Part shown: piece after piece, positions 1 to 64,000 of the stretch | How the letters are laid out: every line of letters starts with the position of its first letter | Position numbering within the stretch: position 1 is the first letter of the stretch | Virus record (IMG/VR): IMGVR_UViG_3300045988_163643 | Coordinates: 128,001 to 192,000 of that record | Direction: 5' to 3' (one strand) | Origin: a virus | Length of the DNA: 64,000 bases | Position numbers and translations under genes: made by a program | Notes under the pieces: generated by a model | Databases searched by the model: none | Told to the model about the DNA's origin: nothing | What the model saw: the letters and a program-made list of their open reading frames with translations, nothing else

Positions 1-2
1 AA

Positions 3-434
3 GATGAAAAAATGGTTGAATTAATAGAAAGAGTTGAAGCTAAAACTGGACAAAAAGCTACTATATACGGAACTAAATCTGCTTTAGCTAAATTAAGAAC
101 TGGTGCAGATGGAGCATTCCAAGCTTACTTATCAGATAGTGACAAAGAAAACATAAGTAGAACTGGTAGAGTTGGAGATTACTATGGAACTCCTGTTGTT
201 GAAATACCTCAATCAGTTAACAGAAAAGACGAATTTATGTTAAATAATAAAATGCTTTATGTAATACCTAATGGAACTAAAATAATAAAATTATTATTTG
301 AAGGCGATGTAGATGTTATAGAAGTATCTGACCCAGCAGTAAGAAAAGATATGCAATTTGAATATATGTTCATGAGAAGAATACAATTAGGTGTTTGTAA
401 AGCTTCTGTTTATGGAATATACAAAATGAACTAA
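3..434 (+). CDS. C-terminal part of a probable major capsid protein (5' end upstream of window)
   Basis: Frame is open from the window edge to TAA 432-434. It is the last ORF before the connector/tail genes and is followed by a stem-loop. Function is assigned by synteny only. Confidence 0.4.
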   Translation, partial: DEKMVELIERVEAKTGQKATIYGTKSALAKLRTGADGAFQAYLSDSDKENISRTGRVGDYYGTPVVEIPQSVNRKDEFMLNNKMLYVIPNGTKIIKLLFEGDVDVIEVSDPAVRKDMQFEYMFMRRIQLGVCKASVYGIYKMN

Positions 435-451
435 TTTACAAATAGTAAAAA

Positions 452-472
452 AGGGAGGATATAATTCTCCCT
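452..472 (+). terminator. stem-loop AGGGAG/CTCCCT after capsid gene
   Basis: 6-bp inverted repeat directly after the stop codon; the T-tract is weak. Confidence 0.4.
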
Positions 473-499
473 CGTATAATTATTTAAAGGAGAGATAAT

Positions 500-1090
500 A
501 TGCGTGAAAGAAAAAAAGATAGATTAGATAAAAAAACAATCAGTGAAATGAAAAGAGATTTAAAGGATGCAGATATAACAATTAAAAATAATTCTATATT
601 TGAAGTTGTTCTTAGAAGTGATAAAAATGGTGGAAGCTATATATCTTTAAAACCAACCGAAGAAGAAGATATAACTTTTAGTGATTTACAAAGTATAGTA
701 AAAAAACAAAAAAGCTTATTTGAAGATTTTTCAGTTTTAATAGAAGATGTATATTGTCCAGATAATGATAATATTGGTATAGAAGAATTAGAACAAATAG
801 TAGGATTAGGAAGAATTAAAAAAGGCATGGAAGAAATCCCTGATGAAGAGTATTTTGATGATTTACTTTCAGCAGACTGTAGTACAGATGAGTTTTTCTA
901 TGAAGTGGATAAAATGAAGATTCAAGTAATTAATAGATTAATTGAAAGAGCTATTTATTTATATAAAGAAAAAGAATTTTCTAATAACTTTAAAATGTCT
1001 TATTTAGAGAAAAAACTTGGTGTACAAAATGTTTTTGATGATGTGGATAGAAGTATGAAGAAGATACAATCAGATGTAGATAGATTATAA
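500..1090 (+). CDS. hypothetical acidic protein (head-associated by position)
   Basis: 196-aa ORF with GGAG RBS (AAAGGAGAG) 7 nt upstream of the ATG. Confidence 0.6.
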   Translation: MRERKKDRLDKKTISEMKRDLKDADITIKNNSIFEVVLRSDKNGGSYISLKPTEEEDITFSDLQSIVKKQKSLFEDFSVLIEDVYCPDNDNIGIEELEQIVGLGRIKKGMEEIPDEEYFDDLLSADCSTDEFFYEVDKMKIQVINRLIERAIYLYKEKEFSNNFKMSYLEKKLGVQNVFDDVDRSMKKIQSDVDRL

Positions 1091-1106
1091 GAAGGAGGTG
1101 TTCATA

Positions 1107-1565
1107 ATGACACCTGTTTCAAACATATATGCAAGAATATCAGTTCTTATTGAGGATTCGAGATATTGCAAAATATCTGATGAAGAAATTGAGTTTATAT
1201 TTGAAAAATATATAGAAACTGCAATTGTTCTTTTTAAAGAGTTAAATAAAAAATATAAACCTAGAGTAGTAGAAGATGAATTTGGTGAAAAATTTATTAA
1301 GAAAACTATAAATTCTGATGATGAAGATTTAGACTTAGAAGAAGAAGTTATATTAGCTCATGGTATGATAATATCATGGCACAATAGTGTAGTTCTTAGA
1401 GATAGATTCTTAAAACAAAACCTTAATACAAGCGATTTCCAACAATTGTCTAATGCTACAATGTTAGCTAATAATGAAGTTTTACATGAAAGAATTCAAA
1501 AAGATTTCATTAAAATGAGGATAAGATACAGAAATAGAGATTGGTCAGGTGATGGATTTGAATAA
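1107..1565 (+). CDS. hypothetical protein (head-tail connector position)
   Basis: ATG 1107 is preceded by AAGGAGGTG (1092-1100). The track start 1098 (GTG) sits inside the RBS. Confidence 0.6.
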   Translation: MTPVSNIYARISVLIEDSRYCKISDEEIEFIFEKYIETAIVLFKELNKKYKPRVVEDEFGEKFIKKTINSDDEDLDLEEEVILAHGMIISWHNSVVLRDRFLKQNLNTSDFQQLSNATMLANNEVLHERIQKDFIKMRIRYRNRDWSGDGFE

Positions 1566-2529
1566 TAAAGATTACCTTCAAATATTTAGAAGAAGAATGT
1601 ATACTAATAGAGTTTGTAATCCATCAGAAGCAGGAACACTGGAAGCTAGAGAAACCTTCAATGATTTAATAGATAATAAACTTGCACCAACTGTACATAC
1701 AGTTCCTTATGTAAAAAGAGATAATGTTGGAAAAAGTACTAAAGATTATGAGATTAATGTTTTAGTTGAAGATACTTCTAAGAATGACCAAAAAACAAAT
1801 GATGAAAAATACTTTAGTTTTAAATGGGAAATGGATGTTAATAGTGGAGATATATTATTTTGGCATGGATTATGGTGGGTAATGTATCATGAAGAAAAGA
1901 AAGCAGTATTATCACATAAAACTTTTACAGCTAAAAAATGTAACTTTTCATATTCATTTGATTTTCATGGAAAAAGATATGTCATACCAATGTTAGTAAC
2001 AAACTTAACATTATATAGTGATGGTTTAAAAGACAAAGTCTATATGTCTAATGAAGACGGTAAGAGAAGATTAACTTTTACCGATAATGAATTAACAAAA
2101 TCAATTGATTGTGGTCTTAAAATAATGGTTAGTGGTAAAGTCTTTGAAATTACTCATATAGATGATTTCAGTAGACCAGGTGTAAAAGATTGTATTATCG
2201 GACAAATTTTTTCAACATCACTGGATGATAAAAAGAATAATCATGCCTATAATAAGGTAAATGATGAAATTGATGAAAGTGGAATTATAGGTCTTGATTA
2301 TATATATTTAGGTGGTAATGAAGTTTATACAACAAATGAAGAAGTTATCAGATGGGAAGTAGAAGCAAAAGATAACTGTGTTTACATAGATACTAAATAT
2401 GGTGGCAAAGGTTGTAGGATAATTTGTACGGATGATATTGATTATATAGGCACTAAAGTTAAATTAAAAATAATAAGAAGAAATCAAGAAGATATAATTA
2501 AAGAAATTTTAGTGAAGGGGATGTTTTAG
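1549..2529 (+). CDS. hypothetical structural protein
   Basis: 326-aa ORF overlapping the previous stop, suggesting translational coupling. Confidence 0.6.
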   Translation: MMDLNNKDYLQIFRRRMYTNRVCNPSEAGTLEARETFNDLIDNKLAPTVHTVPYVKRDNVGKSTKDYEINVLVEDTSKNDQKTNDEKYFSFKWEMDVNSGDILFWHGLWWVMYHEEKKAVLSHKTFTAKKCNFSYSFDFHGKRYVIPMLVTNLTLYSDGLKDKVYMSNEDGKRRLTFTDNELTKSIDCGLKIMVSGKVFEITHIDDFSRPGVKDCIIGQIFSTSLDDKKNNHAYNKVNDEIDESGIIGLDYIYLGGNEVYTTNEEVIRWEVEAKDNCVYIDTKYGGKGCRIICTDDIDYIGTKVKLKIIRRNQEDIIKEILVKGMF

Positions 2530-2532
2530 AAT

Positions 2533-3033
2533 ATGGCATTATATGGTTATACGAATAAAGTGTTAGCTGAGATTTATGCACATTTAATGAAACACCCAGA
2601 GCTAACAAAATTCTTATATTATACTGATAATGAATATAAAGAAAAAGATATACTAGAACAAGAAAAACCAACAGTTAGTAATATAGCAAATAAAAAAATA
2701 TTCATGTATAAAAGAGTAGAAGAAACAGTTAAAGATGCTGGTGCTTATATGTTTATAGATGTATATAGAATTACTCCTACAAAAATTGGGGGTAAGATTA
2801 GAGAAGTAACTTTTACAGTAGATATATTAGTTCATCAAGATTGTGTTGATACAATGAATGGTAATAGAGCAGTCTGTATATTATGTGCCCTAGAAGAATC
2901 GTTAGGTGAATATGTAAAAAAACATTCCATTGGTTCTATTGATTTAATTAGGGTTGCACCTATATTAGGTATAATTAAAGAATTTATTGGATATCAAATG
3001 CAATTCAAAGCATATGGATTCAATGGAGATTAA
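2533..3033 (+). CDS. hypothetical protein (head-tail joining position)
   Basis: 166-aa ORF tightly packed after the previous gene. Confidence 0.55.
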   Translation: MALYGYTNKVLAEIYAHLMKHPELTKFLYYTDNEYKEKDILEQEKPTVSNIANKKIFMYKRVEETVKDAGAYMFIDVYRITPTKIGGKIREVTFTVDILVHQDCVDTMNGNRAVCILCALEESLGEYVKKHSIGSIDLIRVAPILGIIKEFIGYQMQFKAYGFNGD

Positions 3034-3036
3034 TAT

Positions 3037-3861
3037 ATGAAAAAAGTAAAAGAAGAAAAATTATATTTTGGTATACCTATAAAGTTTAACAATGAAGTTA
3101 CTTTATATCAACCAACTTTAAAAGATATAATTTATAGTGATTTATCTTTTGAAGCTCTAGTAGAACCATTTATGTCTTTAGATAAAAGAAATTTTGAATC
3201 AGAAGAAGAAAATAATGAATTAAATAATTTTGATATGTTTTTTATTCAAATATTCACTTCTTATTTATCTGTGCTTAAAAATGGTGAAAATATCACTTTG
3301 CAAGAATGGTTAGATTCAGAAATCTCTAAAGGCTTAGTAATTAATAGGCTTGTAAAAGTTATTAAATTTTTGTTCAAGACTGATGATGTTCAAGTTTCAA
3401 TATGTGAAAATATCATTGATAAATTGGATGATAATTATATTTTAATCAATAAGTCTTATAAAATAAATAGAAACAACTATGAGGACTTTAAATGGATAAT
3501 CTGTGATATCTTTGATACAGATATGAAAGTAGAAAAAAAACGTCCTCAAACTGAAGAAGAAGATGAACTTGCTAAAAGATTCGCTAAGAAGAAAGCAAGT
3601 TATGAGAAACAATATGGTAGAGAAGCTAGAGAAGGTAGAAATAAAGACCATTTAACAATTTATACTCTAGTTAACTACATAGTAAATAATAAAAATTCTC
3701 AATACACTTATGAAAGTATACAAGATTTAACAATATATCAAATTAAAAATACTTTCAAATATTATCAAAATCAAGAAAGTTATGATATAGATATCAGATA
3801 TAGAACTAGTGGTAATTTTAAAATAGATAAAAAAAGTGAACATTGGTTCTTTGATAAATAA
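3037..3861 (+). CDS. hypothetical protein
   Basis: 274-aa ORF starting 4 nt after the previous stop. Confidence 0.55.
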   Translation: MKKVKEEKLYFGIPIKFNNEVTLYQPTLKDIIYSDLSFEALVEPFMSLDKRNFESEEENNELNNFDMFFIQIFTSYLSVLKNGENITLQEWLDSEISKGLVINRLVKVIKFLFKTDDVQVSICENIIDKLDDNYILINKSYKINRNNYEDFKWIICDIFDTDMKVEKKRPQTEEEDELAKRFAKKKASYEKQYGREAREGRNKDHLTIYTLVNYIVNNKNSQYTYESIQDLTIYQIKNTFKYYQNQESYDIDIRYRTSGNFKIDKKSEHWFFDK

Positions 3862-3907
3862 AATATAAAATAATAATATAAAATAATAAAAAGAAAGGTG
3901 ATTATAA

Positions 3908-4052
3908 ATGGCTACACTTTTTGCTATAAAAGATGCTATAGATTTAAAAATAACTAAAAAAGGTGAACAAACAGTTTTCACTACAATAGACTACTTAAAT
4001 GACTGTCAAATAGAAATGGACTCAGAACAAGTATATGCACTTAAAAAAGGAG
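3908..4052 (+). CDS. major tail (tube) protein, exon 1 of 3
   Basis: ATG 3908 follows the RBS AAAGGTGA. The ORF runs into the P1 helix of intron T1. Function is inferred from its position between connector genes and chaperone/TMP genes and from the strong terminator after exon 3. Confidence 0.55.
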
Positions 4053-4254
4053 TAATTTGCTCCCTATGTAAGTAAATTGCATAGCAAATCCTTTTAATTG
4101 CTGGAAACTCCTAAAGCTCAATTCACTACAACGTAAGGTTAAATCCTAAGCGTGAATGTTACGAAAGTAGAAAAAAGTAATTGAGATTACCCAAGGTTAA
4201 ATCCTAAAGGTGAATAAATGGACAATCAGCAGGTAAGATTTATATTTATTTTAC

Positions 4255-4283
4255 TTTACTTTTAATAATTAAATTTGTATAAT
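4255..4283 (+). promoter_or_regulatory. sigma-A-like promoter for the intron T1 endonuclease ORF (TTTACT-N17-TATAAT)
   Basis: Homologous to the consensus promoters in introns M1 and M4, with 17-nt spacing. Confidence 0.45.
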
Positions 4284-4307
4284 TTAAGTAAATGGAGGTG
4301 AAATTGA

Positions 4308-5249
4308 ATGGCTCAATATAATAAGAAATGGACTAAAGAAAGTATGATTAAATACATCGAAGATAATGGGTATAAATTTATTAGATTTGCTGAAGATTTT
4401 AGAGGATGCGAAACAAGAATCATTATATGGTGTAAAAATTCAAATCACAAACCTTATGAAGTTAGATTTCAACATTTTAAAAATAATAGACGATGTAAAC
4501 AATGTAGAAAAGAAGAAAAGGTAAAATGGACTAAAGAAAATATAATTAAACATGTTGAAAATAATGGATATAAATTTATTAATTTTATTGAATTTGATTA
4601 TTCTAAATCAATAATTGAAATTTGGTGTGGAAATCCTAATCACAAACATAAAATTTCTACATTTAACGATTTTCATCAAAATGGAAGATGTAGAGAATGT
4701 TCTAATGAAAATAAAATTGTATGGACTGAAGAATCTATAATAGACTATATAAAGAAAAATAATTATGAGTTTATAGAATTTATAAATTATAAAGGATATT
4801 TAAGCAGAATAAAAATAAGATGTAATAAACATAATTCTTATGAAGTTGATTTTGGAAATTTTAAAAATGGATTTAGATGCCCATATTGTAATATGGAAAA
4901 CATTGAATCAAAAGGTGAAAAAGAAGTTGAAAGAATATTAAATAAATTTCATATAGATTATAAAAAACAATATTCTTTTGAAGATTGTAAATATAAAAAA
5001 TATTTGCCATTTGATTTTTATTTACCTCAATATAATACATTGATTGAATATGATGGAGAATATCATTTTCAAATAATAGAACATTTTGGTGGATTTAATA
5101 AATTTGTTAACACAAAAATAAGAGATACTATTAAGAATATTTATTGTAAGAATAATAATATAAAACTTATAAGAATTCCTTATTGGGAATTTAATAATAT
5201 AGAAAATATATTAAACAAAGAGTTAAAAGTAAAAAATAAATATGAATAA
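4308..5249 (+). CDS. intron-encoded putative homing endonuclease: 3 zinc-ribbon modules + Vsr/DUF559-like PD-(D/E)XK nuclease domain
   Basis: RBS GGAGGTGA. Three repeats of the form ...WC-x4-H-x12-15-RC-x2-C. The C-terminus has FDFYLP..IEYDGEYH..LIRIPYWE. The stop overlaps the conserved core GAAUAAACUUCAACGAC. Confidence 0.7.
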   Translation: MAQYNKKWTKESMIKYIEDNGYKFIRFAEDFRGCETRIIIWCKNSNHKPYEVRFQHFKNNRRCKQCRKEEKVKWTKENIIKHVENNGYKFINFIEFDYSKSIIEIWCGNPNHKHKISTFNDFHQNGRCRECSNENKIVWTEESIIDYIKKNNYEFIEFINYKGYLSRIKIRCNKHNSYEVDFGNFKNGFRCPYCNMENIESKGEKEVERILNKFHIDYKKQYSFEDCKYKKYLPFDFYLPQYNTLIEYDGEYHFQIIEHFGGFNKFVNTKIRDTIKNIYCKNNNIKLIRIPYWEFNNIENILNKELKVKNKYE

Positions 5250-5418
5250 ACTTCAACGACTATTCCGTAAGGAAGTAAAGTCACAAGCTATCGGTGGAAG
5301 AAATGGAGGATACCTAGAAATAGGTAGTGATATAGTCTGTTCTCATGTGAAAGCATGAGCAGTTTATATTGAATGAGTATAAACGATGTATGTGTAGCGA
5401 ACATATATGAACACAAAG

Positions 5419-5566
5419 ATAACTATATATCATTCTCAAGTGGTAGAACAGGAACATTGACAATGAATTGTCAAGTAATGGACGATGACTTCTTATGTAT
5501 GATGCTTGGTGCTACTAAAGGTACAGATGGTAAAATATCTGTAACATCTTCAGTTCCAAATCAAAG
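5419..5566 (+). CDS. major tail protein, exon 2 of 3
   Basis: This is the only open frame in the segment. It joins exon 1 as GGA G|AT (..KKG-D-NYISF..). The alternative 3' end is 5572. Confidence 0.5.
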
Positions 5567-5983
5567 TAACATATTATAAATATAATATAAAGCTTCGTAT
5601 ATACAGAAATGTGTATAGGACACAACTTTAATTGCAGGTAATCCCTAAAGCCTTACACCAAAACGGAAGGTGAAAACCTAAACGGCAATGGTACGAAAGT
5701 AGAAAAAACGTAAGGATGACATATGGTTAAATCCTAAGTGTTATAAATGATAATTTATATTATTATTTAAAATGGGTGTTCATGCAGGTAAGATTCTAAG
5801 TGATAATTTATCATATGAATAAACTTCAACGACTAGATAGGAATATCGTACACTCAAGCGAGTGGAAGTGGGTTGCCCTTAACAGGTAATGCTGAAGGTG
5901 AAGAAATAGTCTACTCTCATGTGAAAGCATGAGCAGTTCATAAGAGAACGTACATAATGTAGCGAATTATGTAGAATATAAGG
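5567..5983 (+). mobile_element. group I intron T2 (ORF-less, td-like family)
   Basis: The core is AAUUGCAGG...CCUUAC/GUAAGG...CAACGACUA...GAAAUAGUC. The terminal GUAGCGA hairpin is followed by GAAUAUAAGG. The 5' boundary is ambiguous (5567 or 5573). Confidence 0.7.
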
Positions 5984-6242
5984 TTATACTGCAGAAGGTA
6001 CTTTTAGAACTACTTCATTAGCTGGAGACCAATACAAAAAAATAAAATTCTATAACTTAAAAGCACAAGTTTCAGCTGACTTAACTTTATCTGCTTCTGA
6101 TGTTTCTGAATTCTCATTAAAATTAGATATAATGGCAGATGATACTGGTAAAATATTAGATATAGAAAACACTGCTGGTGGTATATCTGCTGGATTTAAT
6201 GAACCAGAAGTTGTTTCTATAAAAACTAAAGCTGATAAATAA
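5984..6242 (+). CDS. major tail protein, exon 3 of 3
   Basis: Open frame to TAA 6240-6242. The three exons sum to 552 nt (183 aa). Confidence 0.55.
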
Positions 6243-6262
6243 TTAAATATATACTTGATAAA

Positions 6263-6299
6263 TGGTGAGAGATAACTATTATCTCTTACCATTTTTTTT
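6263..6299 (+). terminator. rho-independent terminator
   Basis: 12-bp stem TGGTGAGAGATA/TATCTCTTACCA followed by T8. Confidence 0.8.
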
Positions 6300-6345
6300 A
6301 TGCCCTAATAGTCTTATTTTAGATATGTAAAATAAAAAGAAGGAG

Positions 6346-6900
6346 ATGATTTTTGTGGATAGATTAGCATTCACAAGCGATTTAATCGCAGACGATATAA
6401 GATGTAAATTAAAAGTTATAAGTAAAGAGGATGGTGAACCTAGCTATATAACTGTATGGAATATAAAAGGAGAAAGAAGACAAGAAGTATTAAATGAATT
6501 AAATACTATTATGGAATTACATAATGAAGATGATGAAAAATTATTTAATATGTTTTATACTAACCTTATCTTAGAATTTACTGATTTAGTAATGGATACT
6601 GATGATGTATTATTTTTATTAAATGATAGCACATTAGCTGGAAAAATGTTAATGCAAGAATTTAGTGATATGATATATGAAATACAATATGAAATAGCTA
6701 TGGATAACTTACAACAAACTAGAAATTTAGCTATGGCTTTAATAACTCAAACTGCAATAGATGAAATGAATTATGCACAAGAAAGAGTAGACCGTGCTAA
6801 AGATAAAAGAGATAAAAATATTTTTATAGATTTAGAAAAAGAAAAAAGAGAAAAACATCTTGCCTGTAAAAGAAAAGGAAATAAAAAATATAAAAAATAG
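6346..6900 (+). CDS. hypothetical protein in tail-assembly-chaperone position
   Basis: RBS GAAGGAG upstream of the ATG. The ORF is 184 aa with a Lys-rich C-terminus and ends in TAG. Confidence 0.55.
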   Translation: MIFVDRLAFTSDLIADDIRCKLKVISKEDGEPSYITVWNIKGERRQEVLNELNTIMELHNEDDEKLFNMFYTNLILEFTDLVMDTDDVLFLLNDSTLAGKMLMQEFSDMIYEIQYEIAMDNLQQTRNLAMALITQTAIDEMNYAQERVDRAKDKRDKNIFIDLEKEKREKHLACKRKGNKKYKK

Positions 6901-6903
6901 GAT

Positions 6904-7329
6904 GTGATTGAATTGGTTTTTGATTCAATGGGACAACTAGAAGCATATGTATTAAGGGCAATGGATGATTGTGCTAAATTAAGTGCAGAAAAAATGTTAG
7001 ATATAATGACAGAAGAATTAGAAAATAGAGTTTATGATAATTATTTACCTAATATATATGTAAGAACAGGTGATTTGATGAATACACCTCAAATAATTTC
7101 TGCTAATTCAACTGGAATGCATACAGAATTTGTAGATAATGGTGGTTGGTTTAGTTTAGTAGGTGCAACAAAAGGGCAACATTTCTTTGCATTAGAAGGA
7201 TTAGAAGGTGGTCATTCTTGGGGAAGAGAAGCAACGAATGTTTACCCATTTGCTTACACTAGATGTCTTTCTGAGATACCAGATTATTATAGAAGTTGTT
7301 TAGTAGCATTTGGGATACCAATAGTTTAA
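6904..7329 (+). CDS. hypothetical protein (second chaperone-position ORF)
   Basis: 141-aa ORF in the same frame as the previous ORF, one codon after its TAG, with a poor RBS of its own. Confidence 0.5.
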   Translation: MIELVFDSMGQLEAYVLRAMDDCAKLSAEKMLDIMTEELENRVYDNYLPNIYVRTGDLMNTPQIISANSTGMHTEFVDNGGWFSLVGATKGQHFFALEGLEGGHSWGREATNVYPFAYTRCLSEIPDYYRSCLVAFGIPIV

Positions 7330-7363
7330 TCAATCTATTAATAAGAAAGAGTGGTGGTAATTA

Positions 7364-7972
7364 GTGAACGAGATTGAAAAAATATATAAATTATATGTTC
7401 ACATTTCCCCTAGTGGTAAAAGATATTATGGAATAACTTGTACTAAAGTTGAACAAAGATGGGGTTGTGATGGACAAAGATATAATAGACAACCATATTT
7501 TTGGAATGCTATACAAAAATATGGTTGGGATAATTTTGTTCATGAAGTTTTATTTGATGATTTAACAAAACATGAAGCTTGTATATTAGAACAATGTTAT
7601 ATTGCATTATATGATACTACTAATAGAGAAAAGGGATATAACTGTTCTATAGGAGGAATAGAACATTCACATACTAAAGAAACAAAAGAAAAAATTAAAA
7701 AATCTATAAGTGGTGAAAATAATGGTATGTATGGTAAACATCATTCAGATGGAGCTAAAGAAAAAATGAGACAAAAAAAGAAAGATATATATTTAGGAAA
7801 TAAAAATCCTAATGCTAAAAAAATAAGATGTATTGAATTAAACAAAGTATTTGATACTGTTAAAGATGCTTTAGAATTTATTAATAGAACACGTAGTTCT
7901 CTATGTGATGCGATGAAACGTAATGGTAAATGTGGTGGCTATCATTGGGAATACGTGGAGGAGGTGAATTAA
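7364..7972 (+). CDS. free-standing GIY-YIG homing endonuclease (I-TevI/Seg-like)
   Basis: N-terminus IYKLYVHISPSGKRYYGIT..R..E..N matches the GIY-YIG core. NUMOD3-like GENNGMYGKHHS and GNKNPNAKK follow. The C-terminus is a helix-turn-helix-like ..GGYHWEY. Confidence 0.8.
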   Translation: MNEIEKIYKLYVHISPSGKRYYGITCTKVEQRWGCDGQRYNRQPYFWNAIQKYGWDNFVHEVLFDDLTKHEACILEQCYIALYDTTNREKGYNCSIGGIEHSHTKETKEKIKKSISGENNGMYGKHHSDGAKEKMRQKKKDIYLGNKNPNAKKIRCIELNKVFDTVKDALEFINRTRSSLCDAMKRNGKCGGYHWEYVEEVN

Positions 7973-7973
7973 T

Positions 7974-10900
7974 TTGAGTCAATTTGATATAAGAATTGGT
8001 ACGCAACTAGATACTAGTAAAGCGTTACAAGAATTAATGGAATTTGTCAAAAAATATGACAATAAAGAAAAGATAAATATAGACATAGGTCAATCAAAAG
8101 GTGCTAATAATGTAAAGAATACAACTAAAGCTATGAAAGAAATGCAAAAAATAGCTAAGGCATTAGGAAATACAAAGATTGACGTAGGTAGTAACATAGG
8201 TAAAGCAACCAATGAAGCTACTAAATCATTAGAAAATAGCATAGACAAACAAGCAAAATCTATTGCTAAAATAACTAGTGGTGCACAAAGAGATTTAACT
8301 AAAGATGCTCAAAAGGGTATTGAAAATAGTCTTAAAGGTATTACTACAGAAATGAAAAATACCCAAAGAAATGTTGACAAGATGATTGGTACTCTTGAAC
8401 GAGCTAAGAAGGTTGAGTTAATAGACCAAAAAGGTTTAGATGAAGGATTAGCTAAATTAAAAGATATGAAAGCTAACCTTAGAATAGACAATGTTGGTGA
8501 TGTAGAGAAAAAATTAGGCGAAGTAGCAAATGACTATAAAAGATTAATGTCAGATGCAACTAAAGAAGCATTTAATAATGTTGAAGTATCAGGATTATTA
8601 GAGGATTTAAAAGTTGTTAGAGAAGCTATGTCAGCTAAAAACATGGACTTAACTGGTGTTGATACTTTAATTTCTAAAGCTAAACAACTTACTTCTTTAA
8701 GTGTTGACCAAATGTTAAAACAATACAAAGAGTTAAGACAAGTATTTAGTAAAGAATTAAAGATACCATTAGGTTTAAATGGTGTAATGAATGCTGAAAC
8801 TGCAATTAAAAATGTTTTAGATTATAAAAACAAATTAACTGCTAAAATTTCAGTTGAAACAAATTCAGAGCAAGTAGATATTTTAAGAGATAAAATAGTA
8901 AGATGTGATGAAGTTGTTAAACAACTTGAAGGAGACTTAAATTTAGTAGGTAGAAGTACAGCATTAAACTTAATGGAACAATCCAATGAAAGAGAATTAG
9001 ATACATTAAGTGCTAAGTTAAAGAGATGTAAGAATGATTATGCTAACTTAGAAAAAGAAAGACAAAGATTAAATAGAGATAGTAGATACATTGGAACAGA
9101 AGATTTAAGTAATATAGAAAAACAATCATTAGCTATAAAGAAAGCTCTTGATAGTTTAAATGTTGGAAATTTAAATACAGATAAAATAAATAAAGTTACT
9201 GGCGATATAAATAATTTAAGAAAAACAATAGAATTAACTGGTAATTCAGCTAAAAAATTAGATATAGAAGCGACAGTTAAAGTAGATATGAAAACTGCTC
9301 AAGACCAATTAAATGGTATGTATTCTGCTTTAATAAAATCTAATAAATCCACTGTAATGGTTAAAAAATATAAAGATGAATTAGAAGGATTGTTTGATTT
9401 ATCTAAGGCTAATCCAGGTATAGCATTAGACAAAATAAGTGGTTTTATAGAAAAAGTAAATAAAGAAGCAAGTAATAAAGGTTTAGGCAAAATAACTGGT
9501 GGATTAGACCAATATAAACAATATTTAAAAGATTATGAAACATTAGTTAAAAAAGCTAGTGGCACTACAGATATTGGTTTTGCAAAAGCTTACAAATCAG
9601 AAGTTACACAAATAGAAAAGGCATTAGACCAATTAGAAAGTGGATTTAACCAAACTCAAAAATCTATGGCTAAAGCCTTGAGATTAGAATCACTTAATAA
9701 GAACACTCAAGAGTTTACTAATCAAGTTGAAAAATCTATTAAGAAAACTCAAGAATATAAAAAAGAGTTACAAACTCTTAATAAAGATGTAAATTTTGAT
9801 GGTCTTACTTCTAAATTAGGTCAAAAAGTCAAAGAAGAATTTGACGGAATGATTAATAAAACTAATCAATTAGAAAAAAGACTTAATAATATGTTGTCAT
9901 CTGGTAATGTAAATACTACTGAATTATCTAAATTAAAATCAGAACTTGAAAGTACTTTTTCTGGACTTTCTAAACTTAAAGATACTAGTATAAAAATTAA
10001 AACTGATGAAACTATATCAGGACTTAATAAAATCAAAAAAGATTTAGAATCATTAGGTCAAGATACTAGTCAAATAGAAAGAGTTATTAATGCATTAAAA
10101 GAACTTAAAGCTAATTTCAATGGTGGTACAGCAGGTTATAAAGAATTAGCTAATGGAATAAAGGCTATTGGAAAAGATAATAACTTAGAAAAACTAAATA
10201 GTTCTTTAGAAAAATCAACTAAAAAATTTAATAACTTAGCTAAAGTTGTCGGAGAACTAAAAGTTAAAAATATAGGTAATATAGACCAAGGTGCTTTTCA
10301 ATCTTTAGATAGTCAAGTTGCACGAATACAATCTCATATAGAAGGTTTAAATAAAAACGACATATCTTTAATAGATGTTAAAAAAGTTGAAGCAGAAGTA
10401 AATGAATTAAGCAACTGTGTAGAAAAAATGAGTAGTGAATTGACTCAGTATAGCAGATACTTAGAAGAATATAAAAGATTATCTAGTCAAGCAGGTAAAA
10501 CAAACGATGTTAATTTAGCTACAAAATATCAACAAGAAGCAGAAGGTATAAAAGGTGTATTAACTCAATTAGAGAGTGAATTTACACAAGCTCAAAAATC
10601 TATTGCTCAAGGATTAAAAACCGATGCTTTCTCTAATGCTAATGAAAAAATGTCTTCTGAAATTAATAAAACAATTAATACAGTTGATGGTCTTAAAGAA
10701 AAACTTAATACATTAGATAAAGATGTACATTTTGAAAATATGACATCTGAATTAGGTAAAGAATTAAATAGTCAATTTAATACTTTAGCTAACAAAGGTG
10801 AAGAATTAAAAGATAAATTAAGTAAAATATTAGCATCTGATAATGTAGATATTTCTGCTTTAAGTAAAATTAAAAAAGAAATAAATGAGTTTGCAAGTGA

Positions 10901-13089
10901 AGTTAATAATTTAAAAAATTCTGCAATGGATAATGTTATTAGAGAATCTTTTGATAACATTAAAATACCTAATTTAAATAAACAACTAGAAGCAGTTAAA
11001 GATTTAATGTCACTTAAAAATATGGATACTAGTGGTATAGATGCCTTAATAGAAAGAACTAAAAAACTATCAAGCTTAAGCGTAGATAAAATAGGTCAAG
11101 AATTTAAGGAAATACAAAATGCACTTGGTAAAGAAATTAATTTACGTTTAGGTACTAGTGGTATTAAAGATATAGAATCTGCATTAAAAGTCATATTACA
11201 ATATAGAAATGAATTAAAAAATAAAATAGCAATTGAAACAGATTCATCAAAAGTAAAAGACCTTAATAGTCAATTAGAAAAAACTGAAAGCATAATAGAA
11301 AAACTTAAAGGTCAAACTAGTGGTGGACTTGGTGCAAGTTTAATTAGTGATGCCAACAATAATAACTTAAAACAATTAGAAGATACTGCTAATGGATTAA
11401 AGAAAACATTCTCTAATTTGGAAAGTGAAGTAAATAAATTAAACAACGAAGCATTGAATAAGGTTGATATAAGTCAATTAAGAGAAATGAATGAAGTTGT
11501 TAATGATGTAAAGAGAAATTTGGCATCTATCGGAGAAGGAAATGTTAATGTTGATTCAATAAATAAAACAGCACAAGACATAGAAAAATTAAAGAGATTA
11601 ATAGAAAATACTAAAAAAACAATTAGTGATATGAAATTAGAAGTTTCATTTAATATTAAATCAAATGAAGCAGAACAATATTTAGCAGGTTTTGAATCAG
11701 CTTTATTGAGGTTAGGTAAATCAACTAGTGGAATAAATGCTTTAAAGAGTGAATTTGAAAGTATAAAAAATTCAGCTAATGGAAATTTAAGTAGTGCCAT
11801 AAAAATGATTGATGACTTTATTAATAAATTGAAACAAATGGGTAGCAAACAAGGTTTAGGTAATATAAGTGGTACTATGTCTCAGTACAAACAATATACT
11901 AGAGAATTACAACAAGCCATGAGTGGGGCGTTAAAATCTAGTGGTTCTGATACGGCTAAAGGATTCGAACAACAAGCCGAACGAATAAAAAGTGCCATAA
12001 AACGTTTAGTTTCAAGTTTCAAAGAATCACAAAGAGAATCAGCTAATGCTTTTAATGGTAGTACATTTAGTAATTTCTCTTCTAAATATGAAGCTGAAAT
12101 AAACAAAGTTGAAAGAAGTATAAATAAATTTAAATCATCAATGCAAAACTTAGATAAAGCTGTAAACTTCAAAGGTTTTCAAACTGATTTAGGAAGAGGT
12201 TTATCTGAACAATTTGACCAAATAATGGCAAAAGCTGAACAATTAAGAGATAGACTAAAAAGTGCATTATCATCTGGTACTTTTGATATAAGTGAAATAA
12301 ATAAAATAAAAGATGAATTAAAACAAGTTGAGCAAGAGGCAGATTCATTAAAACAAAAATCTATAGTATTAAAATGTGCTGAAAGTATAACAGAATTAGA
12401 AAGACTTAGCAGTAAGATAAAAGATATAGGTGGAGACACATCAAAAATAGAAGAATTAAAAAATAAATTTGTTACACTTGGTACAGGTATAAGAGAAGGT
12501 ACTACTGGAATAGATGATGCAATTTCTAAAATGAAATCTTTATCTTCGGAAGCACAAAGAACTGCTAGTTCTTTTGAATCAACTGCTGGTAAAATAGGTT
12601 CTTTTGGTTCTAAAATACAAGGTTTCTTTAGTTCTATAAAGAATTCATTTAGTACTTTTACTATTGGTAATTTAATGGCTGATGGTATAAGCCGAGCTGT
12701 TTATGAAATAAAAGATACTATAACAGGTTTAGATGAAGCAATGTCTGATTTTAAAAGAGTTGCTCCTGATAACTTTAGTTTAAATACATCTAATTTACAA
12801 AGTGTTGCTAACGAAGCAAGAGAAATAGGTATTAGTGTTGGACAATCAGTAGAAGATGTTATTACTGGAATGAGTACTGCATTACAAGCAGGTGCAGGCG
12901 ATATTAAAACTGCTTCTGAAATAGCAAAAAGTTCTGCAATATTCCAAAATGTTACAGATATGTCAGCAAAAAGTGCTTCAAAAGCTGTTTCTTCAATGAT
13001 AAATCAATATTATGATATGGATTCAGCATTAAATCAAGTTGACCACGGTGTAGGTAAATCCGTAAAAGGATACAACAACTTAACAGAGG
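7974..13089 (+). CDS. tail tape measure protein, exon 1 of 5
   Basis: TTG start lies 7 nt after GGAGGTGA. The sequence is a long coiled-coil-type protein. Its last ~150 aa begin the TP901/PhageMin_Tail-type core (..VANEAREIGISVGQSVEDVITGMSTALQAG..). Confidence 0.8.
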
Positions 13090-13303
13090 TAACATACAGC
13101 CTCCTATATTAAGTAATTAGTATAGAAAATTTCTTTAATTGCTGGAAACTCCTAAAGCCTTACAAACTACAACGTAGAGTTAAAACTCAAGCGTGAATGT
13201 GGCGAAAGCAGAAAAAATTGTAAGGATTACCCAAGGTTAAATCCTAAAGGTGAATGAATGGACAATCAGCAGGTAAGATTCTAAATTAAATTATTTTAAA
13301 TAT

Positions 13304-13332
13304 TTGACTTTTAATAATAAAATGAGTATAAT
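13304..13332 (+). promoter_or_regulatory. near-consensus sigma-A promoter TTGACT-N17-TATAAT inside intron M1
   Basis: Hexamers are at 13304-13309 and 13327-13332, 23 nt upstream of the endonuclease ATG. Confidence 0.6.
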
Positions 13333-13355
13333 ATAAGTAAAGTGAGGTGATTAAA

Positions 13356-14252
13356 ATGGGAAGAAAATGGGATTATGAAAAAGTTAAAGAATATATAGAA
13401 AATTTTAAATATAAATTATTAAGTGAGGAATACAAAAATAATAAAATTAAATTATTAATTAAATGTGATAAAGGACATGTATTTAAATGTTCATTTCATA
13501 ATTTTAAAGATAGAGACTCTAGATGTCCGTATTGTAATGGTAAAAAAATAACATATGATATGGTCAAGTTTTACATTGAATCTTACAATTATAAATTATT
13601 AAATGAAGATTATGTTGATAATTCTACTAAATTGTTAATAGAATGCGATAAAGGGCATACGTTTAAAATGCGATGGAATAATTTTCAACAAGGGCAAAGA
13701 TGTCCTATATGTGATAAAAGTCATAAAAAGAATTATAAAGATGTAAAAATAGAATTAGAAAAAGAAGGTTATGAATTAATATCGAGCAAATATAAGAATA
13801 GTAAAGAAAAATTATTAATCATGTGTCCTAATGGTCATACATATGAAACAAGTTGGAATAATTTTCAAAGAGGAAGAAGATGTCCAATGTGTAATATAAC
13901 AAAAGGAGAAAAAAAGATAAAAGAAATATTAGATAATAATAAAATAGAATATATGTATAATAAAAAATACTTTAAAGATTTAAAAGGAATAAATGGAGGA
14001 TTATTAAGACCAGACTTTGTAATACCATCATTAAGAATATGGATTGAATATGATGGTATACAACATTTTGAACCTAAAGATTTTGCTGGTAAAGGTGAAG
14101 AATGGGCTAAAAAAGAATTCGTTTTAAGAAAAATGAAAGATAAAATAAAAGATGAGTATGCTAAAGAACATGATTGGAAATTAATAAGAATACCTTATTG
14201 GGAATATGATAATATAGAAAACATATTAATAAAAGAATTAAATTTAAAATAA
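13356..14252 (+). CDS. intron-encoded putative homing endonuclease (3 zinc-ribbon modules + Vsr/DUF559-like nuclease)
   Basis: ATG 13356 follows GAGGTGA. Modules have the form LLI(K/E/M)C..GH..-x10-15-RCP.C. The C-terminus has RPDFVIP..IEYDGIQH..LIRIPYWE. Confidence 0.7.
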   Translation: MGRKWDYEKVKEYIENFKYKLLSEEYKNNKIKLLIKCDKGHVFKCSFHNFKDRDSRCPYCNGKKITYDMVKFYIESYNYKLLNEDYVDNSTKLLIECDKGHTFKMRWNNFQQGQRCPICDKSHKKNYKDVKIELEKEGYELISSKYKNSKEKLLIMCPNGHTYETSWNNFQRGRRCPMCNITKGEKKIKEILDNNKIEYMYNKKYFKDLKGINGGLLRPDFVIPSLRIWIEYDGIQHFEPKDFAGKGEEWAKKEFVLRKMKDKIKDEYAKEHDWKLIRIPYWEYDNIENILIKELNLK

Positions 14253-14431
14253 TTTAACAAGAATAAACTTCAACGACTAGAACGCAAGTTCGTAGGGTGT
14301 AAGCGATTGACACTCGAAATGGGAAACAATCAAAAACGGGTTGATGATATAGTCTGCTCTCATGGGAAACCATGAGCAGTTTTCATATAAAGAAAACGGA
14401 TTAAGTGTAGCGAACTTAATTGAACAAGAGG

Positions 14432-14578
14432 CAATGGACTTGGTCAATTATGCAGGCAATAATTTTGCGATTTCATCTGATGGTGTAACAGAAGCATTAC
14501 AACGTGGTGGTTCTGTATTATCTAACTATGGAGTAGATTTAAAAGATTCTATCGCAATGATAACTGGGGCAAATGAGT
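14432..14578 (+). CDS. tape measure protein, exon 2 of 5
   Basis: Encodes (A)MDLVNYAGNNFAISSDGVTEALQRGGSVLSNYGVDLKDSIAMITGANE, the typical central block of the tape-measure core domain. Confidence 0.75.
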
Positions 14579-14914
14579 TAAATATGGCTCTTTTATATAG
14601 TAATATATAATTAAATTTTCTTGAATTGACAGGGACTCCCTTAGAGCTTTACACACTAACTTATGATAGAAATATACATAAGGGCATTGCTAACCACAAT
14701 GATATAGTAAAAGAGGTAAAGATTGGGAAATCTGCATCTAAGATTCTAAGTTGTGTAAACAATATGAATAAAGTTCAACGACTAAGTATCCTAGTAGTCT
14801 AGGTAGTGGGAAACCTCCTATTGAAGGAGGAAGATATAGTCTCAACGTTTAGTGAAAGCTAAAGAAGTTCATAAGAGAACTGCGTAAGAATAACGAACTT
14901 ATGTGAAGATATTG
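14579..14914 (+). mobile_element. group I intron M2 (ORF-less)
   Basis: P1 is GAGU|UAAAUAUGGCUC with a canonical U at -1. P7 is CAACGACUA...GAUAUAGUC. The terminal hairpin has an AUAACGA loop. The 3' end is G14914 by homology, or alternatively G14908; both preserve the frame. Confidence 0.75.
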
Positions 14915-17900
14915 CATTACAAGACCCCGCTCGTATAGGTAATGGGCTAAAATCTATAGCAATTAACCTTTCAGGTATTAAAACAAATGCCAAAACAGGT
15001 GCTCTTGAATTAAATAAAACAGCAAAAGCATTGCAAGAGACTGCTAAAATAGATATATTTACTGATAGTACTAAAACACAAGTTAAAGATATCGTTAGTA
15101 TAATGGATGAAGTAAAAGATAAATGGTCTTCTTTAACTGATGTTGAACAAAAAGGACTATCAGAAGCTATAGCTGGAAAAACCCAAGCCGGTGTATTCCA
15201 AGCATTAATGACAGGTTGGGAAAGAGTTCGTCAATATCAAAAAGAATACAATGAAGGTTGGATGATAGGTTCAGCTCAAAGAGAAAATGAAGTCTTTATG
15301 GACTCCATTGCTGGTAAATTTAATACTTTAAAAGAAAATCTTAAAGGATTATTAACTAGCAATGTTACAACAGATATGTTTAAAGGACTATTAGATGGTG
15401 CTAATAAAGTAGTAGAAGCAGTAGGAAAAATAAGTTCAAGCTTAGGTAGCATTGGTTCTGCTGGTGCATTAGTAGGTATTTCATCTTTCATAAAAACTTT
15501 ATCAAATTTAGATAAAGTTAAAACAATGGGAAGTGTATTTACTGGATTTGACAAAGTTTTAGGTGGGTTACAAGGTGCATCTGGTATTTCTGGTACAATT
15601 AGTACATTAACAGGTAGCTTTAAAGAATTAGGTGTTGGTGTAACTTTATCTAAAGTAGCATTAGGATTATTTAAAGGTGTACTAATGGGTATTGCATTTA
15701 CTGCTGTTGTTGCAGGAATAAGTGCTTGTGTAAAAGCATGGAACGATTATACTCATGCAACAGAAAACGCAGTAAAGGCTTCTAAAGAAAGACAAGATGG
15801 ATATAGAGATGAAGCACAAACTTTAAGTACTAAAAAATCAAGCCTACAAGAAATAGCTAAAGAATATGATAATTTAAATAATAAATCTGATAAAACTGCT
15901 GAAGATTTAACTAAATTAAATGAATTAAAACAACAAATAGGACAAATAGCTCCTGACCTTGTTAAAGGATATGATTCAGCAGGCAATCCAATATTAAACC
16001 TTACTACTAGTATGCAGGGTTATATAGCTGAATTAAATAAGGCAATTGCTAAACAACAAGAATTATATAACTATGAAACTAAAAAACAAGCACGAGAATA
16101 TATGAAGAAAAATGACACTAAAAATGGAGCTCAAGACCCAGAAAGAAATTCTTATGAAACTGAATTAAATAATCTTCAAAGTGCAAATGATAGAAAAACT
16201 AGAGAAGAAAAAAGATATACTGGTAGCTTAAAAAATATTATTAAAGATAGAAATAAATATAGAGAAGACCAAGAAAAAAGTATTAATGAAAGATTAGAAA
16301 GAATTAGAAATTCACAAACAGAAATTAATAATAGAGATGCTACACTTGAAGATAATTATGTTAATGAATTTAATAAGAAAACTAAATTAGCCGAAAAAGA
16401 ACAAAATAAATTTGCTACCTTTATGAAAGGGTTAAATTGGGGTACTTATGGTGAAGCAGAAGCCAATAGAATGGCTAATGGTTTACAAAAATTATCTGAA
16501 AAGACAGCATTTACAACTCAAGAGATGACAAAAGGATTATCAGGTAGCATGTCAAAAAAAGTTTCAGAAGAAATTTCTAAAGTAAATGCAGAATTCAAAA
16601 AAACAAATGCTATAAATGAATGGGGAAAAGGTTTAAGAAAAATAGCTAATGAAACAGGAAAATTTGATTTTTCAAATTGGAGTAATTACTTATCAGAAGT
16701 CCAAACTCGTTTTGAACAAGGAGTAAGTACTAATGAACAATATACACATTCATTAGGAATTATGGCTGATGCTATGGAAGATTTAACTGGTATAGATTCA
16801 GATGTATTCTTACCAGCTTTAAAAGGTGGAGCAGATTTAGAAGAAGCCTTTAAATCAGCAACTGAAGGTTTAAATGGTTTTATGAGTGCTTATGGTTCTT
16901 CTACTGCAAAATTACAACAAGGTGATTCATTTGCTAAAAAATTAGAATCTCAATTTAAAGAACTTCAAAATTTTGAAACTGAATTTGAAGGTCAATATGA
17001 GATGCAAGGTAAAGTTAGTGTAGATTGGTTAGTAGAACAAAAAGATAATGAAGATTTACCTAAACAATTAAGAACAATAATAGATGCAGTAACAAAAGAT
17101 GGAGAAGTAACAGAAGTAGAAGAAAAATTAGTATTAGCTTGTGAAACAGAAATAAAAGATAAAGGTAAATTACAACAAAGTACAATAGATGCAATAAATC
17201 AAGTAATGGACGGAACTTGGGATGTAAATAAAACTATTGAAATAGGTGGTATGGAATTTACATCATCTGAAATAAAAGAATTAATGTCATTAGCTGACCA
17301 ATTAGGTATATCTTTAGAAGGTTTAAATATTGGTGATACAGGATTAGACGGAGAAAACCAAAAAGCTCAAGCATTAAAAGATACAATAGATTCAATTACA
17401 GATAGAAATATAAAAGTAGCAATAGAAGCTGAAGGATTTGAAAATTCAGACCAAGTTAATAATATAATGTCAGTTGTTGACCAAATAGACGGAAAACAAG
17501 CTAAAGTTGATTTTATAGCAGATGCTTCTCAATATTTTAAGGAAAATGATAGTGTTGAATCAGCAATAAATGCTATGCCTGATGAGATAAAACTTAAATA
17601 TAATATTGGTGTTGAAGGTGATGAAAGACTAGAAGGAATACAAAGTAGACTTGAAAAATTACCAAAAGATATTAGAACTATGGTATATGCTCAAACATAT
17701 GGTGTTGAAAATGTTGAAATGCTAGAAAACATAGTAGATGCTTTTGGTGGAAAAACTGCAACAGCAATATTACAGTTAGATGGTATAGATGAAGCTCTTA
17801 GAAATGCTAGTACATTTGAAGAACAATTAAAAATAATTGGAGATTTTATATGTCAACCTGGAGTAGAAATAGAAGGTAAAGATGACATAATTAAAACAAT

Positions 17901-20900
17901 TGATGAAATATTAAAGAAGTTAAAAGAAACAGATGGGCAAGAAAGTAATCCTAAAATAAACGTAGAAGGAGATACTTCAGGTGCCGAGAAAGTAAAAAAA
18001 GAAGTAGATGAAGTAGGCAATAAAAAAGGGACAGCTAAAGCTGATGTAGATGGAGATACTTCAGGAGCTGAAAAAGTAGAAAAAGAAGTAGACAATGTAA
18101 ATGGAAAAAAAGGTACTGCTGAAGCAAATGTGGATGGCAATACTGAAGGTGCTGAAAAAGTAGAAAAAGAAGTAGACAATGTAAATGGGAAAAAAGGTAC
18201 TGCTAATGTAGATATTAAAGCAGATACCTCTGAAGCTGAAAAAGCTAAAAAAGAAGTAGATAATTTAGCAGTCAACAAAAATGGTACAGTTACTTTATTA
18301 GTAAATGGTCAAGAAAAAATAGCTGAAGCTAAAATTAATAAAGGTCAATTAGAAGTAAATGGTCAAGCAGTTACAACTATTTCTGTTAACGGTAAAGACC
18401 AATTACCAATAGCTATTAATGAAAAAGGTCAATTAGAAGTAAATGGTCAAGCTATAACTAATATAGATGTTAATGGTAAAGACCAATTAACTTTAGCTAG
18501 AAATGAAAAAGGTCAATTAGAAGTAAATGGTCAAGCTATAACTAATATAGATGTTAATGGTAAAGACCAATTAACTTTAGCTAGAAATGAAAAAGGTCAA
18601 TTAGAAGTAAATGGTCAAGCTATAACTAATATAGATGTTAATGGTAAAGAAAAAGTTTCTGAAGCAAAAAAAGAAGTTGATGATTTAACCAAAGATAATA
18701 AAAATGTTAGTATTAATATTGATGTTTCATTAAAAGAAACTGTTGGTGAAATATTATCAAGATTTGGATTAAATAAGAAAACAGAAAATGTTGAAATTAA
18801 TGTAACATGTAATGATAATGCAACTCCAGTATTAGAAAAAATAATGGCAAGACAAGATAAAACTATACAAATAAAAGTAGATTGTCAAGATAATGCAACT
18901 TCTAAAATAAACAATATAACTAAAATAGGAAATAAAACTGTAACAGTTACAATAAATTGTCAAGATAATGCAACTTCTAAAATAAATAGTATAGCTAGTA
19001 TGGGTAATAAATCTGTAACAGTTACTATAAATTGTCAAGACAACGCAAGTTCTACAATAAATAGAGTTACAAGTGCACCTTCTTCTAAAGCAATAAATGT
19101 TGTAGTAACTTGTACAAATGGTGGAGCAGTTCTTAATACTCTTTCTCAATTAGCTAGTAAAGTAATACCTAGTAAAAAATTTACTATAAATTGTACAGAT
19201 AGTGCTAGTAGTGTAGTAAGTAGAGTTAATGGTTTAAAAATATCTGATAAGAAATTTACTATAAATTGTACAGATAATGCAACTGCTAAAATAAATAAGG
19301 TTATTAGTAAAAAAATACCAAATAAATCATTTACTATAAGTTGTAATGATAATGCTAGTGGTAAATTAAGTAGTATTATAAGTAAAATAAGTAATATTCG
19401 TAGTAAATCAGTAACAATTACTACTAATCATGTAAGTACAGGTAAGAGTTCATCTATTGGTGAACCAACAGTTGTTGATTTACAACCTCAACCATTTAGT
19501 GCTCAAGCTTCTAATCCTCAAGTACAATCATTAGGAGAACAAGTTCAAGTATTAAATGATAGTGTGCAACAACAAACTGACAATAACAATGAAGTTAGTG
19601 TAATGGCTAAGAAGACATATAAAGCTAATATTGATACAGGTTTAACAGTAAGTGCAGTTAAATATAATATTGATTTATTAACTAACATGACTAATATGCT
19701 TAAAAAATTAGGAACTCAAGTTGATATATTAAAAGCTAAACAAGAAAGAACTTGGGGTACTGCAAGTGCTAAGTTACTTAGAAATCAAATTTCTTTACTA
19801 ACTAAACAACAAGATTTAACTAAAATAAATATTAAAAACATGGAAGGTATGGCTAAAAAACTTAAAGGTAGTTTACAAAAACAAGGATTTAAGTTTAAAG
19901 ATGACGGAACAATAAGTAATTACAATAGTAAACTTGTAAAAATGCAAAAAAATGTTGAAAGTTTAGAGAAAGCTGAAAAAGCACTAGAAGACCAAATAAG
20001 TAAAACTGAAAAACAAATTTCAAAATCTGAAAAGAAATCTTCAAGTAAGAAAAAATCAACTAGTAAGAAAAAGAAAAGTACTAGTAAGAAAAAGAGTACG
20101 AGCAAAAAGAAGAAAACTTCAAGTAAAAAGAAATCAACTAAGAAAAAGAGCACTAAGAAGAAAACTACTAAGAAGAAGAGTGCTAGTAGAAGCAATAGAA
20201 AAACTACATCAAGTAAAGCTAGTAAAAAGAAGACTACTAAGAAGAAAAAATCAACTAGTAAGAAAAAGAGTACATCAACTAAGAAGAAGAGTACTAAAAA
20301 GAGTACTAAAAAGAAAACTACTTCTAAGAAGAAATCAACCACTAAGAAGAAGAGTACATCTTCAAGCAAGAAATCAAAAGCAACTAAAGCATTAGAAAAG
20401 AAAAAGAGCGGATTAGAAAAGAAAAAGGATGCAATAAGCAAACAATTAGAAAAAGCACAAAAAGAATTATCAGAAACTCAAAGCAAATTAAATGAATATT
20501 ATAATTTACAATTTAGTGAAATTCCTGAAGCTCAACAACAATGGGAAGAATATGCTAATGCAATAGCTGAAGCTAAAGCAGAAATAATTAGATGTGAATT
20601 AGAAGCTAAAACATTCTTTAAGACAATTAAGATGGAAATGAAAGATGCTATGATTAGCAGAAATGAAACTTGGGCAGATACATTTATGTTGAAGGCTGAT
20701 TTAAGTAGTTGGTCTAAAGCAATAGGATATATTAAAGAAGCTAATAAATTATTAGCAAAAAATCAACAACATCAACAATCTAAATTAGAAACAGCTCAAG
20801 CAAGAGCGGAAGATAATAAAGCATTTTTAAAGAAACAAGGATTTAAATTTGATAAAAATGGATATGTAACAGGTGCTGAAAAAACTTTACAAAAACTTAA

Positions 20901-22402
20901 AAAGAAGAAATCATCACAAGAATACGATGCTATAAAAGAAGCATTTGATAGTTACGTTGATGATATGTATGAAAATATTCCTAAAGCTGAAAATGAATGG
21001 TGGAAATTAGAACAAGAAATAAAAGAAAATGAAAGACAAATAAAAGAAACTACTAAATCTATGAATGATTTAGTTAATTCAGCTAAAGTAGATAAATTAA
21101 CTAGACAATTTGATGTACTTTCAAATACTTTAGATATATTAGACCTTAAAATGGAACGTGCATATGGAGCTAATAAAATAGACTATATGAAACAACAACT
21201 TGATATATTATCTAATATGAAAAGTAAGAATCAAGAAATCATTAATCAAAATACTGAGTTATTAAATAATAGTAAGAAACAATTAGTTAAATATGGTGTT
21301 ACATTTGATGAAGATGGTAATATAGATAATCTATCAAAAGCATTGAAAAAATTAGATAATCTACAAGATATGGAAGATTTAAAAGATTTAGCTGATGAAT
21401 ATAATGATTACAAAGATTCAATAGATGATGCTAGTAAATCAATTGAAGAAGAAACTAATAAACAACTTGAATTAAAAGATTCAATGATGGAAATTAGAGA
21501 AGAAATGAGAAAACTTAGAGATGATGCATGGGTTAAAACTTATGAAAATGGTCTAAAAGTTATTCAAAATCGTATTGATACAATAGATTCTTTATTAGAT
21601 TTGGAAGATGAAAATCAATTTGGTTTACTAAATCAAAAAATTGAAGAATATAAGAATTTAACTAAAGCGACTGAGGATAGTTTGGCTTATCAAAAACATA
21701 GAAAAATCACTATGCAAAAAACATTGATTGATTATGGTTTCACTATTAATGATGATGGTACAATAGATGGAACTGCTAATAAATTAGAACAACTTAAAAA
21801 TACATTATCTGAAACTGAATTTGGTATAGTAAGTGATACATTAGAAGATTATTTTGATACTGCTTTAGATACAATTCCTGAATTAGAAAGAGAATTAATA
21901 AAATATCAAAAAGATTTAAAAGATATACAAAATACTAAACTAGAAAAGACTAAAACTATTGAAGAAAAAATTACTGAAATATATAATGATGAAATAGATA
22001 AAAGAACTAAAAAGATACAAGAAGAAGCAGAAACACAAACTAAAGCACTTAATAAAGCCAAAGAATCTTATCAGAGATGGAGAGACGAAGTTGACTATAA
22101 AGATGATTATAATAAACAATTAAAAACTGTTGAAGATTTACAAAAGAAAATAGAAATAGCAAAACGTGATGACAGCTTAACTGGACAAAAACGTTTAGCT
22201 GATTTGATGAAAGAATTAAAAGAAGAACAAGAAAATCTTGAAGATTTAGTTCAAGACAAAATAGATTCAGATATAAATAACATGTTTGATGACCAAATAG
22301 ATAAAATAGAAGAAAATTCTGATGAAGAAGTTAAGAATTTGGAAAAAACATGGTCAGAAAGCAAAATAGCTGAAATGGTTAAACAAGCACTTGATACTGG
22401 AG
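14915..22402 (+). CDS. tape measure protein, exon 3 of 5
   Basis: Continues the core (..LQDPARIGNGLKSIAINLSG..), then a TM-like Gly/Ala/Val segment, several repeat arrays and a long coiled coil. Confidence 0.8.
17968..18270 (+). repeat. in-frame tandem repeat, 84-nt (28-aa) unit, about 3.6 copies (GDTSGAEKVxKEVDxVxxKKGTAxAxVD)
   Basis: Units start at 17968, 18052, 18136 and 18220. Confidence 0.85.
18340..18650 (+). repeat. in-frame tandem repeat, 84-nt (28-aa) unit, about 3.7 copies (KGQLEVNGQAITNIDVNGKDQLTLARNE)
   Basis: 18421-18504 and 18505-18588 are identical. A third copy is identical until about 18648. The first copy has diverged. Confidence 0.9.
18808..19430 (+). repeat. eight ~25-aa in-frame repeats, each starting with a single Cys (C(Q/T/N)DNA(T/S)..I......K.(V/F)T(V/I)(T/N)(I)N)
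   Basis: Read directly from the translation of exon 3. Confidence 0.8.
20020..20425 (+). repeat. Lys/Ser/Thr low-complexity polybasic tract (~130 aa) inside the tape measure protein
   Basis: Translation reads KSEKKSSSKKKSTSKKKKSTSKKKSTSKKKKTSSKKKSTKKKSTKKKTT... Confidence 0.9.
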
Positions 22403-22749
22403 TAAATTAGCTCCTTTTACTAAGTAATTAGTATTAAAACTCATTGAATTGCTGGAACTTCCTAAAGCTAACTAAACTACAATATGGCTAGAAATGGCGA
22501 ATATGAATGTGGCGAAAGCAGAAAAAATTAGTTAGATATTCATATGGTTAAATCCTAAGTGAATGTAAATGGATAATCAGCAGGGAAGTCCCTTTAAAAT
22601 GGGAAACCTTCAACGACTATATATACTAGTAGTCTAGTTAGTGGTGAGCATCCTTATAGGATGATGATATAGTCTACTCTCATGTGAAAGCATGAGCAGT
22701 TCATAAGAGAACGGTATAAGGTTTAACGAACTTTATATGAATGTTAAGG
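22403..22749 (+). mobile_element. group I intron M3 (ORF-less)
   Basis: P1 is GGAG(U)AAAUUAGCUCC. Internal helix is CUAACUAA/UUAGUUAG. P7 is CAACGACUA...GAUAUAGUC. The hairpin with a UUAACGA loop is followed by GAAUGUUAAGG. Confidence 0.8.
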
Positions 22750-22840
22750 TGTTTACAGATATCGATGGGAATATAAAAACTCTTCAAACAGCATTAATGG
22801 ATTTTGCTAATGAAAGTTCTGATTATTTTGGAGTTATGGG
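22750..22840 (+). CDS. tape measure protein, exon 4 of 5 (91-nt micro-exon)
   Basis: This is the only open frame: (V)FTDIDGNIKTLQTALMDFANESSDYFGVM(G). It is flanked on both sides by introns. Confidence 0.7.
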
Positions 22841-23051
22841 TAATGTTGCCCTAGTCGTAGAGTAATTTGCGACTGAAAATAGATTTAATTGCAGGTAATT
22901 CCTAAAGCCTTACACCACAAGTATTCTGAAAAGAGATACTGAAGGTACGAAAGTAGAAAAAACGTAAGGATGAATATAAGGTTAAACCCTAAGTATTCGT
23001 AATAATGGATGTTCATGCAGGTAAGATTCTAAATTAAATTATTTTAAATAT

Positions 23052-23080
23052 TTGACTTTTAATAATAAAATGAGTATAAT
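23052..23080 (+). promoter_or_regulatory. near-consensus sigma-A promoter TTGACT-N17-TATAAT inside intron M4
   Basis: Hexamers are at 23052-23057 and 23075-23080. The segment is 83/84 identical to the M1 promoter segment. Confidence 0.6.
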
Positions 23081-23102
23081 ATAAGTAAAGCGAGGTGATT
23101 AA

Positions 23103-24431
23103 ATGGCAAAAAGAAAAAGATATACATATCAAGATGTTAAAAATATTGTTGAAAATGAAAATTATGAATTAATAAGTACAGAAAATGAAATTATTGATGA
23201 AAAGGGATTTGTTAAAACATCAACTAAAATAACAGTATGGTGTAAAAATGAAAATCATAATTATATAAAACCTCAATTAAGTAAGTTTCTCAAAGGGGGT
23301 AGATGTGGAAAGTGCAGAAATGATAATAAAAAACTTGATTATAAATATGTAAAAGAATATGTTGAATCATTTGGATATAAATTATTATCAAAAGAGTATA
23401 AAAATAATTCAACGGATTTGTTAATTGAATGTCCATTAGAACATAAGTTTAAAATGATTTTTAATAATTTTAAAAAAGGACAAAGATGTCCCAAATGTGG
23501 TGAAATAAAAAGAAGAGAAAAAAGAACGATATGGAATAAAGAAAAAATAATTAATTTTGTGAAAAATAGTAATTATGAATTTATCAAATTTGTTAAATTT
23601 GACAAATTAAACTCAAGAATATTAATAAAATGTAATAATAAAAAACATGAGTCATATGAAGTTACTTTTGCTAATTTTAAAAATGGAAAAAGATGTCCGT
23701 ACTGTTCTAATCATGTAAAATTTGATTATAAATATGTAAAAGAATATATTGAATCATTTGGATACAAGTTATTATCAAAAGAATATAAAAATACAAATGA
23801 ATATATTTTAATAAAATGCCCTGATGAAAATCATAAACCTTATTTAGTTAAATTTTCTTCTTTTAAAAATCAAGAAACTAGATGTCCTTATTGTCAAAAT
23901 AAAAAAAGAGGATTATATAGAAAGTTTGATTATAAATATGTAAAAGAATATGTTGAATCATTTGGATATAAATTGTTATCAAAAGAATATAAAAATTGTG
24001 ATGAAAAACTAAAAATAGAATGTAATAAAGGACATATTTATGAAGTATCTTTTTATTGTTTTAAAAATTTAAATACAAGATGTCCTATATGTAATGAGAG
24101 CAAGGGAGAAATAAAAATAAGAGAGATACTTAATAAATATGATATAAAATTTACTCCTCAAAAGAAATATAGTAAATTAATTGGAATTAAAGGCAGACAA
24201 TTGTCTTATGATTTTTATTTACCTTTATATAACACATTGATAGAATATCAAGGAGAATATCATGATGGTACGGGATATAATCAAACTAAAGAAAAATTTG
24301 AAACCCAAAAAGAACACGATAAAAGAAAAAGAAATTACGCTAAAGACAATAACATAAAATTATTAGAAATATGGTATTATGATTTTGATAATATAGAAAA
24401 TATATTAATAAAAGAATTGAATTTAAAATAA
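23103..24431 (+). CDS. intron-encoded putative homing endonuclease (5 zinc-ribbon modules + Vsr/DUF559-like nuclease)
   Basis: RBS GAGGTGA. Five ..C-x3-5-H-x12-17-C-x2-C modules. Three near-identical ~70-nt DNA repeats lie at 23337-23406, 23724-23792 and 23928-23996. The C-terminus has YDFYLP..IEYQGEYH..LLEIWYYDF. Confidence 0.7.
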   Translation: MAKRKRYTYQDVKNIVENENYELISTENEIIDEKGFVKTSTKITVWCKNENHNYIKPQLSKFLKGGRCGKCRNDNKKLDYKYVKEYVESFGYKLLSKEYKNNSTDLLIECPLEHKFKMIFNNFKKGQRCPKCGEIKRREKRTIWNKEKIINFVKNSNYEFIKFVKFDKLNSRILIKCNNKKHESYEVTFANFKNGKRCPYCSNHVKFDYKYVKEYIESFGYKLLSKEYKNTNEYILIKCPDENHKPYLVKFSSFKNQETRCPYCQNKKRGLYRKFDYKYVKEYVESFGYKLLSKEYKNCDEKLKIECNKGHIYEVSFYCFKNLNTRCPICNESKGEIKIREILNKYDIKFTPQKKYSKLIGIKGRQLSYDFYLPLYNTLIEYQGEYHDGTGYNQTKEKFETQKEHDKRKRNYAKDNNIKLLEIWYYDFDNIENILIKELNLK

Positions 24432-24607
24432 TTTAACAAGAATAAACTTCAACGACTAGAACGCAAGTTCGTAGGGTGTAAGCGATTGACACTCGAAAAG
24501 GTCTACCCTTAATATTAAGGTGAAGAAATAGTCTAGTCACTCTAGGAAACTAGGTGCTTAGAATTAACTAAGGTTTATAGTGTAGCGACTATAAATAAAT
24601 ATTAACG

Positions 24608-24917
24608 TGATAGCTTAAAGAAAGAATTATTAGACAATCTTAATGTAGCATTGGAAACTATGAAAGAACTTCAAAAAATGTCAGATAATTATACAGCTCC
24701 TAATATAGATTATAGTAATACGGTACTTCCAAAAGATAGTACTATTAATACTTCTCCACAAGTTTCTAGTAATGTTGAAACTAATAATATTACAATTGGA
24801 GATACAAATATTACAATTCAAGGTAGTGCAGATGATGTTACTTTAGGAAAAGTAGATGAAATGTTAAAAGATTACAAAGCAAGTATTTGTAAGGAAATTG
24901 TTAAAAATATGAAATAA
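24608..24917 (+). CDS. tape measure protein, exon 5 of 5
   Basis: Open frame to TAA 24915-24917. The five exons sum to 13,152 nt (4,383 aa with the chosen junctions). Confidence 0.7.
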
Positions 24918-24923
24918 ATTTAC

Positions 24924-24962
24924 GAAGGAAGGGTTAAAATATAACTCTTCCTTCTTATTTTA
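24924..24962 (+). terminator. stem-loop GAAGGAAG/CTTCCTTC after the tape measure gene
   Basis: 8-bp perfect stem followed by a T-rich tail. Confidence 0.5.
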
Positions 24963-24993
24963 TATATGTAAGATAAAAGAAAGGAGAAAGAAT

Positions 24994-25776
24994 ATGGCAA
25001 GTAGTTTTTGGAATGGGGAATTTTATTTTGATAATGTATATTCTGAAACTTTCAATGTTGTAATAATTGATTTTGATAGTTCGGATAGACTAAAACAAAT
25101 AGGAAGTACAATTAATATAGAATTAAATGAAGAAAATACACTTAATGGAAAAAAGAGTTATATTGAAGGAACTCGCACTTCTGAAAATATAATTTTACAA
25201 TTAATGAAAAAAAATGGTGATATATGGAGTGATGGAGATATAATCAATGTATATAATTGGTTATTCCAAAAAGATTTTAAAAAATTCCAAACAGTAGATT
25301 ATTCTAGTGGATATAATCTATGTTATTATTTAAAAGCAGTAAGTTTTTCAAAATTTTTAACTCCTGATTTTAGGGGTTATTTAGAAATAGAATTTATGAG
25401 TTATGCTCCTTATTGCTATTCTATACCAACAAACAGACTTAGTTTGAGTGCCAATGGTCAATCAGGTGTTTTATTTAATTATAGTAATCTATATGAAACA
25501 TATAAACCAAAAATTAAAATAACTGCTTCAAATAGTGATAATATTAAAATATTAAATAATACAAATGGTACTTTTGTAGAATTAAGTGGATTAAACAGTG
25601 GAGAAATAGTTACAGTAGATTGTGCTATGGGAACTGTAATAAACAGTGGTGGAGCTAATAGATTTGAAACATTAAAAAATTATAATTTATTAGAACTAGA
25701 TAAAGGAAATAATAATATAACACTTACTGGAAGTGCAAATATAGAATTTATTTGCGAATTTCCTGTAATTATATAG
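24994..25776 (+). CDS. distal tail protein (Dit-like, siphovirus tail family)
   Basis: 260-aa ORF immediately after the TMP, with RBS AAAGGAGA. Size and position are typical of Dit. Confidence 0.6.
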   Translation: MASSFWNGEFYFDNVYSETFNVVIIDFDSSDRLKQIGSTINIELNEENTLNGKKSYIEGTRTSENIILQLMKKNGDIWSDGDIINVYNWLFQKDFKKFQTVDYSSGYNLCYYLKAVSFSKFLTPDFRGYLEIEFMSYAPYCYSIPTNRLSLSANGQSGVLFNYSNLYETYKPKIKITASNSDNIKILNNTNGTFVELSGLNSGEIVTVDCAMGTVINSGGANRFETLKNYNLLELDKGNNNITLTGSANIEFICEFPVII

Positions 25777-25787
25777 TAGGTGATTAA

Positions 25788-27473
25788 ATGAAAATAAGAG
25801 GTGCTAAAGATTCATACAATCTAATATTAAGTAAAATGAATGGAAAAAAATTAGGTATCATACCTTGTTCTATTATAGAAAGTATGCAAAAGGGTGTTAA
25901 AACTGTTAGTGAATTTACATTTTCAGTTAATAAATATTATGGTGAAAATAATGAAATAAATCCTCTGTACGATGAACTTAAAACAGAAAGATTTATATTT
26001 TTAGATGAAGATGAATGTTATGTAATAAAAAATATAAGTGAAGAAAATGAGAAGAAAAAAACTATAACAGCTTATTCGAGAGAAAAAAAATTATTTAAAA
26101 ATATAGCAGAATTTGAGGATATTACACTAACATTAAAAACTCCATATGCTGATATAGAAGGTTGTTTTAGTTTAGATGAATTATTATATGATGCAACTGG
26201 TTGGCATGTTGGATATGTAAGTCCTAAAGTTTTATATAAATCAAAAGAAACAATATTGGATAATGTTACAGGGGAAATAATAGTAGAATTGACAAAGGAA
26301 GAAAAATTAAGATACCAAGAAAGCGTATCATCAAATTGGTATGATTTTATTAATGATGATATATCAGAACAATTTGAATGTTTTCCTGTATTTAACAGCT
26401 ATGATAAAACAGTTGATTTATATGATGATGAAGAATTAGGTAATGACCCTAATTTAATGTTGTCTTATGACAATTATCTTAAGAGTATGGAAAAAGAAGA
26501 TGATACAGAAGATATTACAACTGTATTAATATTATCAGGAAATGATGATTTAACTATAAGTGAAGTTAATCCTAGTGGTGATACTTATGTGGAAAATTTT
26601 TCATATTTTATGGAAAATGAAGAAATGAGTACTGAATTAATAAATGCATTAAATAAATATTATCAAATGGTAAATGTAAGAGCAGTAACATGGAATCAAT
26701 TGAGAACAGAAAAAGAAGAAAAAACTGCTACATTAACACAGAAGAAAAATAGATTATTAATAGTTTATGCACAAATGAAATCTATTGAATTTACTATGAA
26801 ACAAACTACTGATGAAAAGTTTAATGCTCAACAACAAGAAAGATTAGTAAAACTAAATGATGAAAAAGTATTATTAGAAAAAGAAGTAACGGAATTAGAT
26901 GAAAACATTAGAAATATAGATGCTTCAATAGAAAATATAAATAAATTATGTAAGAAAAAATATGCAACTGATGAAAATGGTGTATTGATATTTACCGAGA
27001 GTTTATTGAATGAATTAAAAGATTTTATATATCAGGATACTTATAGTAATGATTCTATTACAGATGGATTAACCTTAATGAGAATAGGTAAAAAACAATT
27101 AAAAGAAAGTTGTTATCCTACTAAAACTTGGACTATTGATTCTGTTAATTTTATTGAAAAATTAATTGATAATGGTTTTAGACAACATTGGAATGGAGAA
27201 TTAGGCTTAGGAGATATGATAGTATTAAAAGGTGAAGAAACGATTGAAGTTGTATATTTAATAAATTATACACAAAATTTTAAAGATAAAACAATCGAAT
27301 TACAATTATCTAATAAAAAAGATGAAAATACATTTTCACTATCAATAGGTGAGAGATTAACACAAGGTAAAGAGGCTTATGAAATAGCTAAAAAAAGTAG
27401 AAGTACTATTAATAGAGTAAATAAGAATAGAGTAGGACTTAATTATGACAAGATTAATAAAAAAATTTTATAG
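25788..27473 (+). CDS. tail-associated (Tal-like) baseplate hub / minor structural protein
   Basis: 561-aa ORF following Dit with a central coiled coil. It resembles the prophage-tail endopeptidase-family N-terminal region. Confidence 0.5.
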   Translation: MKIRGAKDSYNLILSKMNGKKLGIIPCSIIESMQKGVKTVSEFTFSVNKYYGENNEINPLYDELKTERFIFLDEDECYVIKNISEENEKKKTITAYSREKKLFKNIAEFEDITLTLKTPYADIEGCFSLDELLYDATGWHVGYVSPKVLYKSKETILDNVTGEIIVELTKEEKLRYQESVSSNWYDFINDDISEQFECFPVFNSYDKTVDLYDDEELGNDPNLMLSYDNYLKSMEKEDDTEDITTVLILSGNDDLTISEVNPSGDTYVENFSYFMENEEMSTELINALNKYYQMVNVRAVTWNQLRTEKEEKTATLTQKKNRLLIVYAQMKSIEFTMKQTTDEKFNAQQQERLVKLNDEKVLLEKEVTELDENIRNIDASIENINKLCKKKYATDENGVLIFTESLLNELKDFIYQDTYSNDSITDGLTLMRIGKKQLKESCYPTKTWTIDSVNFIEKLIDNGFRQHWNGELGLGDMIVLKGEETIEVVYLINYTQNFKDKTIELQLSNKKDENTFSLSIGERLTQGKEAYEIAKKSRSTINRVNKNRVGLNYDKINKKIL

Positions 27474-27488
27474 GAAGGAGTTGGTTTA

Positions 27489-30400
27489 ATGTTATTACCT
27501 AACATTCCTGCAACGACATATATATCTTGGACTGGATTAGTAATAATTGATAAATCAGATAATACACCATACATAGTAAATGATGGTAAATCTTGTATGA
27601 AGTATATATATTGGGATATGAATGATAATCCATATGTATTAAAAGAAAGTAATGAATGGATAAAAGAAACAGCAACTAAAAAAATGATATATATAAATGA
27701 AAATGGTATAGGAACACAAGTTCCCCATGATGATTATGATATTTATTATAATGATACTGGTAATGGAAGTTCTTCTCAATTAACAGGTGAAGCATTAGGT
27801 AAATATAATGAATTAAATGGAAAATATATGACAATAAAAGAAGATGTAGATGGGATTAAACAAGTATTAGGTTCTACTGAAAGTGGTTCAGGTTCTTTAG
27901 TTGAAAGGGTTAATAAAATAGAAAAAACTGCTGAAGAAACTAAAGAAACAATATCCACTGTTGAAAAAAACTTTAGTAATAACAAAGAGTTAGAAGAATT
28001 AAGAAATAATATAAACGTTTCAATGATAAATTTAGGTGAAACATTAGCTCAATATGAAGAATTGATAACAAAAGTATCAGAAGATATGGAGGTTTCATCT
28101 GATGAAAAAATAGATATATCAGCTATACAAAACCAATTACTAGATAATTATACTGTTATGTCACAATATCATCAAGTTTTAATTGAAAGATTAAAAAGTT
28201 CAGAGGAAGATAATACCGATACAATAAATAATTTAAATAAAAATTTAGATGCATTAAATACTTCTATTAATAATTTAAATTCATTAGTTAATGATTCTAT
28301 AAGTGATAATACAATAGTTCCTAGTGAAATTACTACTATGTTAAATGCAATAGCTAATGTGGCTGTAAAAAATACTCAATATAAAAATGCAGTATCAGAT
28401 GCAATATTATTAGGTATAGGTGGTAAATTAGTAGAAAGTATTTTAGACATAAGAAAAACTTCTAATAATTTTAGTCAAACAATATCTAAAATGGAAGAAG
28501 ATATTGATGGTGAAACTGGCTTAAAAGTTTTAGTTCAAAAAAATGCTACTGCAATTAAACAAACTGCTGATAACCTAATATTGAATTATGTTAAGTATAA
28601 TGAAACTACTTCTCAATTAACTATTGGAGATAATGTAATTAAATTAGATGCAGGTAAAGTATTAATGACAGGAACATTAACTTGGGATAGTTTGGACGAT
28701 TCAGCTAAAAAGAACTTAAAAGGTGAAGCAGGTTCTGCTCAATATGTAATGTTAGTTGGAGACCAAATATTTAAATACGATAAAGATGGAAATCCTAATG
28801 TTTCAGCAATAACTTTAAATGTTCAAGTATCCAATATACAAAATCCTGTATTCGACTGGTATTATAGAGATGCTAAAGTATCTAGTGAATGGACAAATAT
28901 ACCTAGCAATTCTAACTTAAGTTCATTTATATTAAAACATGATGACCCAATATGGGGAAATAATTCAAATTCTATCACTATAAAAGTGGTATGTGGTGAC
29001 TACACAGATGAAATGACTATTGTAAAATTACACGATGGTGTAATTGGTGAAGATGCTAAATCAGTATCAATTAATGGTAACCAATTATTTAGATACAAAG
29101 GTGGCTTTACAGAAACTCCAAATCCAACTTCAATTACTTTAACAGCCACTAGAAATAATATATCAGCTGATAAAACTTCAAGATGGTATTATAGGATTTC
29201 TGAAAGCGATGATTGGACTGAAATAACTTCATCAAAAAACGCAAATACTTTAATAGTAAATCATGATAGTTATTTTGGTGATTCAAAAATATTAATGATA
29301 AGATATGAAGTAGAAACTTATTATGATATTATGACATTAGCAAAAATCACTGATGGTGCAGATGGATATGCAGTATTGTTAACTAATGAAAATCATAGTG
29401 TTCCTTGTGATGAAAATGGTAATTATACATTTGAAGCTATAAGTACTGCTTATACCTATGTAAAAGTTTATAAAGGATTATCGGAAGTTACTTCATTTAA
29501 TTTAGAGAGAATAGATGATGGTTGTACTTCTGTTTATAGTAATGGAACAAGAAGATTAGATGTAACTTCATTATCTAAAAATATAGCTACTGTTACATTA
29601 AATATAACAGTAGATGGAAATACCTTCCAAAAAGTAATGACTATAACTAAATCAATTAAGGGAGAAAAAGGTGAAGAGGGTACAGGTGTTAATATAATTG
29701 GTAAACTAGAAAATAAAGACCAATTACCTGCAACTGGTAAACCTGGAGATGCTTATGTTATAGATGGTTTATTATATGTTTGGTTAGAAGAAAATAATGG
29801 TTGGTCAGATGGTGTACCTTTTAGAGGAGAACAAGGTATCCCAGGTAAAAATGGTACTGACGGAAGAACCACTTATTTACATATAAAATACAGTAATGAT
29901 GGTAAAACATTTACAAATAATAATGGAGAAGATACTGGAGATTGGATAGGGCAATATACTGATTACATTGAAACTGATTCAACTAATTTTGCTGATTATA
30001 AATGGAAAAAAATAAAAGGTGAAGATGGAGAAAAAGGTATAGTTGCAAATTTAACTAATGATACTCATATAGTACCTATTGAATCTGATGGTACTTTTGG
30101 AGAAGATTCTTTTAAAGGTTGTTCTACTAAGATAACTTTATCTTATGTTGGACAAGAATTAATCAATGGAGTTTCATATAGTGCTAAACCTAATAGCGAT
30201 ATAGAAGGTACTTTAGATACAAAAACAGGGACTTATACAGTTACAAATTGGACAGGAGAAGCGAAAGGTACTTATGTTGATTTAATAGCTATTTATGATG
30301 GAGTATCATATACAAAAAGATTTACAATTAACAGAGCAAAAAATCCTTTAGATGCGTATACTGTTGTATTAACAAATGAAGCACATATATTTCCTGGTGA

Positions 30401-33400
30401 TATTTCTAATGCTTTAGCAAGTTTTACTACTTGTGATGTCTTAGTATATAGAGGAGACCAATTAGTTAAGGCTACTATTGGAACAATAGAAAACATACCT
30501 AAAGGAATGACAATCACTATTGATAATAACAATACAATTACTCCTACTTTGAATATAAATGTTAATACTAACTTAACTGAAAACGGTGAATTAAGTATAC
30601 CTATTACAGTTGGATTATTAAAGTTTACTAAAACATTTACTTATTCAATATCTTTTAAAGGTATGCAAGGAATTCCAGGTACTCCTGGTAAAGATGGTAA
30701 AGATGGGAATTCAGTAAGAGTATTGGGAAGATATGATAGTAAAGAACAATTAGATTCTACTCATCCTACTGGAAACGAAAATGGTGACGGATATATAATT
30801 GACAAAGATTTATGGGTATGGACAGAAAATCAATTTATAAATGTTGGTCAATTCCAAGGTGAAGATGGTACATCTACATATGTACATATTAGATATTCTA
30901 ATGATGGAGTAACCTTTACTGGCAGTAATGGTGAAGAAGTTGGTACTTGGATGGGTATGTATGTAGATAATATTGAAGAAGATTCAACAGTATTTTCAAA
31001 ATATAAATGGAAAAAAATAGAAGGTTCGGATGCTAAATTATTATCATTATCTGCAAGTAGACAAACAATAGCTTTTAATAGTGATAATACATTAAAAGAT
31101 AATGCTGAAATAGTATTAACTGCTAATCAACAAAATTTTAATGATGTTATAACATGGTCTACAAGTCCTAATGTAGAATTAGGTAGTAGTGGTAATAATA
31201 GAACATTGAATCCAACAATATTTACAAATAATAATCAAATAAAGATAACAGTAACTGGTGGAGGTTTAACTGATAGTATTACAATAGTAAAAGTATTAGA
31301 TGGACAAAAAGGTTCAGATGGTACTTCAGTTAAAATATTAGATTCTTATAATAGTAAAGAAGAATTAGACCAAGCTCATCCTGATGGAAATGAAAATGGT
31401 GACGGATATATAATTGATAAAGATTTATGGGTGTGGAATGGTAATGAATTCATAAACGTTGGTCAAATAAAAGGAAATGATGGACAAAACGGTCAAGATG
31501 GTCTAAACGGTACTTCAGCTTATATACATATAAAATATTCTAATGATGGTGGTGTAACATTTACTAATAATAATGGTGAAGATGCTGGAGATTATATGGG
31601 TGTATATACAGATGAGATTAAAGCAGATAGTACAAATCCTTCTGATTACACTTGGAGTTTGACTAAAGGTAATGATGGTTGGGATGCTTATACTGTCTTG
31701 CTAACAAATGAATCTCATACATTTGCAGGTAATTCATCAACTGCCCTAGTTGGTTCTGCAAACTGTGGTATTATAGGTTATAAAGGTGGTACTCAAGTAG
31801 CTACAACAATAGGCAATATTACAGGAATGCCAAAAGGTATGAGCGTATCAATAACAAATAATAGTACGACAAATGCTTATTTTATAGTTACAGTATCCAA
31901 CAGTATGTCAACAAAAAATGGTACATTAACAATTCCTATTACAATTGATGGGATAACATTTACAAAAAAATTCACTTATGCTTTATCATTAAAAGGTGAA
32001 GATGGTACAGATGGTACTAATGGTTCAGATGCTAAATTATTATCATTATCAGCAAATAGACAAGCAATAGCATTTGATAAAAATAACTCTCCTAAAGATT
32101 CAACTGTTATAACCTTAACTGCTAATCAACAAAATTTTAATGATGTTATAACATGGTCTACAAGTCCTAATGTTACTTTAAATGGTGAAGGAAACACAAG
32201 AACCTTATCAGTTAATAACTTTACTAATAATTTAAAAATATCCATTACTATTAAAGCAGGTGACTTAAGTGATACTATAACATTAGTTAAAGTAATTGAT
32301 GGTGTAGATGGAATAGATGGTTCTGATGGAACTGATGGTGTAGATGGATGTACTATTAACTTAACTAATGATAATCATAGTTTCGTAGCGAATGCAGAAG
32401 GACAAATTGAAATGCAACAAGCTGTTACTACAACAGTTATAGCTTATAAAGGTAGTGAGATTGTAACACCTAGTTTTGGTACAATGCCAACTGTTAATGG
32501 TTTAAAAATCACAAGAGATGGATTAACTATAACAATAGTTGCTTTAGTTGGAAGTACACTTGCTTCAAATGGCTCATTTAATATTCCTGTAATAATTGAT
32601 GGAATAACTTTTAATAAAGCATTTAGTTATAGTAAAGTAAAATGTGGTGATGACGGAGCAGATGGATATACTATAATATTAACTAATGAGAATCATACAT
32701 TTCCTTGTGAAAATAATGGAACTATAGAAACAGCCATTACTACAACAACACAAGTAAAAGTTTATCAAGGTACTAAAGAAATAACGCCTACTATTGGTAC
32801 TTTACCTACTGTAGATGGATTAACATTAAGTAAAAGTGGAACAACTATAACTATTACTGCTACAACAGGTAATAAATTGGCTTCATCTGGTAACTTTAGT
32901 GTTCCGATTATAATTAATGATGTTACTTATTATAAAGTATTTAGTTGGGCGAAAGCATTTAAAGGTAATGCAGGACAAGATGGTAAGGCAGATTTACCAA
33001 CTTGGATTACTGAATGGGATACTGGTAAGACAACAATCAATGGTTCAACTGTATTAACTCCTAAAATCTTTGCAGGTACAGTTAGTAATGGATTGCCAAC
33101 TGGTGTTGCTATGGGTAAAAATGTATTTGGAACTAGTGGTAGTTATAGTGGTGTTAATGGTATAGTTGGATATAAGAGCGGTACTAAAACTTATGAATTC
33201 AACACTAATGGAGAAGTATTGATAGGTAATAAAAATGCTTCACATATTAGTTGGGATGGTAGCAATTTAGAGATAGTAAGTGGTAGTAGTCCAGTTGCCA
33301 GTAAAGCTGATGTTGACAAAGTAAATCAAAAGATTAATGAAATAAAAGAAAATGTAGATGATTATACAATAGTTATAACTAAAGATACAATAGTAACTAA

Positions 33401-33431
33401 ATGTGATATAAATGGAAATATAATAGATTAA
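27489..33431 (+). CDS. giant tail fiber / host-recognition protein (1,980 aa) with collagen-like G-X-Y stretches and repeated Ig-like modules
   Basis: Three copies of a GxxGxxG + ..GDxYxxxxxLWVW.. + Y(L/V/I)HI(K/R)YSNDG..FT..NGE..G module. Duplicated LSLSAxRQxIAF..LTANQQNFNDVITWSTSPNV segments are also present. Confidence 0.6.
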   Translation: MLLPNIPATTYISWTGLVIIDKSDNTPYIVNDGKSCMKYIYWDMNDNPYVLKESNEWIKETATKKMIYINENGIGTQVPHDDYDIYYNDTGNGSSSQLTGEALGKYNELNGKYMTIKEDVDGIKQVLGSTESGSGSLVERVNKIEKTAEETKETISTVEKNFSNNKELEELRNNINVSMINLGETLAQYEELITKVSEDMEVSSDEKIDISAIQNQLLDNYTVMSQYHQVLIERLKSSEEDNTDTINNLNKNLDALNTSINNLNSLVNDSISDNTIVPSEITTMLNAIANVAVKNTQYKNAVSDAILLGIGGKLVESILDIRKTSNNFSQTISKMEEDIDGETGLKVLVQKNATAIKQTADNLILNYVKYNETTSQLTIGDNVIKLDAGKVLMTGTLTWDSLDDSAKKNLKGEAGSAQYVMLVGDQIFKYDKDGNPNVSAITLNVQVSNIQNPVFDWYYRDAKVSSEWTNIPSNSNLSSFILKHDDPIWGNNSNSITIKVVCGDYTDEMTIVKLHDGVIGEDAKSVSINGNQLFRYKGGFTETPNPTSITLTATRNNISADKTSRWYYRISESDDWTEITSSKNANTLIVNHDSYFGDSKILMIRYEVETYYDIMTLAKITDGADGYAVLLTNENHSVPCDENGNYTFEAISTAYTYVKVYKGLSEVTSFNLERIDDGCTSVYSNGTRRLDVTSLSKNIATVTLNITVDGNTFQKVMTITKSIKGEKGEEGTGVNIIGKLENKDQLPATGKPGDAYVIDGLLYVWLEENNGWSDGVPFRGEQGIPGKNGTDGRTTYLHIKYSNDGKTFTNNNGEDTGDWIGQYTDYIETDSTNFADYKWKKIKGEDGEKGIVANLTNDTHIVPIESDGTFGEDSFKGCSTKITLSYVGQELINGVSYSAKPNSDIEGTLDTKTGTYTVTNWTGEAKGTYVDLIAIYDGVSYTKRFTINRAKNPLDAYTVVLTNEAHIFPGDISNALASFTTCDVLVYRGDQLVKATIGTIENIPKGMTITIDNNNTITPTLNINVNTNLTENGELSIPITVGLLKFTKTFTYSISFKGMQGIPGTPGKDGKDGNSVRVLGRYDSKEQLDSTHPTGNENGDGYIIDKDLWVWTENQFINVGQFQGEDGTSTYVHIRYSNDGVTFTGSNGEEVGTWMGMYVDNIEEDSTVFSKYKWKKIEGSDAKLLSLSASRQTIAFNSDNTLKDNAEIVLTANQQNFNDVITWSTSPNVELGSSGNNRTLNPTIFTNNNQIKITVTGGGLTDSITIVKVLDGQKGSDGTSVKILDSYNSKEELDQAHPDGNENGDGYIIDKDLWVWNGNEFINVGQIKGNDGQNGQDGLNGTSAYIHIKYSNDGGVTFTNNNGEDAGDYMGVYTDEIKADSTNPSDYTWSLTKGNDGWDAYTVLLTNESHTFAGNSSTALVGSANCGIIGYKGGTQVATTIGNITGMPKGMSVSITNNSTTNAYFIVTVSNSMSTKNGTLTIPITIDGITFTKKFTYALSLKGEDGTDGTNGSDAKLLSLSANRQAIAFDKNNSPKDSTVITLTANQQNFNDVITWSTSPNVTLNGEGNTRTLSVNNFTNNLKISITIKAGDLSDTITLVKVIDGVDGIDGSDGTDGVDGCTINLTNDNHSFVANAEGQIEMQQAVTTTVIAYKGSEIVTPSFGTMPTVNGLKITRDGLTITIVALVGSTLASNGSFNIPVIIDGITFNKAFSYSKVKCGDDGADGYTIILTNENHTFPCENNGTIETAITTTTQVKVYQGTKEITPTIGTLPTVDGLTLSKSGTTITITATTGNKLASSGNFSVPIIINDVTYYKVFSWAKAFKGNAGQDGKADLPTWITEWDTGKTTINGSTVLTPKIFAGTVSNGLPTGVAMGKNVFGTSGSYSGVNGIVGYKSGTKTYEFNTNGEVLIGNKNASHISWDGSNLEIVSGSSPVASKADVDKVNQKINEIKENVDDYTIVITKDTIVTKCDINGNIID

Positions 33432-33441
33432 GGAAGGTGAT

Positions 33442-35772
33442 ATGATGGCAAATCTTTCAATTATTGGTAGTCCTTCGACTACCAATAATAACCTTATAGT
33501 TAATTATAGTACGGATATTTCAGATATTACTAATATAGAAATTAGTAATAATGGAAGCAATTATATAAGTGCAACAACTTTTTCAAACAGTTCTGCAATT
33601 TTTGACGTATCTAGTTGGAAAAATGGTACTTATAATTCATGTACTTTAAGAGTCACATATGGTAAAACTGGAGAAGAAACACAATTACTTATTAATAATA
33701 TAGGAAACATAACACAAACAGTAGGAAATTCATTTTATATAAAATATTCTACAAATAAAGCAGTAACAAAACATGAAGTTTCATGGGATGGTGGAAGTAC
33801 GTTCTATGATAAAACTAGTGATGTAACTTCTAGTGGCAATAATTATTCTTTTCACCATGATGATAAAAGTAGTGTTGGAACTTATAGAATGGCTATAAGA
33901 GTTACTACTTTAAGTGGAGAAACCGTAACAAGTAATATATTTACATTAACTATAAATTCAGGAATGTCAGTAGATACCTATTATACTGTTAATTATCACT
34001 TACATAACGCTACTAGTTCTAATACAGCCACTTCAATTAAAAAAGGTTCTAGTTACTCTACTACCGTTGCTCCTGAAAGTGGTTATAGAATAACTAAAAT
34101 ATACTGTGTGATGAATGGAGACGATATAAGTGATTCAACAGTTAATGGTAACAATGTTCACATAAATAATGTTACCGGTGAGGTTCATGTTACTGTATAT
34201 ACAGAAGCAATTTCAGGTGGAGATACCGATACTTATTATGCAGTTAAATATCGTTTAAATAATGCTACTAGTTCTAACTCAAATACATCTGTTAAAAAAG
34301 GTTCTAGTTACTCTACTATTATTTCTCCTGAAAATGGTTACACAGTAACTGAAATTTATTGTGTAATGAACGGTATTAATGTAAGCAAGTCAGTTATTAG
34401 TGGTAATAATATTAATATACCTAACGTTACTGGTGAAATTGTTATTTCGGTATATACAAAAACAACTGGTGGAAGTACAGATACTTATTATCCTGTAACT
34501 TATACTCTATTTGAATCAACAAGTACTAATTCAGCTACTTCTATTAAAAAAGGTTCTAGCTATTCTACTACTGTTGCTCCTAAGAGTGGTTATAGAATAA
34601 CTAAAATTTATTGTGTAATGGGTGGTACTGATATAAGTAGTTCAACTGTTAATGGTAATAATATTAGCATACCTAATGTTACAGGTGAAGTTTATATTAC
34701 TGTATATACAGAAGCAATTTCAGGCACTAAGATTTATACAATAACTAGAAATGTAACTAATTGTACATCAACAGGAAGTGATACTTTAGATACTTCAATA
34801 ACTACAACATTCCAAAGTGTAGTTGCACCTAATGATGGATGTGTATTAAAAACTTTAACTGTAAGTATGGGTGGAGTTGACTATACTAATGGTCTTGATG
34901 TTATAACAGATATGGAATGGAATGGAAAACCTGCTAAACTAATAACTATTAAAAACGTAAATGGTAATATAGTTATTAATGCAGTTGCCGAAAAAGAAAC
35001 TAGTAAACCTGACATACCTGATACACCAATTGTAGATGATACTTTAGAAATATTACCTTCATGCACATATATTGATATTGCTGAAGGTGGAAGTAAAACA
35101 ATATACTTTAAATTATCAAATAAACCTATATCAAGTACAACTATAAATATTTCTTCATCATCTTCTTATTTAACACTTTCTACAAGTCAATTAACTTTTA
35201 CTGCTGATAATTATCATATTGCTCAATCTGTAAATGTAACTTCTATTAGTGATAATAATAAAACTGATGACATGTATAATATAACCGTATCAGCAAATGG
35301 CTTAACAAGTAAAACAATAACAGTAGATGTTATAGATAGTGCTAATAGTAATTTTGAAGTGATTTATGACAATGGTACTTTAATTGATGGAGCTTCATTC
35401 TCATTAAGTAATGCAGTCAACAATGGAACTTATATAAGTACTAATCAAAACCAAGATGTTAGTGTTGGTATAAGCAATCATCCATTAAGTTTTAATAAAA
35501 ATGATAAAGTACATGTAGTTTTAGGATTAGGAACAAGTGACCCATCATCAATTTATTCTTTACGTAGTTTAGTTTTAGGCGATGGTTCAGCTAATAATAT
35601 AAGTAATTCTAACATGATTAATGAAGTGCAAATAAATGAAGCGTTATCAAGTGATGGTAAAGTAGATACTTACTGGACAATAGCTGGTAATTTATCAAAT
35701 ATAACTTTAACATTCACATGTTATTTCGCACGAGTTAATATTTATAAAATTTATATAGAAAGAGGGAAATAA
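33442..35772 (+). CDS. tail fiber-like protein built from repeated cassettes (776 aa)
   Basis: Contains three ~80-aa TYY.V.Y.L...(T/S)S(S/T)N...S(I/V)KKGSSYST...P..GY.(I/V)T.IYCVM(N/G)G modules and one module shared with the next gene. Confidence 0.55.
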   Translation: MMANLSIIGSPSTTNNNLIVNYSTDISDITNIEISNNGSNYISATTFSNSSAIFDVSSWKNGTYNSCTLRVTYGKTGEETQLLINNIGNITQTVGNSFYIKYSTNKAVTKHEVSWDGGSTFYDKTSDVTSSGNNYSFHHDDKSSVGTYRMAIRVTTLSGETVTSNIFTLTINSGMSVDTYYTVNYHLHNATSSNTATSIKKGSSYSTTVAPESGYRITKIYCVMNGDDISDSTVNGNNVHINNVTGEVHVTVYTEAISGGDTDTYYAVKYRLNNATSSNSNTSVKKGSSYSTIISPENGYTVTEIYCVMNGINVSKSVISGNNINIPNVTGEIVISVYTKTTGGSTDTYYPVTYTLFESTSTNSATSIKKGSSYSTTVAPKSGYRITKIYCVMGGTDISSSTVNGNNISIPNVTGEVYITVYTEAISGTKIYTITRNVTNCTSTGSDTLDTSITTTFQSVVAPNDGCVLKTLTVSMGGVDYTNGLDVITDMEWNGKPAKLITIKNVNGNIVINAVAEKETSKPDIPDTPIVDDTLEILPSCTYIDIAEGGSKTIYFKLSNKPISSTTINISSSSSYLTLSTSQLTFTADNYHIAQSVNVTSISDNNKTDDMYNITVSANGLTSKTITVDVIDSANSNFEVIYDNGTLIDGASFSLSNAVNNGTYISTNQNQDVSVGISNHPLSFNKNDKVHVVLGLGTSDPSSIYSLRSLVLGDGSANNISNSNMINEVQINEALSSDGKVDTYWTIAGNLSNITLTFTCYFARVNIYKIYIERGK

Positions 35773-35774
35773 GT

Positions 35775-38700
35775 ATGGCGAATACAATAAATTCTACTAA
35801 TAATCTCACATCCACAAAAATACCTGAATTATATATTAGATATTTCAATCCTAAACAAAAAGTTAATGAGACGATAAGTATTAAATATTATGTATCTGAT
35901 AGTACTCAAGCTGAATATTTAAATAAAGATGATAGTAAAACTTTTACAACTATTGTTAAAATAAAAGATAAAACATATAATAAAACTACTAAAGCTGGAG
36001 AATATTCAATAGATATAGGTTCGATTGCTAATACTGGAGAAACTTATTTTAGTATTTATACTATAGATGACAATGGAGTAGCAAGTATTGAACAATTTTT
36101 TGATATACTAATAGTTAATGATTCATACAATCAAGTGAACAATTATAATATGACAACTGCTGATTTATCTACATATAATATTACTGTTGGTGAAACTGCT
36201 AGTATATCACAAGCTAAAGCGAATAATACAGGGTTGAATAACTTATTTAAAGCAGTTAAAAATAATGGTCATAATAAGATTACTATGCTAAATAAAGTTT
36301 ATATGTTAGATTATCATTCTGATAAAGTAGTTTTACCTGACCATTTTACATTAGATATGAATGGAGCAACATTTAAAGCAACTCAATGTAATGATATTAA
36401 CGTATCAAATTTAGTAGATTTAAGAGATTGTTTTGATTCTCATGTTAAAAATGGTAAGTTAATTGGTAACTATGATGGATTTGATTTTGAAGCAACAAAG
36501 ACTAATACAAATTACAATATACCTGGTGAAGGTCTTGCAGTTGCTGAAATCAATGGAGCTAAATATTCTTCATTTGAAAATATGGAAATGGGATATTCAG
36601 TTGGATACAATTTAGGTGTGTTCGGTGGTAAACGAGCTGGATATGTAGGAACTCCTGGTAAATTAGCTTTTCCAAACGCATATTATATAAATGACCAAGG
36701 TAACACAGTTAGTAGTACTACTATGAGTACAACAGAATCAATTGATATTTCAACATTATTAGATAGAGGTGAAATACAATGTAATGTGTACCTAGGTTAT
36801 GGTGGATTGGCTTTAAATAAGGCAGAATTGTTTTTCCATTTTTATGATAGTCAATCTGCATATAAAACAACAATAAAATCAAGACAATATCAAGTAGTTA
36901 AAATACCAAGTGGTACAAAATATTTGAGAATTACTGGTTTTACTTCAACTACAACATCATCAGGTATGACAATATGTCATACAGGTGGTGCTACAAATTG
37001 TGAGTTAATTAATATAAAATCATATAATACAAGAACATGTGCTATGCACCCTGGTATATACAATCATCTATTGATTAAAAATTGTTCATTTAATTATGTT
37101 GCTGATGAGAACGAATACAAAGTAACAAAATTAGCCTTGGATTTTGAAGATGGATATGAGAACGGTAAAAATTTATTTTTCATAAATAATGAAGTTTATA
37201 ACGGAACATCTGCCCTAACAATTCAAAGAGCTTTCAATAGTAATGTTATTAATTGTAGAAACTTTGGATTAGACATTAGAGGGCATATAAAAGGTGGTCT
37301 TTTTAAAAATAATTTCTTTAATGATGGAAGTATTTATACAACTAGTTTTGAATCTCAATCACATATTAAGTTACACAATAATACATTTTTAAAAGTATTG
37401 AAATTTTTAAAATGGGATGATAAGGGAGATTATAGTACAATAGGTTTAACTAAGTTAGACTGTAAACAAAGTTATCAAAATAATTCTAATATCAATGTAA
37501 TAATTGATAAAGCAGTTGAAAGTAGTAATGGAGGAGGAACTACTCCAACTACATTAACTATAAGCAATATTTCAAATATTACACAAACTGCTAACACAGA
37601 ATTCTATATTCAATATTCAACAAATAAAGCAGTAACAAAACATGAGGTATCATGGGATGGTGGAAGCGTGTTTTATGATAAAACTAGTGATGTAACTTCT
37701 AGTGGAACAAGTTATAAGTTTAAACATGATAACTCAGGTAATGCAGGAACTTATAGAATGGCTATAAGAGTTACTACTTCAAGTGGAGAAACCGTAACAA
37801 GTAATGTGTTTACTGTTACTTTAACAGATAATACATCTACTATTTATACAATAACTAATAATTTAACATATTGTACTACAAGTAATAGAGCTCAACATAT
37901 AGATGCCAATACTAAATATTCTGCCACAATAACTGCTAACTCAGGATATACGTTAAGTACAATTACTGTAATTATGGGTGGCTCAGATGTAACAAGTAGT
38001 GTTGTTAATAATAATACTATAACTATAAATTCTGTTACAGGAAACGTAGTTATCACTGCTAAAGCTACTGAACAAAGTACTCCTTCTCAAACCATAGGGA
38101 ATATGACTAATGGAAAAGGCGTAAATCAAAGTACTTATATTATAAATGATAATGCAGATTGTTGGGCGACAATTAATCCAGTAACAGTAGAACAAGGTGC
38201 TACTTACACATTACAAATGGATGCAACATGGGTTTGGTGTTATGCTTATGATGATAATGATAAATTTGTTAAAGAGTTATTCACTAGTACAGGTAACAAT
38301 GATTATAAATATACATTTACTGCACCAACTACTAAAATAAGATATGGCTGTTATGACCCTAATAAGTATTTAACATATTGTAATTTAACTAAAACAAGTA
38401 GTGGAAGTTCAGATACTTACTATACAATTAGATATTATTTACATGATTCTATTAGTTCTAACACAAGTACTTCTATCAAAAAGGGTTCTAGTTATTCTAC
38501 AACTATCACTCCTAAAAATGGTTATAGAGTAAATTCGATATCTTGTATGATGGGTGGTAATGATGTAAGTAATTCAGTTGTTAGTGGTACTGCTGTTAAT
38601 ATACCTAATGTTACAGGTGATGTTTCTATTCTTGCAGATACAGAAGCAATTGGTGATACAAATACTTACTATACAGTTCATTATCATTTATCTGATTCTA

Positions 38701-41700
38701 GTAGCACTAACTTAACTACATCTGTTAAAGAAGGTTCTAGTTATTCTACTACTATTACTCCTAATAATGGTTATAGAATAAAAACAATATACTGTGTAAT
38801 GGGTGGTACAGATATAAGTAGTTCAACTGTTAGTGGTAATAATATTAATATACCTAATGTTACTGGTGAAATTTATATTACTGTTATAACGGAAGCGATT
38901 TCTACACCTGAAACTGGTACTATAGGAAATATGACATATGGAAAAGGTATAAACCAAAGTACCCATGTTATAACTGATAATGCTGAATGTTGGGCAACAG
39001 TTAAGGCAGTAACAGTTGAAAAGGGTGCGACTTACACATTACAAATGGATGGTACTTGGGTATGGGGTTACGCTTTTGATGATAGTGATAATTATGTTAG
39101 TGAATTGTTTACAAGTAATGGTAATAACAACTACACTTATACATTTACTGCACCTACAACTAAGATAAGATATGGATGTTATGACCCAGGTAAATATTTA
39201 ACATATTGTAATTTAACTAAAACTTCAGGTGGTACTGAAACATTAACTATTAGCAATATTTCAAATATTACACAAACTGCTCAAACAGAATTTTATATTG
39301 AATATAGTACTAATATAGCAGTAGCAAAACATGAAGTATCATGGGATGGAGGAAATACATTCTACGATAAAACTAGTGATGTAACTGCTACTGGAACATC
39401 ATATAAATTTAAGCATGACAATAAAGCTAGTGCTGGAACTTATAGAATGGCTATAAGAGTTACAACTTCATCAGGTGTTACTAAAACAAGTAATGTATTT
39501 ACAGTTACTCTTACAAGCACATCTACTCCTACACCAGTATACGAATTAGCTGATACAGTATTTGATGGTTCTTCTAAATATGTAGACACTGGAGTAAAAC
39601 CATTCAAGACTGCAAGTGATTACACTATATTCATTGACTTTGATGATTATGGAGCCAGTCAAGGGCAACTGCCATATTTATTCCACTGTGCATATGAGAA
39701 TGCCGACGGTGACGGATTAAAAGTATATTATAATAACGAAGATAATCACTACTATATAATAGGAAATAGACAAAACACTAGCGATGGTACTTATGAATCT
39801 AGTTGGACATTAGTTGGTGGTAAAAATAATAAAATTGCTATAGCAATCTCTAAAGGTGTGGTTAGCCAGATAGTAATAAATGGCTCAGCTGTTGCAGTTA
39901 CTAAGAATGCATACGACATGAACGACTATTCATTAATACTAGGAGCTTATCAGGATGTAGAATGCAATAAGAGCAAATATTGGAAAGGTACAATACATAC
40001 TTTCAAAGTATGGAATTCAGCTTTCACAGTAGCTCAACTAAAAGAACTATGTAACTCATCTAGTGGCGGTGGTAGTAACCCAGGCGGTGGCGATAGTGGT
40101 TCAAGTGATGCTTATAGACCAGGTAGAACTCTAATATGGGAAGATGATTTTACTGGCACAACTTTAAATACTGCTAACTGGGATTATGAAAACAACTATA
40201 GTAGACCAAATGAAGTTCAAAATTATGTGGCAGGAACAAATAACGTATGGGTAGAAAATAGTAATCTTGTTATAAAAGCTAAAAGAGAAAGTTCTAATGG
40301 TAAAGAATGGTCAAGTGGTTGTATCCATACAGATAACAAACGAGAATTCATGTATGGTAGATTTGAAGCTAAAATTAAGATACCACAAACAATAGGTTCA
40401 TTCCCAGCATTTTGGACATTAGGAGGTAACTACGAAGAAGGCAATGGTATTACCTGGCCATACTGTGGTGAGATAGATATCATGGAACACAAACAAGGAT
40501 ATGCTTGGACTACAGCAGGAGCATTATATAGAACAGACCTAGTATGGGACAACTGGGATGCGAAAGATTTAGGTAGGGTTGATTCAGGAAACATAGGAAG
40601 CTTCGATGATTACCATATCTATGCTATGGAATGGACTCATGACAAACTAGACTACTATGTAGACGATAGACTTATAGGACACTCAGACATAAGTGATGAT
40701 AACACATGGTTCATGTTCCACCAACCACATTATATACTACTAAATCAAGCTTTAGGTGCCGCCGGTGGTAGTGTTCCTAGCAATATGACTGAATATACTA
40801 TGTATGTAGACTGGGTTAGAGTTTATGCACCAGAAGAGGCACCGAGTGGTGGAGGTACTTCTAACCAAATTTGGTTTGAGGACACAAGTGCTAGACATAT
40901 GGATAAATGGAGTAAGCTTGGCTTAATTCTTAAATTCAATGAAAGTTGGACTAATAAAGTAGTTACATGGAAATCTAGTAATACAGACATAGCTACTGTA
41001 TGTGGCGGTAGAGTGGACTCTAAAGGAGTTGACGGAAGTTGTATTATAACTGCAACAACACTAGAAGGTAATTCAGCTAGCATAACTGTTAATGTAGGTT
41101 CTGGAGGAAGTAGTTCTGATAGTACTGAATATGCTACATCATGTACATCAGCTTATATCTTAGATAAAATGTATCCGATGCCACAAAATCACGAAGCACT
41201 ACCTAGTGGTGTAAATGATACTTGGGCAACTCAATCTCGTTGGGAAAACCAACAAAGACCTACTGCAATAGCACATAATTGTGGTCAAGCAAATTGTCCA
41301 GGTGCAGTAGCATTTAGGGCACTTGGTGCTTGGGCTAATGTTTATAGAGTTAAAAATTCAGGATTTAGTTCAAATACTGGAGTTGAGATGAGAAACATAA
41401 AAGTTTATGGTTGGTATAATGGTCAATGGGAAAAAGTACAAGATTTAGCAGTTCCTAATGGAAACTTCTACGCTGAAAGTTTCTCAGGTGATAGTAATAC
41501 ATATTTTAGTGATAGTATAAAAACAACTAGTACTAGTAAAACTATAATCCTAAGAGAAGCTAATAAGGTTAATGGTGAGAACTGTATGTATCATCCATTT
41601 AGTAATATTAAAAACTTTGACACAAAATATCAATATGTATATACTTGTATAGACTTAAGAAAAGTAAAATGGAATGAAAGTGGTACAGATGATAGAGATA

Positions 41701-41882
41701 GTTCACATTACTGTGCAAGTTGTGGTGGCGACTGGTGGCTAGCAGAAGGGTTAACTTTCGATAGCAGTTGGCAACACAACAAAGGTATAGCTCAACCTAA
41801 AATAATAGAAATTACAAAAGAGTGGAGAAGATTCAGTATGACTACTGTTCCACAAAATTGGACAAATGGATTCCCACAATAG
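35775..41882 (+). CDS. multidomain virion protein (2,035 aa): beta-helix-like N-terminal region, shared fiber cassettes, LamG/concanavalin-like domain, GH16 glycoside hydrolase, Big_2-like domain, unknown C-terminal domain
   Basis: The GH16 signature GEIDIMEH (ExDxxE) with flanking ..FWTLG.. and ..DWVRVY.. lies at about 40115-40830. A LamG-like ..KYWKGTIHTFKVWN.. lies at about 39535-40060. A Big_2-like VVTWKSSNTDIATV is also present. Confidence 0.65.
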   Translation: MANTINSTNNLTSTKIPELYIRYFNPKQKVNETISIKYYVSDSTQAEYLNKDDSKTFTTIVKIKDKTYNKTTKAGEYSIDIGSIANTGETYFSIYTIDDNGVASIEQFFDILIVNDSYNQVNNYNMTTADLSTYNITVGETASISQAKANNTGLNNLFKAVKNNGHNKITMLNKVYMLDYHSDKVVLPDHFTLDMNGATFKATQCNDINVSNLVDLRDCFDSHVKNGKLIGNYDGFDFEATKTNTNYNIPGEGLAVAEINGAKYSSFENMEMGYSVGYNLGVFGGKRAGYVGTPGKLAFPNAYYINDQGNTVSSTTMSTTESIDISTLLDRGEIQCNVYLGYGGLALNKAELFFHFYDSQSAYKTTIKSRQYQVVKIPSGTKYLRITGFTSTTTSSGMTICHTGGATNCELINIKSYNTRTCAMHPGIYNHLLIKNCSFNYVADENEYKVTKLALDFEDGYENGKNLFFINNEVYNGTSALTIQRAFNSNVINCRNFGLDIRGHIKGGLFKNNFFNDGSIYTTSFESQSHIKLHNNTFLKVLKFLKWDDKGDYSTIGLTKLDCKQSYQNNSNINVIIDKAVESSNGGGTTPTTLTISNISNITQTANTEFYIQYSTNKAVTKHEVSWDGGSVFYDKTSDVTSSGTSYKFKHDNSGNAGTYRMAIRVTTSSGETVTSNVFTVTLTDNTSTIYTITNNLTYCTTSNRAQHIDANTKYSATITANSGYTLSTITVIMGGSDVTSSVVNNNTITINSVTGNVVITAKATEQSTPSQTIGNMTNGKGVNQSTYIINDNADCWATINPVTVEQGATYTLQMDATWVWCYAYDDNDKFVKELFTSTGNNDYKYTFTAPTTKIRYGCYDPNKYLTYCNLTKTSSGSSDTYYTIRYYLHDSISSNTSTSIKKGSSYSTTITPKNGYRVNSISCMMGGNDVSNSVVSGTAVNIPNVTGDVSILADTEAIGDTNTYYTVHYHLSDSSSTNLTTSVKEGSSYSTTITPNNGYRIKTIYCVMGGTDISSSTVSGNNINIPNVTGEIYITVITEAISTPETGTIGNMTYGKGINQSTHVITDNAECWATVKAVTVEKGATYTLQMDGTWVWGYAFDDSDNYVSELFTSNGNNNYTYTFTAPTTKIRYGCYDPGKYLTYCNLTKTSGGTETLTISNISNITQTAQTEFYIEYSTNIAVAKHEVSWDGGNTFYDKTSDVTATGTSYKFKHDNKASAGTYRMAIRVTTSSGVTKTSNVFTVTLTSTSTPTPVYELADTVFDGSSKYVDTGVKPFKTASDYTIFIDFDDYGASQGQLPYLFHCAYENADGDGLKVYYNNEDNHYYIIGNRQNTSDGTYESSWTLVGGKNNKIAIAISKGVVSQIVINGSAVAVTKNAYDMNDYSLILGAYQDVECNKSKYWKGTIHTFKVWNSAFTVAQLKELCNSSSGGGSNPGGGDSGSSDAYRPGRTLIWEDDFTGTTLNTANWDYENNYSRPNEVQNYVAGTNNVWVENSNLVIKAKRESSNGKEWSSGCIHTDNKREFMYGRFEAKIKIPQTIGSFPAFWTLGGNYEEGNGITWPYCGEIDIMEHKQGYAWTTAGALYRTDLVWDNWDAKDLGRVDSGNIGSFDDYHIYAMEWTHDKLDYYVDDRLIGHSDISDDNTWFMFHQPHYILLNQALGAAGGSVPSNMTEYTMYVDWVRVYAPEEAPSGGGTSNQIWFEDTSARHMDKWSKLGLILKFNESWTNKVVTWKSSNTDIATVCGGRVDSKGVDGSCIITATTLEGNSASITVNVGSGGSSSDSTEYATSCTSAYILDKMYPMPQNHEALPSGVNDTWATQSRWENQQRPTAIAHNCGQANCPGAVAFRALGAWANVYRVKNSGFSSNTGVEMRNIKVYGWYNGQWEKVQDLAVPNGNFYAESFSGDSNTYFSDSIKTTSTSKTIILREANKVNGENCMYHPFSNIKNFDTKYQYVYTCIDLRKVKWNESGTDDRDSSHYCASCGGDWWLAEGLTFDSSWQHNKGIAQPKIIEITKEWRRFSMTTVPQNWTNGFPQ

Positions 41883-41897
41883 GAGAGTGATAAAACA

Positions 41898-43736
41898 ATG
41901 AGTAGTTATATAAGTAATTCGTTTTCAGTATCGGTCAATAGACCGACTACTGGAACAATTGAACCCGTATCAACCGTTAATATATACAAAAATGAAAAAA
42001 TGTTACAAGCTGTAAGTGGTACACCAGGAGACGGAGAGTATAAAGTTACAATAACAAATACAACAAATTGTAGTGCTAGTATAAAATCTGATAATAAAAC
42101 TATATTATTAAATTCTGTAACAGGAAATAATGGTACAATAGAAATATCAGTAAATATTGAAAATAAAAAAACATATAGTAAAACTATTTCTGTTGCTAAT
42201 GTTAATGATACATCTGTTTTAAGTAGTAATTTTAGTAGAATTGAACAAACTGCTAATAAAATAAGTTGGCTAGTAAAAAGTGGTACTAGTTCAAGTAATA
42301 TGACATTAACAGATGAAGCACTGGATATTATTTCAAAAAATATTAATATTACAGGTACAGTTACTTTTTCTAGTTTAGATAGTTATACTCAAAATAGAAT
42401 AAATAGTTCATATAATTTGACTTCAGATTGGTCATATGGAGGAACAACTACAATTAATGGTGCTAAAATACAAACAGGTACAATAACTGCTGACCAAATA
42501 AGTGCTAATGCAATTACTGGTAAAAATATTACAGGTGGTACAATAAATATAGGTAGCGGTACATTTGTAGTTAATAAAAATGGTCAAATCATTGCAAGAA
42601 CAGAACCTAACTCAAAAGGTCAATATTTGGAAATGAATAGTTCAAGTTATAAAATTTATAATGGTTCTAAAACTGTTGCTATGACTTTAGGTTTTAGAGA
42701 TGTTACATTTGAGAATGGTAATACTTCTACATCAACACCTTGTATATATTTAGGGGCAGATGGTATAAATAATCAAGGTGGTAGTAGTTATACTGCTGGA
42801 ACAGGTAGATATTTTGGTAGAATAATGGCTACTGATAGTCATACTTCAATGTCAAATACTCACGTTGGTGTTCCTTTGATGGAAATAAATTTCAACAGTA
42901 GATATACAGATTCTGATACAGGAAATGCAATTGCAAGTCAGTTGAGATTTTTTGGTGATGGTGATATGATAATAGCTCCAGTTTGTGACCTTCAAATAAG
43001 AACCCATCAAAAAGATAATACGGTATCGAAAGGCGGTTCAGAATATGAAGTAGCTTACTTTGCTTCAAGTTCATCTGAATGGTATTCTGGATTTATGAGA
43101 ACTTATGCTGTGACAAATAATTTTAATAGTAAAGGTTTGTTCTTAGGAGATTATTATATGAGTTCTTCTGGTAATGGTTATAATTCTAGTCTAGGTGATT
43201 TTGTTAGTGCAGTTCTTGTAAAAGCAGGTAAAACAAGTTCAGGAGACAAAATGAGAACATTTAGACCACATACCGACAATGTTGCCTTATTAGGTACTGG
43301 TGGTTATAGATGGGCAAAACTTTATTGTGGCAATAGTTCAATAAATACTTCAGATAGAAGATGTAAAACAAACATAAATTATCTTACTTCAGATAATGTA
43401 AAGGTTGCAAGTAAACCATTATTTAATGAAGATGAAATATGGAATTTTGTAAAAGATATTGATTTTGCAACATATAACTTTATAGATAATGAAACAGGAG
43501 GAGCTAAAGAAGATAATCAAATAGGATTTATTTTGCAAGATTTGATTCAAGCTTATCCTGATTTAACCAATTCTTTATTATTGGATAAAGGTAGTTATGA
43601 TGTAGAAGAGGGTGAAGATGACACAATAGTTCCTATGTTAGGATACAATAGTGGAAACTATGTTAATTTATTAGGTTGTGCTTTAAAACAAGCATTACAA
43701 AGAATAGAGAAATTAGAAGAACAAATAAATAAATAG
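41898..43736 (+). CDS. tail fiber with C-terminal intramolecular chaperone (peptidase S74-like) domain
   Basis: The C-terminus has ..NTSDRRCKTNI..FATYNF..IGFILQDLIQAYPD.. and a terminal coiled coil, typical of the auto-cleaving chaperone domain. Confidence 0.65.
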   Translation: MSSYISNSFSVSVNRPTTGTIEPVSTVNIYKNEKMLQAVSGTPGDGEYKVTITNTTNCSASIKSDNKTILLNSVTGNNGTIEISVNIENKKTYSKTISVANVNDTSVLSSNFSRIEQTANKISWLVKSGTSSSNMTLTDEALDIISKNINITGTVTFSSLDSYTQNRINSSYNLTSDWSYGGTTTINGAKIQTGTITADQISANAITGKNITGGTINIGSGTFVVNKNGQIIARTEPNSKGQYLEMNSSSYKIYNGSKTVAMTLGFRDVTFENGNTSTSTPCIYLGADGINNQGGSSYTAGTGRYFGRIMATDSHTSMSNTHVGVPLMEINFNSRYTDSDTGNAIASQLRFFGDGDMIIAPVCDLQIRTHQKDNTVSKGGSEYEVAYFASSSSEWYSGFMRTYAVTNNFNSKGLFLGDYYMSSSGNGYNSSLGDFVSAVLVKAGKTSSGDKMRTFRPHTDNVALLGTGGYRWAKLYCGNSSINTSDRRCKTNINYLTSDNVKVASKPLFNEDEIWNFVKDIDFATYNFIDNETGGAKEDNQIGFILQDLIQAYPDLTNSLLLDKGSYDVEEGEDDTIVPMLGYNSGNYVNLLGCALKQALQRIEKLEEQINK

Positions 43737-43786
43737 ATTAAAGTCTTATAAATATAATGTAAAATAAAAATAAAGGAGAGATATTA

Positions 43787-43948
43787 ATGGATATAAAACT
43801 TGAAATTGCTTTTCAACAAGCAATGGAAGAAATAGCAAATTTAAATCAAAGAGTGATTCTTGAAAAAAGTTTAAGAATACAAGTAGAAGAAGAAAATAAA
43901 GAATTAAAAGAAAAAATAGCAAAATTAGAAAAAGATAATCCTCAATAA
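43787..43948 (+). CDS. small coiled-coil protein (53 aa)
   Basis: Not in the supplied track. ATG 43787 lies 7 nt after AAAGGAGAG; stop is TAA 43946-43948. Confidence 0.5.
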   Translation: MDIKLEIAFQQAMEEIANLNQRVILEKSLRIQVEEENKELKEKIAKLEKDNPQ

Positions 43949-43972
43949 ATATAAATAAAAGAAGGTGATAGA

Positions 43973-44452
43973 ATGAGTGATAACTTAATAAAAAAACCTT
44001 TAACTATTACTATTAATGAAAACACTGCTAGTTTAAATGAACCTATGTATTTTTATCAAGAGGATAGATGGATAGATTTTGAATTCACTATAGCAGATGT
44101 AAAGTATAAATTTAATGAATACAGTGGTAATATATTAATTGAATCTAGTGCTTCTTATGCAGTAATTAAAGTATTAAAACCAAATGGTGATAAATTTATG
44201 ACTGATAAATTACCAATACAAAATAATAAAGTTATACTTTCTATAACAGATGAATTCGCTGATGAATGCGAAGAATGTGGAATTCACACAATGCAAATAC
44301 ATTTATATGATGATGAAAGAAATGATTCAACAGGAAAAAAAATACAAGGTAGAGTTACTATTCCACCTGTAAATTTTGAAGTATATGAACCTATATTCCA
44401 TGATGATAAAAGTATAGCAACTGTTTCTTGTGTAAGAGCAGATGATGAATAA
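43973..44452 (+). CDS. BppU-N-like baseplate protein (short paralog)
   Basis: The N-terminus LTITINENTASLNEPMYFYQEDRWIDFEFTI parallels the next ORF. The stop overlaps the next start (TAATG). Confidence 0.5.
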   Translation: MSDNLIKKPLTITINENTASLNEPMYFYQEDRWIDFEFTIADVKYKFNEYSGNILIESSASYAVIKVLKPNGDKFMTDKLPIQNNKVILSITDEFADECEECGIHTMQIHLYDDERNDSTGKKIQGRVTIPPVNFEVYEPIFHDDKSIATVSCVRADDE

Positions 44453-45855
44453 TGGCTGAAAATTATATTACAAAAAATATTATTGTTACTATAAATGGAA
44501 CTACTGCACAATTAGATGAACCACTATATTTATATCAGCGTGATAAAAATATAGATATATATTTTTTAATAAGGAATTTTAAATATGACTTTGTAAAAGG
44601 TACTCAAGAAATAATTAATATTGTTGAAAAAACAAATGCTAGTTATGCAACAATAAGAGTATTAAAACCTGAAATTTATGCAACAAAAATTGGAGAAGAC
44701 GGTAAACCTCTTGGAGAAAATGGTAGAAAATTTATTAGTGACGAACCAATACCGGTTGTAGATGGAAAAGTTTTATTTACTATTACAGAAAGTTTTATAG
44801 ATGAAGTAGAAGAAATAGGAAATTATCAACTTCAAATTTCTTTATGGGATGAAAATCGAGGTGGTAAAATTACAATACCACCTATTCCTTTTGAAGTTTT
44901 AAAACCTATATTTCCAGATGAATATGCTGAAAAATTTATACCAGGACAAATAGATATAACTAAAATAGGAATGTCAAGAATAGTTAATGATGATTATGTT
45001 ATTAGTGGTAATAAAGGTAATGAAATTAGTGCTATGGCTTTACGAGAAGACAGTGGTTTAGAAGAATGGAAATATGGACAAATAATTTCAGCTACAAGAA
45101 TGAATGCTATAACATCTAATTTAAATGATATATGGACTGAATTAAAAGAATTAGGCAAATCTATCGATATAAATGCTTCTAATGTAAAATACGATAATGC
45201 TTTATATCCAACTGTATCAAAAGCTTTAGATAAATTACTGTATATAAATTTAGCAATATCTAATTTTTCAGTAAAATTAGATGAAGCTTATTCTAATAAT
45301 ATCATTTGGGAATTAGGAAAAACTTTTAGTTTACCAATAATTATTAATTGGAGTTATAATAAAACAATGGAAGAAATAACAAATCAAACTCTAACACTTC
45401 CAAAAAGTGGAGTAATTAGCAATCTTGAAAAATCTTTAACATATACTTGCAACGATACAATAAATGGAAATGATAATTGTTCTTTTAAAATAACGGCTAC
45501 CGATGGTAAAGAAACTATAAGTAGAACAATAACACTTACTTATTGTAATAAAATTTATTGGGGTACTTCAAGTAATACAACTTTTAACAATGATTTTATT
45601 TCTACTTTAAAAAACAGTACATTAAGCAATAATATAAAACGAACTATAAATGTTAATGCCACATCTGATGAATATATTTACTATGCTTTTCCCACAAGAT
45701 TAGGAACTCCTGTATTTAAAGTTGGAGGATTTGAAGGTGGATTTAATAAAGTTAGCACAATCTACTTTACTAATTCTTATAATTATGTTGAAAAATATGA
45801 TATTTATAAAAGTACAAATGCAGGATTGGGAAATACGACGGTAGATATATCTTAG
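44452..45855 (+). CDS. BppU-like baseplate upper protein (long paralog)
   Basis: The N-terminal ~150 aa is paralogous to the previous ORF (IIVTINGTTAQLDEPLYLYQRDKNIDIYFLI .. ITIPPIPFEVLKPIF). Confidence 0.5.
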   Translation: MAENYITKNIIVTINGTTAQLDEPLYLYQRDKNIDIYFLIRNFKYDFVKGTQEIINIVEKTNASYATIRVLKPEIYATKIGEDGKPLGENGRKFISDEPIPVVDGKVLFTITESFIDEVEEIGNYQLQISLWDENRGGKITIPPIPFEVLKPIFPDEYAEKFIPGQIDITKIGMSRIVNDDYVISGNKGNEISAMALREDSGLEEWKYGQIISATRMNAITSNLNDIWTELKELGKSIDINASNVKYDNALYPTVSKALDKLLYINLAISNFSVKLDEAYSNNIIWELGKTFSLPIIINWSYNKTMEEITNQTLTLPKSGVISNLEKSLTYTCNDTINGNDNCSFKITATDGKETISRTITLTYCNKIYWGTSSNTTFNNDFISTLKNSTLSNNIKRTINVNATSDEYIYYAFPTRLGTPVFKVGGFEGGFNKVSTIYFTNSYNYVEKYDIYKSTNAGLGNTTVDIS

Positions 45856-45871
45856 TAAAGGTGGTGATTTT

Positions 45872-46543
45872 ATGGCTATAGAAATTATAGATACCTTAAA
45901 ACAGAAGAATAATGGTACTTTTGGTTTAGTAGATAGCAATGATATTATCGGTGGGTTTTATCAAACAGATAATATAACTGAAAGAAATTCCATACCTTTA
46001 AATAGAAGAAAGGAAGGTATGTTTTGTTGGGTTAAAGAAGAAAAAAAGGTTTTTCAACTAGTAGATGGATTAACTAATGAATGTTGGATTGAGTTTAAAT
46101 CAGGTAGCTCAAATGGTGGAGGTACTATAATAGATGGATATGCACATATATGGATAGGCGATAAACCACCAGAAGATAAAAATATGTTATGGTTAGATAC
46201 TAATTCAGATGGAATATTAGAAGATGAAACTGATATAGAAACAGTAAAAAAATTACTTAATAAAATATCTGATTTAGAAATAAAAATATCACTATTGACA
46301 AAAAGAGTTGCTTATTTAGAAAAACATGGAGTCGTCAATCCTGATAAACCTGACACACCTGATACACCAATAAGTATCGGTTTATTATTAGAAGATGGAA
46401 CACCTTTGTTACTTGAAGATGGAACGCCTTTATTACTTGAAGAAGAAAAAAGTGAAGGTAGTAGTAATGTAATAAATGGAATATTATTAGAAGATAAAAC
46501 AAATATATTATTAGAAGATAAGACTCCATTATTATTAGAATAA
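45872..46543 (+). CDS. hypothetical tail-associated protein with C-terminal LLLEDGTPLLLE repeats
   Basis: 223-aa ORF with RBS AAAGGTGGTGA. A PDKPDTPDTP linker is followed by tandem LLEDxTxLLLE units. Confidence 0.55.
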   Translation: MAIEIIDTLKQKNNGTFGLVDSNDIIGGFYQTDNITERNSIPLNRRKEGMFCWVKEEKKVFQLVDGLTNECWIEFKSGSSNGGGTIIDGYAHIWIGDKPPEDKNMLWLDTNSDGILEDETDIETVKKLLNKISDLEIKISLLTKRVAYLEKHGVVNPDKPDTPDTPISIGLLLEDGTPLLLEDGTPLLLEEEKSEGSSNVINGILLEDKTNILLEDKTPLLLE

Positions 46544-46563
46544 ATAGAGGAGATGATAAATAA

Positions 46564-47946
46564 ATGGCTACAGAAGGTAAAAAAATAAGTCAACTAACAG
46601 AAGTGTTAAGTGTTGACAAAGAAAATGACTATATAATTGTACAACGTGGAGCAGATAATAAAAAGTTAAAATTAGCCAATGTAATGACAACAGATAATAT
46701 GGGTGACAATTATGTTGATTTAAAATCATATGAAGATAAAAGTGAATTTAGATTAATTATAAATGATGATGGAAAAGTTCAAGTATTTCCAAAGGAATGT
46801 GTTGAGGGTCATACTTATGCTGAAAATGATAATTTACAAATGCCTTTAAAATTAGCTAGTTATATAGGTAATTCTCAAACTGCATTATCTACTGTTAATA
46901 ATGGAGGTATTGTTATTAATCAAATTTATGGTGGTGGAGATTTAGTACCAACATCAACTTTACAAGCACCTAGCGTTAGTCATAGTTTTGTTGAATTATA
47001 CAATCGTAATGTTGTAGATATTAATTTAAAAGGATTATATTTACATTATAAAGGTAATGATGAAACTGTTTGGAAAACATTAGCGTTAAGAGGACTTTTA
47101 CCAGCACACACTGCTTTTTTAATTAGAGGTAAACAACATGGAGATTTAATGAGTGATTTAGTAAGATGTAAAATATACGATTATGACCAAGAATGGATAG
47201 ATTCTGATAAAAATGAACCTATTGCATTTAGTAGAAATGGTATGTCAATGTTTTTATCAACTAACTCAACTCCGCCTAATGCTAATGAAAACCCTAATAG
47301 ATATCTTATAACAACTGATACTTCAGGTGTATCAACATTATCATATGTCAATGGATATTATGTAGATTTATTAGGTGTGGGTAGTGCTGATGGAACAAAA
47401 AACCCAGTTGCTTATGAAAAATTCTATTGGACTTGTATGGATAAAGATACTGCAATAAGAAGAATAGATTTTTATAATAATAAAAATAACAAATATGATA
47501 CAAAAGCTATAAATTATAAAACTTGTAATATAGAACATTATAGACCAAGAAGTTTAAGAGATGGAATTTGGGATAACTATTGTGATAAAGCAACTATAAA
47601 TGAAAACATACCTAATCTTATAGATATAACTTTTGGTGAACAACCTACAACAAGACTTTTTACATGGCAATCTGTTTTAACAGATAATGGTTGTGTAAAA
47701 CTTAGAAGAATAAAAGATAAAAGTGGAGTAGCAGTAACTGAAAATTGGAAAAAATATGAAAGTGAACGTGAAATAGTTAATAATCATGGTACATTTATGA
47801 CAATACATAGAACTAAAATAACCAATATAACACCTGGTTTATACGAATATCAATGTGGAGAAGAAGGTTATTGGTCAGATGTACAAATGATAGAAATGAG
47901 AGAATATACAGATAGTAGTACTATTAAAATGCTTTGGACTACGGAT
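46564..47946 (+). CDS. LTD + metallophosphoesterase protein, exon 1 of 4
   Basis: Lamin-tail-like VELYNRNVVDINLKGLYLHY. The exon ends ..KMLWTTD (phosphoesterase motif I Asp) directly before an in-frame UAA that opens the intron. Confidence 0.7.
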
Positions 47947-48270
47947 TAAATATTAGTCCCTATGTAAAGTGATTTATATAGCAAACCTCTTGAATTGCTG
48001 GGAAACCCTTAGAGCCTTAATACCACAATATAAGAGAAATCATTATATGAAGGTTTGAAAAGTTTAAGGATTGGGTAATCAGCAGGTAAGATTCTAAGTT
48101 GTATAAACAATATGAATAAACTTCAACGAACAAGTATCCTAGTAGTCTAGGTAGTGGGAGGGGTCTCGAAAGAGATTGTGATATGCTCTACTCTCATGTG
48201 AAAGCATGAGCAGTTTTCTTTGAGTAAGAAAACGGGTAGAATAGTAACGATATTCTATTGAATATAAAGG
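47947..48270 (+). mobile_element. group I intron Met-1 (ORF-less; variant P7)
   Basis: P1 is GGAU|UAAAUAUUAGUCC with a canonical U at -1. The core is GAAUUGCUGG... The P7 strands are changed to GAACA / UGCUC. The GUAACGA hairpin is followed by GAAUAUAAAGG. Confidence 0.7.
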
Positions 48271-48394
48271 CAACAAGGTTTCACTCAACCTGAGTATGAA
48301 GCATGGAGAACTTGTGTTAAAGCTATGCAAACTAGAACTGATTTTTATAATAATTATGGCTTACCTGTATTTGATTTTCATTTGAACACTGGAG
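48271..48394 (+). CDS. metallophosphoesterase, exon 2 of 4
   Basis: Encodes QQGFTQPEYEAWRTCVKAMQTRTDFYNNYGLPVFDFHLNTG(D). Confidence 0.7.
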
Positions 48395-48759
48395 TAACAA
48401 ATTAAGCTCCCTATGTAAATAAATTGCATAGCAAACCCTTTGAATTGCTTGTAATCCCTAAAGTCAACTAAACTACAACGTGATTGGAAACGATGAGCGT
48501 GAATGTGGCGAAAGCAGAAAAAATTAGTTGAATTGTATATGGTTAAATCCTAAGTACTATAAACAATGGGTGTCTAGCAGGTAAGATTCTAAGTTACTAT
48601 AAGTAATATGAATAAACTTCAACGACTATATATACTAGTAGTCTAGTTAGTGGAGGGCATCTCTTTATGGGATGATGATATAGTCTACTCTCATATGAAA
48701 GTATGAGCAGTTCATAAGAGAACGGTATAAAGTATAACGAACTTTATATGAATATTAGG
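48395..48759 (+). mobile_element. group I intron Met-2 (ORF-less)
   Basis: P1 is GGAG(U)AACAAAUUAAGCUCC. P2 is CUAUG..CAUAG. Internal helix is UCAACUAA/UUAGUUGA. P7 is CAACGACUA...GAUAUAGUC. The AUAACGA hairpin is followed by GAAUAUUAGG. Confidence 0.8.
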
Positions 48760-48857
48760 ATATTTCACAAAATGCATCTAATTTATTTGAATGGTTGTAT
48801 TACACTGATTATGGTGAAGAATTTTGTAGAAACATTCCTCACTTAACTGCATGTGGT
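48760..48857 (+). CDS. metallophosphoesterase, exon 3 of 4
   Basis: Encodes (D)ISQNASNLFEWLYYTDYGEEFCRNIPHLTACG, which completes motif II (GD) and starts motif III. Confidence 0.7.
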
Positions 48858-49171
48858 AAATGTTAGCCACCTTTACATAGTGATATGTAATGAAAAACTC
48901 ATTGAATTGCTGGAAAGTCCTAACGTAAAGACGAGGATAATCAGCAGGGAAGTCCCTTTAAAATGGGAAACCTTCAACGACTATCCCTTAGATGTTGAAA
49001 TACATCAATAGGAGTACGGCTCAAGTGATTGGAGTGGGTGAAAATCCCTTAAATGGAAGTGGTGAGCATCTCAATAGAGATGAAGATATAGTCTACTCTC
49101 ATGTGAAAGCATGAGCAGTTTTCATGTAAAGAAAACGGATTAAGTGTAGCGAACTTAATTGAATATAAAGG
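48858..49171 (+). mobile_element. group I intron Met-3 (ORF-less, shortened 5' half)
   Basis: P1 is GUGGU|AAAUGUUAGCCAC. P7 is CAACGACUA...GAUAUAGUC. The GUAGCGA hairpin is followed by GAAUAUAAAGG. A junction shifted by -1 at both ends gives the same protein. Confidence 0.75.
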
Positions 49172-50185
49172 AATAATGACCTCGTTGATAAAAAATATGG
49201 TTTTGCTTATGAACATTATGCTACATATGAAAATGTACCTAAATTAAATGATTATCATAAAGAAGTTCAAGCAACAACAGATTTTCCTATGGTATCTACA
49301 TATTCTTTTGATTTAGGATTTACTCATTTTATATGTATAAATTCAAATCAAGAACAAATGTATAATGATTATGGTATAAATCAAACAGAATTTTTATTAA
49401 AACAAGCTTACTTCCTAGATAGAGATTTATGGAAGGTTAGTAAAAGAACTACAAAACCTAAATGGGTAATTGTATATGCACATTTAAGTCCTTTTACTGT
49501 AACAAGAGCAAAAAGATTACAACATTGGATACCTATACTTGAAAAATATAATGTAGATTTATTCTTATGTGGTCATAACCATACATATTCAAGAAGTATA
49601 CCAATAAAATGTGGATATGAAAAATCTGCATATGCAGATATGATAAATGAAAAAAATTATAATACCTATGTACCAAAAAGTGGTAAAAATTACACTTTAG
49701 TAAATGAAACAAAATTAAGTGGTAGTGAGATAACTAGAAGTGCTAACATATCTCAAGGTGTTTATTATGTGATGTTCCAAGCAGGTGGTGCTAAACAAAG
49801 TGGTAAAGAAAAAGCTATTGATTTAAGTACTATGACATTCTTAAATAGCACTGGTGGAACAGTAACAAGTGGTACTGAATATACTAAACATTTCCATAGT
49901 GGAACAAATAGACCTTGGTGGTATGAATATACTAGCTCTTTACCAGTACAACCTTGTTTTGCAACTTTAGATATTTCACCAACATCAATAAAAATGAGTA
50001 TGAATTATGTTAAAGAAGTAGAAGCTATAGATAAAGAAACTGGCGTAATGACTGTAGATAAATACGACCCAAATAAACATACAATTGTTAACTTTGATAA
50101 TTTAACAATAAATTATTCAGATAGAAATCCAGCTTATAGAACTGGAGTATCTGCTCCTTATTATGACGAGAATAAAAATTATTAA
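49172..50185 (+). CDS. metallophosphoesterase, exon 4 of 4
   Basis: Starts NNDLV (motif III reads G-N-N-D across the junction). Later motifs are VIVYAHLSP (motif IV) and LFLCGHNHTYSRS (GHxH, motif V). Stop is at 50183-50185. Confidence 0.75.
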   Translation, partial: NNDLVDKKYGFAYEHYATYENVPKLNDYHKEVQATTDFPMVSTYSFDLGFTHFICINSNQEQMYNDYGINQTEFLLKQAYFLDRDLWKVSKRTTKPKWVIVYAHLSPFTVTRAKRLQHWIPILEKYNVDLFLCGHNHTYSRSIPIKCGYEKSAYADMINEKNYNTYVPKSGKNYTLVNETKLSGSEITRSANISQGVYYVMFQAGGAKQSGKEKAIDLSTMTFLNSTGGTVTSGTEYTKHFHSGTNRPWWYEYTSSLPVQPCFATLDISPTSIKMSMNYVKEVEAIDKETGVMTVDKYDPNKHTIVNFDNLTINYSDRNPAYRTGVSAPYYDENKNY

Positions 50186-50198
50186 AGGAGATGATTAA

Positions 50199-52911
50199 AT
50201 GTCTATTAAAAGATGTATTGTTAAAGACGGAAAAGAACAATGGATAGAAGTTGCTGGAGGAAGTAGCACTATAAATACAGGTGAAGCGATAAACGTTAGT
50301 ATAAAAGATAATAACGATTTATTTGAAAGTACAAACGTCGAAGGAGCCTTAAGTGAGTTAGGAACTGATTTGCAAAATGTTAGCAATAAATTAACAAATC
50401 ACGTAAACAATTCTTCTATACATGGTGGAGGTGGAGGTGGTGGTAGTATGCCTACCATCACTTCTGATTTTACTATAAATAAATCAGATGGTATAAGCGA
50501 AATAGAAATACCAATATTTTTTAATTCACCTAACTTAGGTGAAGGTTTAGCTTATATATTAGTTAGTAATGTTGAAGTAGGTACACAAACTGTTCAACAA
50601 GGTAACAATACGATTATAGTTCCTCCTTTGGGAGCTGGTAAAAATATAATTATATCAATATATGTAAAAGATAGAGCAGGTTTAATATCTAACCAAATAA
50701 ACTGGACAGTAACAAGTGGTGGTATAACATTAACAATGCTTACTGACACAAGTGCAGATTATGGTGTTACAAGTAGAATAGTTTTATCATATACAATATC
50801 TTCTATGACTGGTGAAGATATTAAAGTTTATTTTGATGTAGATGGCACAACATATGAAACAAAAGGTACTAATGGATATAACACTTATGAAATTACAGGA
50901 TTAGATATAGGTGTACATACTATAACTTATTGGGCGACATCAGCAGAATATGAAACAAAACATAGTACATTTACACTAATAGTAGTAAGTAAAGACCAAA
51001 TAATATTATCAACTCAATTTGATTCAACAATTGAATATGAAAGTGGTATACCAATTAGTATACCATATAGATTATCAGTAGATAGAGATGATGATTTTAT
51101 TGTAAATTTATATATAAATAATGTTTTAGATAAAACCATAGTAACTAGACCAACTTCATTGTATTGGACTATATCATCATTAGACCCTGGTGATTATACT
51201 TTAAAAATAGAAGCAAAAAATGAATCTTTAGGAATGAATAATCATATAGAATTTGAATGTAAAGTTATTCAAAGTGAATATACTAGAATACAACCAGTAA
51301 TAGATAGTTCTTTAATAGCTTGGTTTGATGCAACAAATAGAACTAACAATGATAGCGATAGGGATGTTTGGACTGATAAAATAAAAGGCAATAAAGGTTA
51401 TCTTTATAATTTTAACTATGGTTCTAATGGATGGTTAAAACAAAGTGGTAAGGAAATTAGTGAACTTGTTATGAATGGTACTGCTTATGTTGAAATAGAC
51501 ATGACACCTTTTGCTGATAACTTTAAAAATGGTGGTGTAATCGAATTAGTATTTAAAACTAGAGATGTTGGTAATAGTAATGCTAGAGTTTTAGATATAA
51601 CAGATACACTATCACCATATAAAGGTGTTTATATTGATACAAGAGAAGCATATTTATCTACTTCATCACAATCTATAAATGGTTCTATAGGTGAAGATGA
51701 ATATATACAAGTGTTATATAATATAGATAGAATTAACAAATATTGTCATATAGTTGTTAATGGAGTAATAATAAAATCTTGTAAATTAGCTGATAGTGGT
51801 AGTGGTACTTCTGCTATATTAGAATCATTAGCTCATTCTAAAAAGATTTATTTAAATTCCCAAAAAGGAACTAATAATTTTGGCTCTTGTGAAATAGCAC
51901 ATTTGAGAATATATGATAGAAACTTTACTTTTGATGAAATATTGCAAAACTTTTTATCAAATTACGATGATTTAAAAGTACAAAAAAGTAAATCGGATTT
52001 TAATAATCCATTAAAGAATATAATGCCTATCATGAATATAACTGCTGACCAAAAACGTTTAGATGATATGACAGATACAAATAGAGTTGAAGTTGCTATG
52101 ACATATACATCTCCTAATGCAGATTTATATGGACAAACTTTAACTAACGCTAGTAACTGTTTAATGTATTGGCAAGGTACATCTTCTATAGCATATAATA
52201 TTAAAAACTTTAATATATTACTTAGAGATGAAAATAGACAACCAATAATGTATAGTCCTTTTAAAAATTGTATACCACAAGATTTATTTTGTCTAAAAGC
52301 AAACTTAATGGAATCTACTAATGCTCATAACGTAGGTATAGCTGAATATGTTCATGATTACTTATATACAACTTTGAATCCTGCACAAAAAATAGATAGT
52401 AGAGCTAGTAGAACAGTACAAGGTTTCCCTATATTACTTTATATAAATGGTGAATTACAAGGTGTATATGACTTCAACTTAGATAGATATTCAACAAAAG
52501 CGTTTGGATATGAATTAGATGAATATAAAGATACTTGTAGAGCATATGAAATTTCAGCAAATACTAATAAAACTGCTGGTGCATTTATTCCTTGGACTAA
52601 GGAAACTGGTGTAGATGAATGGACATGGTATAAAAATGACTTTGTAGGTATATATCCTGAACGTATACAAAATTCAATTAATGATGATTTCTCTGCATTA
52701 AAAACATTAATATCATTTGTGCATGATTCTACTGATGAAGTTTTTACTACAAATTTCGCTACATATTTTGATAAAGAATCAGTAATAAGATATTACATTT
52801 TAGTTCTAGTACTTGGTTTAGTGGATAGTTTAGGAAAAAATATGAAGCTAGTAACATTTGATGGTGTTAAATGGGAAATACAAGTATATGATGCTGATAC
52901 GGCTTTTGGGT
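50199..52911 (+). CDS. LamG + CotH-kinase-like + LRR giant virion protein, exon 1 of 3
   Basis: The N-terminus has a fiber-type ..NVEGALSEL.. motif followed by a Gly7 linker and Ig-like repeats. A LamG-like ..AHLRIYDRNFTFDEI.. follows. The CotH-like block ends ..GKNMKLVTFDGVKWEIQVYDADTAFG(L). Confidence 0.65.
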
Positions 52912-52989
52912 TAATAATAGCTCAAATAAAACCTTTTCTGATATACGGCGAAACTCCTGGAGAGGACAACGCCTTCCAACTATTATTTA

Positions 52990-53018
52990 TTGACAAATTA
53001 TAAAAATATATGTATAAT
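52990..53018 (+). promoter_or_regulatory. perfect consensus sigma-A promoter TTGACA-N17-TATAAT inside intron L0
   Basis: Hexamers are at 52990-52995 and 53013-53018, upstream of the endonuclease RBS. Confidence 0.65.
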
Positions 53019-53054
53019 ATAAATATAAAGAGAATATATATAGGAGGTGATTAT

Positions 53055-53912
53055 GTGTGTAAGAAAGAGAATAGTTTTGCACAATGGTTTATAAATGAAT
53101 TTGGATTAGAAAAATTTAACACTGTCATAAATCATGAAAAAAATAAATCATTAGGCATAGATATTTGGAACGTATCAAAGAGAAGTGGTTGTAAAATTTG
53201 GTTTAAATGTGAAAATAAAGATTATCACGAATATCAACTTACAGCCGATAAATATTTTATTGGTAATAGATGTAAATATTGTGGCAGAACAAAATATGTT
53301 CATCCAAGAGATTCGTTAGGTCAATATATAATTGATAACTTTGGAGAAGATTTTTTAAATAGAATATGGTCAACAAAAAATAAAAAATCGCCTTTTGAAT
53401 ATACTATTGGAACTGAGAAGAAAGTTTGGTTTAATTGTATCAATGGTATTCATGAACCAAAATTAAGACAAATAAAAAATTCTGTTGCTAACGACTTTAA
53501 ATGCCCATTTTGTTTAAAAAATTGCCATATTTCAAAATTAGAAAAGAAAGTGTTTTTATATTTAAAAAGCATTTTTAAAAACATAAATAGAGAAAGCAAT
53601 TGTAATTTAATACCCAAAAATCCTAAAACTAATAAAATAATGCCTTATGATAATGAGATAGTGGACATAAAATTAATAATAGAAGTACATGGAAAACAGC
53701 ATTATGAATTATCAGTAGATACAAGTGCATGGTTACATGGATTATCACCAGAAGAATATCTTCATAAAAGAAAATTGTATGATAGGTATAAAAGAATGTA
53801 CGCAAAGTCCAATGGTTATTATTATTTAGAAATACCTTATTGGGCTGATGATTTAGAGGAAACTTGGAAAATTATGATTGATGATAAAATAAAAGAAATA
53901 TTAAGTCAATAA
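53055..53912 (+). CDS. intron-encoded putative homing endonuclease (2 zinc-ribbon modules + Vsr/DUF559-like nuclease)
   Basis: GTG 53055 lies 7 nt after AGGAGG (the track start 53010 lacks an RBS). Modules are WFKC..H..-RCKYC and WFNC..H..-KCPFC. The C-terminus has ..IIEVHGKQH..YLEIPYW. Confidence 0.65.
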   Translation: MCKKENSFAQWFINEFGLEKFNTVINHEKNKSLGIDIWNVSKRSGCKIWFKCENKDYHEYQLTADKYFIGNRCKYCGRTKYVHPRDSLGQYIIDNFGEDFLNRIWSTKNKKSPFEYTIGTEKKVWFNCINGIHEPKLRQIKNSVANDFKCPFCLKNCHISKLEKKVFLYLKSIFKNINRESNCNLIPKNPKTNKIMPYDNEIVDIKLIIEVHGKQHYELSVDTSAWLHGLSPEEYLHKRKLYDRYKRMYAKSNGYYYLEIPYWADDLEETWKIMIDDKIKEILSQ

Positions 53913-54104
53913 ATAATAGGGGAACAACGACTGAGCGAAAAGGACTTACTATAAAGTAAGTATGCAACAGTCTGAACTCACACTATAACTCAAAATATTA
54001 AGAAATGTGAGAAGGAAAGTCATCAGTAACCAGACTGATTAAAGAAGAACTTTCCTCGCCAACTTAGGTTGGTCGGTAGCCTTTATGGTGAAAGTAACAG
54101 AATG

Positions 54105-54556
54105 TAGATAATACAGGAGCATTGAAATATGATGTAGATATAGAAGTTGACCCTGAACATTTCAATACTGCCGATTCAGTATTATGGACTAGAATTAGAG
54201 AATTATTCTATAACGATATAGTTGCTGAATATAATAATATGAGAAATCAAAACTTAACACCTGAAAAAATATATGAAAGTGTATTTACAAATCAAATAGA
54301 AAAAATACCTGAAAGTCAATATAATCTTAGTACACAAAAGAAATATCTTGATACAGGTGAAAATATTATGATGTCTAATGGTAACAGATATTATAATTTG
54401 AAACGTTGGATAAAAGAAAGATTTATATATTGTGATACTTTATTTGATTACACTCCTACAACTGCTAAGTATGTAACTGTACGTTCAGGAGTAGAAGGTA
54501 AGGCTTATTTGGATATAGAAACTTATTATCCTATGTATATAACTATAGAATGGAGG
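54105..54556 (+). CDS. CotH-like/LRR protein, exon 2 of 3
   Basis: Joins exon 1 as GGG T|TA GAT (..TAFG-L-DNTGALKYDVDIEV..). The alternative 3' end is 54576. Confidence 0.6.
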
Positions 54557-55018
54557 AAACAATATTCCTCGTACATAGAGAAATCTGTGTAGGACACAAC
54601 TTTAATTGCAGGTAATGGGTAAAGCTCTACACCACAATATATCTGAAAAGAATATATGAAGGTACGAAAGTAGAAACAACGTAGAGATTCTCATACGGTT
54701 AAATCCTAAGTGAGAAGTGATTAGATTCACACAATCCCTGTTCATGCAAGGAAGTTCCTAAGTGATAATCTTGTATCATATGGAAAACCTTCAACGACTA
54801 TCCTGGAAAGATAAGTGAAATCCTTATCAATAGGAGTACGGCTCAAGCGATTGGAGTGGGTGAAAATCCCTTAAATGGAAGTGGGTTGCCCTTAACAGGT
54901 AATGCTGAAGGTGAAGAAATAGTCTACTCTCATGTGAAAGCATGAGCAGTTCTTTATTAAATTTTTAACATTTAATAAAGAACGATATGTATGTAGCGAA
55001 TACATATGAATACAAAGG
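54557..55018 (+). mobile_element. group I intron L1 (ORF-less, td-like family, closest to T2)
   Basis: The core is AAUUGCAGG...CUCUAC/GUAGAG...CAACGACUA...GAAAUAGUC. The GUAGCGA hairpin is followed by GAAUACAAAGG. An alternative boundary pair 54577/55017 also preserves the frame. Confidence 0.7.
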
Positions 55019-58000
55019 AATCAGGCTGATGGAAGTGGTCGCCAAACATTAAAAATAGGTAGAAATAAAAAAGTAAGATTTAATGGTGAAGTTCAAGCAA
55101 AAGACCAAGAAGTTCTTATTTATGGTGCTCCACATTTAAAAACAATAAGTGGAATGGATGGTATAAAACCACGACATTTATTATTAAATAATGCTCATAA
55201 ATTAACTGCCGTTGAATGTCCAAATAATACAGAACTAATAAATATTCAAATTGATAACTGTTCTTATTTACAAAGATTGGACTTAAGAGGTTGTAGTTCT
55301 TTAGGTAATTTAACATCTTCGCAAGTACTTATAGTTGATGGGTGTAACAATTTAAGATATTTAAATGCATACGGTACAATAATTACATCAATAAGAACCA
55401 ACCAAGAAGGTGGAAACTTAGTTGAATTATATGTACCACAAACTTTACAAACATTATCATTAAGAAATCAATATAGTTTAACAACTATAGGAATACCTAA
55501 TGCTAATGTTCATGGAAATAGTAGATTATTTGAACTTAGAAATAAAGCTAGTAAAATAGCAACATTTTCATTAATAAATTGTCCTCTAGTCAATAGATTG
55601 ACTTATAATTCATCATATAATGTTAATCATAATTTCTTTGATATACATGGAAATGAAAGAACTTCAAGTGAAATATCTTCTTTAACTTATGTTGAAAAAT
55701 GGAGAAGATTAATGGATTGGGGAAATGGATTAGCTAATGCTAGTGAAATTCATATAGAAAATAGTTGTCTTGATATTGAAGAAATGTCATTTAGAGGTAG
55801 TAGTAAATTAGAAAATTTAACATTAAGAAATTTACCTAATTTAAAGACATTAATGATAGGAGGAAATTGTTCGGGTTATAGATGGAACTCACAAAATAAT
55901 AATTATGAATCAGATAGATATGATACTTATGGTGAATTTGATTGGTCAGGATTAGTTATAAGAGATTGTCCTAATATAGAAGATTTTAGATTTCAAGAAT
56001 TATTCCCATTTAATTGGAATGGTGGTTGGGATGGTAACTTAAGTTATCTTACATTCAAAGAAGGTACTAATTCAATAAATCTTGGTGAAAAATTTCCTAA
56101 CTTAAAAACATTCTTCTGTAATTTACCTACTCAAAATATACATCAAATAATTTTACCTCAATCGTTAACTTGTTTAAATACAAGTGCATGGCAAACAAAA
56201 CATGATGAAGGTTATCCTCACGAAGTTAAATTAGAAAAATTTAATATAGATAGTATTTATTTTGAAGGAGAACATACAGATGATTATGTAGGAGTTGATT
56301 TAGGGAATCATTTAATGCATGATGTTAGAATAGTAGCACCTTATTCAACTGAACTAGTAGGATTAAATATTAAAAATGAATGGGTTAATCCTATATTTCA
56401 AACATTTAAAGAAGATGGTCATGAAGCAAGACCTTCATTAACACCTCAAGGTAAAATTGATTTATCTGAATTTAAATGGAAAAGGATATCAAATTGGTTT
56501 CAATATATCGACTTTACTAAAGGAACTTGTGAAGTGGTACAACCTACTAATTGGGATAGTTTCTTGAAAAATATTGAAAGAGCTGGTGGTATGTTCTATC
56601 GTTGTAAGAATCCTAATTTCACTTGGGAATTTGCAATGAAATTCTTTGGTAAAATGGCTGATACAAGTGATAAAAATACAATGTATAAATATGCACAATT
56701 GAAAGAACAAACTAGTTTTGAAGAAGATGCAGTAGATATGATTTCTAGTAAAAATGCATTTTATTATGATTATCAAGCTAGACCATTTCAAGGAACTAAT
56801 TTAAAATATGTTAAATCTATACAATTAACAGGAACTGATGGATGTTATGGTTTATTTTATGATTGTGAAAGTATTATAAAAGTTGGAAACATAAGTATGA
56901 CTGGAAATAATAATAACTGGTATGGTAATGGTGATATGTTTAATGGAGCTATAAATCTTGAAGAAGTAGGAAATATTTATTCAACAAGAAATAAAGAAAA
57001 TGGAACTGCAATTAATGGCAGTTGGTATTTTCAAAATTGTAAAAAATTAAGAAAAATAGGTAGAATTGACATGTCGTTAAATAATGGCAATTATATGTTT
57101 GATGGATGCATTTCTTTAGTAGATGGAAGTATAGAACAATTGCCATATACTGGGGATATGACAACTGCTTATTCCATGTTTAGAAATACTAGATTTACAA
57201 CAATTGAGTTAGAAAACTTATCTAGCTTAGAAAATGCAGATAATATGTTTTCTGCTAATCCTAATTTAAAAACAATTCATTTACCAAATATAGGCAGAAC
57301 AAGTCCTTTAAATAATTTAACAAATACATTTAATAGTGATAGTTCTTTAACAAAAATAACAATTGAAGGAGATACTTTGCCAATTGGATTAAAAAGTATG
57401 GCTGGTACTTTTAATGGTTGTATTTCATTGACTTCATTACCACCAATTCCTCAAGATTTTACTTATGATATAAATATGCAATATTGTTGTTATAATTGTG
57501 ATTCTTTAACTGATGATACAATTTATAAGGTAATACCATATAGATGTACACATACTCAATACATGTACTCTCATTGTGATGGATTAATTAATCCAGTAGT
57601 AGAAGTTAAATCAGATAATGTTTACGCTAGACAAATGTTTGAACGTTGTAAAAATATTAAAACATTAACAGTTAATTTTACAGGTAGATTGTTAAGAGAA
57701 AGTATGTATTTTGCTCAATATTGTACAAATATGACAGAATTTAACATGAAGTTTCCAGATTCTTTATATATGCATGATTACTATGAAACAGGTGTCGGTC
57801 ATTATAATATGTTAGAGTATTGTGAAAATTTATCTATTGTAAATTTAGATATGAGTAGTTTATCAAAAACTAACACTAGAAGTGATTTTGGTGCTATGTT
57901 TTATCAAGATAAACATATTACAGAAATACATGGATTAGATTTAACATATTTAAAGAAATTTACACATCCATTAACTAATGGTGGGCAAAATCATTATGAT

Positions 58001-58282
58001 TGGCATAATGATTCTATCACATATGGTGGTTCATATGATGACTTAAGGGTATTTGAATTAACTGGTAAATTAAATACAAGTTATAACTTTAGAAATATAA
58101 CTACAATAACACATACTAAAGAAATATTAAAACATCTTGATGTTGTTACTAATGAAACTTTAGGTTTGACTTATAATATTATGGATGCTATTGATGATGA
58201 ATTAAATGAATATGTTGACCCTGAATTAAAACAATTAGCTCTTACTGCAAGAGATAATGGATGGACTTTTGTAGTTGTATAG
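55019..58282 (+). CDS. CotH-like/LRR protein, exon 3 of 3 (BspA-type leucine-rich repeats)
   Basis: The frame is open from 55010 upstream of the track ATG. It contains repeated ..L..L.L..C..L..L.. units and BspA-like ..F..C..L..I.. units. Confidence 0.65.
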   Translation, partial: NQADGSGRQTLKIGRNKKVRFNGEVQAKDQEVLIYGAPHLKTISGMDGIKPRHLLLNNAHKLTAVECPNNTELINIQIDNCSYLQRLDLRGCSSLGNLTSSQVLIVDGCNNLRYLNAYGTIITSIRTNQEGGNLVELYVPQTLQTLSLRNQYSLTTIGIPNANVHGNSRLFELRNKASKIATFSLINCPLVNRLTYNSSYNVNHNFFDIHGNERTSSEISSLTYVEKWRRLMDWGNGLANASEIHIENSCLDIEEMSFRGSSKLENLTLRNLPNLKTLMIGGNCSGYRWNSQNNNYESDRYDTYGEFDWSGLVIRDCPNIEDFRFQELFPFNWNGGWDGNLSYLTFKEGTNSINLGEKFPNLKTFFCNLPTQNIHQIILPQSLTCLNTSAWQTKHDEGYPHEVKLEKFNIDSIYFEGEHTDDYVGVDLGNHLMHDVRIVAPYSTELVGLNIKNEWVNPIFQTFKEDGHEARPSLTPQGKIDLSEFKWKRISNWFQYIDFTKGTCEVVQPTNWDSFLKNIERAGGMFYRCKNPNFTWEFAMKFFGKMADTSDKNTMYKYAQLKEQTSFEEDAVDMISSKNAFYYDYQARPFQGTNLKYVKSIQLTGTDGCYGLFYDCESIIKVGNISMTGNNNNWYGNGDMFNGAINLEEVGNIYSTRNKENGTAINGSWYFQNCKKLRKIGRIDMSLNNGNYMFDGCISLVDGSIEQLPYTGDMTTAYSMFRNTRFTTIELENLSSLENADNMFSANPNLKTIHLPNIGRTSPLNNLTNTFNSDSSLTKITIEGDTLPIGLKSMAGTFNGCISLTSLPPIPQDFTYDINMQYCCYNCDSLTDDTIYKVIPYRCTHTQYMYSHCDGLINPVVEVKSDNVYARQMFERCKNIKTLTVNFTGRLLRESMYFAQYCTNMTEFNMKFPDSLYMHDYYETGVGHYNMLEYCENLSIVNLDMSSLSKTNTRSDFGAMFYQDKHITEIHGLDLTYLKKFTHPLTNGGQNHYDWHNDSITYGGSYDDLRVFELTGKLNTSYNFRNITTITHTKEILKHLDVVTNETLGLTYNIMDAIDDELNEYVDPELKQLALTARDNGWTFVVV

Positions 58283-58294
58283 GAGAGTGATAAA

Positions 58295-58867
58295 ATGAAA
58301 ATTTATGTAAATAATTTAGGAATAACTTGTGTTGAACCTGATGAAGGATATCTTCTTAAAAAAGGAGATATGATATGTAAAAAAGCATACCTAGGTATCA
58401 ATGATAGAGCTGAATTATATGAACAAATAGTTGATGAAAATTATGTTTATAAAGAAAAAGATGAAAAAGAAGAAGTAACGGAAACTTCTTCTTTAGATTC
58501 TATTAAGACTGAATTAATTAAATTAAGTAAATCAAAGTTATCTACTTACTTAGAAGAACATCCTTTATTTTCTAAAGCTAAATATGAAGATGGTAGATAT
58601 TATAATGTAGATAGCGACCATCAATCAAGAATTGCTTCACAATTATTATTATATCAAGGTAATATGTCTTTAGGTTTAGAGTATCAATTAACATGGAATG
58701 ATACAGGTAGTGTATGTGAAAATTGGACTTTTGAAGAATTGTTTAGATTATCCAATGAAATAAATGCTTATATAAAACCGATAATAAAAAAACAACAAGA
58801 AATAGAAGTAGATATAAGAAATACTAAAACTAAAGAAGAATTAGATAAAATAGAAATAAAATATTAA
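58295..58867 (+). CDS. hypothetical protein (possible fiber assembly/accessory)
   Basis: 190-aa ORF. The RBS context TAGGAGAGTGATAAAA is identical to that of the gene at 41898. Confidence 0.55.
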   Translation: MKIYVNNLGITCVEPDEGYLLKKGDMICKKAYLGINDRAELYEQIVDENYVYKEKDEKEEVTETSSLDSIKTELIKLSKSKLSTYLEEHPLFSKAKYEDGRYYNVDSDHQSRIASQLLLYQGNMSLGLEYQLTWNDTGSVCENWTFEELFRLSNEINAYIKPIIKKQQEIEVDIRNTKTKEELDKIEIKY

Positions 58868-58887
58868 CAAGTGTAAAAGTCTTATTA

Positions 58888-58923
58888 TACCTATGAGAGT
58901 AAATACTTTCATAGGTATTTTTT
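58888..58923 (+). terminator. rho-independent terminator
   Basis: 9-bp stem TACCTATGA/TCATAGGTA followed by T6. Confidence 0.75.
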
Positions 58924-58991
58924 ATTTGAAAAAAAATAAAAAATAGATGAGAACTTCCGGCTCATTTATTTAAAGAAATTTGGTGATAATA

Positions 58992-59384
58992 ATGAAAAAT
59001 AATACAATTAAAGACATAATATTATTTGTAATATTTGGTTTATTATATTGTGGACTTGAAATATTATGGAGAGGATATACACATCCATCTATGTTTGTAG
59101 TAGGTGGCATATGTTGTTTACTAGTTGGATTGATTAATGAAATAACTCCTAATATGCCTATGTGGTTACAATGTTTATTAAGTGCTATTATCATAACAAT
59201 AATAGAATTTTTAAGTGGATGTATTCTTAATTTATGGTTAAATTTAAGTGTATGGAATTATACAAATATGCCATTGAATCTATTAGGGCAAGTATGTTTA
59301 CCTTTTTCAGTAGCATGGTTTTTCTTATCATATATAGCTATAAAACTAGATGATTGGCTAAGAAGAATATTATTTCATGAATAA
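58992..59384 (+). CDS. small multi-pass membrane protein (DUF1113-like; holin candidate)
   Basis: ATG 58992 follows GGTGA. It has four hydrophobic segments and the motifs ..GLEILWRG.. and ..WNYTNMPLN... Confidence 0.5.
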   Translation: MKNNTIKDIILFVIFGLLYCGLEILWRGYTHPSMFVVGGICCLLVGLINEITPNMPMWLQCLLSAIIITIIEFLSGCILNLWLNLSVWNYTNMPLNLLGQVCLPFSVAWFFLSYIAIKLDDWLRRILFHE

Positions 59385-59410
59385 GTAACTATTAATAAAA
59401 GTCTTATTAT

Positions 59411-59448
59411 ACTCATGTAAAGAGTTATTTCTTTACATGAGTTTTTTT
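59411..59448 (+). terminator. rho-independent terminator
   Basis: 12-bp stem ACTCATGTAAAG/CTTTACATGAGT followed by T7. Confidence 0.8.
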
Positions 59449-59472
59449 ATTTAAAATTAAGGAGATGATAAA

Positions 59473-59859
59473 ATGAGAGTAAATTTAACAATAGATAATA
59501 AAGATAAAATTATTGAATTTCATTATAAGAAGGTGAAAGGAAATATTACAATTAAATTCATTGACGATGATACTGGTGAAGTTATAAAAACAAAAATATT
59601 ATCTGATTTAGAACTTGGTACACATAATATAAAACCTACAGAAATAGAAGGGTACAAATTCGTAGGGGAAGAGATTGTTGAAGAAATAGAAGAAGACGAA
59701 GAAGATTATGATGAAGAATACGATGAAGATGAAATAGATGATGATGAATATGACGAAGAGATAGAAGAAGATGATGATGAAATAGAAGAATTAGAAGACG
59801 ACGAATTAGATTCTATTAAAAAATTTGTAGATGGATTAAGTGGAAAGGATGGGAAATAA
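59473..59859 (+). CDS. MucBP-like domain protein with a poly-acidic C-terminal tail
   Basis: ..GNITIKFIDDDTGEVIKT...IEGYKFVGEE.. is followed by about 50 aa that are almost entirely Asp/Glu. Confidence 0.5.
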   Translation: MRVNLTIDNKDKIIEFHYKKVKGNITIKFIDDDTGEVIKTKILSDLELGTHNIKPTEIEGYKFVGEEIVEEIEEDEEDYDEEYDEDEIDDDEYDEEIEEDDDEIEELEDDELDSIKKFVDGLSGKDGK

Positions 59860-60243
59860 ATGGATAATAAAGAATTATTAGAACAATTAAAAAAATGTCT
59901 TAGCATATGTGATAGTTTAAAAGCTGAGAAAGAAGAATTAATACGACAATTAGAAGAAGAAAAACAAACAAATGAACAATTATCTAAAACTTTAGTTGAA
60001 GCAAACAATGCAGTCGTTGAAACAATAGATGTCTTAGGTAAAACAAATAATTCTATTATGGAATTTAAAGAAGGCGTTTTAAATTATCAAGCTTATGTAA
60101 CGGTTTCATTAGATAATATGTATAAAAAGGTTAATAGTATCATAGAAAATGAAGAAGTAAGAAAAGAAGATTTAAGTAAATTTAAAGACGAAGTAGAAAA
60201 TGTAATAAAAGAATTAGAAGAATTAAATAAAGAATTAAGCTGA
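59860..60243 (+). CDS. coiled-coil protein
   Basis: 127-aa ORF whose ATG directly abuts the previous stop. Confidence 0.55.
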   Translation: MDNKELLEQLKKCLSICDSLKAEKEELIRQLEEEKQTNEQLSKTLVEANNAVVETIDVLGKTNNSIMEFKEGVLNYQAYVTVSLDNMYKKVNSIIENEEVRKEDLSKFKDEVENVIKELEELNKELS

Positions 60244-60253
60244 GGTGAATTCA

Positions 60254-61198
60254 ATGGATAAAAAAGAAAAAGAAGATGATAAAAAAGTAGATGTGCTTAG
60301 CAGTTCTTTATCAACAACAGTTAAGAAAAATTACGCAATGGAACAAAGTAAAATTAAATTATTTTGGAATAAAGGAATCACTGGAGAAGGAATAAAAGTT
60401 GGAATAGTTGACACAGGTTTACAATTAGACCATCCTATGTATAATGGAAAAATATTATGTGGTAAAAATTTCTCTAATGATGGTAATTCTGAAGATAATT
60501 TATCTAGTAATCATTATCATGGAACTGCCGTAACATCTTTAGTATGTGGCGATTATATGAATTATCAAGCTTATGGTATAGCACCTGATTGTAAAATTGT
60601 AATAGGTAAAGCTATGAATGATAAAGGTGTAGGTAATGCTACTAATATAGCCAATGCAATAACATATTGTGTACAACAAGGAGTAGATATAATAAATTGT
60701 TCTTTGGGGTGTGTAGATGATACACAAGTATTAAGAAATGCTGTAAATTTAGCAGTTTCAAATGGTATATCAATAGTTTGTGCTAGTGGTAATGATGGGC
60801 ATAATGATACAGATGGAAGTGTTAGAGAAGTAAGATACCCAGGTGCTTATGGTGAAAGTATTTGTGTAGGTGCAATAGATATAAATTTTAAGGTAACTGA
60901 TTTTAGTAATTCAAATGAATTTGTTGATGTTGTAGCACCAGGACAAGATATATTATGTGCCTATCCTGGTGATAAATATGCCATAATAAGTGGAACTTCA
61001 TTTGCTACACCTATAATAAGTGGAATATTAGCATTACTTAAACAAAAATTTAGAATAGACTTTAAAAGAGACCCAGTTGAATCAGAATTATATGGTATGT
61101 TATTAAAATATACCAGAGAGATTAAAGGAGTTCCAAGAAGTATGCAAGGGAACGGTTACATAGATTGTTCAATACGTAGGGAAAAAATTATAAAATAA
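60254..61198 (+). CDS. subtilisin-like serine protease (peptidase S8)
   Basis: Catalytic triad motifs are VGIVDTG (Asp), HYHGTAV (His) and SGTSFATP (Ser). ATG 60254 follows GAGGTGA. Confidence 0.8.
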   Translation: MDKKEKEDDKKVDVLSSSLSTTVKKNYAMEQSKIKLFWNKGITGEGIKVGIVDTGLQLDHPMYNGKILCGKNFSNDGNSEDNLSSNHYHGTAVTSLVCGDYMNYQAYGIAPDCKIVIGKAMNDKGVGNATNIANAITYCVQQGVDIINCSLGCVDDTQVLRNAVNLAVSNGISIVCASGNDGHNDTDGSVREVRYPGAYGESICVGAIDINFKVTDFSNSNEFVDVVAPGQDILCAYPGDKYAIISGTSFATPIISGILALLKQKFRIDFKRDPVESELYGMLLKYTREIKGVPRSMQGNGYIDCSIRREKIIK

Positions 61199-61216
61199 AT
61201 AGAAAGGAGAAATAAA

Positions 61217-62395
61217 ATGTTTGATAAGGATAATAAATTTGGATTTATTAGTAATAATGAAAATTCAAATAATAACATAGAAGGATTAGATAAAATTAAG
61301 ACAGATATAAATAATATTAAAAGTGATTTAGGTGATGAAGAATTAACTACTGTTAATAAAGATGTTAAAGGTGCGATAAATGAAGTTAATGCACAATATA
61401 AAGATATTGCGAAAAATAAACAAATATTGTTAGTAACTCAAGAACAATATGAAAATCTTATCTCTGGTAAAGACGTTACTATTGATGGTGTCAAATATAC
61501 TTATGATGAAAACATTATATATGGAATAACAGACGATATTGCTTCTAATAATATACTAACTAGCCCTAATGGGACAGAATATATTCTCAAAGTCGACGAC
61601 AATGGTAATCTATCTACCGAAATAAAACCAATAATTTGTACTTCTGTATCACTAAATAAATCCAACTTGACTTTTAATTCGAAGTCTGAACAGACATTAA
61701 CTGCCACATTTACTCCAGTTAATACTTCTGAAGGTAAAGTTTGGAGTTCAAGTAATGAGTCTGTAGCAAAAGTAGCAAATGGTATTGTGACTCCTGTTTC
61801 TAATGGTCAATGCACTATAAAAATAACTTGTGGAACAAAAAGTGCTACTTGTTCAGTAGTTATAAATATGCCTGTAGAAATTAAAGACTTTACAAATTAT
61901 GCTTATAATACAGATACTTTTACAAATCCTACTTCAACTAATCTACAAAATAACAAGACTTATTATACGATATATAATTTGAACAAAACTATAAATGATG
62001 GAGTAATGACATTAACAAAAAAAGATAACTTAACATCAAACGATAACGCTTATTTATTAATAAAATTAGGAATTGCTGATAATAATACTTATTATTGTAG
62101 AGCTAAAATTAAAACTAATGGTAGTCAGCTTACAGCCGGAAATAATCAAAAACAAGATAAAGATAGTGTCCTTAATGATGGAGAATGGCATTTAGTAAGT
62201 TATATTTTTAAAGATAGTAATGCTAATATGAATAGTTTTACTATTGAATGTGCAACTTTAAATAGTGGAGAATCTGTTCAAATCAAAGAACTTATGAAAA
62301 TTAATTTAACTGAGATATATGGAATTAACGATGAGCCGACGAAGGAAGTTTGTGATACTATATTTACTACTTATAAAACTGGATTAATAGGGTAG
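61217..62395 (+). CDS. Big_2 (bacterial Ig-like) domain protein with fiber-type N-terminus
   Basis: Contains ..VKGAINEV.. and a Big_2-like SVSLNKSNLTF..TLTATFTPVNTSEGKVWSSSNESVAKV.. Confidence 0.55.
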   Translation: MFDKDNKFGFISNNENSNNNIEGLDKIKTDINNIKSDLGDEELTTVNKDVKGAINEVNAQYKDIAKNKQILLVTQEQYENLISGKDVTIDGVKYTYDENIIYGITDDIASNNILTSPNGTEYILKVDDNGNLSTEIKPIICTSVSLNKSNLTFNSKSEQTLTATFTPVNTSEGKVWSSSNESVAKVANGIVTPVSNGQCTIKITCGTKSATCSVVINMPVEIKDFTNYAYNTDTFTNPTSTNLQNNKTYYTIYNLNKTINDGVMTLTKKDNLTSNDNAYLLIKLGIADNNTYYCRAKIKTNGSQLTAGNNQKQDKDSVLNDGEWHLVSYIFKDSNANMNSFTIECATLNSGESVQIKELMKINLTEIYGINDEPTKEVCDTIFTTYKTGLIG

Positions 62396-62403
62396 GTGAG
62401 AAT

Positions 62404-64000
62404 ATGTTGTACAAAAATAGAAATAAAATATCTAAATTTATATATAGGGGTAATCCTATAAAATTAATACTTCCTAATAAAAATACTCATATCCCCCCTA
62501 TTAGTCCAACAGAATATTGGGAAGCACCAATACAAGAAGCATCAACATATAAACCTTGGAGTTATTCAGAGTTGATTTCTAAATATGATGAACTTGTAGC
62601 ACAATCACCTAATTATATAACAAAATATAGATATGAAAAAAATGGAGTTCCAGTATTAACAAAAAATGGCAATTTCGAAATGTTTCATTATGTTCTAGAA
62701 CCTGAAAAATATACCAAAACATTCTTTATACAAGCTGGTATACATGGCAATGAAATGGATGCGAAACAACAACTTCTAAAAGTGGTTAATATACTTGTAA
62801 ATAAAGTTAATGAACCTGGATACGAGAATTGGAAAAATATTAGAAATAATGTAAGGCTGGTTATAATACCCTGTGTCTCACCTTATGGTCACGAAACTAG
62901 TACTATGAATATACCTTATAATGATGCTCAAGGAGGCATAAATCCAAATAGGAACTACGATTTTAACCATCAATATGCAATACCAGGTACCGGTGTAGGT
63001 GGAAGTATTGTTATGGAGTTAGAAGAATGTCAACACACTTTTGATGTTATGAATAAAATAGGAGTTGAAAATATAGATTATGCCATGGATTGGCATGATG
63101 GAGGAGCTATTCAGAAGCACTTTTGGATTAATTACAGTGTAGATGGATATAATAGAAATATGGTTAATAATTTAGTGGCTCATTTTATTGATAAATTTAA
63201 TATAGAAAGCCCAATTATACCAGATTGTAAAGATGGAGCTACAACAGGTATTGCGTCAATGTTTTTCGCTAAATCTTTAGGATTAAATGGTAGCGTTGTT
63301 GAATGGTTAGGTGGATTACTAGGTTATGATTTCCAAAGTGACCAAATGACAAAAAGTTTAGAATTAAGAGGTAATATGATATTACAAGCTTACAAATTAA
63401 ATAAAAAGGGTTGGGAAATATATGAAGAACCATCGCAACAATATTTTAAATTTGATTATCCTAAAGCGTTTACAGTAGATAGTCTTAGAAAAGATGAAGC
63501 AGAAGATGTAACTAAAGTTACAGATGATAAAATTTATTCAAGATGGGATAAATTACAAATTAAATACCCTTCATTAATAACTAAATCAGCTAAACTTGGT
63601 TTAAGTTCGGCTGGTCAACCTATATATACTTATACATTTGGTACTGGTAGTCAAAAAGTATTATATATTGGTGGAGTAATGAGATATGGAGGGACACATA
63701 AAATCGATGAATTTGCAATATATGAACTTATAGAATATTTATGCAATGACTATATCGTTAAACAATCAAGATTTTTGCGAGATTTGAAAGATAATTATAA
63801 GATTATAGTACTCCCTTGCATTGATAATGTTGCCACAAATAATTCAGAACAAGGAAAAAATGGAATTAATAATATGATATTAAATAGAGATAAATGGGAA
63901 ATTGTAAATGGAAAATGTCAACCTACAGCATATGCGTTAAGTGTCCATGATGTACCTATTGTAAAGAATATAATAGATAGTAACAAAGATTTAAAAGTTA
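62404..64000 (+). CDS. M14-family zinc carboxypeptidase-like protein (two M14-like halves; cell-wall peptidase/endolysin candidate), 3' end outside window
   Basis: ATG 62404 follows AGGTGA, and the frame is open to the window end. Motifs are IHGNEMD (HxxE), NPNRNYDF and DWHDGG. The ORF is absent from the track because no stop lies within the window. Confidence 0.6.
   Translation, partial: MLYKNRNKISKFIYRGNPIKLILPNKNTHIPPISPTEYWEAPIQEASTYKPWSYSELISKYDELVAQSPNYITKYRYEKNGVPVLTKNGNFEMFHYVLEPEKYTKTFFIQAGIHGNEMDAKQQLLKVVNILVNKVNEPGYENWKNIRNNVRLVIIPCVSPYGHETSTMNIPYNDAQGGINPNRNYDFNHQYAIPGTGVGGSIVMELEECQHTFDVMNKIGVENIDYAMDWHDGGAIQKHFWINYSVDGYNRNMVNNLVAHFIDKFNIESPIIPDCKDGATTGIASMFFAKSLGLNGSVVEWLGGLLGYDFQSDQMTKSLELRGNMILQAYKLNKKGWEIYEEPSQQYFKFDYPKAFTVDSLRKDEAEDVTKVTDDKIYSRWDKLQIKYPSLITKSAKLGLSSAGQPIYTYTFGTGSQKVLYIGGVMRYGGTHKIDEFAIYELIEYLCNDYIVKQSRFLRDLKDNYKIIVLPCIDNVATNNSEQGKNGINNMILNRDKWEIVNGKCQPTAYALSVHDVPIVKNIIDSNKDLKV

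What the first reader, a model, noticed from the sequence alone, without database searches (positions are those of the whole stretch)
4053..55018. Eleven group I introns packed into four tail-module genes
Four genes are each broken into short open frames separated by 0.3-1.8 kb blocks: the major tail gene (2 blocks), the tape measure gene (4), a phosphoesterase gene (3) and a CotH/LRR gene (2). The blocks share a recognisable T4-td-like ribozyme core. (1) Each has a 5' helix in which the last exon nucleotides pair with a downstream guide, and the pairs covary between copies: GGAG(U)/GCUCC, GAGG(U)/GCCUC, GGAU/GUCC, GUGGU/GCCAC, GGG(U)/GCCC, GAGU/GCUC. (2) An internal helix also covaries: CCUUACAA/UUGUAAGG, CUCAAUU/AAUUGAG, CUAACUAA/UUAGUUAG, UCAACUAA/UUAGUUGA, CUCUAC/GUAGAG. 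(3) The P7 strands CAACGACUA ... GAUAUAGUC match td. (4) A terminal hairpin with an (G/A/U)UA(A/G)CGA loop is followed by 10-11 nt ending in G, comparable to td ..UUAACGA..GAACAUAAUG. Removing the blocks restores continuous, motif-complete proteins. Several exons are micro-exons of 91-148 nt. I do not recall phage structural regions with an intron density of roughly one per 5 kb confined to virion genes.
Basis: partly seen in the sequence, partly recalled or inferred. Interest (0 to 1): 0.85.

Follow-up and report, generated by a model that had tools for sequence, protein, structure and literature searches.

The report
Eleven self-splicing introns in phage tail genes
Four neighbouring virion genes of an uncultured SPbeta-like gut phage are broken up by eleven mobile group I introns, an unusually dense cluster, and at least four of them appear to splice after a G rather than the near-universal U.

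Summary
Eleven + strand blocks interrupt four genes:
- Tail-tube gene: 2 blocks.
- Tape-measure gene: 4 blocks.
- Metallophosphoesterase gene: 3 blocks.
- CotH/LRR gene: 2 blocks.

Removing the blocks gives stop-free reading frames of 183, 4383, 872 and 2142 aa.

For nine of the eleven, related phage contigs carry an allele that lacks the block exactly at the predicted junction. This shows precise, mobile insertions.

Ten blocks form one Twort/td-like (IA2) family:
- Four reach the Rfam RF00028 gathering score.
- The other six are found at 42-149 bits by a covariance model built only from those four. That model hits nothing else in the window.

The eleventh block (52912-54104) is a compact group I intron without P2. 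Rfam misses it, but 23 compensatory base pairs, including the P3/P7 pseudoknot, support its fold.

Four introns carry homing-nuclease ORFs. Three of these ORFs sit behind the only perfect TTGAC-N17-TATAAT sites in the window.

First, relatives carry different intron sets at other sites. Second, in I1, I3, I8 and I11 (probably also I2, I5 and I6) the last exon base is G paired to C, not the canonical U·G. cDNA is needed to confirm this.

The parts
3908..6242 (+). Tail-tube (major tail, YomU-like) gene. Exons 3908-4052, 5419-5566 (148 nt) and 5984-6242. Spliced product 183 aa.
   Evidence: The spliced ORF has no internal stop. Uninterrupted 183-aa homologues are 84-98% identical in the alignment. 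The intronless DNA allele is L001 10001-10552.
4053..5418 (+). Intron I1 (1366 nt), Twort-like group I. P1 is GGAG|U..GCUCC, so the last exon base is G. It ends ..CACAAAG (omega G at 5418).
   Evidence: The intronless allele reads GGAGATAAT. CM R1 gives 86.1 bits for 5252-5418. Rfam gives half-matches of 16.2 and 14.8 bits. BLAST matches to I7, I8 and I9.
4308..5249 (+). Homing-nuclease ORF of I1 (313 aa) in the P6a loop. Its stop codon lies in the P6 3' strand.
   Evidence: phrog_559, E = 4.5e-64; phrog_9084 'homing endonuclease'; phrog_7140 'intron encoded nuclease'. Pfam CapR domain. An SD sequence GGAGGTG precedes the ATG.
5567..5983 (+). Intron I2 (417 nt, no ORF). P1 is AAG|U..GCUU with a hairpin in the loop.
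   Evidence: RF00028 41 bits, E = 1.7e-8 in a local scan. R1 86.7 bits. Absent from L001 and L009, whose allele reads CAAAGTTATAC.
7974..24917 (+). Tape-measure gene. Exons 7974-13089, 14432-14578 (147 nt), 14915-22402, 22750-22840 (91 nt) and 24608-24917. Spliced product 4383 aa.
   Evidence: The spliced ORF has no internal stop. Colinear with the tape-measure genes of relatives.
13090..14431 (+). Intron I3 (1342 nt). P1 is GAGG|U..GCCUC, so the last exon base is G.
   Evidence: Absent from L012, whose allele reads ACTGAAGCGATGGAT. R1 91.6 bits. Rfam half-matches of 23.8 and 16.5 bits.
13356..14252 (+). Homing-nuclease ORF of I3. A TTGACT-N17-TATAAT promoter-like site lies at 13304-13332.
   Evidence: phrog_559, E = 1.4e-72. 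Pfam DUF4379 and CapR zinc-finger domains. Promoter pattern. Start codon and SD.
14579..14914 (+). Intron I4 (336 nt, no ORF). Canonical junction: GAGU|UAAAUAUGGCUC.
   Evidence: RF00028 63.2 bits, above the gathering score, in a local scan. Absent from L036, L037 and L038, whose allele reads AATGAATCTTTACAA.
22403..22749 (+). Intron I5 (347 nt, no ORF). P1 is GGAG|U..GCUCC.
   Evidence: R1 149.1 bits. 80% identical to I8 over 327 nt, E = 2e-78. Present in all five relatives examined; two of them carry a 1.2-kb insert inside it. Not found by Rfam.
22841..24607 (+). Intron I6 (1767 nt). P1 is GGG|U..GCCC.
   Evidence: Absent from L023-L027, whose allele reads ATGGGTGATTCA. R1 41.6 bits, E = 3.7e-8. 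Not found by Rfam.
23103..24431 (+). Homing-nuclease ORF of I6 (442 aa). A TTGACT-N17-TATAAT site lies at 23052-23080.
   Evidence: phrog_559, E = 1.8e-89. Pfam CapR and DUF4379. Promoter pattern.
46564..50185 (+). Metallophosphoesterase gene. Exons 46564-47946, 48271-48394 (124 nt), 48760-48857 (98 nt) and 49172-50185. Spliced product 872 aa.
   Evidence: The spliced ORF has no internal stop. The spliced segment scores Metallophos 35.4 bits over profile positions 31-191; the last exon alone scores 23.2 bits. I8 splits the GD motif and I9 the GNxD motif.
47947..48270 (+). Intron I7 (324 nt). Canonical junction: GGAU|UAAAUAUUAGUCC.
   Evidence: RF00028 62.5 bits. Absent from L004, L006, L008, L030 and L034, whose allele reads GACCAA.
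48395..48759 (+). Intron I8 (365 nt). P1 is GGAG|U..GCUCC, so the last exon base is G.
   Evidence: RF00028 65.1 bits. Absent from L029 and L032, whose allele reads GGAGACATT.
48858..49171 (+). Intron I9 (314 nt). Junction is GUGGU|AAAUGUUAGCCAC. The alternative 48857-49170 gives the same protein.
   Evidence: RF00028 100.5 bits. Absent from L028, whose allele reads TGTGGTAATAAT.
50199..58282 (+). CotH-kinase / leucine-rich-repeat gene. Exons 50199-52911, 54105-54556 and 55019-58282. Spliced product 2142 aa.
   Evidence: The spliced ORF has no internal stop. The spliced segment scores CotH 68.2 bits over profile positions 5-318 of 322; exon 1 alone scores 52.4 bits over 5-216. Uninterrupted homologues read ..DTAMGLDNTGAL...
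52912..54104 (+). Intron I10 (1193 nt). A compact group I intron of a different type, without P2. P1 is UUGGGU|UAAUAAUAGCUCAA, with the U·G pair at the splice site. It ends ..GUAACAGAAUG.
   Evidence: ORF-less 271-nt versions occur in L017 and L018. The fold has P1, P3-P9.2 and the P3/P7 pseudoknot: 99.5% of cells paired, 23 pairs changed on both sides, slid controls 35-45%. No Rfam match, even for the ORF-less form.
53055..53912 (+). Homing-nuclease ORF of I10, in the P6a loop. A TTGACA-N17-TATAAT site lies at 52990-53018. The flanks CUAUUAUUUAUUG and CAAUAAAUAAUAG pair around it.
   Evidence: phrog_559, phrog_9084 and phrog_7140. Pfam DUF4379. Promoter pattern. GTG start with SD.
54557..55018 (+). 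Intron I11 (462 nt, no ORF). P1 is GAGG|AA..UUCCUC, with no U·G pair at all. The last exon base is G.
   Evidence: Absent from L017 and L018, whose allele reads TGGCGTAATCAA. R1 79.5 bits. BLAST to I9, E = 1e-41. Not found by Rfam.

Best explanation
The eleven blocks are group I self-splicing introns.

**The two kinds.** Ten belong to one Twort/td-like (IA2-type) lineage. They have P1, P2, an extended P4-P6 domain, P7.1/7.2, P8, P9, P9.1 and P9.2. One (I10) is a compact type without P2.

**How they work.** The introns are transcribed within the late virion genes. Each RNA folds, pairs its internal guide sequence with the last 3-6 exon bases (P1), and is excised by the two guanosine-dependent transesterifications. 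This rejoins the exons into the tail-tube, tape-measure, phosphoesterase and CotH/LRR messages.

**How they spread.** Four introns carry a nuclease gene of the CapR/DUF4379 zinc-finger type in the P6a loop. Three of these sit behind a promoter-like site of their own, and all four have their own ribosome-binding site. The nuclease presumably cuts intronless alleles during co-infection, so that the intron is copied in (homing). This would explain why related phages carry different subsets of the introns at exactly these sites.

**Shown here:**
- The sequences and folds.
- Exact restoration of the reading frames.
- Precise presence/absence polymorphism among relatives.
- Family membership of the ORFs.

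**Inferred, not shown:**
- The splicing chemistry.
- Nuclease activity and homing.
- The exact splice junctions in RNA.
For: **Rfam.** RF00028 is at or above its gathering score for I4, I7, I8 and I9. I2 scores 41 bits.

**Own covariance model.** Model R1 was built from the 3' domains of those four introns only. It finds the other six Twort-like introns full-length, ending at or within 1 nt of the predicted last G, at 42-149 bits. It has no other hit with E < 0.1 in the window.

**Sequence similarity.** BLAST of I7, I8 and I9 against the window hits only the predicted blocks.

**Covariation.** On 63 distinct copies from the window and relatives, 96.7% of cells are paired, against 28-41% when the partners are slid. 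29 of 38 pairs change on both sides. For I10, 79 pairs are 99.5% paired and 23 are compensatory, including pairs in P3 and P7.

**Reading frames.** All four spliced ORFs are stop-free, and the Pfam domains become complete.

**Intronless alleles.** They occur exactly at the junction for:
- I1 and I2
- I3
- I4
- I6
- I7
- I8 and I9
- I11

For I10, uninterrupted CotH homologues exist.

**Intron ORFs.** They match phage homing or intron-encoded nuclease families.

**Known relatives.** The same model also hits the annotated Tuc2009 capsid-gene group I intron (87.6 bits) and a sequence inside the split endolysin gene of Staphylococcus phage CF9 (86.5 bits).
Against: - No RNA data. Splicing and homing are inferred.
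- Rfam fails on I5, I6, I10 and I11 even in local scans.
- The near-universal U·G pair, with U as the last exon base, is missing in I1, I3, I8 and I11, and probably in I2, I5 and I6. For these the exon ends in G paired to C. This is a highly conserved group I feature (PMC2504315, PMC4227781).
- The alignment used was fitted to the model's structure and contains many close relatives, so its numbers lean towards the structure.
- I5 and I10 were not seen absent in any close relative.
Confidence: 0.93

Rival explanations
1. Some blocks are decayed, non-splicing intron remnants. The interrupted genes would then be pseudogenes of a defective phage, or would be expressed as separate polypeptides.
For: Rfam does not detect I5, I6, I10 or I11. 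I6 is the weakest match to my own model at 41.6 bits. Several P1 helices lack the canonical U·G splice-site pair.
Against: - All eleven excisions restore the frame with no stop.
- The interrupted genes (tail tube, tape measure) are indispensable.
- The same introns are kept at 90-97% identity in several independent assemblies of 120-205 kb.
- Substitutions between copies are compensatory in the helices.
- The micro-exons of 91-148 nt have no start codons or ribosome-binding sites of their own.
Confidence: 0.04
2. I10 (52912-54104) is not a group I intron. It would be another kind of intervening element or ribozyme that happens to sit in the CotH gene.
For: RF00028 gives no hit even for the 271-nt ORF-less form. 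There is no BLAST similarity to the other ten introns. Only two weak matches exist among 50,697 phage records.
Against: - The helices follow the group I order: P1, P3, P4, P5, P6, P7, P3', P8, P7', P9, P9.1, P9.2. The P3/P7 crossing is present, and both P3 and P7 have compensatory changes.
- U·G is at the 5' splice site and G is the last base.
- The J6/7-P7 sequence CAACGACU is shared with the other introns.
- The nuclease ORF is of the same family as in I1, I3 and I6 and lies in the P6a loop.
- Excision restores the CotH motif DTAFG-LDNTG that uninterrupted homologues have.
Confidence: 0.06
3. The 'G before the splice site' junctions are an artefact of my inference. Under this rival, the introns cut canonically after the U of the U·G pair, and the proteins of this phage simply differ from the intronless alleles at the junction.
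For: - In I1, I2, I3, I5, I6 and I8 a U·G pair sits at the top of P1, in a helix of the same build as that of I9 (4 pairs, then U·G, then the loop), where the U is exonic.
- For I2, I5 and I6 the first base of the 3' exon is also U. A cut after U gives the same mRNA if the intron were allowed to end in U.
Against: - With a cut after U and the intron ending at any nearby G, I1 and I3 run into stop codons within a few codons.
- For I8 no cut after U is in frame unless the intron ends in A, and that would replace the GD-motif aspartate by valine.
- The only in-frame alternatives for I1 and I3 place the 3' splice site upstream of or inside the conserved P9.2 hairpin and insert 9-11 residues.
- I11 has no U anywhere near the junction.
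- The P9.2-to-last-G tail is 10-11 nt in all ten introns only with the junctions given here.
- An I6-like intron at another tape-measure site in L023 also follows G unambiguously.
Confidence: 0.1

Closest known systems
Staphylococcus phage Twort introns: orf142 with three group I introns, and the orf142-I2 ribozyme (Landthaler & Shub 1999; Golden et al. 2005). Cited from my own knowledge.
   Same: - Same intron architecture as I recall it: P2 directly after P1, a P7.1/7.2 insert, and a P9-P9.1-P9.2 tail with a GUAACGA-type loop about 10 nt before the last G.
- Several introns in one phage gene, separated by very short exons.
- Staphylococcus phages dominate the BLAST matches to these cores.
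   Different: - Here there are four adjacent virion genes with 2, 4, 3 and 2 introns, eleven in 51 kb.
- The host phage is SPbeta-like, not a herellevirus.
- Several introns here follow G rather than U.
Group I introns in tape-measure genes of Bacillus cereus-group prophages (sites IVS1-3; Tourasse & Kolstø 2008, PMC2504315)
   Same: Multiple group I intron sites in a very long tape-measure gene, with presence or absence varying between strains.
   Different: - That survey found three sites. Here the window has four, and relatives add at least four more (window-equivalent positions about 14950, 15177, 22062 and 22185).
- That paper stresses insertion after U, which several introns here do not follow.
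Lactococcus phage Tuc2009 major-head-protein intron, and the split tail and lysin genes of Staphylococcus Sextaecvirus phages
   Same: - Same intron lineage by my model. The annotated Tuc2009 group I intron scores 87.6 bits. The sequence inside the split CF9 endolysin gene scores 86.5 bits. The split major-tail gene of vB-SscS-F1 scores 35 bits.
- The introns sit in structural or lysis genes and carry nuclease ORFs.
   Different: - One or two introns per gene in those phages.
- The Tuc2009 junction is compatible with a canonical U before the splice site.
T4 td/nrdB/nrdD introns and the SPbeta bnrdE/bnrdF introns (classical phage group I introns). Cited from my own knowledge.
   Same: Self-splicing group I introns, with or without homing endonuclease genes that have their own expression signals. 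They are inserted at codons for conserved catalytic residues, as I8 and I9 are in the GD and GNxD motifs.
   Different: - Those introns lie in nucleotide-metabolism genes, one per gene.
- The ones here lie in virion genes, up to four per gene.
- The nuclease family here is CapR/DUF4379 zinc fingers with a C-terminal nuclease domain, not GIY-YIG or H-N-H.
Bastillevirinae intron survey (Weglewska et al. 2025, PMC11878797)
   Same: Group I introns in herellevirus genes. An extra small exon lies between two introns in one gene, and an internal exon is skipped in another.
   Different: - That survey found 45 introns in 37 genes across a subfamily of 37 species.
- It counts just over 100 phage introns known in all, so eleven in one 51-kb stretch is far denser.

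Membership tests
Group I catalytic intron (Rfam RF00028) | Covariance-model score at or above the curated gathering score (50 bits). | tested here: inconclusive
   - Met for I7, I8 and I9 (62.5, 65.1 and 100.5 bits) and for I4 (63.2 bits).
- Below threshold for I2 (41 bits) and for the halves of I1 and I3 (14.8-23.8 bits).
- No hit for I5, I6, I10 or I11.
- A model built from the four positives recovers the other six Twort-like introns at 42-149 bits.
Group I catalytic intron | P1 helix: an internal guide sequence near the intron 5' end pairs with the last exon bases. | tested here: met
   All eleven introns form P1, with 3-6 exon bases paired. The guide covaries with the exon: CUCC, CCUC, CUU, GCUC, CCC, GUCC, GCCAC, GCUCAA and UUCCUC.
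Group I catalytic intron | [quoted passage not shown] This feature is highly conserved: 'virtually all' (PMC2504315) and 'critical and highly conserved' (PMC4227781). | tested here: not met
   - Met for I4, I7, I9 and I10.
- Not met for I1, I3, I8 and I11. Intronless alleles and the reading frame require a G as the last exon base, paired to C.
- For I2, I5 and I6 the last exon base is G if the intron ends in G.
- All of this is inferred from DNA. No cDNA was available.
Group I catalytic intron | Guanosine as the last intron base (omega G). | tested here: met
   For all eleven introns, a junction compatible with the intronless allele or the frame ends in G. In the ten Twort-like introns this G lies 10-11 nt after P9.2.
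Group I catalytic intron | Conserved core: the P4-P6 domain and P3-P7-P8-P9 with the P3/P7 pseudoknot, supported by covariation. | tested here: met
   - I10: all helices including P3 and P7 are 99.5% paired, with 23 compensatory pairs.
- Twort-like family: P7, P7.x, P8, P9, P9.1 and P9.2 are 96.7% paired, against 28-41% in slid controls.
- P4-P6 folds alike in the nine copies folded.
- P3 of the Twort-like family was seen only in the Rfam alignments and was not counted separately.
Group I catalytic intron | Guanosine-dependent two-step self-splicing. | not testable with these tools
   Needs in-vitro transcription and splicing with GTP and Mg, or RNA-seq of infected cells.
Mobile (homing) group I intron | A homing-endonuclease gene in a peripheral loop, and intron-plus and intron-minus alleles in related genomes. 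| tested here: met
   - Nuclease ORFs lie in the P6a loop of I1, I3, I6 and I10.
- Nine of the eleven sites have precise intronless alleles.
- ORF-plus and ORF-less forms of the same intron both occur: I9, I5 and I10.
- Nuclease activity itself was not tested.
Group II intron / intein / IStron (considered) | - Group II: domain V/VI RNA and a reverse-transcriptase ORF.
- Intein: an in-frame protein insert.
- IStron: an IS transposase fused to the intron. | tested here: not met
   - No group II family appears in the Rfam scans of the whole window.
- The blocks have stops in all frames outside the nuclease ORFs.
- The ORFs match homing-nuclease families, not transposases or reverse transcriptases.

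The most novel reading that the evidence does not exclude
A lineage of Twort-like group I introns does not need the U·G wobble at the 5' splice site. It would cut after a G (or C) that is Watson-Crick paired to the guide, usually with the U·G pair displaced one position into the intron (G|UAA...). The cleavage site might instead be set by its distance from the P1/P2 junction, typically the third or fourth pair. Freed from the need for a U, such introns could colonise many more sites. This may be why this phage clade carries them at such density, with at least 17 insertion sites across the four genes once relatives are included.
Probability: 0.45. Interest if true: 0.8.

Novelty: new member of a known kind. 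Interest (0 to 1): 0.62.

Why it matters
**Intron density.** Group I introns in phage structural genes are known, usually one to three per gene. A 2025 survey counts just over 100 phage introns in all (PMC11878797). Here one 51-kb stretch of an uncultured human-gut SPbeta-like phage holds eleven, about one per 2 kb of mature coding sequence. The tail-tube gene is 76% intron. Close relatives carry different subsets, plus introns at further sites. This clade is therefore a natural system for studying intron gain, loss and homing in real time.

**Annotation.** There is a practical lesson. A standard Rfam scan at the gathering threshold finds only 3 of the 11. Automatic annotation would split four genes into about 20 fragments and would miss a 4383-aa tape-measure protein.

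**Splice-site rule.** At least four of the introns follow a G instead of the near-universal U. If cDNA confirms this, it bears on how the 5' splice site is chosen by this class of ribozyme. It also bears on the target range of engineered group I introns used for RNA circularisation and trans-splicing.

**A missed intron type.** I10 adds a compact 271-nt group I type that the current family model does not see.

Tried and rejected
**Searches that gave little or nothing**
- The whole-window Rfam scan at E <= 10 gave only three group I hits. Local scans were needed and still missed four introns.
- My first spliced tail-tube model kept the GUAGCGA hairpin in the exon and gave 192 aa. Homologues of 183 aa showed it was wrong.
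- tblastn of the tail-tube protein against 50,697 phage records found nothing.
- A scan of 185,579 species genomes found no prophage relative, so the host is unknown.
- Literature searches for natural group I introns with a non-U last exon base found nothing relevant. They only returned statements that the U·G pair is nearly universal. Absence from an open-access subset is not proof of novelty.
- Annotated Staphylococcus phage records did not give joined CDS coordinates that could serve as validated junctions.

**Models I rejected**
- Canonical cuts after the U of P1 were tried for I1, I3, I5 and I8. They were rejected because they give stop codons or no frame-compatible intron ending in G. 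For I8 the only in-frame version ends the intron in A and destroys the GD aspartate.
- My first guess for P1 of I6 (GUCGU/GCGAC) is really P2.
- A fixed 4-pair 'ruler' from the P1 base explains most splice sites. It fails for I2 and I6 (3 pairs), I9 (5 pairs) and Tuc2009 (6 pairs), so I offer it only as a lead.

**Technical failures**
- A MAFFT alignment of the whole introns I7, I8 and I9 misaligned the variable P5 and P7.1/7.2 regions. I therefore built the covariance model on the 3' domain only.
- The filters-off search with that model failed internally. The default-filter search was used instead.

Full report
**What the window is.** The window has 27% G+C, and all long ORFs are on the + strand. 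It has no close relative among 50,697 deposited phage genomes; only short intron-like cores match. Gene neighbours in a 195-kb metagenomic contig that shares 97-98% identity carry YonB, YonD, YomV, YomW, YomX, YomU (tube) and YomN domains. The phage is therefore SPbeta-like. Further relatives of 120-205 kb come from IMG/VR and human-gut metagenomes. No prophage relative was found among species-representative genomes, so the host is unknown.

**Checking the observation.**
- 47937-48210: 62.5 bits.
- 48363-48707: 65.1 bits.
- 48847-49115: 100.5 bits.

Nothing more appears at E <= 10 over the whole window. Local scans add I4 at 63.2 bits, I2 at 41 bits, and weak half-matches around the ORFs of I1 and I3. 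I5, I6, I10 and I11 stay undetected.

All nine exact copies of CAACGACTA in the window lie in blocks. Each is followed by GATATAGTC or a one-mismatch variant.

**Exact boundaries.** I fixed the junctions from alleles that lack the intron.

| Intron | Relative lacking it | Sequence evidence |
|---|---|---|
| I1, I2 | L001 (uninterrupted tail-tube gene; I2 also absent from L009); 183-aa homologues 84-98% identical in the alignment | GGAGATAAT and CAAAGTTATAC. Window has GGAG\|TAATTTGCTCC...CACAAAG\|ATAAC and CAAAG\|TAACAT...ATAAGG\|TTATAC |
| I3 | L012 | ACTGAAGCGATGGAT |
| I4 | L036-L038 | AATGAATCTTTACAA |
| I6 | L023-L027 | ATGGGTGATTCA |
| I7 | L004, L006, L008, L030, L034 | GACCAA |
| I8 | L029, L032 | GGAGACATT |
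| I9 | L028 | TGTGGTAATAAT |
| I11 | L017, L018 | TGGCGTAATCAA |

For I10, uninterrupted CotH homologues read ...DTAMGLDNTGAL.... This places the junction at GGGU|UAAUAAUAG...ACAGAAUG|UAGAUAAU. I5 was present in every relative examined; its junction rests on the reading frame and on analogy.

The resulting coordinates are in the parts list. Splicing gives ORFs of 183, 4383, 872 and 2142 aa with no internal stop. The micro-exons are 148, 147, 91, 124 and 98 nt. After splicing, the Metallophos and CotH Pfam matches lengthen and strengthen. I8 and I9 sit inside the GD and GNxD metal-binding motifs.

**Are they all group I introns?** Ten blocks are one family. BLAST with the three Rfam-positive introns hits only I1-I9 and I11, and nothing else in the window.

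I built a covariance model (R1) from the 3' domains of the four Rfam-positive introns only. It recovers the other six full-length:
- I5: 149 bits.
- I3: 92 bits.
- I2: 87 bits.
- I1: 86 bits.
- I11: 80 bits.
- I6: 42 bits, E = 4e-8.

The next best hit in 64 kb has E = 0.17. Over the window plus 27 loci, R1 finds 79 copies. These include the annotated Tuc2009 capsid-gene intron and a sequence inside the split endolysin gene of Staphylococcus phage CF9.

On the 63 distinct copies, 96.7% of cells are paired, against 28-41% for slid partners, and 29 of 38 pairs change on both sides. This alignment is fitted to the model and holds many close relatives, so the figures lean towards the structure.

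Each intron has the following features:
- P1 followed by P2.
- An identical P9/P9.1/P9.2 layout with a 10-11 nt tail to the last G.

**The eleventh block.** I10 is a different intron. It shares no sequence with the other ten apart from CAACGACU. ORF-less 271-nt copies exist in L017 and L018.

Five variants support the helices P1, P3, P4, P5, P6/P6a, P7, P8, P9, P9.1 and P9.2 in group I order, with the P3/P7 crossing. Of 79 pairs, 99.5% of cells are paired and 23 pairs are compensatory, with slid controls at 35-45%.

[quoted passage not shown] RF00028 does not detect it, and it has almost no relatives in deposited phages.

**Mobility.**
- I1, I3, I6 and I10 carry ORFs that match the phage families annotated as homing or intron-encoded nuclease (phrog_559, 9084, 7140; E down to 2e-89). 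They contain CapR/DUF4379 zinc-finger repeats.
- The ORFs lie in the P6a loop.
- The only three perfect TTGAC-N17-TATAAT sites in the window, on either strand, lie just upstream of the ORFs of I3, I6 and I10. Each of the four ORFs has its own Shine-Dalgarno sequence.
- Relatives show ORF-plus and ORF-less versions of the same intron: I9, I5 and I10.
- Relatives also carry introns at sites that are empty in the window. One is in the phosphoesterase GHNH motif at window position 49574/5. Four are in the tape-measure gene at about 14950, 15177, 22062 and 22185. There is probably another in the tail-tube gene, and more lie upstream of the window start.

**The unexpected part: the last exon base.** Group I introns are said to follow a U that forms a U·G pair with the guide. 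[quoted passage not shown]

Here I4, I7, I9 and I10 obey the rule. I1, I3, I8 and I11 cannot. The intronless alleles, the reading frame and, for I8, the catalytic aspartate of the GD motif all require the exon to end in G. In I1, I3 and I8 the U of the apparent U·G pair is the first intron base (G|UAA...). I11 has no U·G pair in P1 at all.

Canonical cuts give stop codons, or no frame-compatible intron ending in G.

I2, I5 and I6 are formally ambiguous, because the 3' exon also begins with U. They follow G if the intron ends in G, which the constant 10-11 nt tail supports. An I6-like intron at another tape-measure site in L023 also follows G unambiguously.

In most copies the cut lies after the third or fourth pair from the P1/P2 junction. 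This suggests a distance rule, but there are exceptions. All of this is inference from DNA, and cDNA is needed.

**Verdict.** The kind of element is known: mobile group I introns in phage genes. What stands out:
- The density, eleven in 51 kb.
- The polymorphism among relatives.
- The failure of routine Rfam annotation on 8 of 11 in a whole-window scan.
- A compact second intron type.
- The apparent non-U splice sites.

Noticed in passing
window 7364-7972: A free-standing GIY-YIG/NUMOD3 homing-endonuclease gene (202 aa) is inserted exactly at the start of the tape-measure gene. Relatives lack it.
- It has taken over the original ribosome-binding site and GTG start codon of the tape-measure gene.
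- The tape-measure gene now starts at TTG 7974, behind a new GGAGGTG inside the end of the nuclease ORF.
   Followed up: partly
window 7974-24917 (spliced): The spliced tape-measure protein is 4383 aa. At about 0.15 nm per residue (a rule of thumb from my own knowledge) this predicts a tail of roughly 650 nm, which would need on the order of a thousand tube subunits. The tube gene itself is 76% intron.
   Followed up: no
L012 17017-17425 and 17652-18819 (window-equivalent about 14950 and 15177): Relatives carry a third intron family in the tape-measure gene.
- Both copies follow a U and end ...GCUCCACGAUAACAAA(A)U(U/C)G.
- They are unrelated in sequence to both intron types of the window.
   Followed up: partly
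L006 3404-4731; also L005, L007, L008, L030, L032 (window-equivalent 49574/5): Relatives have a further intron of 371-1347 nt in the GHNH motif of the phosphoesterase gene. Its P1 is GGU|CA..UGACC, so the splice-site U pairs with A, not G. The window is intronless at this site.
   Followed up: partly
L023 3866-5426; L025 2765-4156: An intron closely related to I6 (same guide GCCC, same 5' 250 nt) sits at a different tape-measure site in relatives, window-equivalent 22185. The last exon base there is G, where the intronless window allele has A. This looks like ectopic transposition with adaptation of the exon. A further intron lies at about 22062.
   Followed up: partly
L020 2973-4975: One relative's copy of I10 is about 2 kb long. 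It carries a second ORF inserted in the P9.1 region, in addition to the P6a nuclease ORF.
   Followed up: no
L001 3532-3718; L009 696-882 and 4303-4452; L010 830-1068 and 4486-4635: Model R1 finds Twort-like intron 3' domains in relatives just upstream of the region that corresponds to the window start. The intron-rich zone therefore probably extends into the head and connector genes, outside this window.
   Followed up: no
L024 6499-7189 and L025 (window-equivalent 24994-25000); L017 9366-10245 (window-equivalent 58948-58976): Relatives have inserts of about 690 nt and about 880 nt between genes, at sites where the window has none. They are probably further free-standing mobile genes.
   Followed up: no
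window 58884-58922: A weak sub-threshold Rfam match to a Staphylococcus cis-regulatory RNA (TEG147, 29 bits, E = 0.12) lies just after the ORF ending at 58867. It is probably just a terminator-like hairpin.
   Followed up: no

What the first reader, a model, noticed from the sequence alone, without database searches (positions are those of the whole stretch)
7974..24917. Tape measure gene reassembles from five exons into a ~4,380-aa protein (predicted tail longer than 0.6 micrometre)
The exons 7974-13089, 14432-14578, 14915-22402, 22750-22840 and 24608-24917 are phase-compatible and sum to 13,152 nt. The canonical tape-measure core (..SVEDVITGMSTALQAG.. / AMDLVNYAGNNFAISSDGVTEALQRGG.. / ..LQDPARIGNGLKSIAINLSG..) is split across exons 1, 2 and 3, so these are one gene rather than adjacent ORFs. 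Applying the empirical value of about 0.15 nm of tail per TMP residue (lambda and TP901-1 deletion studies) gives a tail of roughly 650 nm. That would be among the longest described. Two introns sit inside the most conserved core and two flank a 91-nt micro-exon near the C-terminus.
Basis: partly seen in the sequence, partly recalled or inferred. Interest (0 to 1): 0.8.

Follow-up and report, generated by a model that had tools for sequence, protein, structure and literature searches.

The report
Giant tape-measure gene with four introns
The tail tape-measure gene of this large, probably gut-derived phage is one gene cut into five pieces by four self-splicing group I introns and encodes a 4,383-residue protein; this is a striking but not new kind of arrangement, and it predicts an unusually long tail of roughly 0.5-0.66 micrometre.

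Summary
The five stated exons join into a 13,152-nt reading frame of 4,383 codons with no internal stop. The tape-measure core (PF10145, TIGR01760) matches as one stretch only after joining.

All four junction peptides are encoded without interruption in natural intron-less alleles from relatives 92-97% identical in DNA.

The four intervening sequences belong to one family of group I introns.
- Introns 2 and 3 pass the Rfam threshold.
- Introns 1 and 4 are paralogues that carry homing-endonuclease genes in a loop.

Three of the four introns follow a G rather than the near-universal U. This oddity was shown experimentally for group B IStrons.

The gene is an intron hot spot. Relatives add at least six more insertion sites, with up to seven introns in one gene. 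The 64-kb window holds ten group I introns.

Group I introns in tape-measure genes are already known from Bacillus cereus prophages and phiCD211, and longer tape measures exist (P23-45, 5,002 residues). This is therefore a new member of a known kind.

The tail-length figure (about 650 nm) is an untested extrapolation and probably an upper bound, because about 600-700 residues look non-helical or low-complexity.

The parts
7974..13089 (+). Tape-measure exon 1 (TTG start, residues 1-1705 plus the first base of codon 1706). Residues 16-778 and 818-1555 are a tandem duplication of a ~770-aa module. The tape-measure core begins near residue 1560.
   Evidence: ORF list. The start matches the GTG start in relatives, where it lies directly after the ribosome-binding site. 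Duplication: 27.6% identity over 776 aa, E 6e-106. Collinear with relatives at 93.6% identity over 5.1 kb.
13090..14431 (+). Group I intron 1 (1,342 nt). It begins UAAC and ends in G. P1 pairs exon GAGG with CCUC at 13100-13103. It carries a homing-endonuclease gene in the P6 loop.
   Evidence: Absent from L007, which reads AACTTAACTGAAGCGATGGAT across the site. Partial RF00028 matches on either side of the ORF: 23.8 bits (E 0.002) and 16.5 bits. R element at 14270 and S element at 14346. 59-74% identical to the other introns once the ORF is removed.
13347..14252 (+). Intron 1 ORF, 301 aa: homing-endonuclease-like, with three treble-clef zinc-ribbon repeats and a C-terminal nuclease-like domain. 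A TTGACT-17-TATAAT promoter-like site lies at 13304-13332.
   Evidence: phrog_559 (E 1e-72) and phrog_9084 'homing endonuclease' (E 4e-24). Pfam DUF4379 and CapR. Sub-threshold DUF559 and RAP hits on the C-terminus. Promoter string located.
14432..14578 (+). Exon 2 (147 nt, 49 codons): ..AMDLVNYAGNNFAISSDGVTEALQRGG.., the centre of the tape-measure core.
14579..14914 (+). Group I intron 2 (336 nt, no ORF). It has a canonical U at -1 (U14578) and a terminal G (G14914).
   Evidence: RF00028 63.2 bits, E 3e-15, against a gathering score of 50. Absent from L010, which reads GCAAATGAATCTTTACAAGAC.
14915..22402 (+). Exon 3 (7,488 nt). It holds the rest of the core, a hydrophobic Gly-rich stretch, 28-aa and 25-aa tandem repeats, a Lys/Ser/Thr-rich tract and a helical C-terminal region.
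22403..22749 (+). Group I intron 3 (347 nt, no ORF). It follows G22402. P1 pairs GGAG with CUCC, and the U.G wobble sits at intron position +1.
   Evidence: RF00028 91.0 bits, E 3e-24. Absent from L018 and L019, which read GATACTGGAGTCTTTACA and GATACCGGAGTATTTACA. L014 and L016 carry the same intron with an extra ~1,157-nt insert.
22750..22840 (+). Exon 4, a 91-nt micro-exon (..VFTDIDGNIKTLQTALMDFANESSDYFGVMG).
22841..24607 (+). Group I intron 4 (1,767 nt). It follows G22840 and ends in G24607. P1 pairs GGG with CCC. It carries a homing-endonuclease gene in the P6 loop.
   Evidence: Absent from L012-L016 and L019, which read GTTATGGGTGATTCATTAAAG. R element at 24449 and S element (GAAATAGTC) at 24525. 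52-68% identical to the Rfam-positive introns once the ORF is removed. No Rfam hit on the intact sequence.
23103..24431 (+). Intron 4 ORF, 442 aa: a paralogue of the intron 1 ORF with five zinc-ribbon repeats. The same promoter-like site lies at 23052-23080.
   Evidence: phrog_559 (E 2e-89), phrog_9084 and phrog_7140 'intron encoded nuclease'. Pfam CapR and DUF4379. Promoter located.
24608..24917 (+). Exon 5 (310 nt including the stop): the C-terminal 102 residues plus two bases of a split codon.
   Evidence: Contiguous with exons 3 and 4 in the C. difficile phage homologues.
24918..24960 (+). Terminator-like hairpin (GAAGGAAG...CTTCCTTC followed by a T run) just after the tape-measure stop codon.
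   Evidence: Sequence. Weak match to a hairpin-type sRNA model.
7364..7972 (+). Free-standing NUMOD3-type homing-endonuclease gene, inserted between the ribosome-binding site and the start of the tape-measure gene. It is not part of the gene.
   Evidence: Pfam NUMOD3 (E 2e-10). phrog_314 'homing endonuclease'. The segment 7367-7970 is absent from all five IMG/VR relatives.
24994..25776 (+). Distal tail protein (Dit)-like gene immediately downstream: the expected neighbour of a siphophage tape-measure gene.
   Evidence: Pfam DUF6558, DUF6558_C and SPP1_Dit.

Best explanation
Bases 7974-24917 are a single tail tape-measure gene of a large siphophage (relatives are 147-204 kb contigs, one from a human gut metagenome). 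It is interrupted by four self-splicing group I introns of one paralogous, phage-type family.

**Splicing.** The primary transcript folds at each intron. The last 3-4 exon bases pair with an internal guide sequence just inside the intron to form P1. An external guanosine attacks the 5' splice site. The terminal G of the intron then occupies the same site, and the exons are ligated. The spliced message encodes a 4,383-residue protein.

**Mobility.** Introns 1 and 4 carry a zinc-ribbon-plus-nuclease homing-endonuclease gene in the P6 loop, with its own promoter-like site. This would make them mobile into intron-less alleles.

**Function of the protein.** It acts as the ruler around which the tail tube polymerises, so the tail should be very long, about 0.5-0.66 micrometre.

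**Shown here:** the reading frame, the core homology, the group I signatures, the exact junctions (from natural intron-less alleles) and the presence/absence polymorphism of the introns.

**Inferred:** actual self-splicing, endonuclease activity and tail length.
For: - **Frame:** the spliced frame is open for 4,383 codons.
- **Core homology:** PF10145 and TIGR01760 match as single full-length stretches only after splicing.
- **Distant homologues:** the phiCD211-group C. difficile phages AR1086-1 and ES-S-0173-01 align across junctions 1 and 2 within single alignments, gap-free at the junctions. All six loci are contiguous across junctions 3 and 4; the alignments printed for pCD1602_4 and ES-S-0173-01 are gap-free there.
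- **Close relatives:** they supply intron-less alleles for every junction.
- **Rfam RF00028:** intron 3 scores 91 bits and intron 2 scores 63 bits. Intron 1 gives two partial hits flanking its ORF.
- **One family:** nine window introns align as one family with conserved P3/P4, P6, P7 (R and S elements) and P9 blocks.
- **3' ends:** all four introns end in G.
- **Endonuclease ORFs:** they match PHROG homing-endonuclease families at E 1e-72 to 2e-89.
- **Splicing after G has precedent:** it was verified by RT-PCR for the group B IStron BcISt1, where the following U is the first intron base (PMC4227781).
- **Gene context:** a Dit-like gene lies downstream and a terminator-like hairpin follows the stop codon.
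Against: - There is no RNA or protein evidence here.
- Intron 4 gives no Rfam hit and intron 1 gives only sub-threshold partial hits. This is expected with ~1-1.3 kb ORF inserts, but it means their membership rests on alignment to the paralogues.
- Three of the four 5' splice sites lack the canonical U at -1.
- The structure predictions used for the tail-length caveat are low confidence overall (mean pLDDT about 50).
Confidence: 0.9

Rival explanations
1. The protein is made as described, but much of it does not act as a ruler. The duplicated 1,555-residue N-terminal region, or the beta-repeat and Lys/Ser/Thr-rich segments, might be an ejected cargo or effector domain. The tail would then be much shorter than 0.6 micrometre, for example 0.3-0.45.
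For: - The N-terminal part of the 5,002-residue tape measure of P23-45 is a virion RNA polymerase (PMC10770324 abstract).
- The phiCD211 homologue has only about 330 residues before the core and is about 2,700 aa in all.
- Residues ~3020-3250 are predicted as a beta-strand array with pLDDT 65-89.
- The tract at ~3460-3585 is low-complexity.
Against: - No enzymatic Pfam domain is found anywhere in exon 1 or exon 3.
- The N-terminal module is predicted about 85% helical, like ruler segments, though at low confidence.
- Even P23-45 and P74-26, with the polymerase domain, have tails of 0.8-1 micrometre.
Confidence: 0.25
2. The gene is decaying. One or more introns no longer splice, or splice at the canonical U and so shift the frame, and the region belongs to a defective element.
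For: If the U.G wobble defined cleavage as in textbook group I introns, introns 1, 3 and 4 would each add one base and truncate the protein (sequence).
Against: - All five exons are intact and in phase.
- Several contigs 92-97% identical in DNA, including 147-204 kb contigs, keep the exons aligned collinearly with no length-changing gaps in the long exon alignments, while differing in intron content.
- At least six of the ten window introns share the same G|U configuration. These include introns in a major-tail-like gene and an 872-aa gene, both of which also restore open frames.
- For the paralogous intron in L012, the alternative junction that keeps the U in the exon creates an in-frame TAA.
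- BcISt1 shows that such sites splice correctly.
Confidence: 0.04
3. The five blocks are translated as separate polypeptides with no RNA splicing, or are joined at the protein level.
For: Gene callers split homologous genes into fragments, so databases hold only 218-653-aa pieces. The phiCD211 record lists two separate coding sequences.
Against: - Exons 2 and 4 (49 and 30 codons) have no start context.
- The conserved domain is cut in mid-motif.
- The intervening DNA has stops in the exon frame, so inteins are excluded.
- The intervening DNA has group I ribozyme signatures.
- Intron-less alleles encode a continuous protein.
Confidence: 0.02
4. In addition to full splicing, the paralogous introns allow exon skipping. 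Joining the 5' site of intron 1 to the 3' site of intron 2 drops the 147-nt exon 2 in frame, giving minor isoforms.
For: Exon 2 is a multiple of three (147 nt), so skipping it keeps the frame. The introns are paralogous. From my own knowledge, exon skipping by group I introns was described for the three-intron gene orf142 of phage Twort (Landthaler and Shub 1999).
Against: The guide sequences differ between introns 1 and 2 (CCUC versus GCUC). Exon 2 encodes the most conserved motif of the core, so a skipped product is unlikely to work. Skipping exon 4 (91 nt) would shift the frame.
Confidence: 0.08

Closest known systems
Group I introns in tape-measure genes of Bacillus cereus-group prophages (TMP-IVS1, IVS2, IVS3; Tourasse and Kolsto 2008, PMC2504315)
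   Same: Phage-type (IA1/IA2) group I introns sit inside the tape-measure gene. Several insertion sites occur per gene. Related introns adapt to different sites through P1. Some carry endonuclease genes. Presence and absence vary among related prophages.
   Different: That study found three sites and at most two introns per gene, in proteins of about 1,200 aa. Here there are four introns in one gene, up to seven in a close relative, at least ten sites across the clade, and a 4,383-aa protein. Most 5' exons here end in G.
Tape-measure gene of Clostridioides phage phiCD211 / phiCDIF1296T and relatives (AR1086-1, ES-S-0173-01, ES-S-0107-01, pCD1602_4, LIBA2945)
   Same: These are the nearest characterised homologues: 43-46% identity in the core and 30-37% at the C-terminus. 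They are large siphophages whose cores are also split by introns. The phiCD211 record annotates an Intron_gpI between two tape-measure coding sequences.
   Different: Their introns sit at other positions (about core residues 151-154, 162, 201-211 and 280). None is at the four sites used here. Their protein is about 2,700 aa and lacks the duplicated ~1,200-aa N-terminal extension.
Group B IStrons (BcISt1 and relatives; Tourasse et al. 2014, PMC4227781)
   Same: An IA2-type ribozyme is inserted after GG-ending sites (AGGG, TGGG, GAGG). The last exon base is G, the first intron base is U, and the U.G pair is shifted by one position and abuts a loop. RT-PCR showed that splicing occurs after the G. 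Introns 1, 3 and 4 follow GAGG, GGAG and TGGG.
   Different: IStrons carry IS607/IS605-type transposase genes at their 3' end and spread as transposons into unrelated genes. The elements here carry homing-endonuclease genes in the P6 loop or no ORF, and sit in conserved phage structural genes like classical homing introns.
Multi-intron phage genes, e.g. Staphylococcus phage Twort orf142 with three group I introns (Landthaler and Shub 1999; from my own knowledge)
   Same: One phage gene is interrupted by several related group I introns separated by small exons. The intron 3 family shows about 70% identity to introns of staphylococcal Twort- and K-like phages, Bacillus phages and Clostridium phage c-st.
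   Different: Here there are four introns (up to seven in relatives), a different host gene, and mostly non-U 5' splice sites.
Giant tape measures of Thermus phages P23-45 and P74-26
   Same: These are multi-thousand-residue tape-measure proteins associated with extremely long siphophage tails.
   Different: They are 5,002 residues long with tails of about 0.8-1 micrometre, so they are longer than predicted here. Their N-terminus is an RNA polymerase. No intron is mentioned in the abstracts seen.

Membership tests
Group I intron (Rfam RF00028) | Covariance-model score at or above the gathering score (50 bits) | tested here: met
   Intron 3: 91.0 bits. Intron 2: 63.2 bits. This row applies to introns 2 and 3 only.
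Group I intron (Rfam RF00028) | Covariance-model score for the ORF-containing introns 1 and 4 | tested here: inconclusive
   Intron 1 gives two partial hits of 23.8 and 16.5 bits flanking the 0.9-kb ORF. Intron 4 gives no hit. After the ORFs are removed, both align with the Rfam-positive paralogues at 52-74% identity, with all core blocks conserved. The Rfam filters also missed a true orthologue of intron 2 in a 2.4-kb scan, so negatives carry little weight.
Group I intron | Conserved catalytic core elements R (..UCAACGACUA) and S (GAUAUAGUC) that form P7 | tested here: met
   Both elements are present in all four gaps in the right order and spacing. R lies at 14270, 14775, 22610 and 24449. 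S lies at 14346, 14833, 22666 and 24525. Chance expectation is 0.7 and 1.2 per window.
Group I intron | P1 helix between the end of the 5' exon and an internal guide sequence near the intron start | tested here: met
   By inspection: intron 1 GAGG(U)/(G)CCUC; intron 2 GAGU/GCUC; intron 3 GGAG(U)/(G)CUCC; intron 4 GGG(U)/(G)CCC.
Group I intron | The last base of the 5' exon is U, in a U.G wobble | tested here: not met
   Met only by intron 2 (U14578). For introns 1, 3 and 4 the last exon base is G and the U.G pair is at intron position +1. The support differs by intron.
- Intron 1: the intron-less allele encodes Ala (GCG), which matches the G-ending junction (GCA). A U-ending junction would give Val.
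- Introns 3 and 4: the two placements give the same spliced sequence, so the assignment rests on requiring a terminal G.
- The paralogous intron in L012 is decisive, because the alternative placement creates an in-frame TAA.

The same exception was verified experimentally in group B IStrons.
Group I intron | The terminal intron base is G | tested here: met
   G14431, G14914, G22749 and G24607, with junctions fixed by intron-less alleles.
Group I intron | Self-splicing with guanosine in vitro, or ligated exons in vivo | not testable with these tools
   Needs RT-PCR or in vitro transcription.
Phage tail tape-measure protein (PF10145 / TIGR01760) | Profile match above the curated cut-off | tested here: met
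   PF10145: 75.1 bits against a cut-off of 33.2. TIGR01760: 68.2 bits against 28.8. Each is a single stretch on the spliced sequence.
Phage tail tape-measure protein | Position in the tail module, upstream of the distal tail protein | tested here: met
   A Dit-like ORF at 24994-25776 follows directly. A major-tail-like gene lies at 3908-6243. The two ORFs just upstream (6346-6900 and 6904-7329) have no assignable function, so the chaperone pair was not identified.
Phage tail tape-measure protein | Protein length sets tail length | not testable with these tools
   Needs EM and deletion mutants.
Intron-encoded homing endonuclease | Similarity to known homing-endonuclease families and location in a peripheral intron loop | tested here: met
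   phrog_559, phrog_9084 and phrog_7140 match at E 1e-72 to 1e-9. The ORFs replace the P6 loop in the alignment.
Intron-encoded homing endonuclease | Recognisable catalytic nuclease motif or fold | tested here: inconclusive
   No HNH, GIY-YIG or LAGLIDADG Pfam hit. Only sub-threshold DUF559, RAP and PvuRts1I-N hits (E 0.004-0.08) on the C-terminal ~110 aa. No match among PDB sequences.
IStron | IS200/IS605 or IS607 transposase ORFs fused to the 3' part of the intron | tested here: not met
   The intron ORFs match homing-endonuclease PHROGs and zinc-ribbon Pfam families, with no transposase family above its curated cut-off (a sub-threshold IS1595 zinc-ribbon hit only). They sit in the P6 loop, not at the 3' end.

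The most novel reading that the evidence does not exclude
This clade of large phages (one relative's contig is from a human gut metagenome) hosts an actively radiating population of group I introns. Most of them splice after G, and sometimes apparently C, instead of U.

That relaxed 5' splice-site rule would let the introns colonise many new sites. Supporting counts are: at least ten sites in the tape-measure gene; up to seven introns in one gene, including a 13-nt micro-exon; and ten introns in this 64-kb window.

If so, the 'group B IStron' ribozyme type is not an IStron peculiarity. It would be a wider lineage of phage homing introns from which IStrons may have been recruited.
Probability: 0.45. 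Interest if true: 0.65.

Novelty: new member of a known kind. Interest (0 to 1): 0.5.

Why it matters
**Annotation.** Gene callers cut this family into fragments. The protein database holds only 218-653-aa pieces of the core. Tape-measure length, and therefore predicted tail length and morphotype, is systematically underestimated for these phages.

**Biology.** A 4,383-residue ruler predicts one of the longest tails outside the Thermus phages, in a phage clade one of whose contigs comes from the human gut.

**Intron biology.** The locus gives natural matched pairs of intron-plus and intron-minus alleles for many sites. It also gives a set of conventional homing-type introns that appear to splice after G. 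Such splicing had been shown only for group B IStrons. This makes the rule for 5' splice-site choice directly testable.

Tried and rejected
**1. Canonical splice sites for introns 1, 3 and 4 (exon ending at the U of the U.G pair).** With the terminal-G 3' site this adds one base and truncates the protein. Moving the 3' site one base further makes the introns end in C, U and U. It would give Val rather than the Ala of the intron-less allele at junction 1. In the paralogous L012 intron it creates an in-frame TAA. Rejected in favour of G at -1, which has experimental precedent.

**2. Longer exon 2 or exon 4 using upstream G residues.** Rejected.

**3. Whole-window and 12-kb Rfam scans.** They found no intron in the gene. 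These were filter false negatives, since short scans found introns 2 and 3. A 2.4-kb scan of L007 likewise missed the intron 2 orthologue.

**4. Scan of 185,579 reference genomes with the core peptide.** No relative found, so no host assignment.

**5. Near-identity DNA search of the phage collection.** Only trivial hits; the phage is not in GenBank phages.

**6. PDB sequence search for the intron ORF.** Nothing usable.

**7. Protein database search with the core.** Only fragments, so it could not show an uninterrupted 4,000-aa homologue.

**8. The paper describing phiCD211 (PMC5772226) is not held.** No measured tail length for the nearest characterised relative could be cited.

**9. Search for an intron-3-less allele in viral contigs.** Nothing. 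The same pattern in metagenome contigs succeeded.

**10. Inteins and programmed frameshifting.** Considered and rejected, because the gaps contain stops in the exon frame and are RNA-structured.

Full report
**1. Observation**

The ORF map shows two very long + strand ORFs, 7974-13112 and 15031-22410. That is 4,383 codons plus the stop, with no internal stop.

The joined core matches Pfam PF10145 as one stretch covering profile positions 2-201 of 201 (E 9e-21). It matches TIGR01760 over positions 18-332 of 349 (E 6e-19). Exon 1 alone and exon 3 alone match neither model. The PF10145 match covers residues 1613-1842.

**2. Relatives and intron-less alleles**

The nearest characterised phages are the 113-134 kb phiCD211 / phiCDIF1296T group of Clostridioides difficile siphophages. 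They share 43-46% identity in the core and 30-37% at the C-terminus.

- AR1086-1 and ES-S-0173-01 align across junctions 1 and 2 within single alignments, with no gap at the junctions.
- All six loci are contiguous across junctions 3 and 4; the alignments printed for pCD1602_4 and ES-S-0173-01 are gap-free there.
- These phages have their own interruptions at other core positions.
- The phiCD211 record annotates an Intron_gpI between its two tape-measure coding sequences.

IMG/VR holds much closer relatives: contigs of 147-204 kb that are 92-96% identical in DNA. A degenerate junction pattern found two more in metagenomes. One of them is a 197.6-kb human gut contig. These relatives differ from the window in intron content, so they give intron-less alleles for every junction.

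| Junction | Locus | DNA across the site | Peptide |
|---|---|---|---|
| 1 | L007 | AACTTAACTGAAGCGATGGAT | NLTEAMD |
| 2 | L010 | GCAAATGAATCTTTACAAGAC | ANESLQD |
| 3 | L018, L019 | GATACTGGAGTCTTTACA / GATACCGGAGTATTTACA | DTGVFT |
| 4 | L012-L016, L019 | GTTATGGGTGATTCATTAAAG | VMGDSLK |

**3. What the intervening sequences are**

Whole-window and 12-kb Rfam scans found group I introns only at 47.9-49.1 kb. That was a filter artefact.

- Scanned alone, intron 3 scores 91.0 bits and intron 2 scores 63.2 bits for RF00028, against a gathering score of 50.
- Intron 1 gives two partial hits on either side of its ORF.
- Intron 4 gives none.

All four gaps contain the P7-forming R and S elements in order. 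With the ORFs removed, introns 1 and 4 align with seven other window introns as one family, at 52-78% pairwise identity across the family. The P3/P4, P6, P7 and P9 blocks are conserved. The family resembles introns of Clostridium phage c-st, Bacillus phages and staphylococcal Twort- and K-like phages at about 70% identity.

The ORFs in introns 1 and 4 are 301 and 442 aa.

- They are paralogues with repeated treble-clef zinc ribbons (DUF4379, CapR).
- They match PHROG families annotated as HNH, homing or intron-encoded endonucleases, at E 1e-72 to 2e-89.
- Their C-terminal domain gives only sub-threshold hits to DUF559, RAP and PvuRts1I-type nuclease folds.
- Each ORF replaces the P6 loop and is preceded by an identical TTGACT-17-TATAAT site.

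**4. The splice-site oddity**

In introns 1, 3 and 4 the U that forms the U.G wobble with the guide sequence is the first intron base, not the last exon base. The exons end in G, which pairs with C.

Textbook placement (cleavage after the U, 3' site after the terminal G) would add one base and truncate the protein. Shifting both sites by one base gives introns ending in C, U and U.

- **Intron 1:** the shifted placement would encode Val, where the intron-less allele encodes Ala.
- **Introns 3 and 4:** the two placements give the same spliced sequence. The assignment there rests on requiring a terminal G.
- **A paralogue of intron 4 in L012 (window site ~22185):** the shifted placement creates an in-frame TAA, so it is excluded.

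Exactly this configuration was reported for group B IStrons. They insert after AGGG, TGGG or GAGG, the U is the first intron base, and the U.G pair is shifted by one and abuts a loop. It was verified by RT-PCR for BcISt1. The authors note that the last exon base is otherwise virtually always U among thousands of group I introns (PMC4227781).

The elements here are not IStrons. They have no transposase, and their endonuclease ORFs sit in the P6 loop. They extend that exception to conventional phage introns. Across the window, the last exon base is G in introns 1, 3 and 4, B, D, E and F. Intron C can be read with either G or U. It is U in introns 2 and A.

**5. Intron load**

The window has ten group I cores on the + strand:

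- two in a major-tail-like gene (3908-6243), which splices to 183 aa;
- four in the tape-measure gene;
- three in an 872-aa metallophosphatase-like gene (46564-50185);
- one at about 54587-55018.

Close relatives carry further insertions in the tape-measure gene, at window sites ~14445, ~14457, ~14950, ~15175, ~22062 and ~22185. The first two flank a 13-nt micro-exon, AAATTACGCTGGT.

- The insertion at ~14457 scores 70.7 bits for RF00028.
- Those at ~22062 and ~22185 carry the family's R and S elements.
- Those at ~14445, ~14950 and ~15175 resemble the phiCD211 intron that GenBank annotates as group I. I did not confirm them with a model.

One relative (contig _160472) has seven insertions in this gene. 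Group I introns in tape-measure genes were already described for Bacillus cereus-group prophages, with three sites (PMC2504315).

**6. The protein and the tail**

- **Residues 16-778 and 818-1555** are an old tandem duplication, 27.6% identical (E 6e-106). It is absent from the ~2,700-aa phiCD211 homologue.
- **Pfam** finds no enzymatic domain anywhere in exons 1 or 3.
- **The first 780 residues** are predicted about 85% helical by a single-sequence AlphaFold model, but at pLDDT 50.
- **Residues ~2750-3330** consist of 28-aa and 25-aa tandem repeats. The 25-aa repeats (~3020-3250) are predicted as a beta-strand array at pLDDT 65-89.
- **Residues ~3460-3585** are a Lys/Ser/Thr-rich tract.

At 0.15 nm per residue the whole protein gives about 657 nm. 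Discounting the ~700 non-helical or low-complexity residues gives about 550 nm.

I therefore give 0.5-0.66 micrometre, an inference that only microscopy can test. The known maximum is higher: P23-45 has 5,002 residues and P74-26 has a tail of nearly 1 micrometre. The N-terminus of that tape measure is an RNA polymerase, a warning that not all residues need measure.

**7. Context**

The tape-measure start (TTG 7974) corresponds to the GTG start in relatives. In the window, a 609-nt NUMOD3 homing-endonuclease gene (7364-7972) has been inserted between the ribosome-binding site and the start. It is absent from all five IMG/VR relatives.

A Dit-like gene follows at 24994. A terminator-like hairpin follows the stop codon.

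**8. Verdict**

The observation and the gene model are confirmed. The mechanism is group I self-splicing, with two endonuclease-carrying mobile introns. The tail length is a reasonable but untested upper-range prediction.

The kind of thing is known. The degree is unusual: four to seven introns per gene, ten per 64 kb, and splicing after G.

Noticed in passing
window 3908-6243 (introns at 4053-5418 and 5567-5983): A major-tail-like gene is split by two more group I introns of the same family. The first carries a 313-aa paralogue of the tape-measure intron endonucleases (ORF 4308-5249). With junctions read after G, the three exons give an open 183-aa frame.
   Followed up: partly
window 46564-50185 (introns 47947-48270, 48395-48759, 48857-49170): An 872-aa gene with a metallophosphatase-like GHNH motif is interrupted by three Rfam-positive group I introns. 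The middle one follows ACTGGAG, the same target as tape-measure intron 3. The spliced frame is open.
   Followed up: partly
window ~54587-55018: A tenth group I core lies between ORF 54122-54592 and ORF 55154-58282. Frame logic gives the junction EWR|NQADG, with G at -1 and A, not U, as the first intron base, so there is no U.G pair at all. No intron-less allele was examined.
   Followed up: no
window 7364-7972: A free-standing NUMOD3 homing-endonuclease gene is inserted exactly between the ribosome-binding site and the start codon of the tape-measure gene, and brings its own new ribosome-binding site for that gene. It is absent from all five IMG/VR relatives.
   Followed up: yes
L010 10436-11904; also L008 and L009: Relatives have two introns of different types only 13 nt apart in the core. 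They flank the micro-exon AAATTACGCTGGT, which supplies (V)NYAG. Contig _160472 (L009 + L015) carries seven insertions in its tape-measure gene.
   Followed up: partly
L014 2766-4155 (window site ~22062): In this intron, comparison with the window implies that the last exon base is C (AAGGC|UAAAUUUAGCC), paired C-G with no U.G wobble. This is the rare C exception.
   Followed up: no
window 13304-13332 and 23052-23080: Identical TTGACT-17 nt-TATAAT promoter-like sites, plus GAGGTGA ribosome-binding sites, precede both intron-borne endonuclease ORFs. The ORF flanks are nearly identical in introns 1 and 4, as if the endonuclease cassette moved between introns.
   Followed up: partly
tape-measure residues 16-778 and 818-1555 (window ~8019-12638): An ancient tandem duplication of a ~770-aa helical module accounts for most of the extra length relative to the phiCD211-type protein.
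   Followed up: yes
tape-measure residues ~3020-3250 (window ~18700-19400) and ~3460-3585 (window ~20030-20400): About nine 25-aa 'INCxDNA(S/T)xKIN' repeats are predicted as a stacked beta array. Further downstream is a ~125-aa Lys/Ser/Thr-rich tract. Both are unusual contents for a tape measure.
   Followed up: partly
exon sequence flanking window 13089/14432, compared with L007: Nine differences, all synonymous, cluster in about 54 nt around the intron 1 site (about 17%, against about 6% overall). This fits co-conversion, or divergence of the endonuclease target and P1.
   Followed up: no

What the first reader, a model, noticed from the sequence alone, without database searches (positions are those of the whole stretch)
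23052..24431. Intron-borne endonuclease family with a variable number (2, 3, 3, 5) of tandem zinc-ribbon modules fused to a Vsr/DUF559-like nuclease, each with its own sigma-A-type promoter
The ORFs at 4308-5249, 13356-14252, 23103-24431 and 53055-53912 share one architecture. The N-terminus carries tandem ~45-65-aa modules of the form ..(Y/F)(K/E)(L/F)(L/I)..-x-..(I/L)xC-x3-5-H-x12-17-(R/K/T)C-x2-C, which have C/H/C/C spacing typical of treble-clef or zinc-ribbon folds. The C-terminus is a ~110-aa domain with (D/Y)F(Y/V)(L/I)P-x6-(I)E(Y/V)xGxxH ... (I/L)P(Y)W, which I recognise as the Vsr/DUF559 PD-(D/E)XK-type signature. The module number differs between copies. The 5-module protein contains three near-identical ~70-nt DNA repeats (23337-23406, 23724-23792, 23928-23996), indicating recent module gain. 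A tandem-array DNA-binding region of adjustable length would offer a simple route to retargeting. All three td-family ORFs sit in the same ribozyme loop, between ..CAGCAGGUAAGAUUCUAA and GAAUAAACUUCAACGAC, which is a short hairpin in the ORF-less copies. All four ORFs are preceded by sigma-A-type promoters: TTGACA-N17-TATAAT, TTGACT-N17-TATAAT (twice) and the weaker TTTACT-N17-TATAAT. Expression could therefore be uncoupled from the late structural transcript.
Basis: partly seen in the sequence, partly recalled or inferred. Interest (0 to 1): 0.75.

Follow-up and report, generated by a model that had tools for sequence, protein, structure and literature searches.

The report
Intron homing endonucleases with zinc-module arrays
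Four selfish "homing" nuclease genes sit inside self-splicing introns of a gut phage's tail genes; each joins a chain of 2 to 5 small zinc-binding DNA-reading modules to a Vsr-type DNA-cutting domain, and this gene family was first described in 2025, so these are new members, not a new kind.

Summary
ORFs 4308-5249, 13356-14252, 23103-24431 and 53055-53912 carry 3, 3, 5 and 2 tandem C-x3-5-H-x12-17-C-x2-C modules. These pass Pfam's cut-offs for CapR and/or DUF4379. A ~110-aa C-terminal domain follows. Its profile hits I-Bth0305I (3R3P, E 8e-6) and Vsr, and its AlphaFold model matches Vsr best. The catalytic D, E, H and D are present in all four.

Three ORFs replace the terminal hairpin of the P6 extension of td-like group I introns. 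The fourth splits a gene that is contiguous in Bacillus phage G, but its intron class is unverified.

The three repeats are 95% identical over 77-80 nt. They cover only the first ~26 codons of modules 2, 4 and 5. A 99%-identical metagenomic allele has lost exactly the 387 bp between repeats 1 and 2, going from 5 to 3 modules.

The only three strict TTGAC(A/T)-N16-18-TATAAT matches in 64 kb lie directly upstream of three of these ORFs. Transcription is untested.

The architecture is already published for phage group I and II introns (NAR 2025, gkaf761). It extends the EDxHD family (2011). Repeat-mediated module loss is described for CapR/T5orf172 endonucleases (2023). Verdict: real, well interpreted, new members of a known kind.

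The parts
23103..24431 (+). HEG C: 442-aa homing-endonuclease ORF with five zinc modules plus a Vsr/EDxHD-like nuclease
   Evidence: an identical protein (P0001) occurs on 4 metagenome contigs
23103..23315 (+). Module C1 (aa 1-71, CHCC ligands C47/H52/C68/C71)
23316..23498 (+). Module C2 (aa 72-132); absent from allele L001/P0002
23499..23705 (+). Module C3 (aa 133-201), 'W-type'; closest to module A3 (35/63 identical); absent from allele L001/P0002
23706..23894 (+). Module C4 (aa 202-264)
23895..24092 (+). Module C5 (aa 265-330)
24093..24428 (+). Vsr/EDxHD-like nuclease domain of HEG C (D370, E381, H387, D406, K409)
23326..23405 (+). DNA repeat copy 1 (start of module C2)
23717..23793 (+). 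DNA repeat copy 2 (start of module C4); the deletion allele L001 joins copy 1 to copy 2
23917..23996 (+). DNA repeat copy 3 (start of module C5)
23052..23080 (+). Sigma-A-type promoter-like element TTGACT-N17-TATAAT, inside the P6 loop, 22 nt before the ATG
   Evidence: hexamers conserved in L006/L007 with a diverged spacer
23092..23098 (+). Ribosome-binding site GAGGTGA of HEG C
   Evidence: read from the sequence
22841..24607 (+). Group I intron I6 hosting HEG C (boundaries +/-1 nt). Its halves are 85% and 100% identical to an ORF-less intron in L002 that Rfam scores at 66 bits
4308..5249 (+). HEG A: 313 aa, three modules plus nuclease; its stop codon lies in the 3' strand of P6
4255..4283 (+). 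Weaker promoter-like element TTTACT-N17-TATAAT upstream of HEG A
4053..5418 (+). Group I intron I1 hosting HEG A, in a tail-tube-like gene (boundaries +/-1 nt). The junction is supported by a gapless alignment to the phiCD211 homologue
13356..14252 (+). HEG B: 298 aa, three modules plus nuclease
13304..13332 (+). Promoter-like element, identical to the one at 23052
13090..14431 (+). Group I intron I3 hosting HEG B, in the tape-measure-like gene (boundaries +/-1 nt)
53055..53912 (+). HEG D: 285 aa (GTG start), two longer modules plus a divergent nuclease domain
52990..53018 (+). Promoter-like element TTGACA-N17-TATAAT upstream of HEG D
52912..54104 (+). Intervening sequence hosting HEG D, splitting a gene that is contiguous in Bacillus phage G gp353. 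Intron class not verified

Best explanation
The four ORFs are homing-endonuclease genes of the 'CapR-like array + EDxHD/Vsr-like nuclease' lineage, carried inside self-splicing introns of phage structural genes. Shown: each protein is a beads-on-a-string chain of ~60-aa modules. Each module has a helix, a beta-hairpin carrying Cys and His, a short helix and a CxxC knuckle. The chain ends in a Vsr-fold nuclease that keeps the residues equivalent to I-Bth0305I D196, H213 and D222 plus the conserved Glu. Shown: in A, B and C the gene, with its own promoter-like element and ribosome-binding site, replaces the terminal hairpin of the P6 extension just 5' of J6/7-P7, so the ribozyme core stays intact. 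Inferred from I-Bth0305I and CapR: the nuclease domains dimerise and cut an intron-less allele at or next to the insertion site. The zinc modules read flanking DNA and set the site. Repair from the intron-containing copy then spreads intron plus gene. Shown: array length and composition change by recombination. The helix-coding first third of modules is conserved enough at DNA level (95% over ~80 nt in HEG C) to act as a crossover point, and a natural allele differs by exactly the two modules between repeats 1 and 2. Cassette ends are shared between HEG B, HEG C and a relative in other phages, while the interiors differ. Inferred: host sigma-A-type promoters in the loop let the endonuclease be made independently of the late transcript.
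For: Pfam CapR and/or DUF4379 above cut-off in all four. PHROG 559/9084 E 1e-89 to 1e-13. Module counts 3/3/5/2 and 2-8 in relatives. The nuclease profile hits 3R3P at E 8e-6 and Vsr at E 0.02. D, E, G, D are invariant, and H in the full-length alignments. AF2 pLDDT 88 and 86. Foldseek PDB hits: Vsr 1cw0_A prob 1.0 and TMt 0.60, 3r3p_B prob 0.98, RAP and DUF559 structures. BFVD hits down to E 1e-31 include phage proteins named 'homing endonuclease'. tblastn finds 533 phage records, including Campylobacter Hef and a Lactococcus 949 'group I intron protein'. Group I status: I5 91 bits, I4 63 bits, I2 41 bits, I7-I9 62-100 bits, the ORF-less I6-like intron in L002 66 bits. Intron halves around the HEGs are homologous to these. 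The P6-loop position follows from Rfam's structure line. Deletion allele. Mosaic cassette ends. Promoter placement. Published description of the same architecture in phage group I and II introns: PMC12350094. EDxHD prototype: PMC3239194.
Against: No cleavage, zinc, DNA-binding or transcript data exist for these proteins. HEG C has Gln where most relatives have Asp in IEY(D)G; that position is also N, H or Q in relatives, and I-Bth0305I has N there. Pfam's DUF559 model itself matches only weakly (E 0.07, one protein). ORF D's flanks are not recognised as group I. Promoter-like strings are common in 27% GC DNA. The deletion allele comes from a contig at 2.5x coverage and carries a Cys-to-Trp change at a zinc ligand, so it may be decaying or contain errors.
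Confidence: 0.85

Rival explanations
1. They are HNH endonucleases, as PHROG 559 and many RefSeq phage records name their relatives.
For: The PHROG 559 label is 'HNH endonuclease'. RefSeq annotates the homologues in Lactococcus phages 949, phiL47, P1048 and WRP3 as 'HNH endonuclease'.
Against: No HNH-family Pfam model matches any of the four proteins at E<=1. The only nuclease-like domain matches I-Bth0305I and Vsr by sequence and by fold. The Cys/His residues all lie in the repeated N-terminal modules, not in a beta-beta-alpha-Me site.
Confidence: 0.02
2. Some or all copies no longer cut DNA. They would act as DNA-binding regulators, as the PLE protein CapR evolved from HEG DNA-binding domains, or as splicing helpers, and are kept for that role.
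For: CapR is a repressor derived from such zinc modules. HEG C has Q for D in IEYDG. Allele P0002 has lost a zinc ligand and two modules.
Against: All four keep the Asp, Glu, His and Asp that align with the catalytic residues of I-Bth0305I and Vsr. The Q position is not conserved in the family. Closely related phages differ in intron presence at a site (L002 versus the window), which argues for ongoing mobility in this lineage.
Confidence: 0.1
3. The TTGAC(A/T)-N17-TATAAT strings are chance products of AT-rich sequence, or serve as RNA or translation-control elements. The HEGs would then be expressed only from read-through of the late transcript.
For: The window is 26-30% GC. Relaxed promoter-like matches are as frequent as in shuffles. 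Two of the three strict matches are one duplicated sequence. A free-standing relative (L010) has no such element and is tightly coupled to the upstream gene.
Against: The only three strict matches in 128 kb of both strands all lie 20-40 nt upstream of HEG start codons (0.51 expected anywhere). In L006/L007 both hexamers are unchanged, while 6 of the last 9 spacer bases differ. L008 has TTTAAA-N17-TATAAT with an extended -10 TG at the same position.
Confidence: 0.3
4. They are restriction-like or anti-phage defence nucleases carried by the phage, not homing endonucleases.
For: Several BFVD structural neighbours are named 'restriction enzyme/endonuclease'. There are weak PADLOC hits to PD-DEXK candidate models.
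Against: The PADLOC hits are weak (E 1e-4 to 1e-6) and limited to the nuclease or CxxC region. All four genes sit inside intervening sequences of essential structural genes, the hallmark context of homing endonucleases.
Confidence: 0.03

Closest known systems
[quoted passage not shown]
   Same: The architecture matches as published: three to five ~60-aa domains distantly related to Pfam CapR, DUF4379 and DUF723, followed by a ~100-aa C-terminal EDxHD/Vsr-like domain. The genes are encoded inside phage introns, and the family is described as a large, mostly unannotated outgroup with thousands of members. Here: the same Pfam hits and 65,515 cluster representatives at E<=1e-3.
   Different: These copies sit in td-like group I introns of tail genes of an unclassified AT-rich gut phage, not in RNA-polymerase genes. 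The module range here is 2-5, and 2-8 in relatives. This window adds an allele pair that differs by two modules and shows conserved promoter-like elements. I did not align the paper's own sequences to these.
I-Bth0305I, prototype of the EDxHD homing-endonuclease family (Taylor et al. 2011, PMC3239194; PDB 3R3P)
   Same: C-terminal Vsr-like nuclease with conserved Glu, Asp, His and Asp. N-terminal DNA-binding region. Encoded in a phage group I intron. It is the best solved-structure match by sequence (E 8e-6) and is among the top fold matches.
   Different: Its N-terminal region has two NUMOD/HTH motifs and no zinc modules, and its ORF interrupts P5, not P6. Its nuclease motif is NGxYWH, where most proteins here have DGxxH. 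Sequence similarity is remote.
Hef-type homing endonucleases of Campylobacter phages (NCTC12673 group)
   Same: Direct tblastn matches cover 87-98% of HEG C, modules included (E 2e-18). Taylor et al. placed Hef proteins in the EDxHD family.
   Different: 25-29% identity. In those genomes they are annotated next to repeat units, not in td-like introns. I did not examine their context.
CapR of Vibrio PLE satellites and CapR/DUF723/DUF4379-containing T5orf172 HEGs of ICP1 and other phages (Barth et al. 2023, bioRxiv 10.1101/2023.03.23.533998)
   Same: The same type of Zn-binding DNA-binding module, often in tandem. Recombination between degenerate repeats inside the gene gives in-frame deletions (ICP1 gp174, 228 bp), and modules are exchanged between genes. 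The 387-bp deletion allele and the mosaic cassettes seen here follow that pattern.
   Different: The nuclease there is T5orf172 (GIY-YIG-related), not Vsr-like, and most of those genes are free-standing.
I-TevI in the T4 td intron
   Same: The ORF occupies the P6 region loop of a td-type group I intron, and the protein is bipartite. Independent expression of T4 intron ORFs from internal promoters is established knowledge (my recollection of Gott et al. 1988, not checked here).
   Different: I-TevI is a GIY-YIG enzyme with the nuclease at the N-terminus. Its DNA-binding region has a single zinc finger plus an HTH, not an array.

Membership tests
EDxHD / Vsr-like homing endonucleases | Nuclease domain with the Vsr endonuclease fold | tested here: met
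   AF2 model of HEG B (pLDDT 88). Foldseek PDB: 1cw0_A Vsr prob 1.0 and TMt 0.60; 1vsr; 3r3p_B prob 0.98 and TMt 0.59; 3hrl.
EDxHD / Vsr-like homing endonucleases | Conserved catalytic Glu, Asp, His, Asp (I-Bth0305I D196, H213, D222 plus Glu) | tested here: met
   D, E, G, D are invariant in alignment A1, and H is invariant in A2 and A3. The profile aligns them to the 3R3P residues; the crystal construct carries D196A and H213A. The 'D' of IEYDG is variable (Q in HEG C, H in HEG D).
EDxHD / Vsr-like homing endonucleases | Significant sequence relationship to family members | tested here: met
   Profile versus PDB: 3R3P E 8.2e-6. tblastn to Hef proteins E 2e-18. Pfam DUF559 is only E 0.07, so the relationship is remote (an 'outgroup').
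EDxHD / Vsr-like homing endonucleases | Encoded in a self-splicing intron or intein (or free-standing next to its target) | tested here: met
   A, B and C lie in group I introns. D lies in an intervening sequence of a gene that is contiguous in phage G.
EDxHD / Vsr-like homing endonucleases | Site-specific double-strand cleavage of the intron-less allele; homodimer | not testable with these tools
   Needs purified protein and substrates built from the joined exons.
CapR / DUF4379 zinc-binding DNA-binding modules | Match to the Pfam models above the gathering score | tested here: met
   CapR 29-42 bits (cut-off 24.2) in A, B and C. DUF4379 37-50 bits (cut-off 24.5) in B, C and D.
CapR / DUF4379 zinc-binding DNA-binding modules | Four conserved metal ligands per module | tested here: met
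   C, H, C, C are present in all 13 modules and invariant in alignments of relatives. The consensus of 400 modules keeps C..GH...RCP.C.
CapR / DUF4379 zinc-binding DNA-binding modules | Binds zinc and sequence-specific DNA | not testable with these tools
   Reported for CapR only, through the cited paper.
Group I introns (host elements) | Covariance-model match to RF00028 | tested here: met
   ORF-less copies: 41-100 bits. The ORF-less I6-like intron in L002: 66 bits. HEG-bearing copies are homologous in both halves but cannot be scored across the ~1-1.4 kb inserts.
Group I introns (host elements) | ORF D's intervening sequence is a group I intron | tested here: inconclusive
   No Rfam match on the 3' flank alone. 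Exon continuity is shown. P1- and P7-like strings are seen by eye only.
HNH endonucleases (label used by PHROG and RefSeq for relatives) | HNH / beta-beta-alpha-Me motif | tested here: not met
   No HNH Pfam family at E<=1 in any of the four. The nuclease domain is Vsr-like.
Sigma-A (sigma-70 type) promoters | -35 and -10 hexamers with 17-nt spacing at a sensible distance from the gene | tested here: met
   11-12 of 12 matches upstream of B, C and D; 10 of 12 upstream of A.
Sigma-A (sigma-70 type) promoters | Transcription initiates there | not testable with these tools
   Indirect support only: hexamers are conserved and the spacer has diverged in L006/L007.

The most novel reading that the evidence does not exclude
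The conserved helix-coding first third of each module may act as a built-in crossover point. Arrays could then expand, contract and swap modules quickly, retargeting the endonuclease and letting one intron/HEG lineage colonise many sites in one genome. That would fit the 11 intervening sequences in 64 kb, including four in a single tape-measure gene and a fifth in a 98.6%-identical relative. A second oddity: five of these introns keep the host reading frame only if the 5' exon ends at the G before the expected splice-site U. If real, that is a non-canonical group I splice register.
Probability: 0.2. Interest if true: 0.55.

Novelty: new member of a known kind. Interest (0 to 1): 0.3.

Why it matters
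The family is very large: 65,515 cluster representatives (50% identity clusters) at E<=1e-3. It is mostly unannotated, or mislabelled 'HNH' or 'restriction enzyme'. Correct naming would improve phage annotation. These four paralogues share a nuclease type but have different arrays and different targets in one genome, and there is a natural 5-module/3-module allele pair. Together they form a compact test set for how tandem CapR-like modules read DNA and whether array length sets target choice. The same question bears on whether this scaffold could be engineered like zinc-finger or TAL arrays fused to a dimerising nuclease. The basic discovery, however, has already been made.

Tried and rejected
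- Near-identity DNA search of the locus against GenBank phages found nothing, so the phage itself is undescribed.
- A single-sequence search of HEG C against PDB gave only noise. The relationship to 3R3P and Vsr appeared only with a profile.
- Rfam on the whole window, at both thresholds, found only three of the introns. The others needed short sub-windows. The HEG-bearing ones cannot be scored at all.
- Rfam on the 3' flank of ORF D gave nothing, and Rfam on four relatives' loci gave nothing.
- NCBIfam had no useful match. PADLOC gave only weak PD-DEXK hits.
- I aligned five ORF-less introns to build my own covariance model but dropped the idea, because I9 misaligned in the middle.
- I tried to fix exact splice sites from reading frames. 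The result is a consistent but non-canonical register that I could not resolve (notebook, 'unexplained').
- A split-intein ('fractured gene') reading for ORF D was rejected. Only ~30 codons follow the conserved exon end upstream, and only 8 in-frame codons precede the downstream exon.
- Misassembly as the cause of the 387-bp deletion allele is judged unlikely. Copy 1 and copy 2 are identical for only 10 nt at the crossover, shorter than assembler k-mers. Coverage is low (2.5x).
Full report
**Observation**

The four ORFs are present. They are preferable to the longest-ORF starts at 13347 and 53010.

- A regex for C-x2-8-H-x8-22-C-x2-C finds 3 modules in A (4308-5249), 3 in B (13356-14252), 5 in C (23103-24431) and 2 in D (53055-53912).
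- Pfam-A places the modules in CapR (PF21817) and/or DUF4379 (PF14311, 'probable treble clef zinc finger') above the curated cut-offs in all four proteins.
- PHROGs places all four in phrog_559 (E 1e-89 to 7e-17) and their C-terminal parts in phrog_9084 'homing endonuclease'.

**The nuclease domain**

I aligned the ~110-120 residues after the last CxxC from the four proteins and 22 relatives. Asp (DF), Glu (IE), Gly and Asp (KxxDxxK) are invariant. The His of GxxH is invariant in the full-length alignments.

- A profile of this alignment hits the I-Bth0305I catalytic domain best among all PDB sequences (3R3P, E 8.2e-6). E. coli Vsr follows (1odg, 1vsr, 1cw0, E about 0.02).
- The aligned residues correspond to D196, H213 and D222, which Taylor et al. 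mutated as the metal-binding and general-base residues. The crystal construct carries D196A and H213A, which explains the Ala at those positions in the alignment.
- AlphaFold2 models are confident locally and look like beads on a string: HEG B pLDDT 88 and pTM 0.46; HEG C pLDDT 86 and pTM 0.39.
- Foldseek of the HEG B model against PDB ranks Vsr-DNA (1cw0_A, prob 1.0, TM 0.60 on the target) first. Next come Vsr, RAP-domain mitoribosomal proteins, I-Bth0305I (3r3p_B, prob 0.98) and the DUF559 protein 3hrl.
- The E-values are modest (3e-3 and weaker), but sequence and fold agree.
- No HNH model matches. The 'HNH endonuclease' label on phrog_559 and on RefSeq homologues is a misnomer.

**The modules**

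In the models each module is a 9-residue helix, a short strand, a beta-hairpin with Cys and His at its turn, a 5-residue helix and the CxxC knuckle.

- A consensus of 400 modules from relatives reads .gn.KltYEeVKeYIEsfGYkLLS.EYkN..tKL.ikCpkGH.ye.tF.nFK.G.RCP.C.
- The most variable positions are in the linker, in the loop before the first strand, and at alternating positions of the strand after His.
- Two subtypes occur here. The 'Y-type' comprises B1-3, C2, C4 and C5. The 'W-type' comprises A1-3 and C3. C3 is closest to A3 (35/63 identical).

**Intron context**

The motif CTTCAACGAC marks ten related elements in the window (13 matches versus 1 expected).

- Rfam recognises the ORF-less copies as group I introns:
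  - I7, I8 and I9 (62-100 bits);
  - I5 at 22394-22696 (91 bits);
  - I4 (63 bits);
  - I2 (41 bits, E 4e-9).
- Several of these were missed in whole-window scans and needed short sub-windows.
- In Rfam's structure line the segment GCAGG(U/G)AAG...CUUCAACGACUA is P6 with its extension, followed by J6/7 and P7.
- In ORF-less copies the extension ends in a short hairpin, for example GAUUCUAAG-UGAUAAUUUAUCA-UAUGAAUAAAC in I2. In I1, I3 and I6 that hairpin is replaced by promoter-like element, ribosome-binding site and ORF.
- HEG A's stop codon lies inside GAATAAAC.
- A 98.6%-identical phage contig (L002) carries an additional ORF-less intron. Its halves are 85% and 100% identical to those of I6, and Rfam scores it at 66 bits. 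I6 is therefore a group I intron by direct homology.
- I3 and I1 are homologous to I6 in both halves.
- ORF D is different. Its flanks do not resemble the others, and the 3' flank alone has no Rfam match.
- A query made by joining the flanking ORFs aligns in one piece across the junction to Bacillus phage G gp353 (E 3e-23). ORF D therefore lies in an intervening sequence of unverified class.

**Repeats and module number**

The repeat finder reports three 102-nt copies at 82-84% identity. BLAST shows the cores are 95% identical over 77-80 nt.

- The repeats encode (K/R)(L/F)DYKYVKEY(V/I)ESFGYKLLSKEYKN, the first ~26 codons of modules C2, C4 and C5.
- The remainder of those modules is only ~35-40% identical in protein. 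This is not a simple recent duplication of whole modules.
- Protein P0002 (313 aa) comes from a Hadza gut contig and is 99% identical to HEG C, but it lacks residues 80-208.
- At DNA level, contig L001 matches window 22074-23406 and 23717-24880 with a 77-nt overlap. That is a 387-bp in-frame deletion from repeat 1 to repeat 2.
- The junction follows copy 1 up to its last diagnostic base and then copy 2, so the crossover lies in a 10-nt identical block. That is too short to be an assembler artefact, although coverage is only 2.5x.
- The two alleles thus differ by exactly modules 2 and 3. Direction (loss or gain) is unknown.
- Among the 120 best relatives, module counts run from 2 to 8, with 4 the most common.
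- P0046 shares module 1 with HEG C at high identity but has different downstream modules and the other nuclease subtype.
- HEG B and HEG C differ by one base over the ~80 nt from P6 to the ribosome-binding site, and match at 67 of 68 nt in the 3' flank. Their ORF starts are 56% identical and the rest of the ribozymes 45-66%.
- The genes are therefore recombination mosaics.

**Promoters**

The strict pattern TTGAC(A/T)-N16-18-TATAAT occurs three times in the window on both strands (0.51 expected). All three lie 20-40 nt upstream of the starts of HEG B, C and D. HEG A has TTTACT-N17-TATAAT.

- B and C share one ancestral sequence, so there are two independent strict matches plus one weaker.
- By my own arithmetic, a random hit falls within 60 nt upstream of one of four starts with probability about 0.002. 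The placement is therefore not chance, even though relaxed matches are as common as in shuffles.
- In L006 and L007, other phages carrying relative P0018, the same cassette has identical -35 and -10 hexamers, while 6 of the last 9 spacer bases differ. L008 has TTTAAA-N17-TATAAT with TG one base upstream of the -10 hexamer (extended -10). The free-standing relative in L010 has none.
- This is consistent with selection on the hexamers. Transcription itself is untested.

**What is known**

The family is abundant.

- tblastn finds relatives in 533 GenBank phage records. These include Bacillus, Lactococcus 949-group, Streptococcus thermophilus and Staphylococcus phages and the Campylobacter 'Hef' proteins.
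- The word-indexed search finds more than 2,500 relatives among the candidates scored.
- The nuclease profile finds 65,515 cluster representatives at E<=1e-3 and 23,866 at E<=1e-10.
- BFVD neighbours include many giant-virus proteins.

The literature already covers the main points.

- The EDxHD family and its Vsr fold were defined in 2011, with Hef proteins included (PMC3239194).
[quoted passage not shown] - Barth et al. 2023 showed for CapR/T5orf172 HEGs that the zinc modules are repeated, that recombination between degenerate repeats gives in-frame deletions, and that modules are exchanged between genes.

The architecture, its likely role and its mode of evolution are therefore all published. 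The copies here are new members.

**Mechanism**

Shown:
- domain order and folds;
- conservation of catalytic and metal-ligand residues;
- position in the P6 loop;
- allele and cassette mosaicism;
- placement and conservation of the promoter-like elements.

Inferred from I-Bth0305I and CapR:
- dimerisation through the nuclease domain;
- cleavage at or near the insertion site of an intron-less allele;
- DNA reading by the zinc modules;
- spread by recombinational repair;
- early or independent expression from the internal promoters.

L002 carries an intron at a site that is intron-less in the window, with several substitutions in the adjacent exon bases. This is the kind of presence/absence polymorphism expected from ongoing intron mobility.

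**Verdict**

Interest is limited by prior publication. What this window adds is a four-paralogue set in one genome, a natural 5-module versus 3-module allele pair with its junction inside the repeat, evidence for conserved internal promoters, and an unusually intron-dense structural region.

Noticed in passing
window 4053-5418, ~5593-5975, 13090-14431, 14569-~14895, 22403-22749, 22841-24607, 47937-49162 (three), ~52912-54104, ~54590-55015: There are eleven intervening sequences in 64 kb of phage structural genes. Eight of the ten td-like ones are supported as group I by Rfam or by close homology. A ninth (I2) scored below Rfam's gathering score (41 bits vs 50, E 4e-9). I10 was judged by eye only. 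One tape-measure-like gene (7974-24917) carries four, a tail-tube-like gene (3908-6243) two, and another gene (46564-50185) three in a row.
   Followed up: partly
L002:6944-7319 versus window ~22185: A 98.6%-identical phage from a Hadza gut metagenome has a fifth, ORF-less group I intron (Rfam 66 bits) in the tape-measure gene, at a site that is intron-less in the window. Several exon substitutions lie next to the junction. This is an intron presence/absence polymorphism between near-identical phages.
   Followed up: partly
window 4052/4053, 13089/13090, 22402/22403, 22840/22841; L002:6943/6944: Five introns were examined for splice register. The only register that keeps the host reading frame and ends the intron in G at the conserved 3' tail places the 5' exon end at the G before the predicted splice-site U. 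For L002 versus the intron-less window allele, this register gives an identical protein, whereas the canonical U(-1) gives a stop or frameshift. For intron I1 the junction length fits the uninterrupted phiCD211 homologue without a gap. Either the splice register is non-canonical or my P1 assignment is off by one.
   Followed up: partly
window 13262-13355 vs 23010-23102 and 14253-14320 vs 24432-24499; L006/L007:2870-3000 and 3927-4050: The HEG cassette ends (P6 5' strand, promoter-like element, ribosome-binding site; and last codons, P6 3' strand, P7) are nearly identical between introns I3 and I6, and recur in other phages. The ORF interiors and the rest of the ribozymes are far more diverged. 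This indicates recombination or cassette transfer between introns.
   Followed up: partly
3' ends of the td-like introns, e.g. window 5390-5418, 5950-5975, 14397-14431, 24575-24607, 49137-49162, 54985-55015: These introns end with a conserved hairpin whose loop reads GUAGCGA, followed by a (U)GAAYAUAAAGG-like tail. In I1 the mechanical ORF list reads this hairpin as coding sequence (ORF 5373-5579), but it is intronic.
   Followed up: no
whole window: GC content is 25-32% with positive GC skew throughout and all large ORFs on the + strand. The source is a human gut metagenome phage (Hadza and other cohorts). The closest characterised homologues of the tail-tube-like protein are Clostridioides phiCD211-group phages (~40% identity), which suggests a Clostridia host.
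   Followed up: partly
window 18500-21000 region of ORF 15031-22410: The tape-measure-like protein contains long internal protein repeats (for example NEKGQLEVNGQAITNIDVNGKDQLTLAR, three copies, and CQDNATSKIN units) and a ~200-residue Lys/Ser/Thr-rich low-complexity tract.
   Followed up: no
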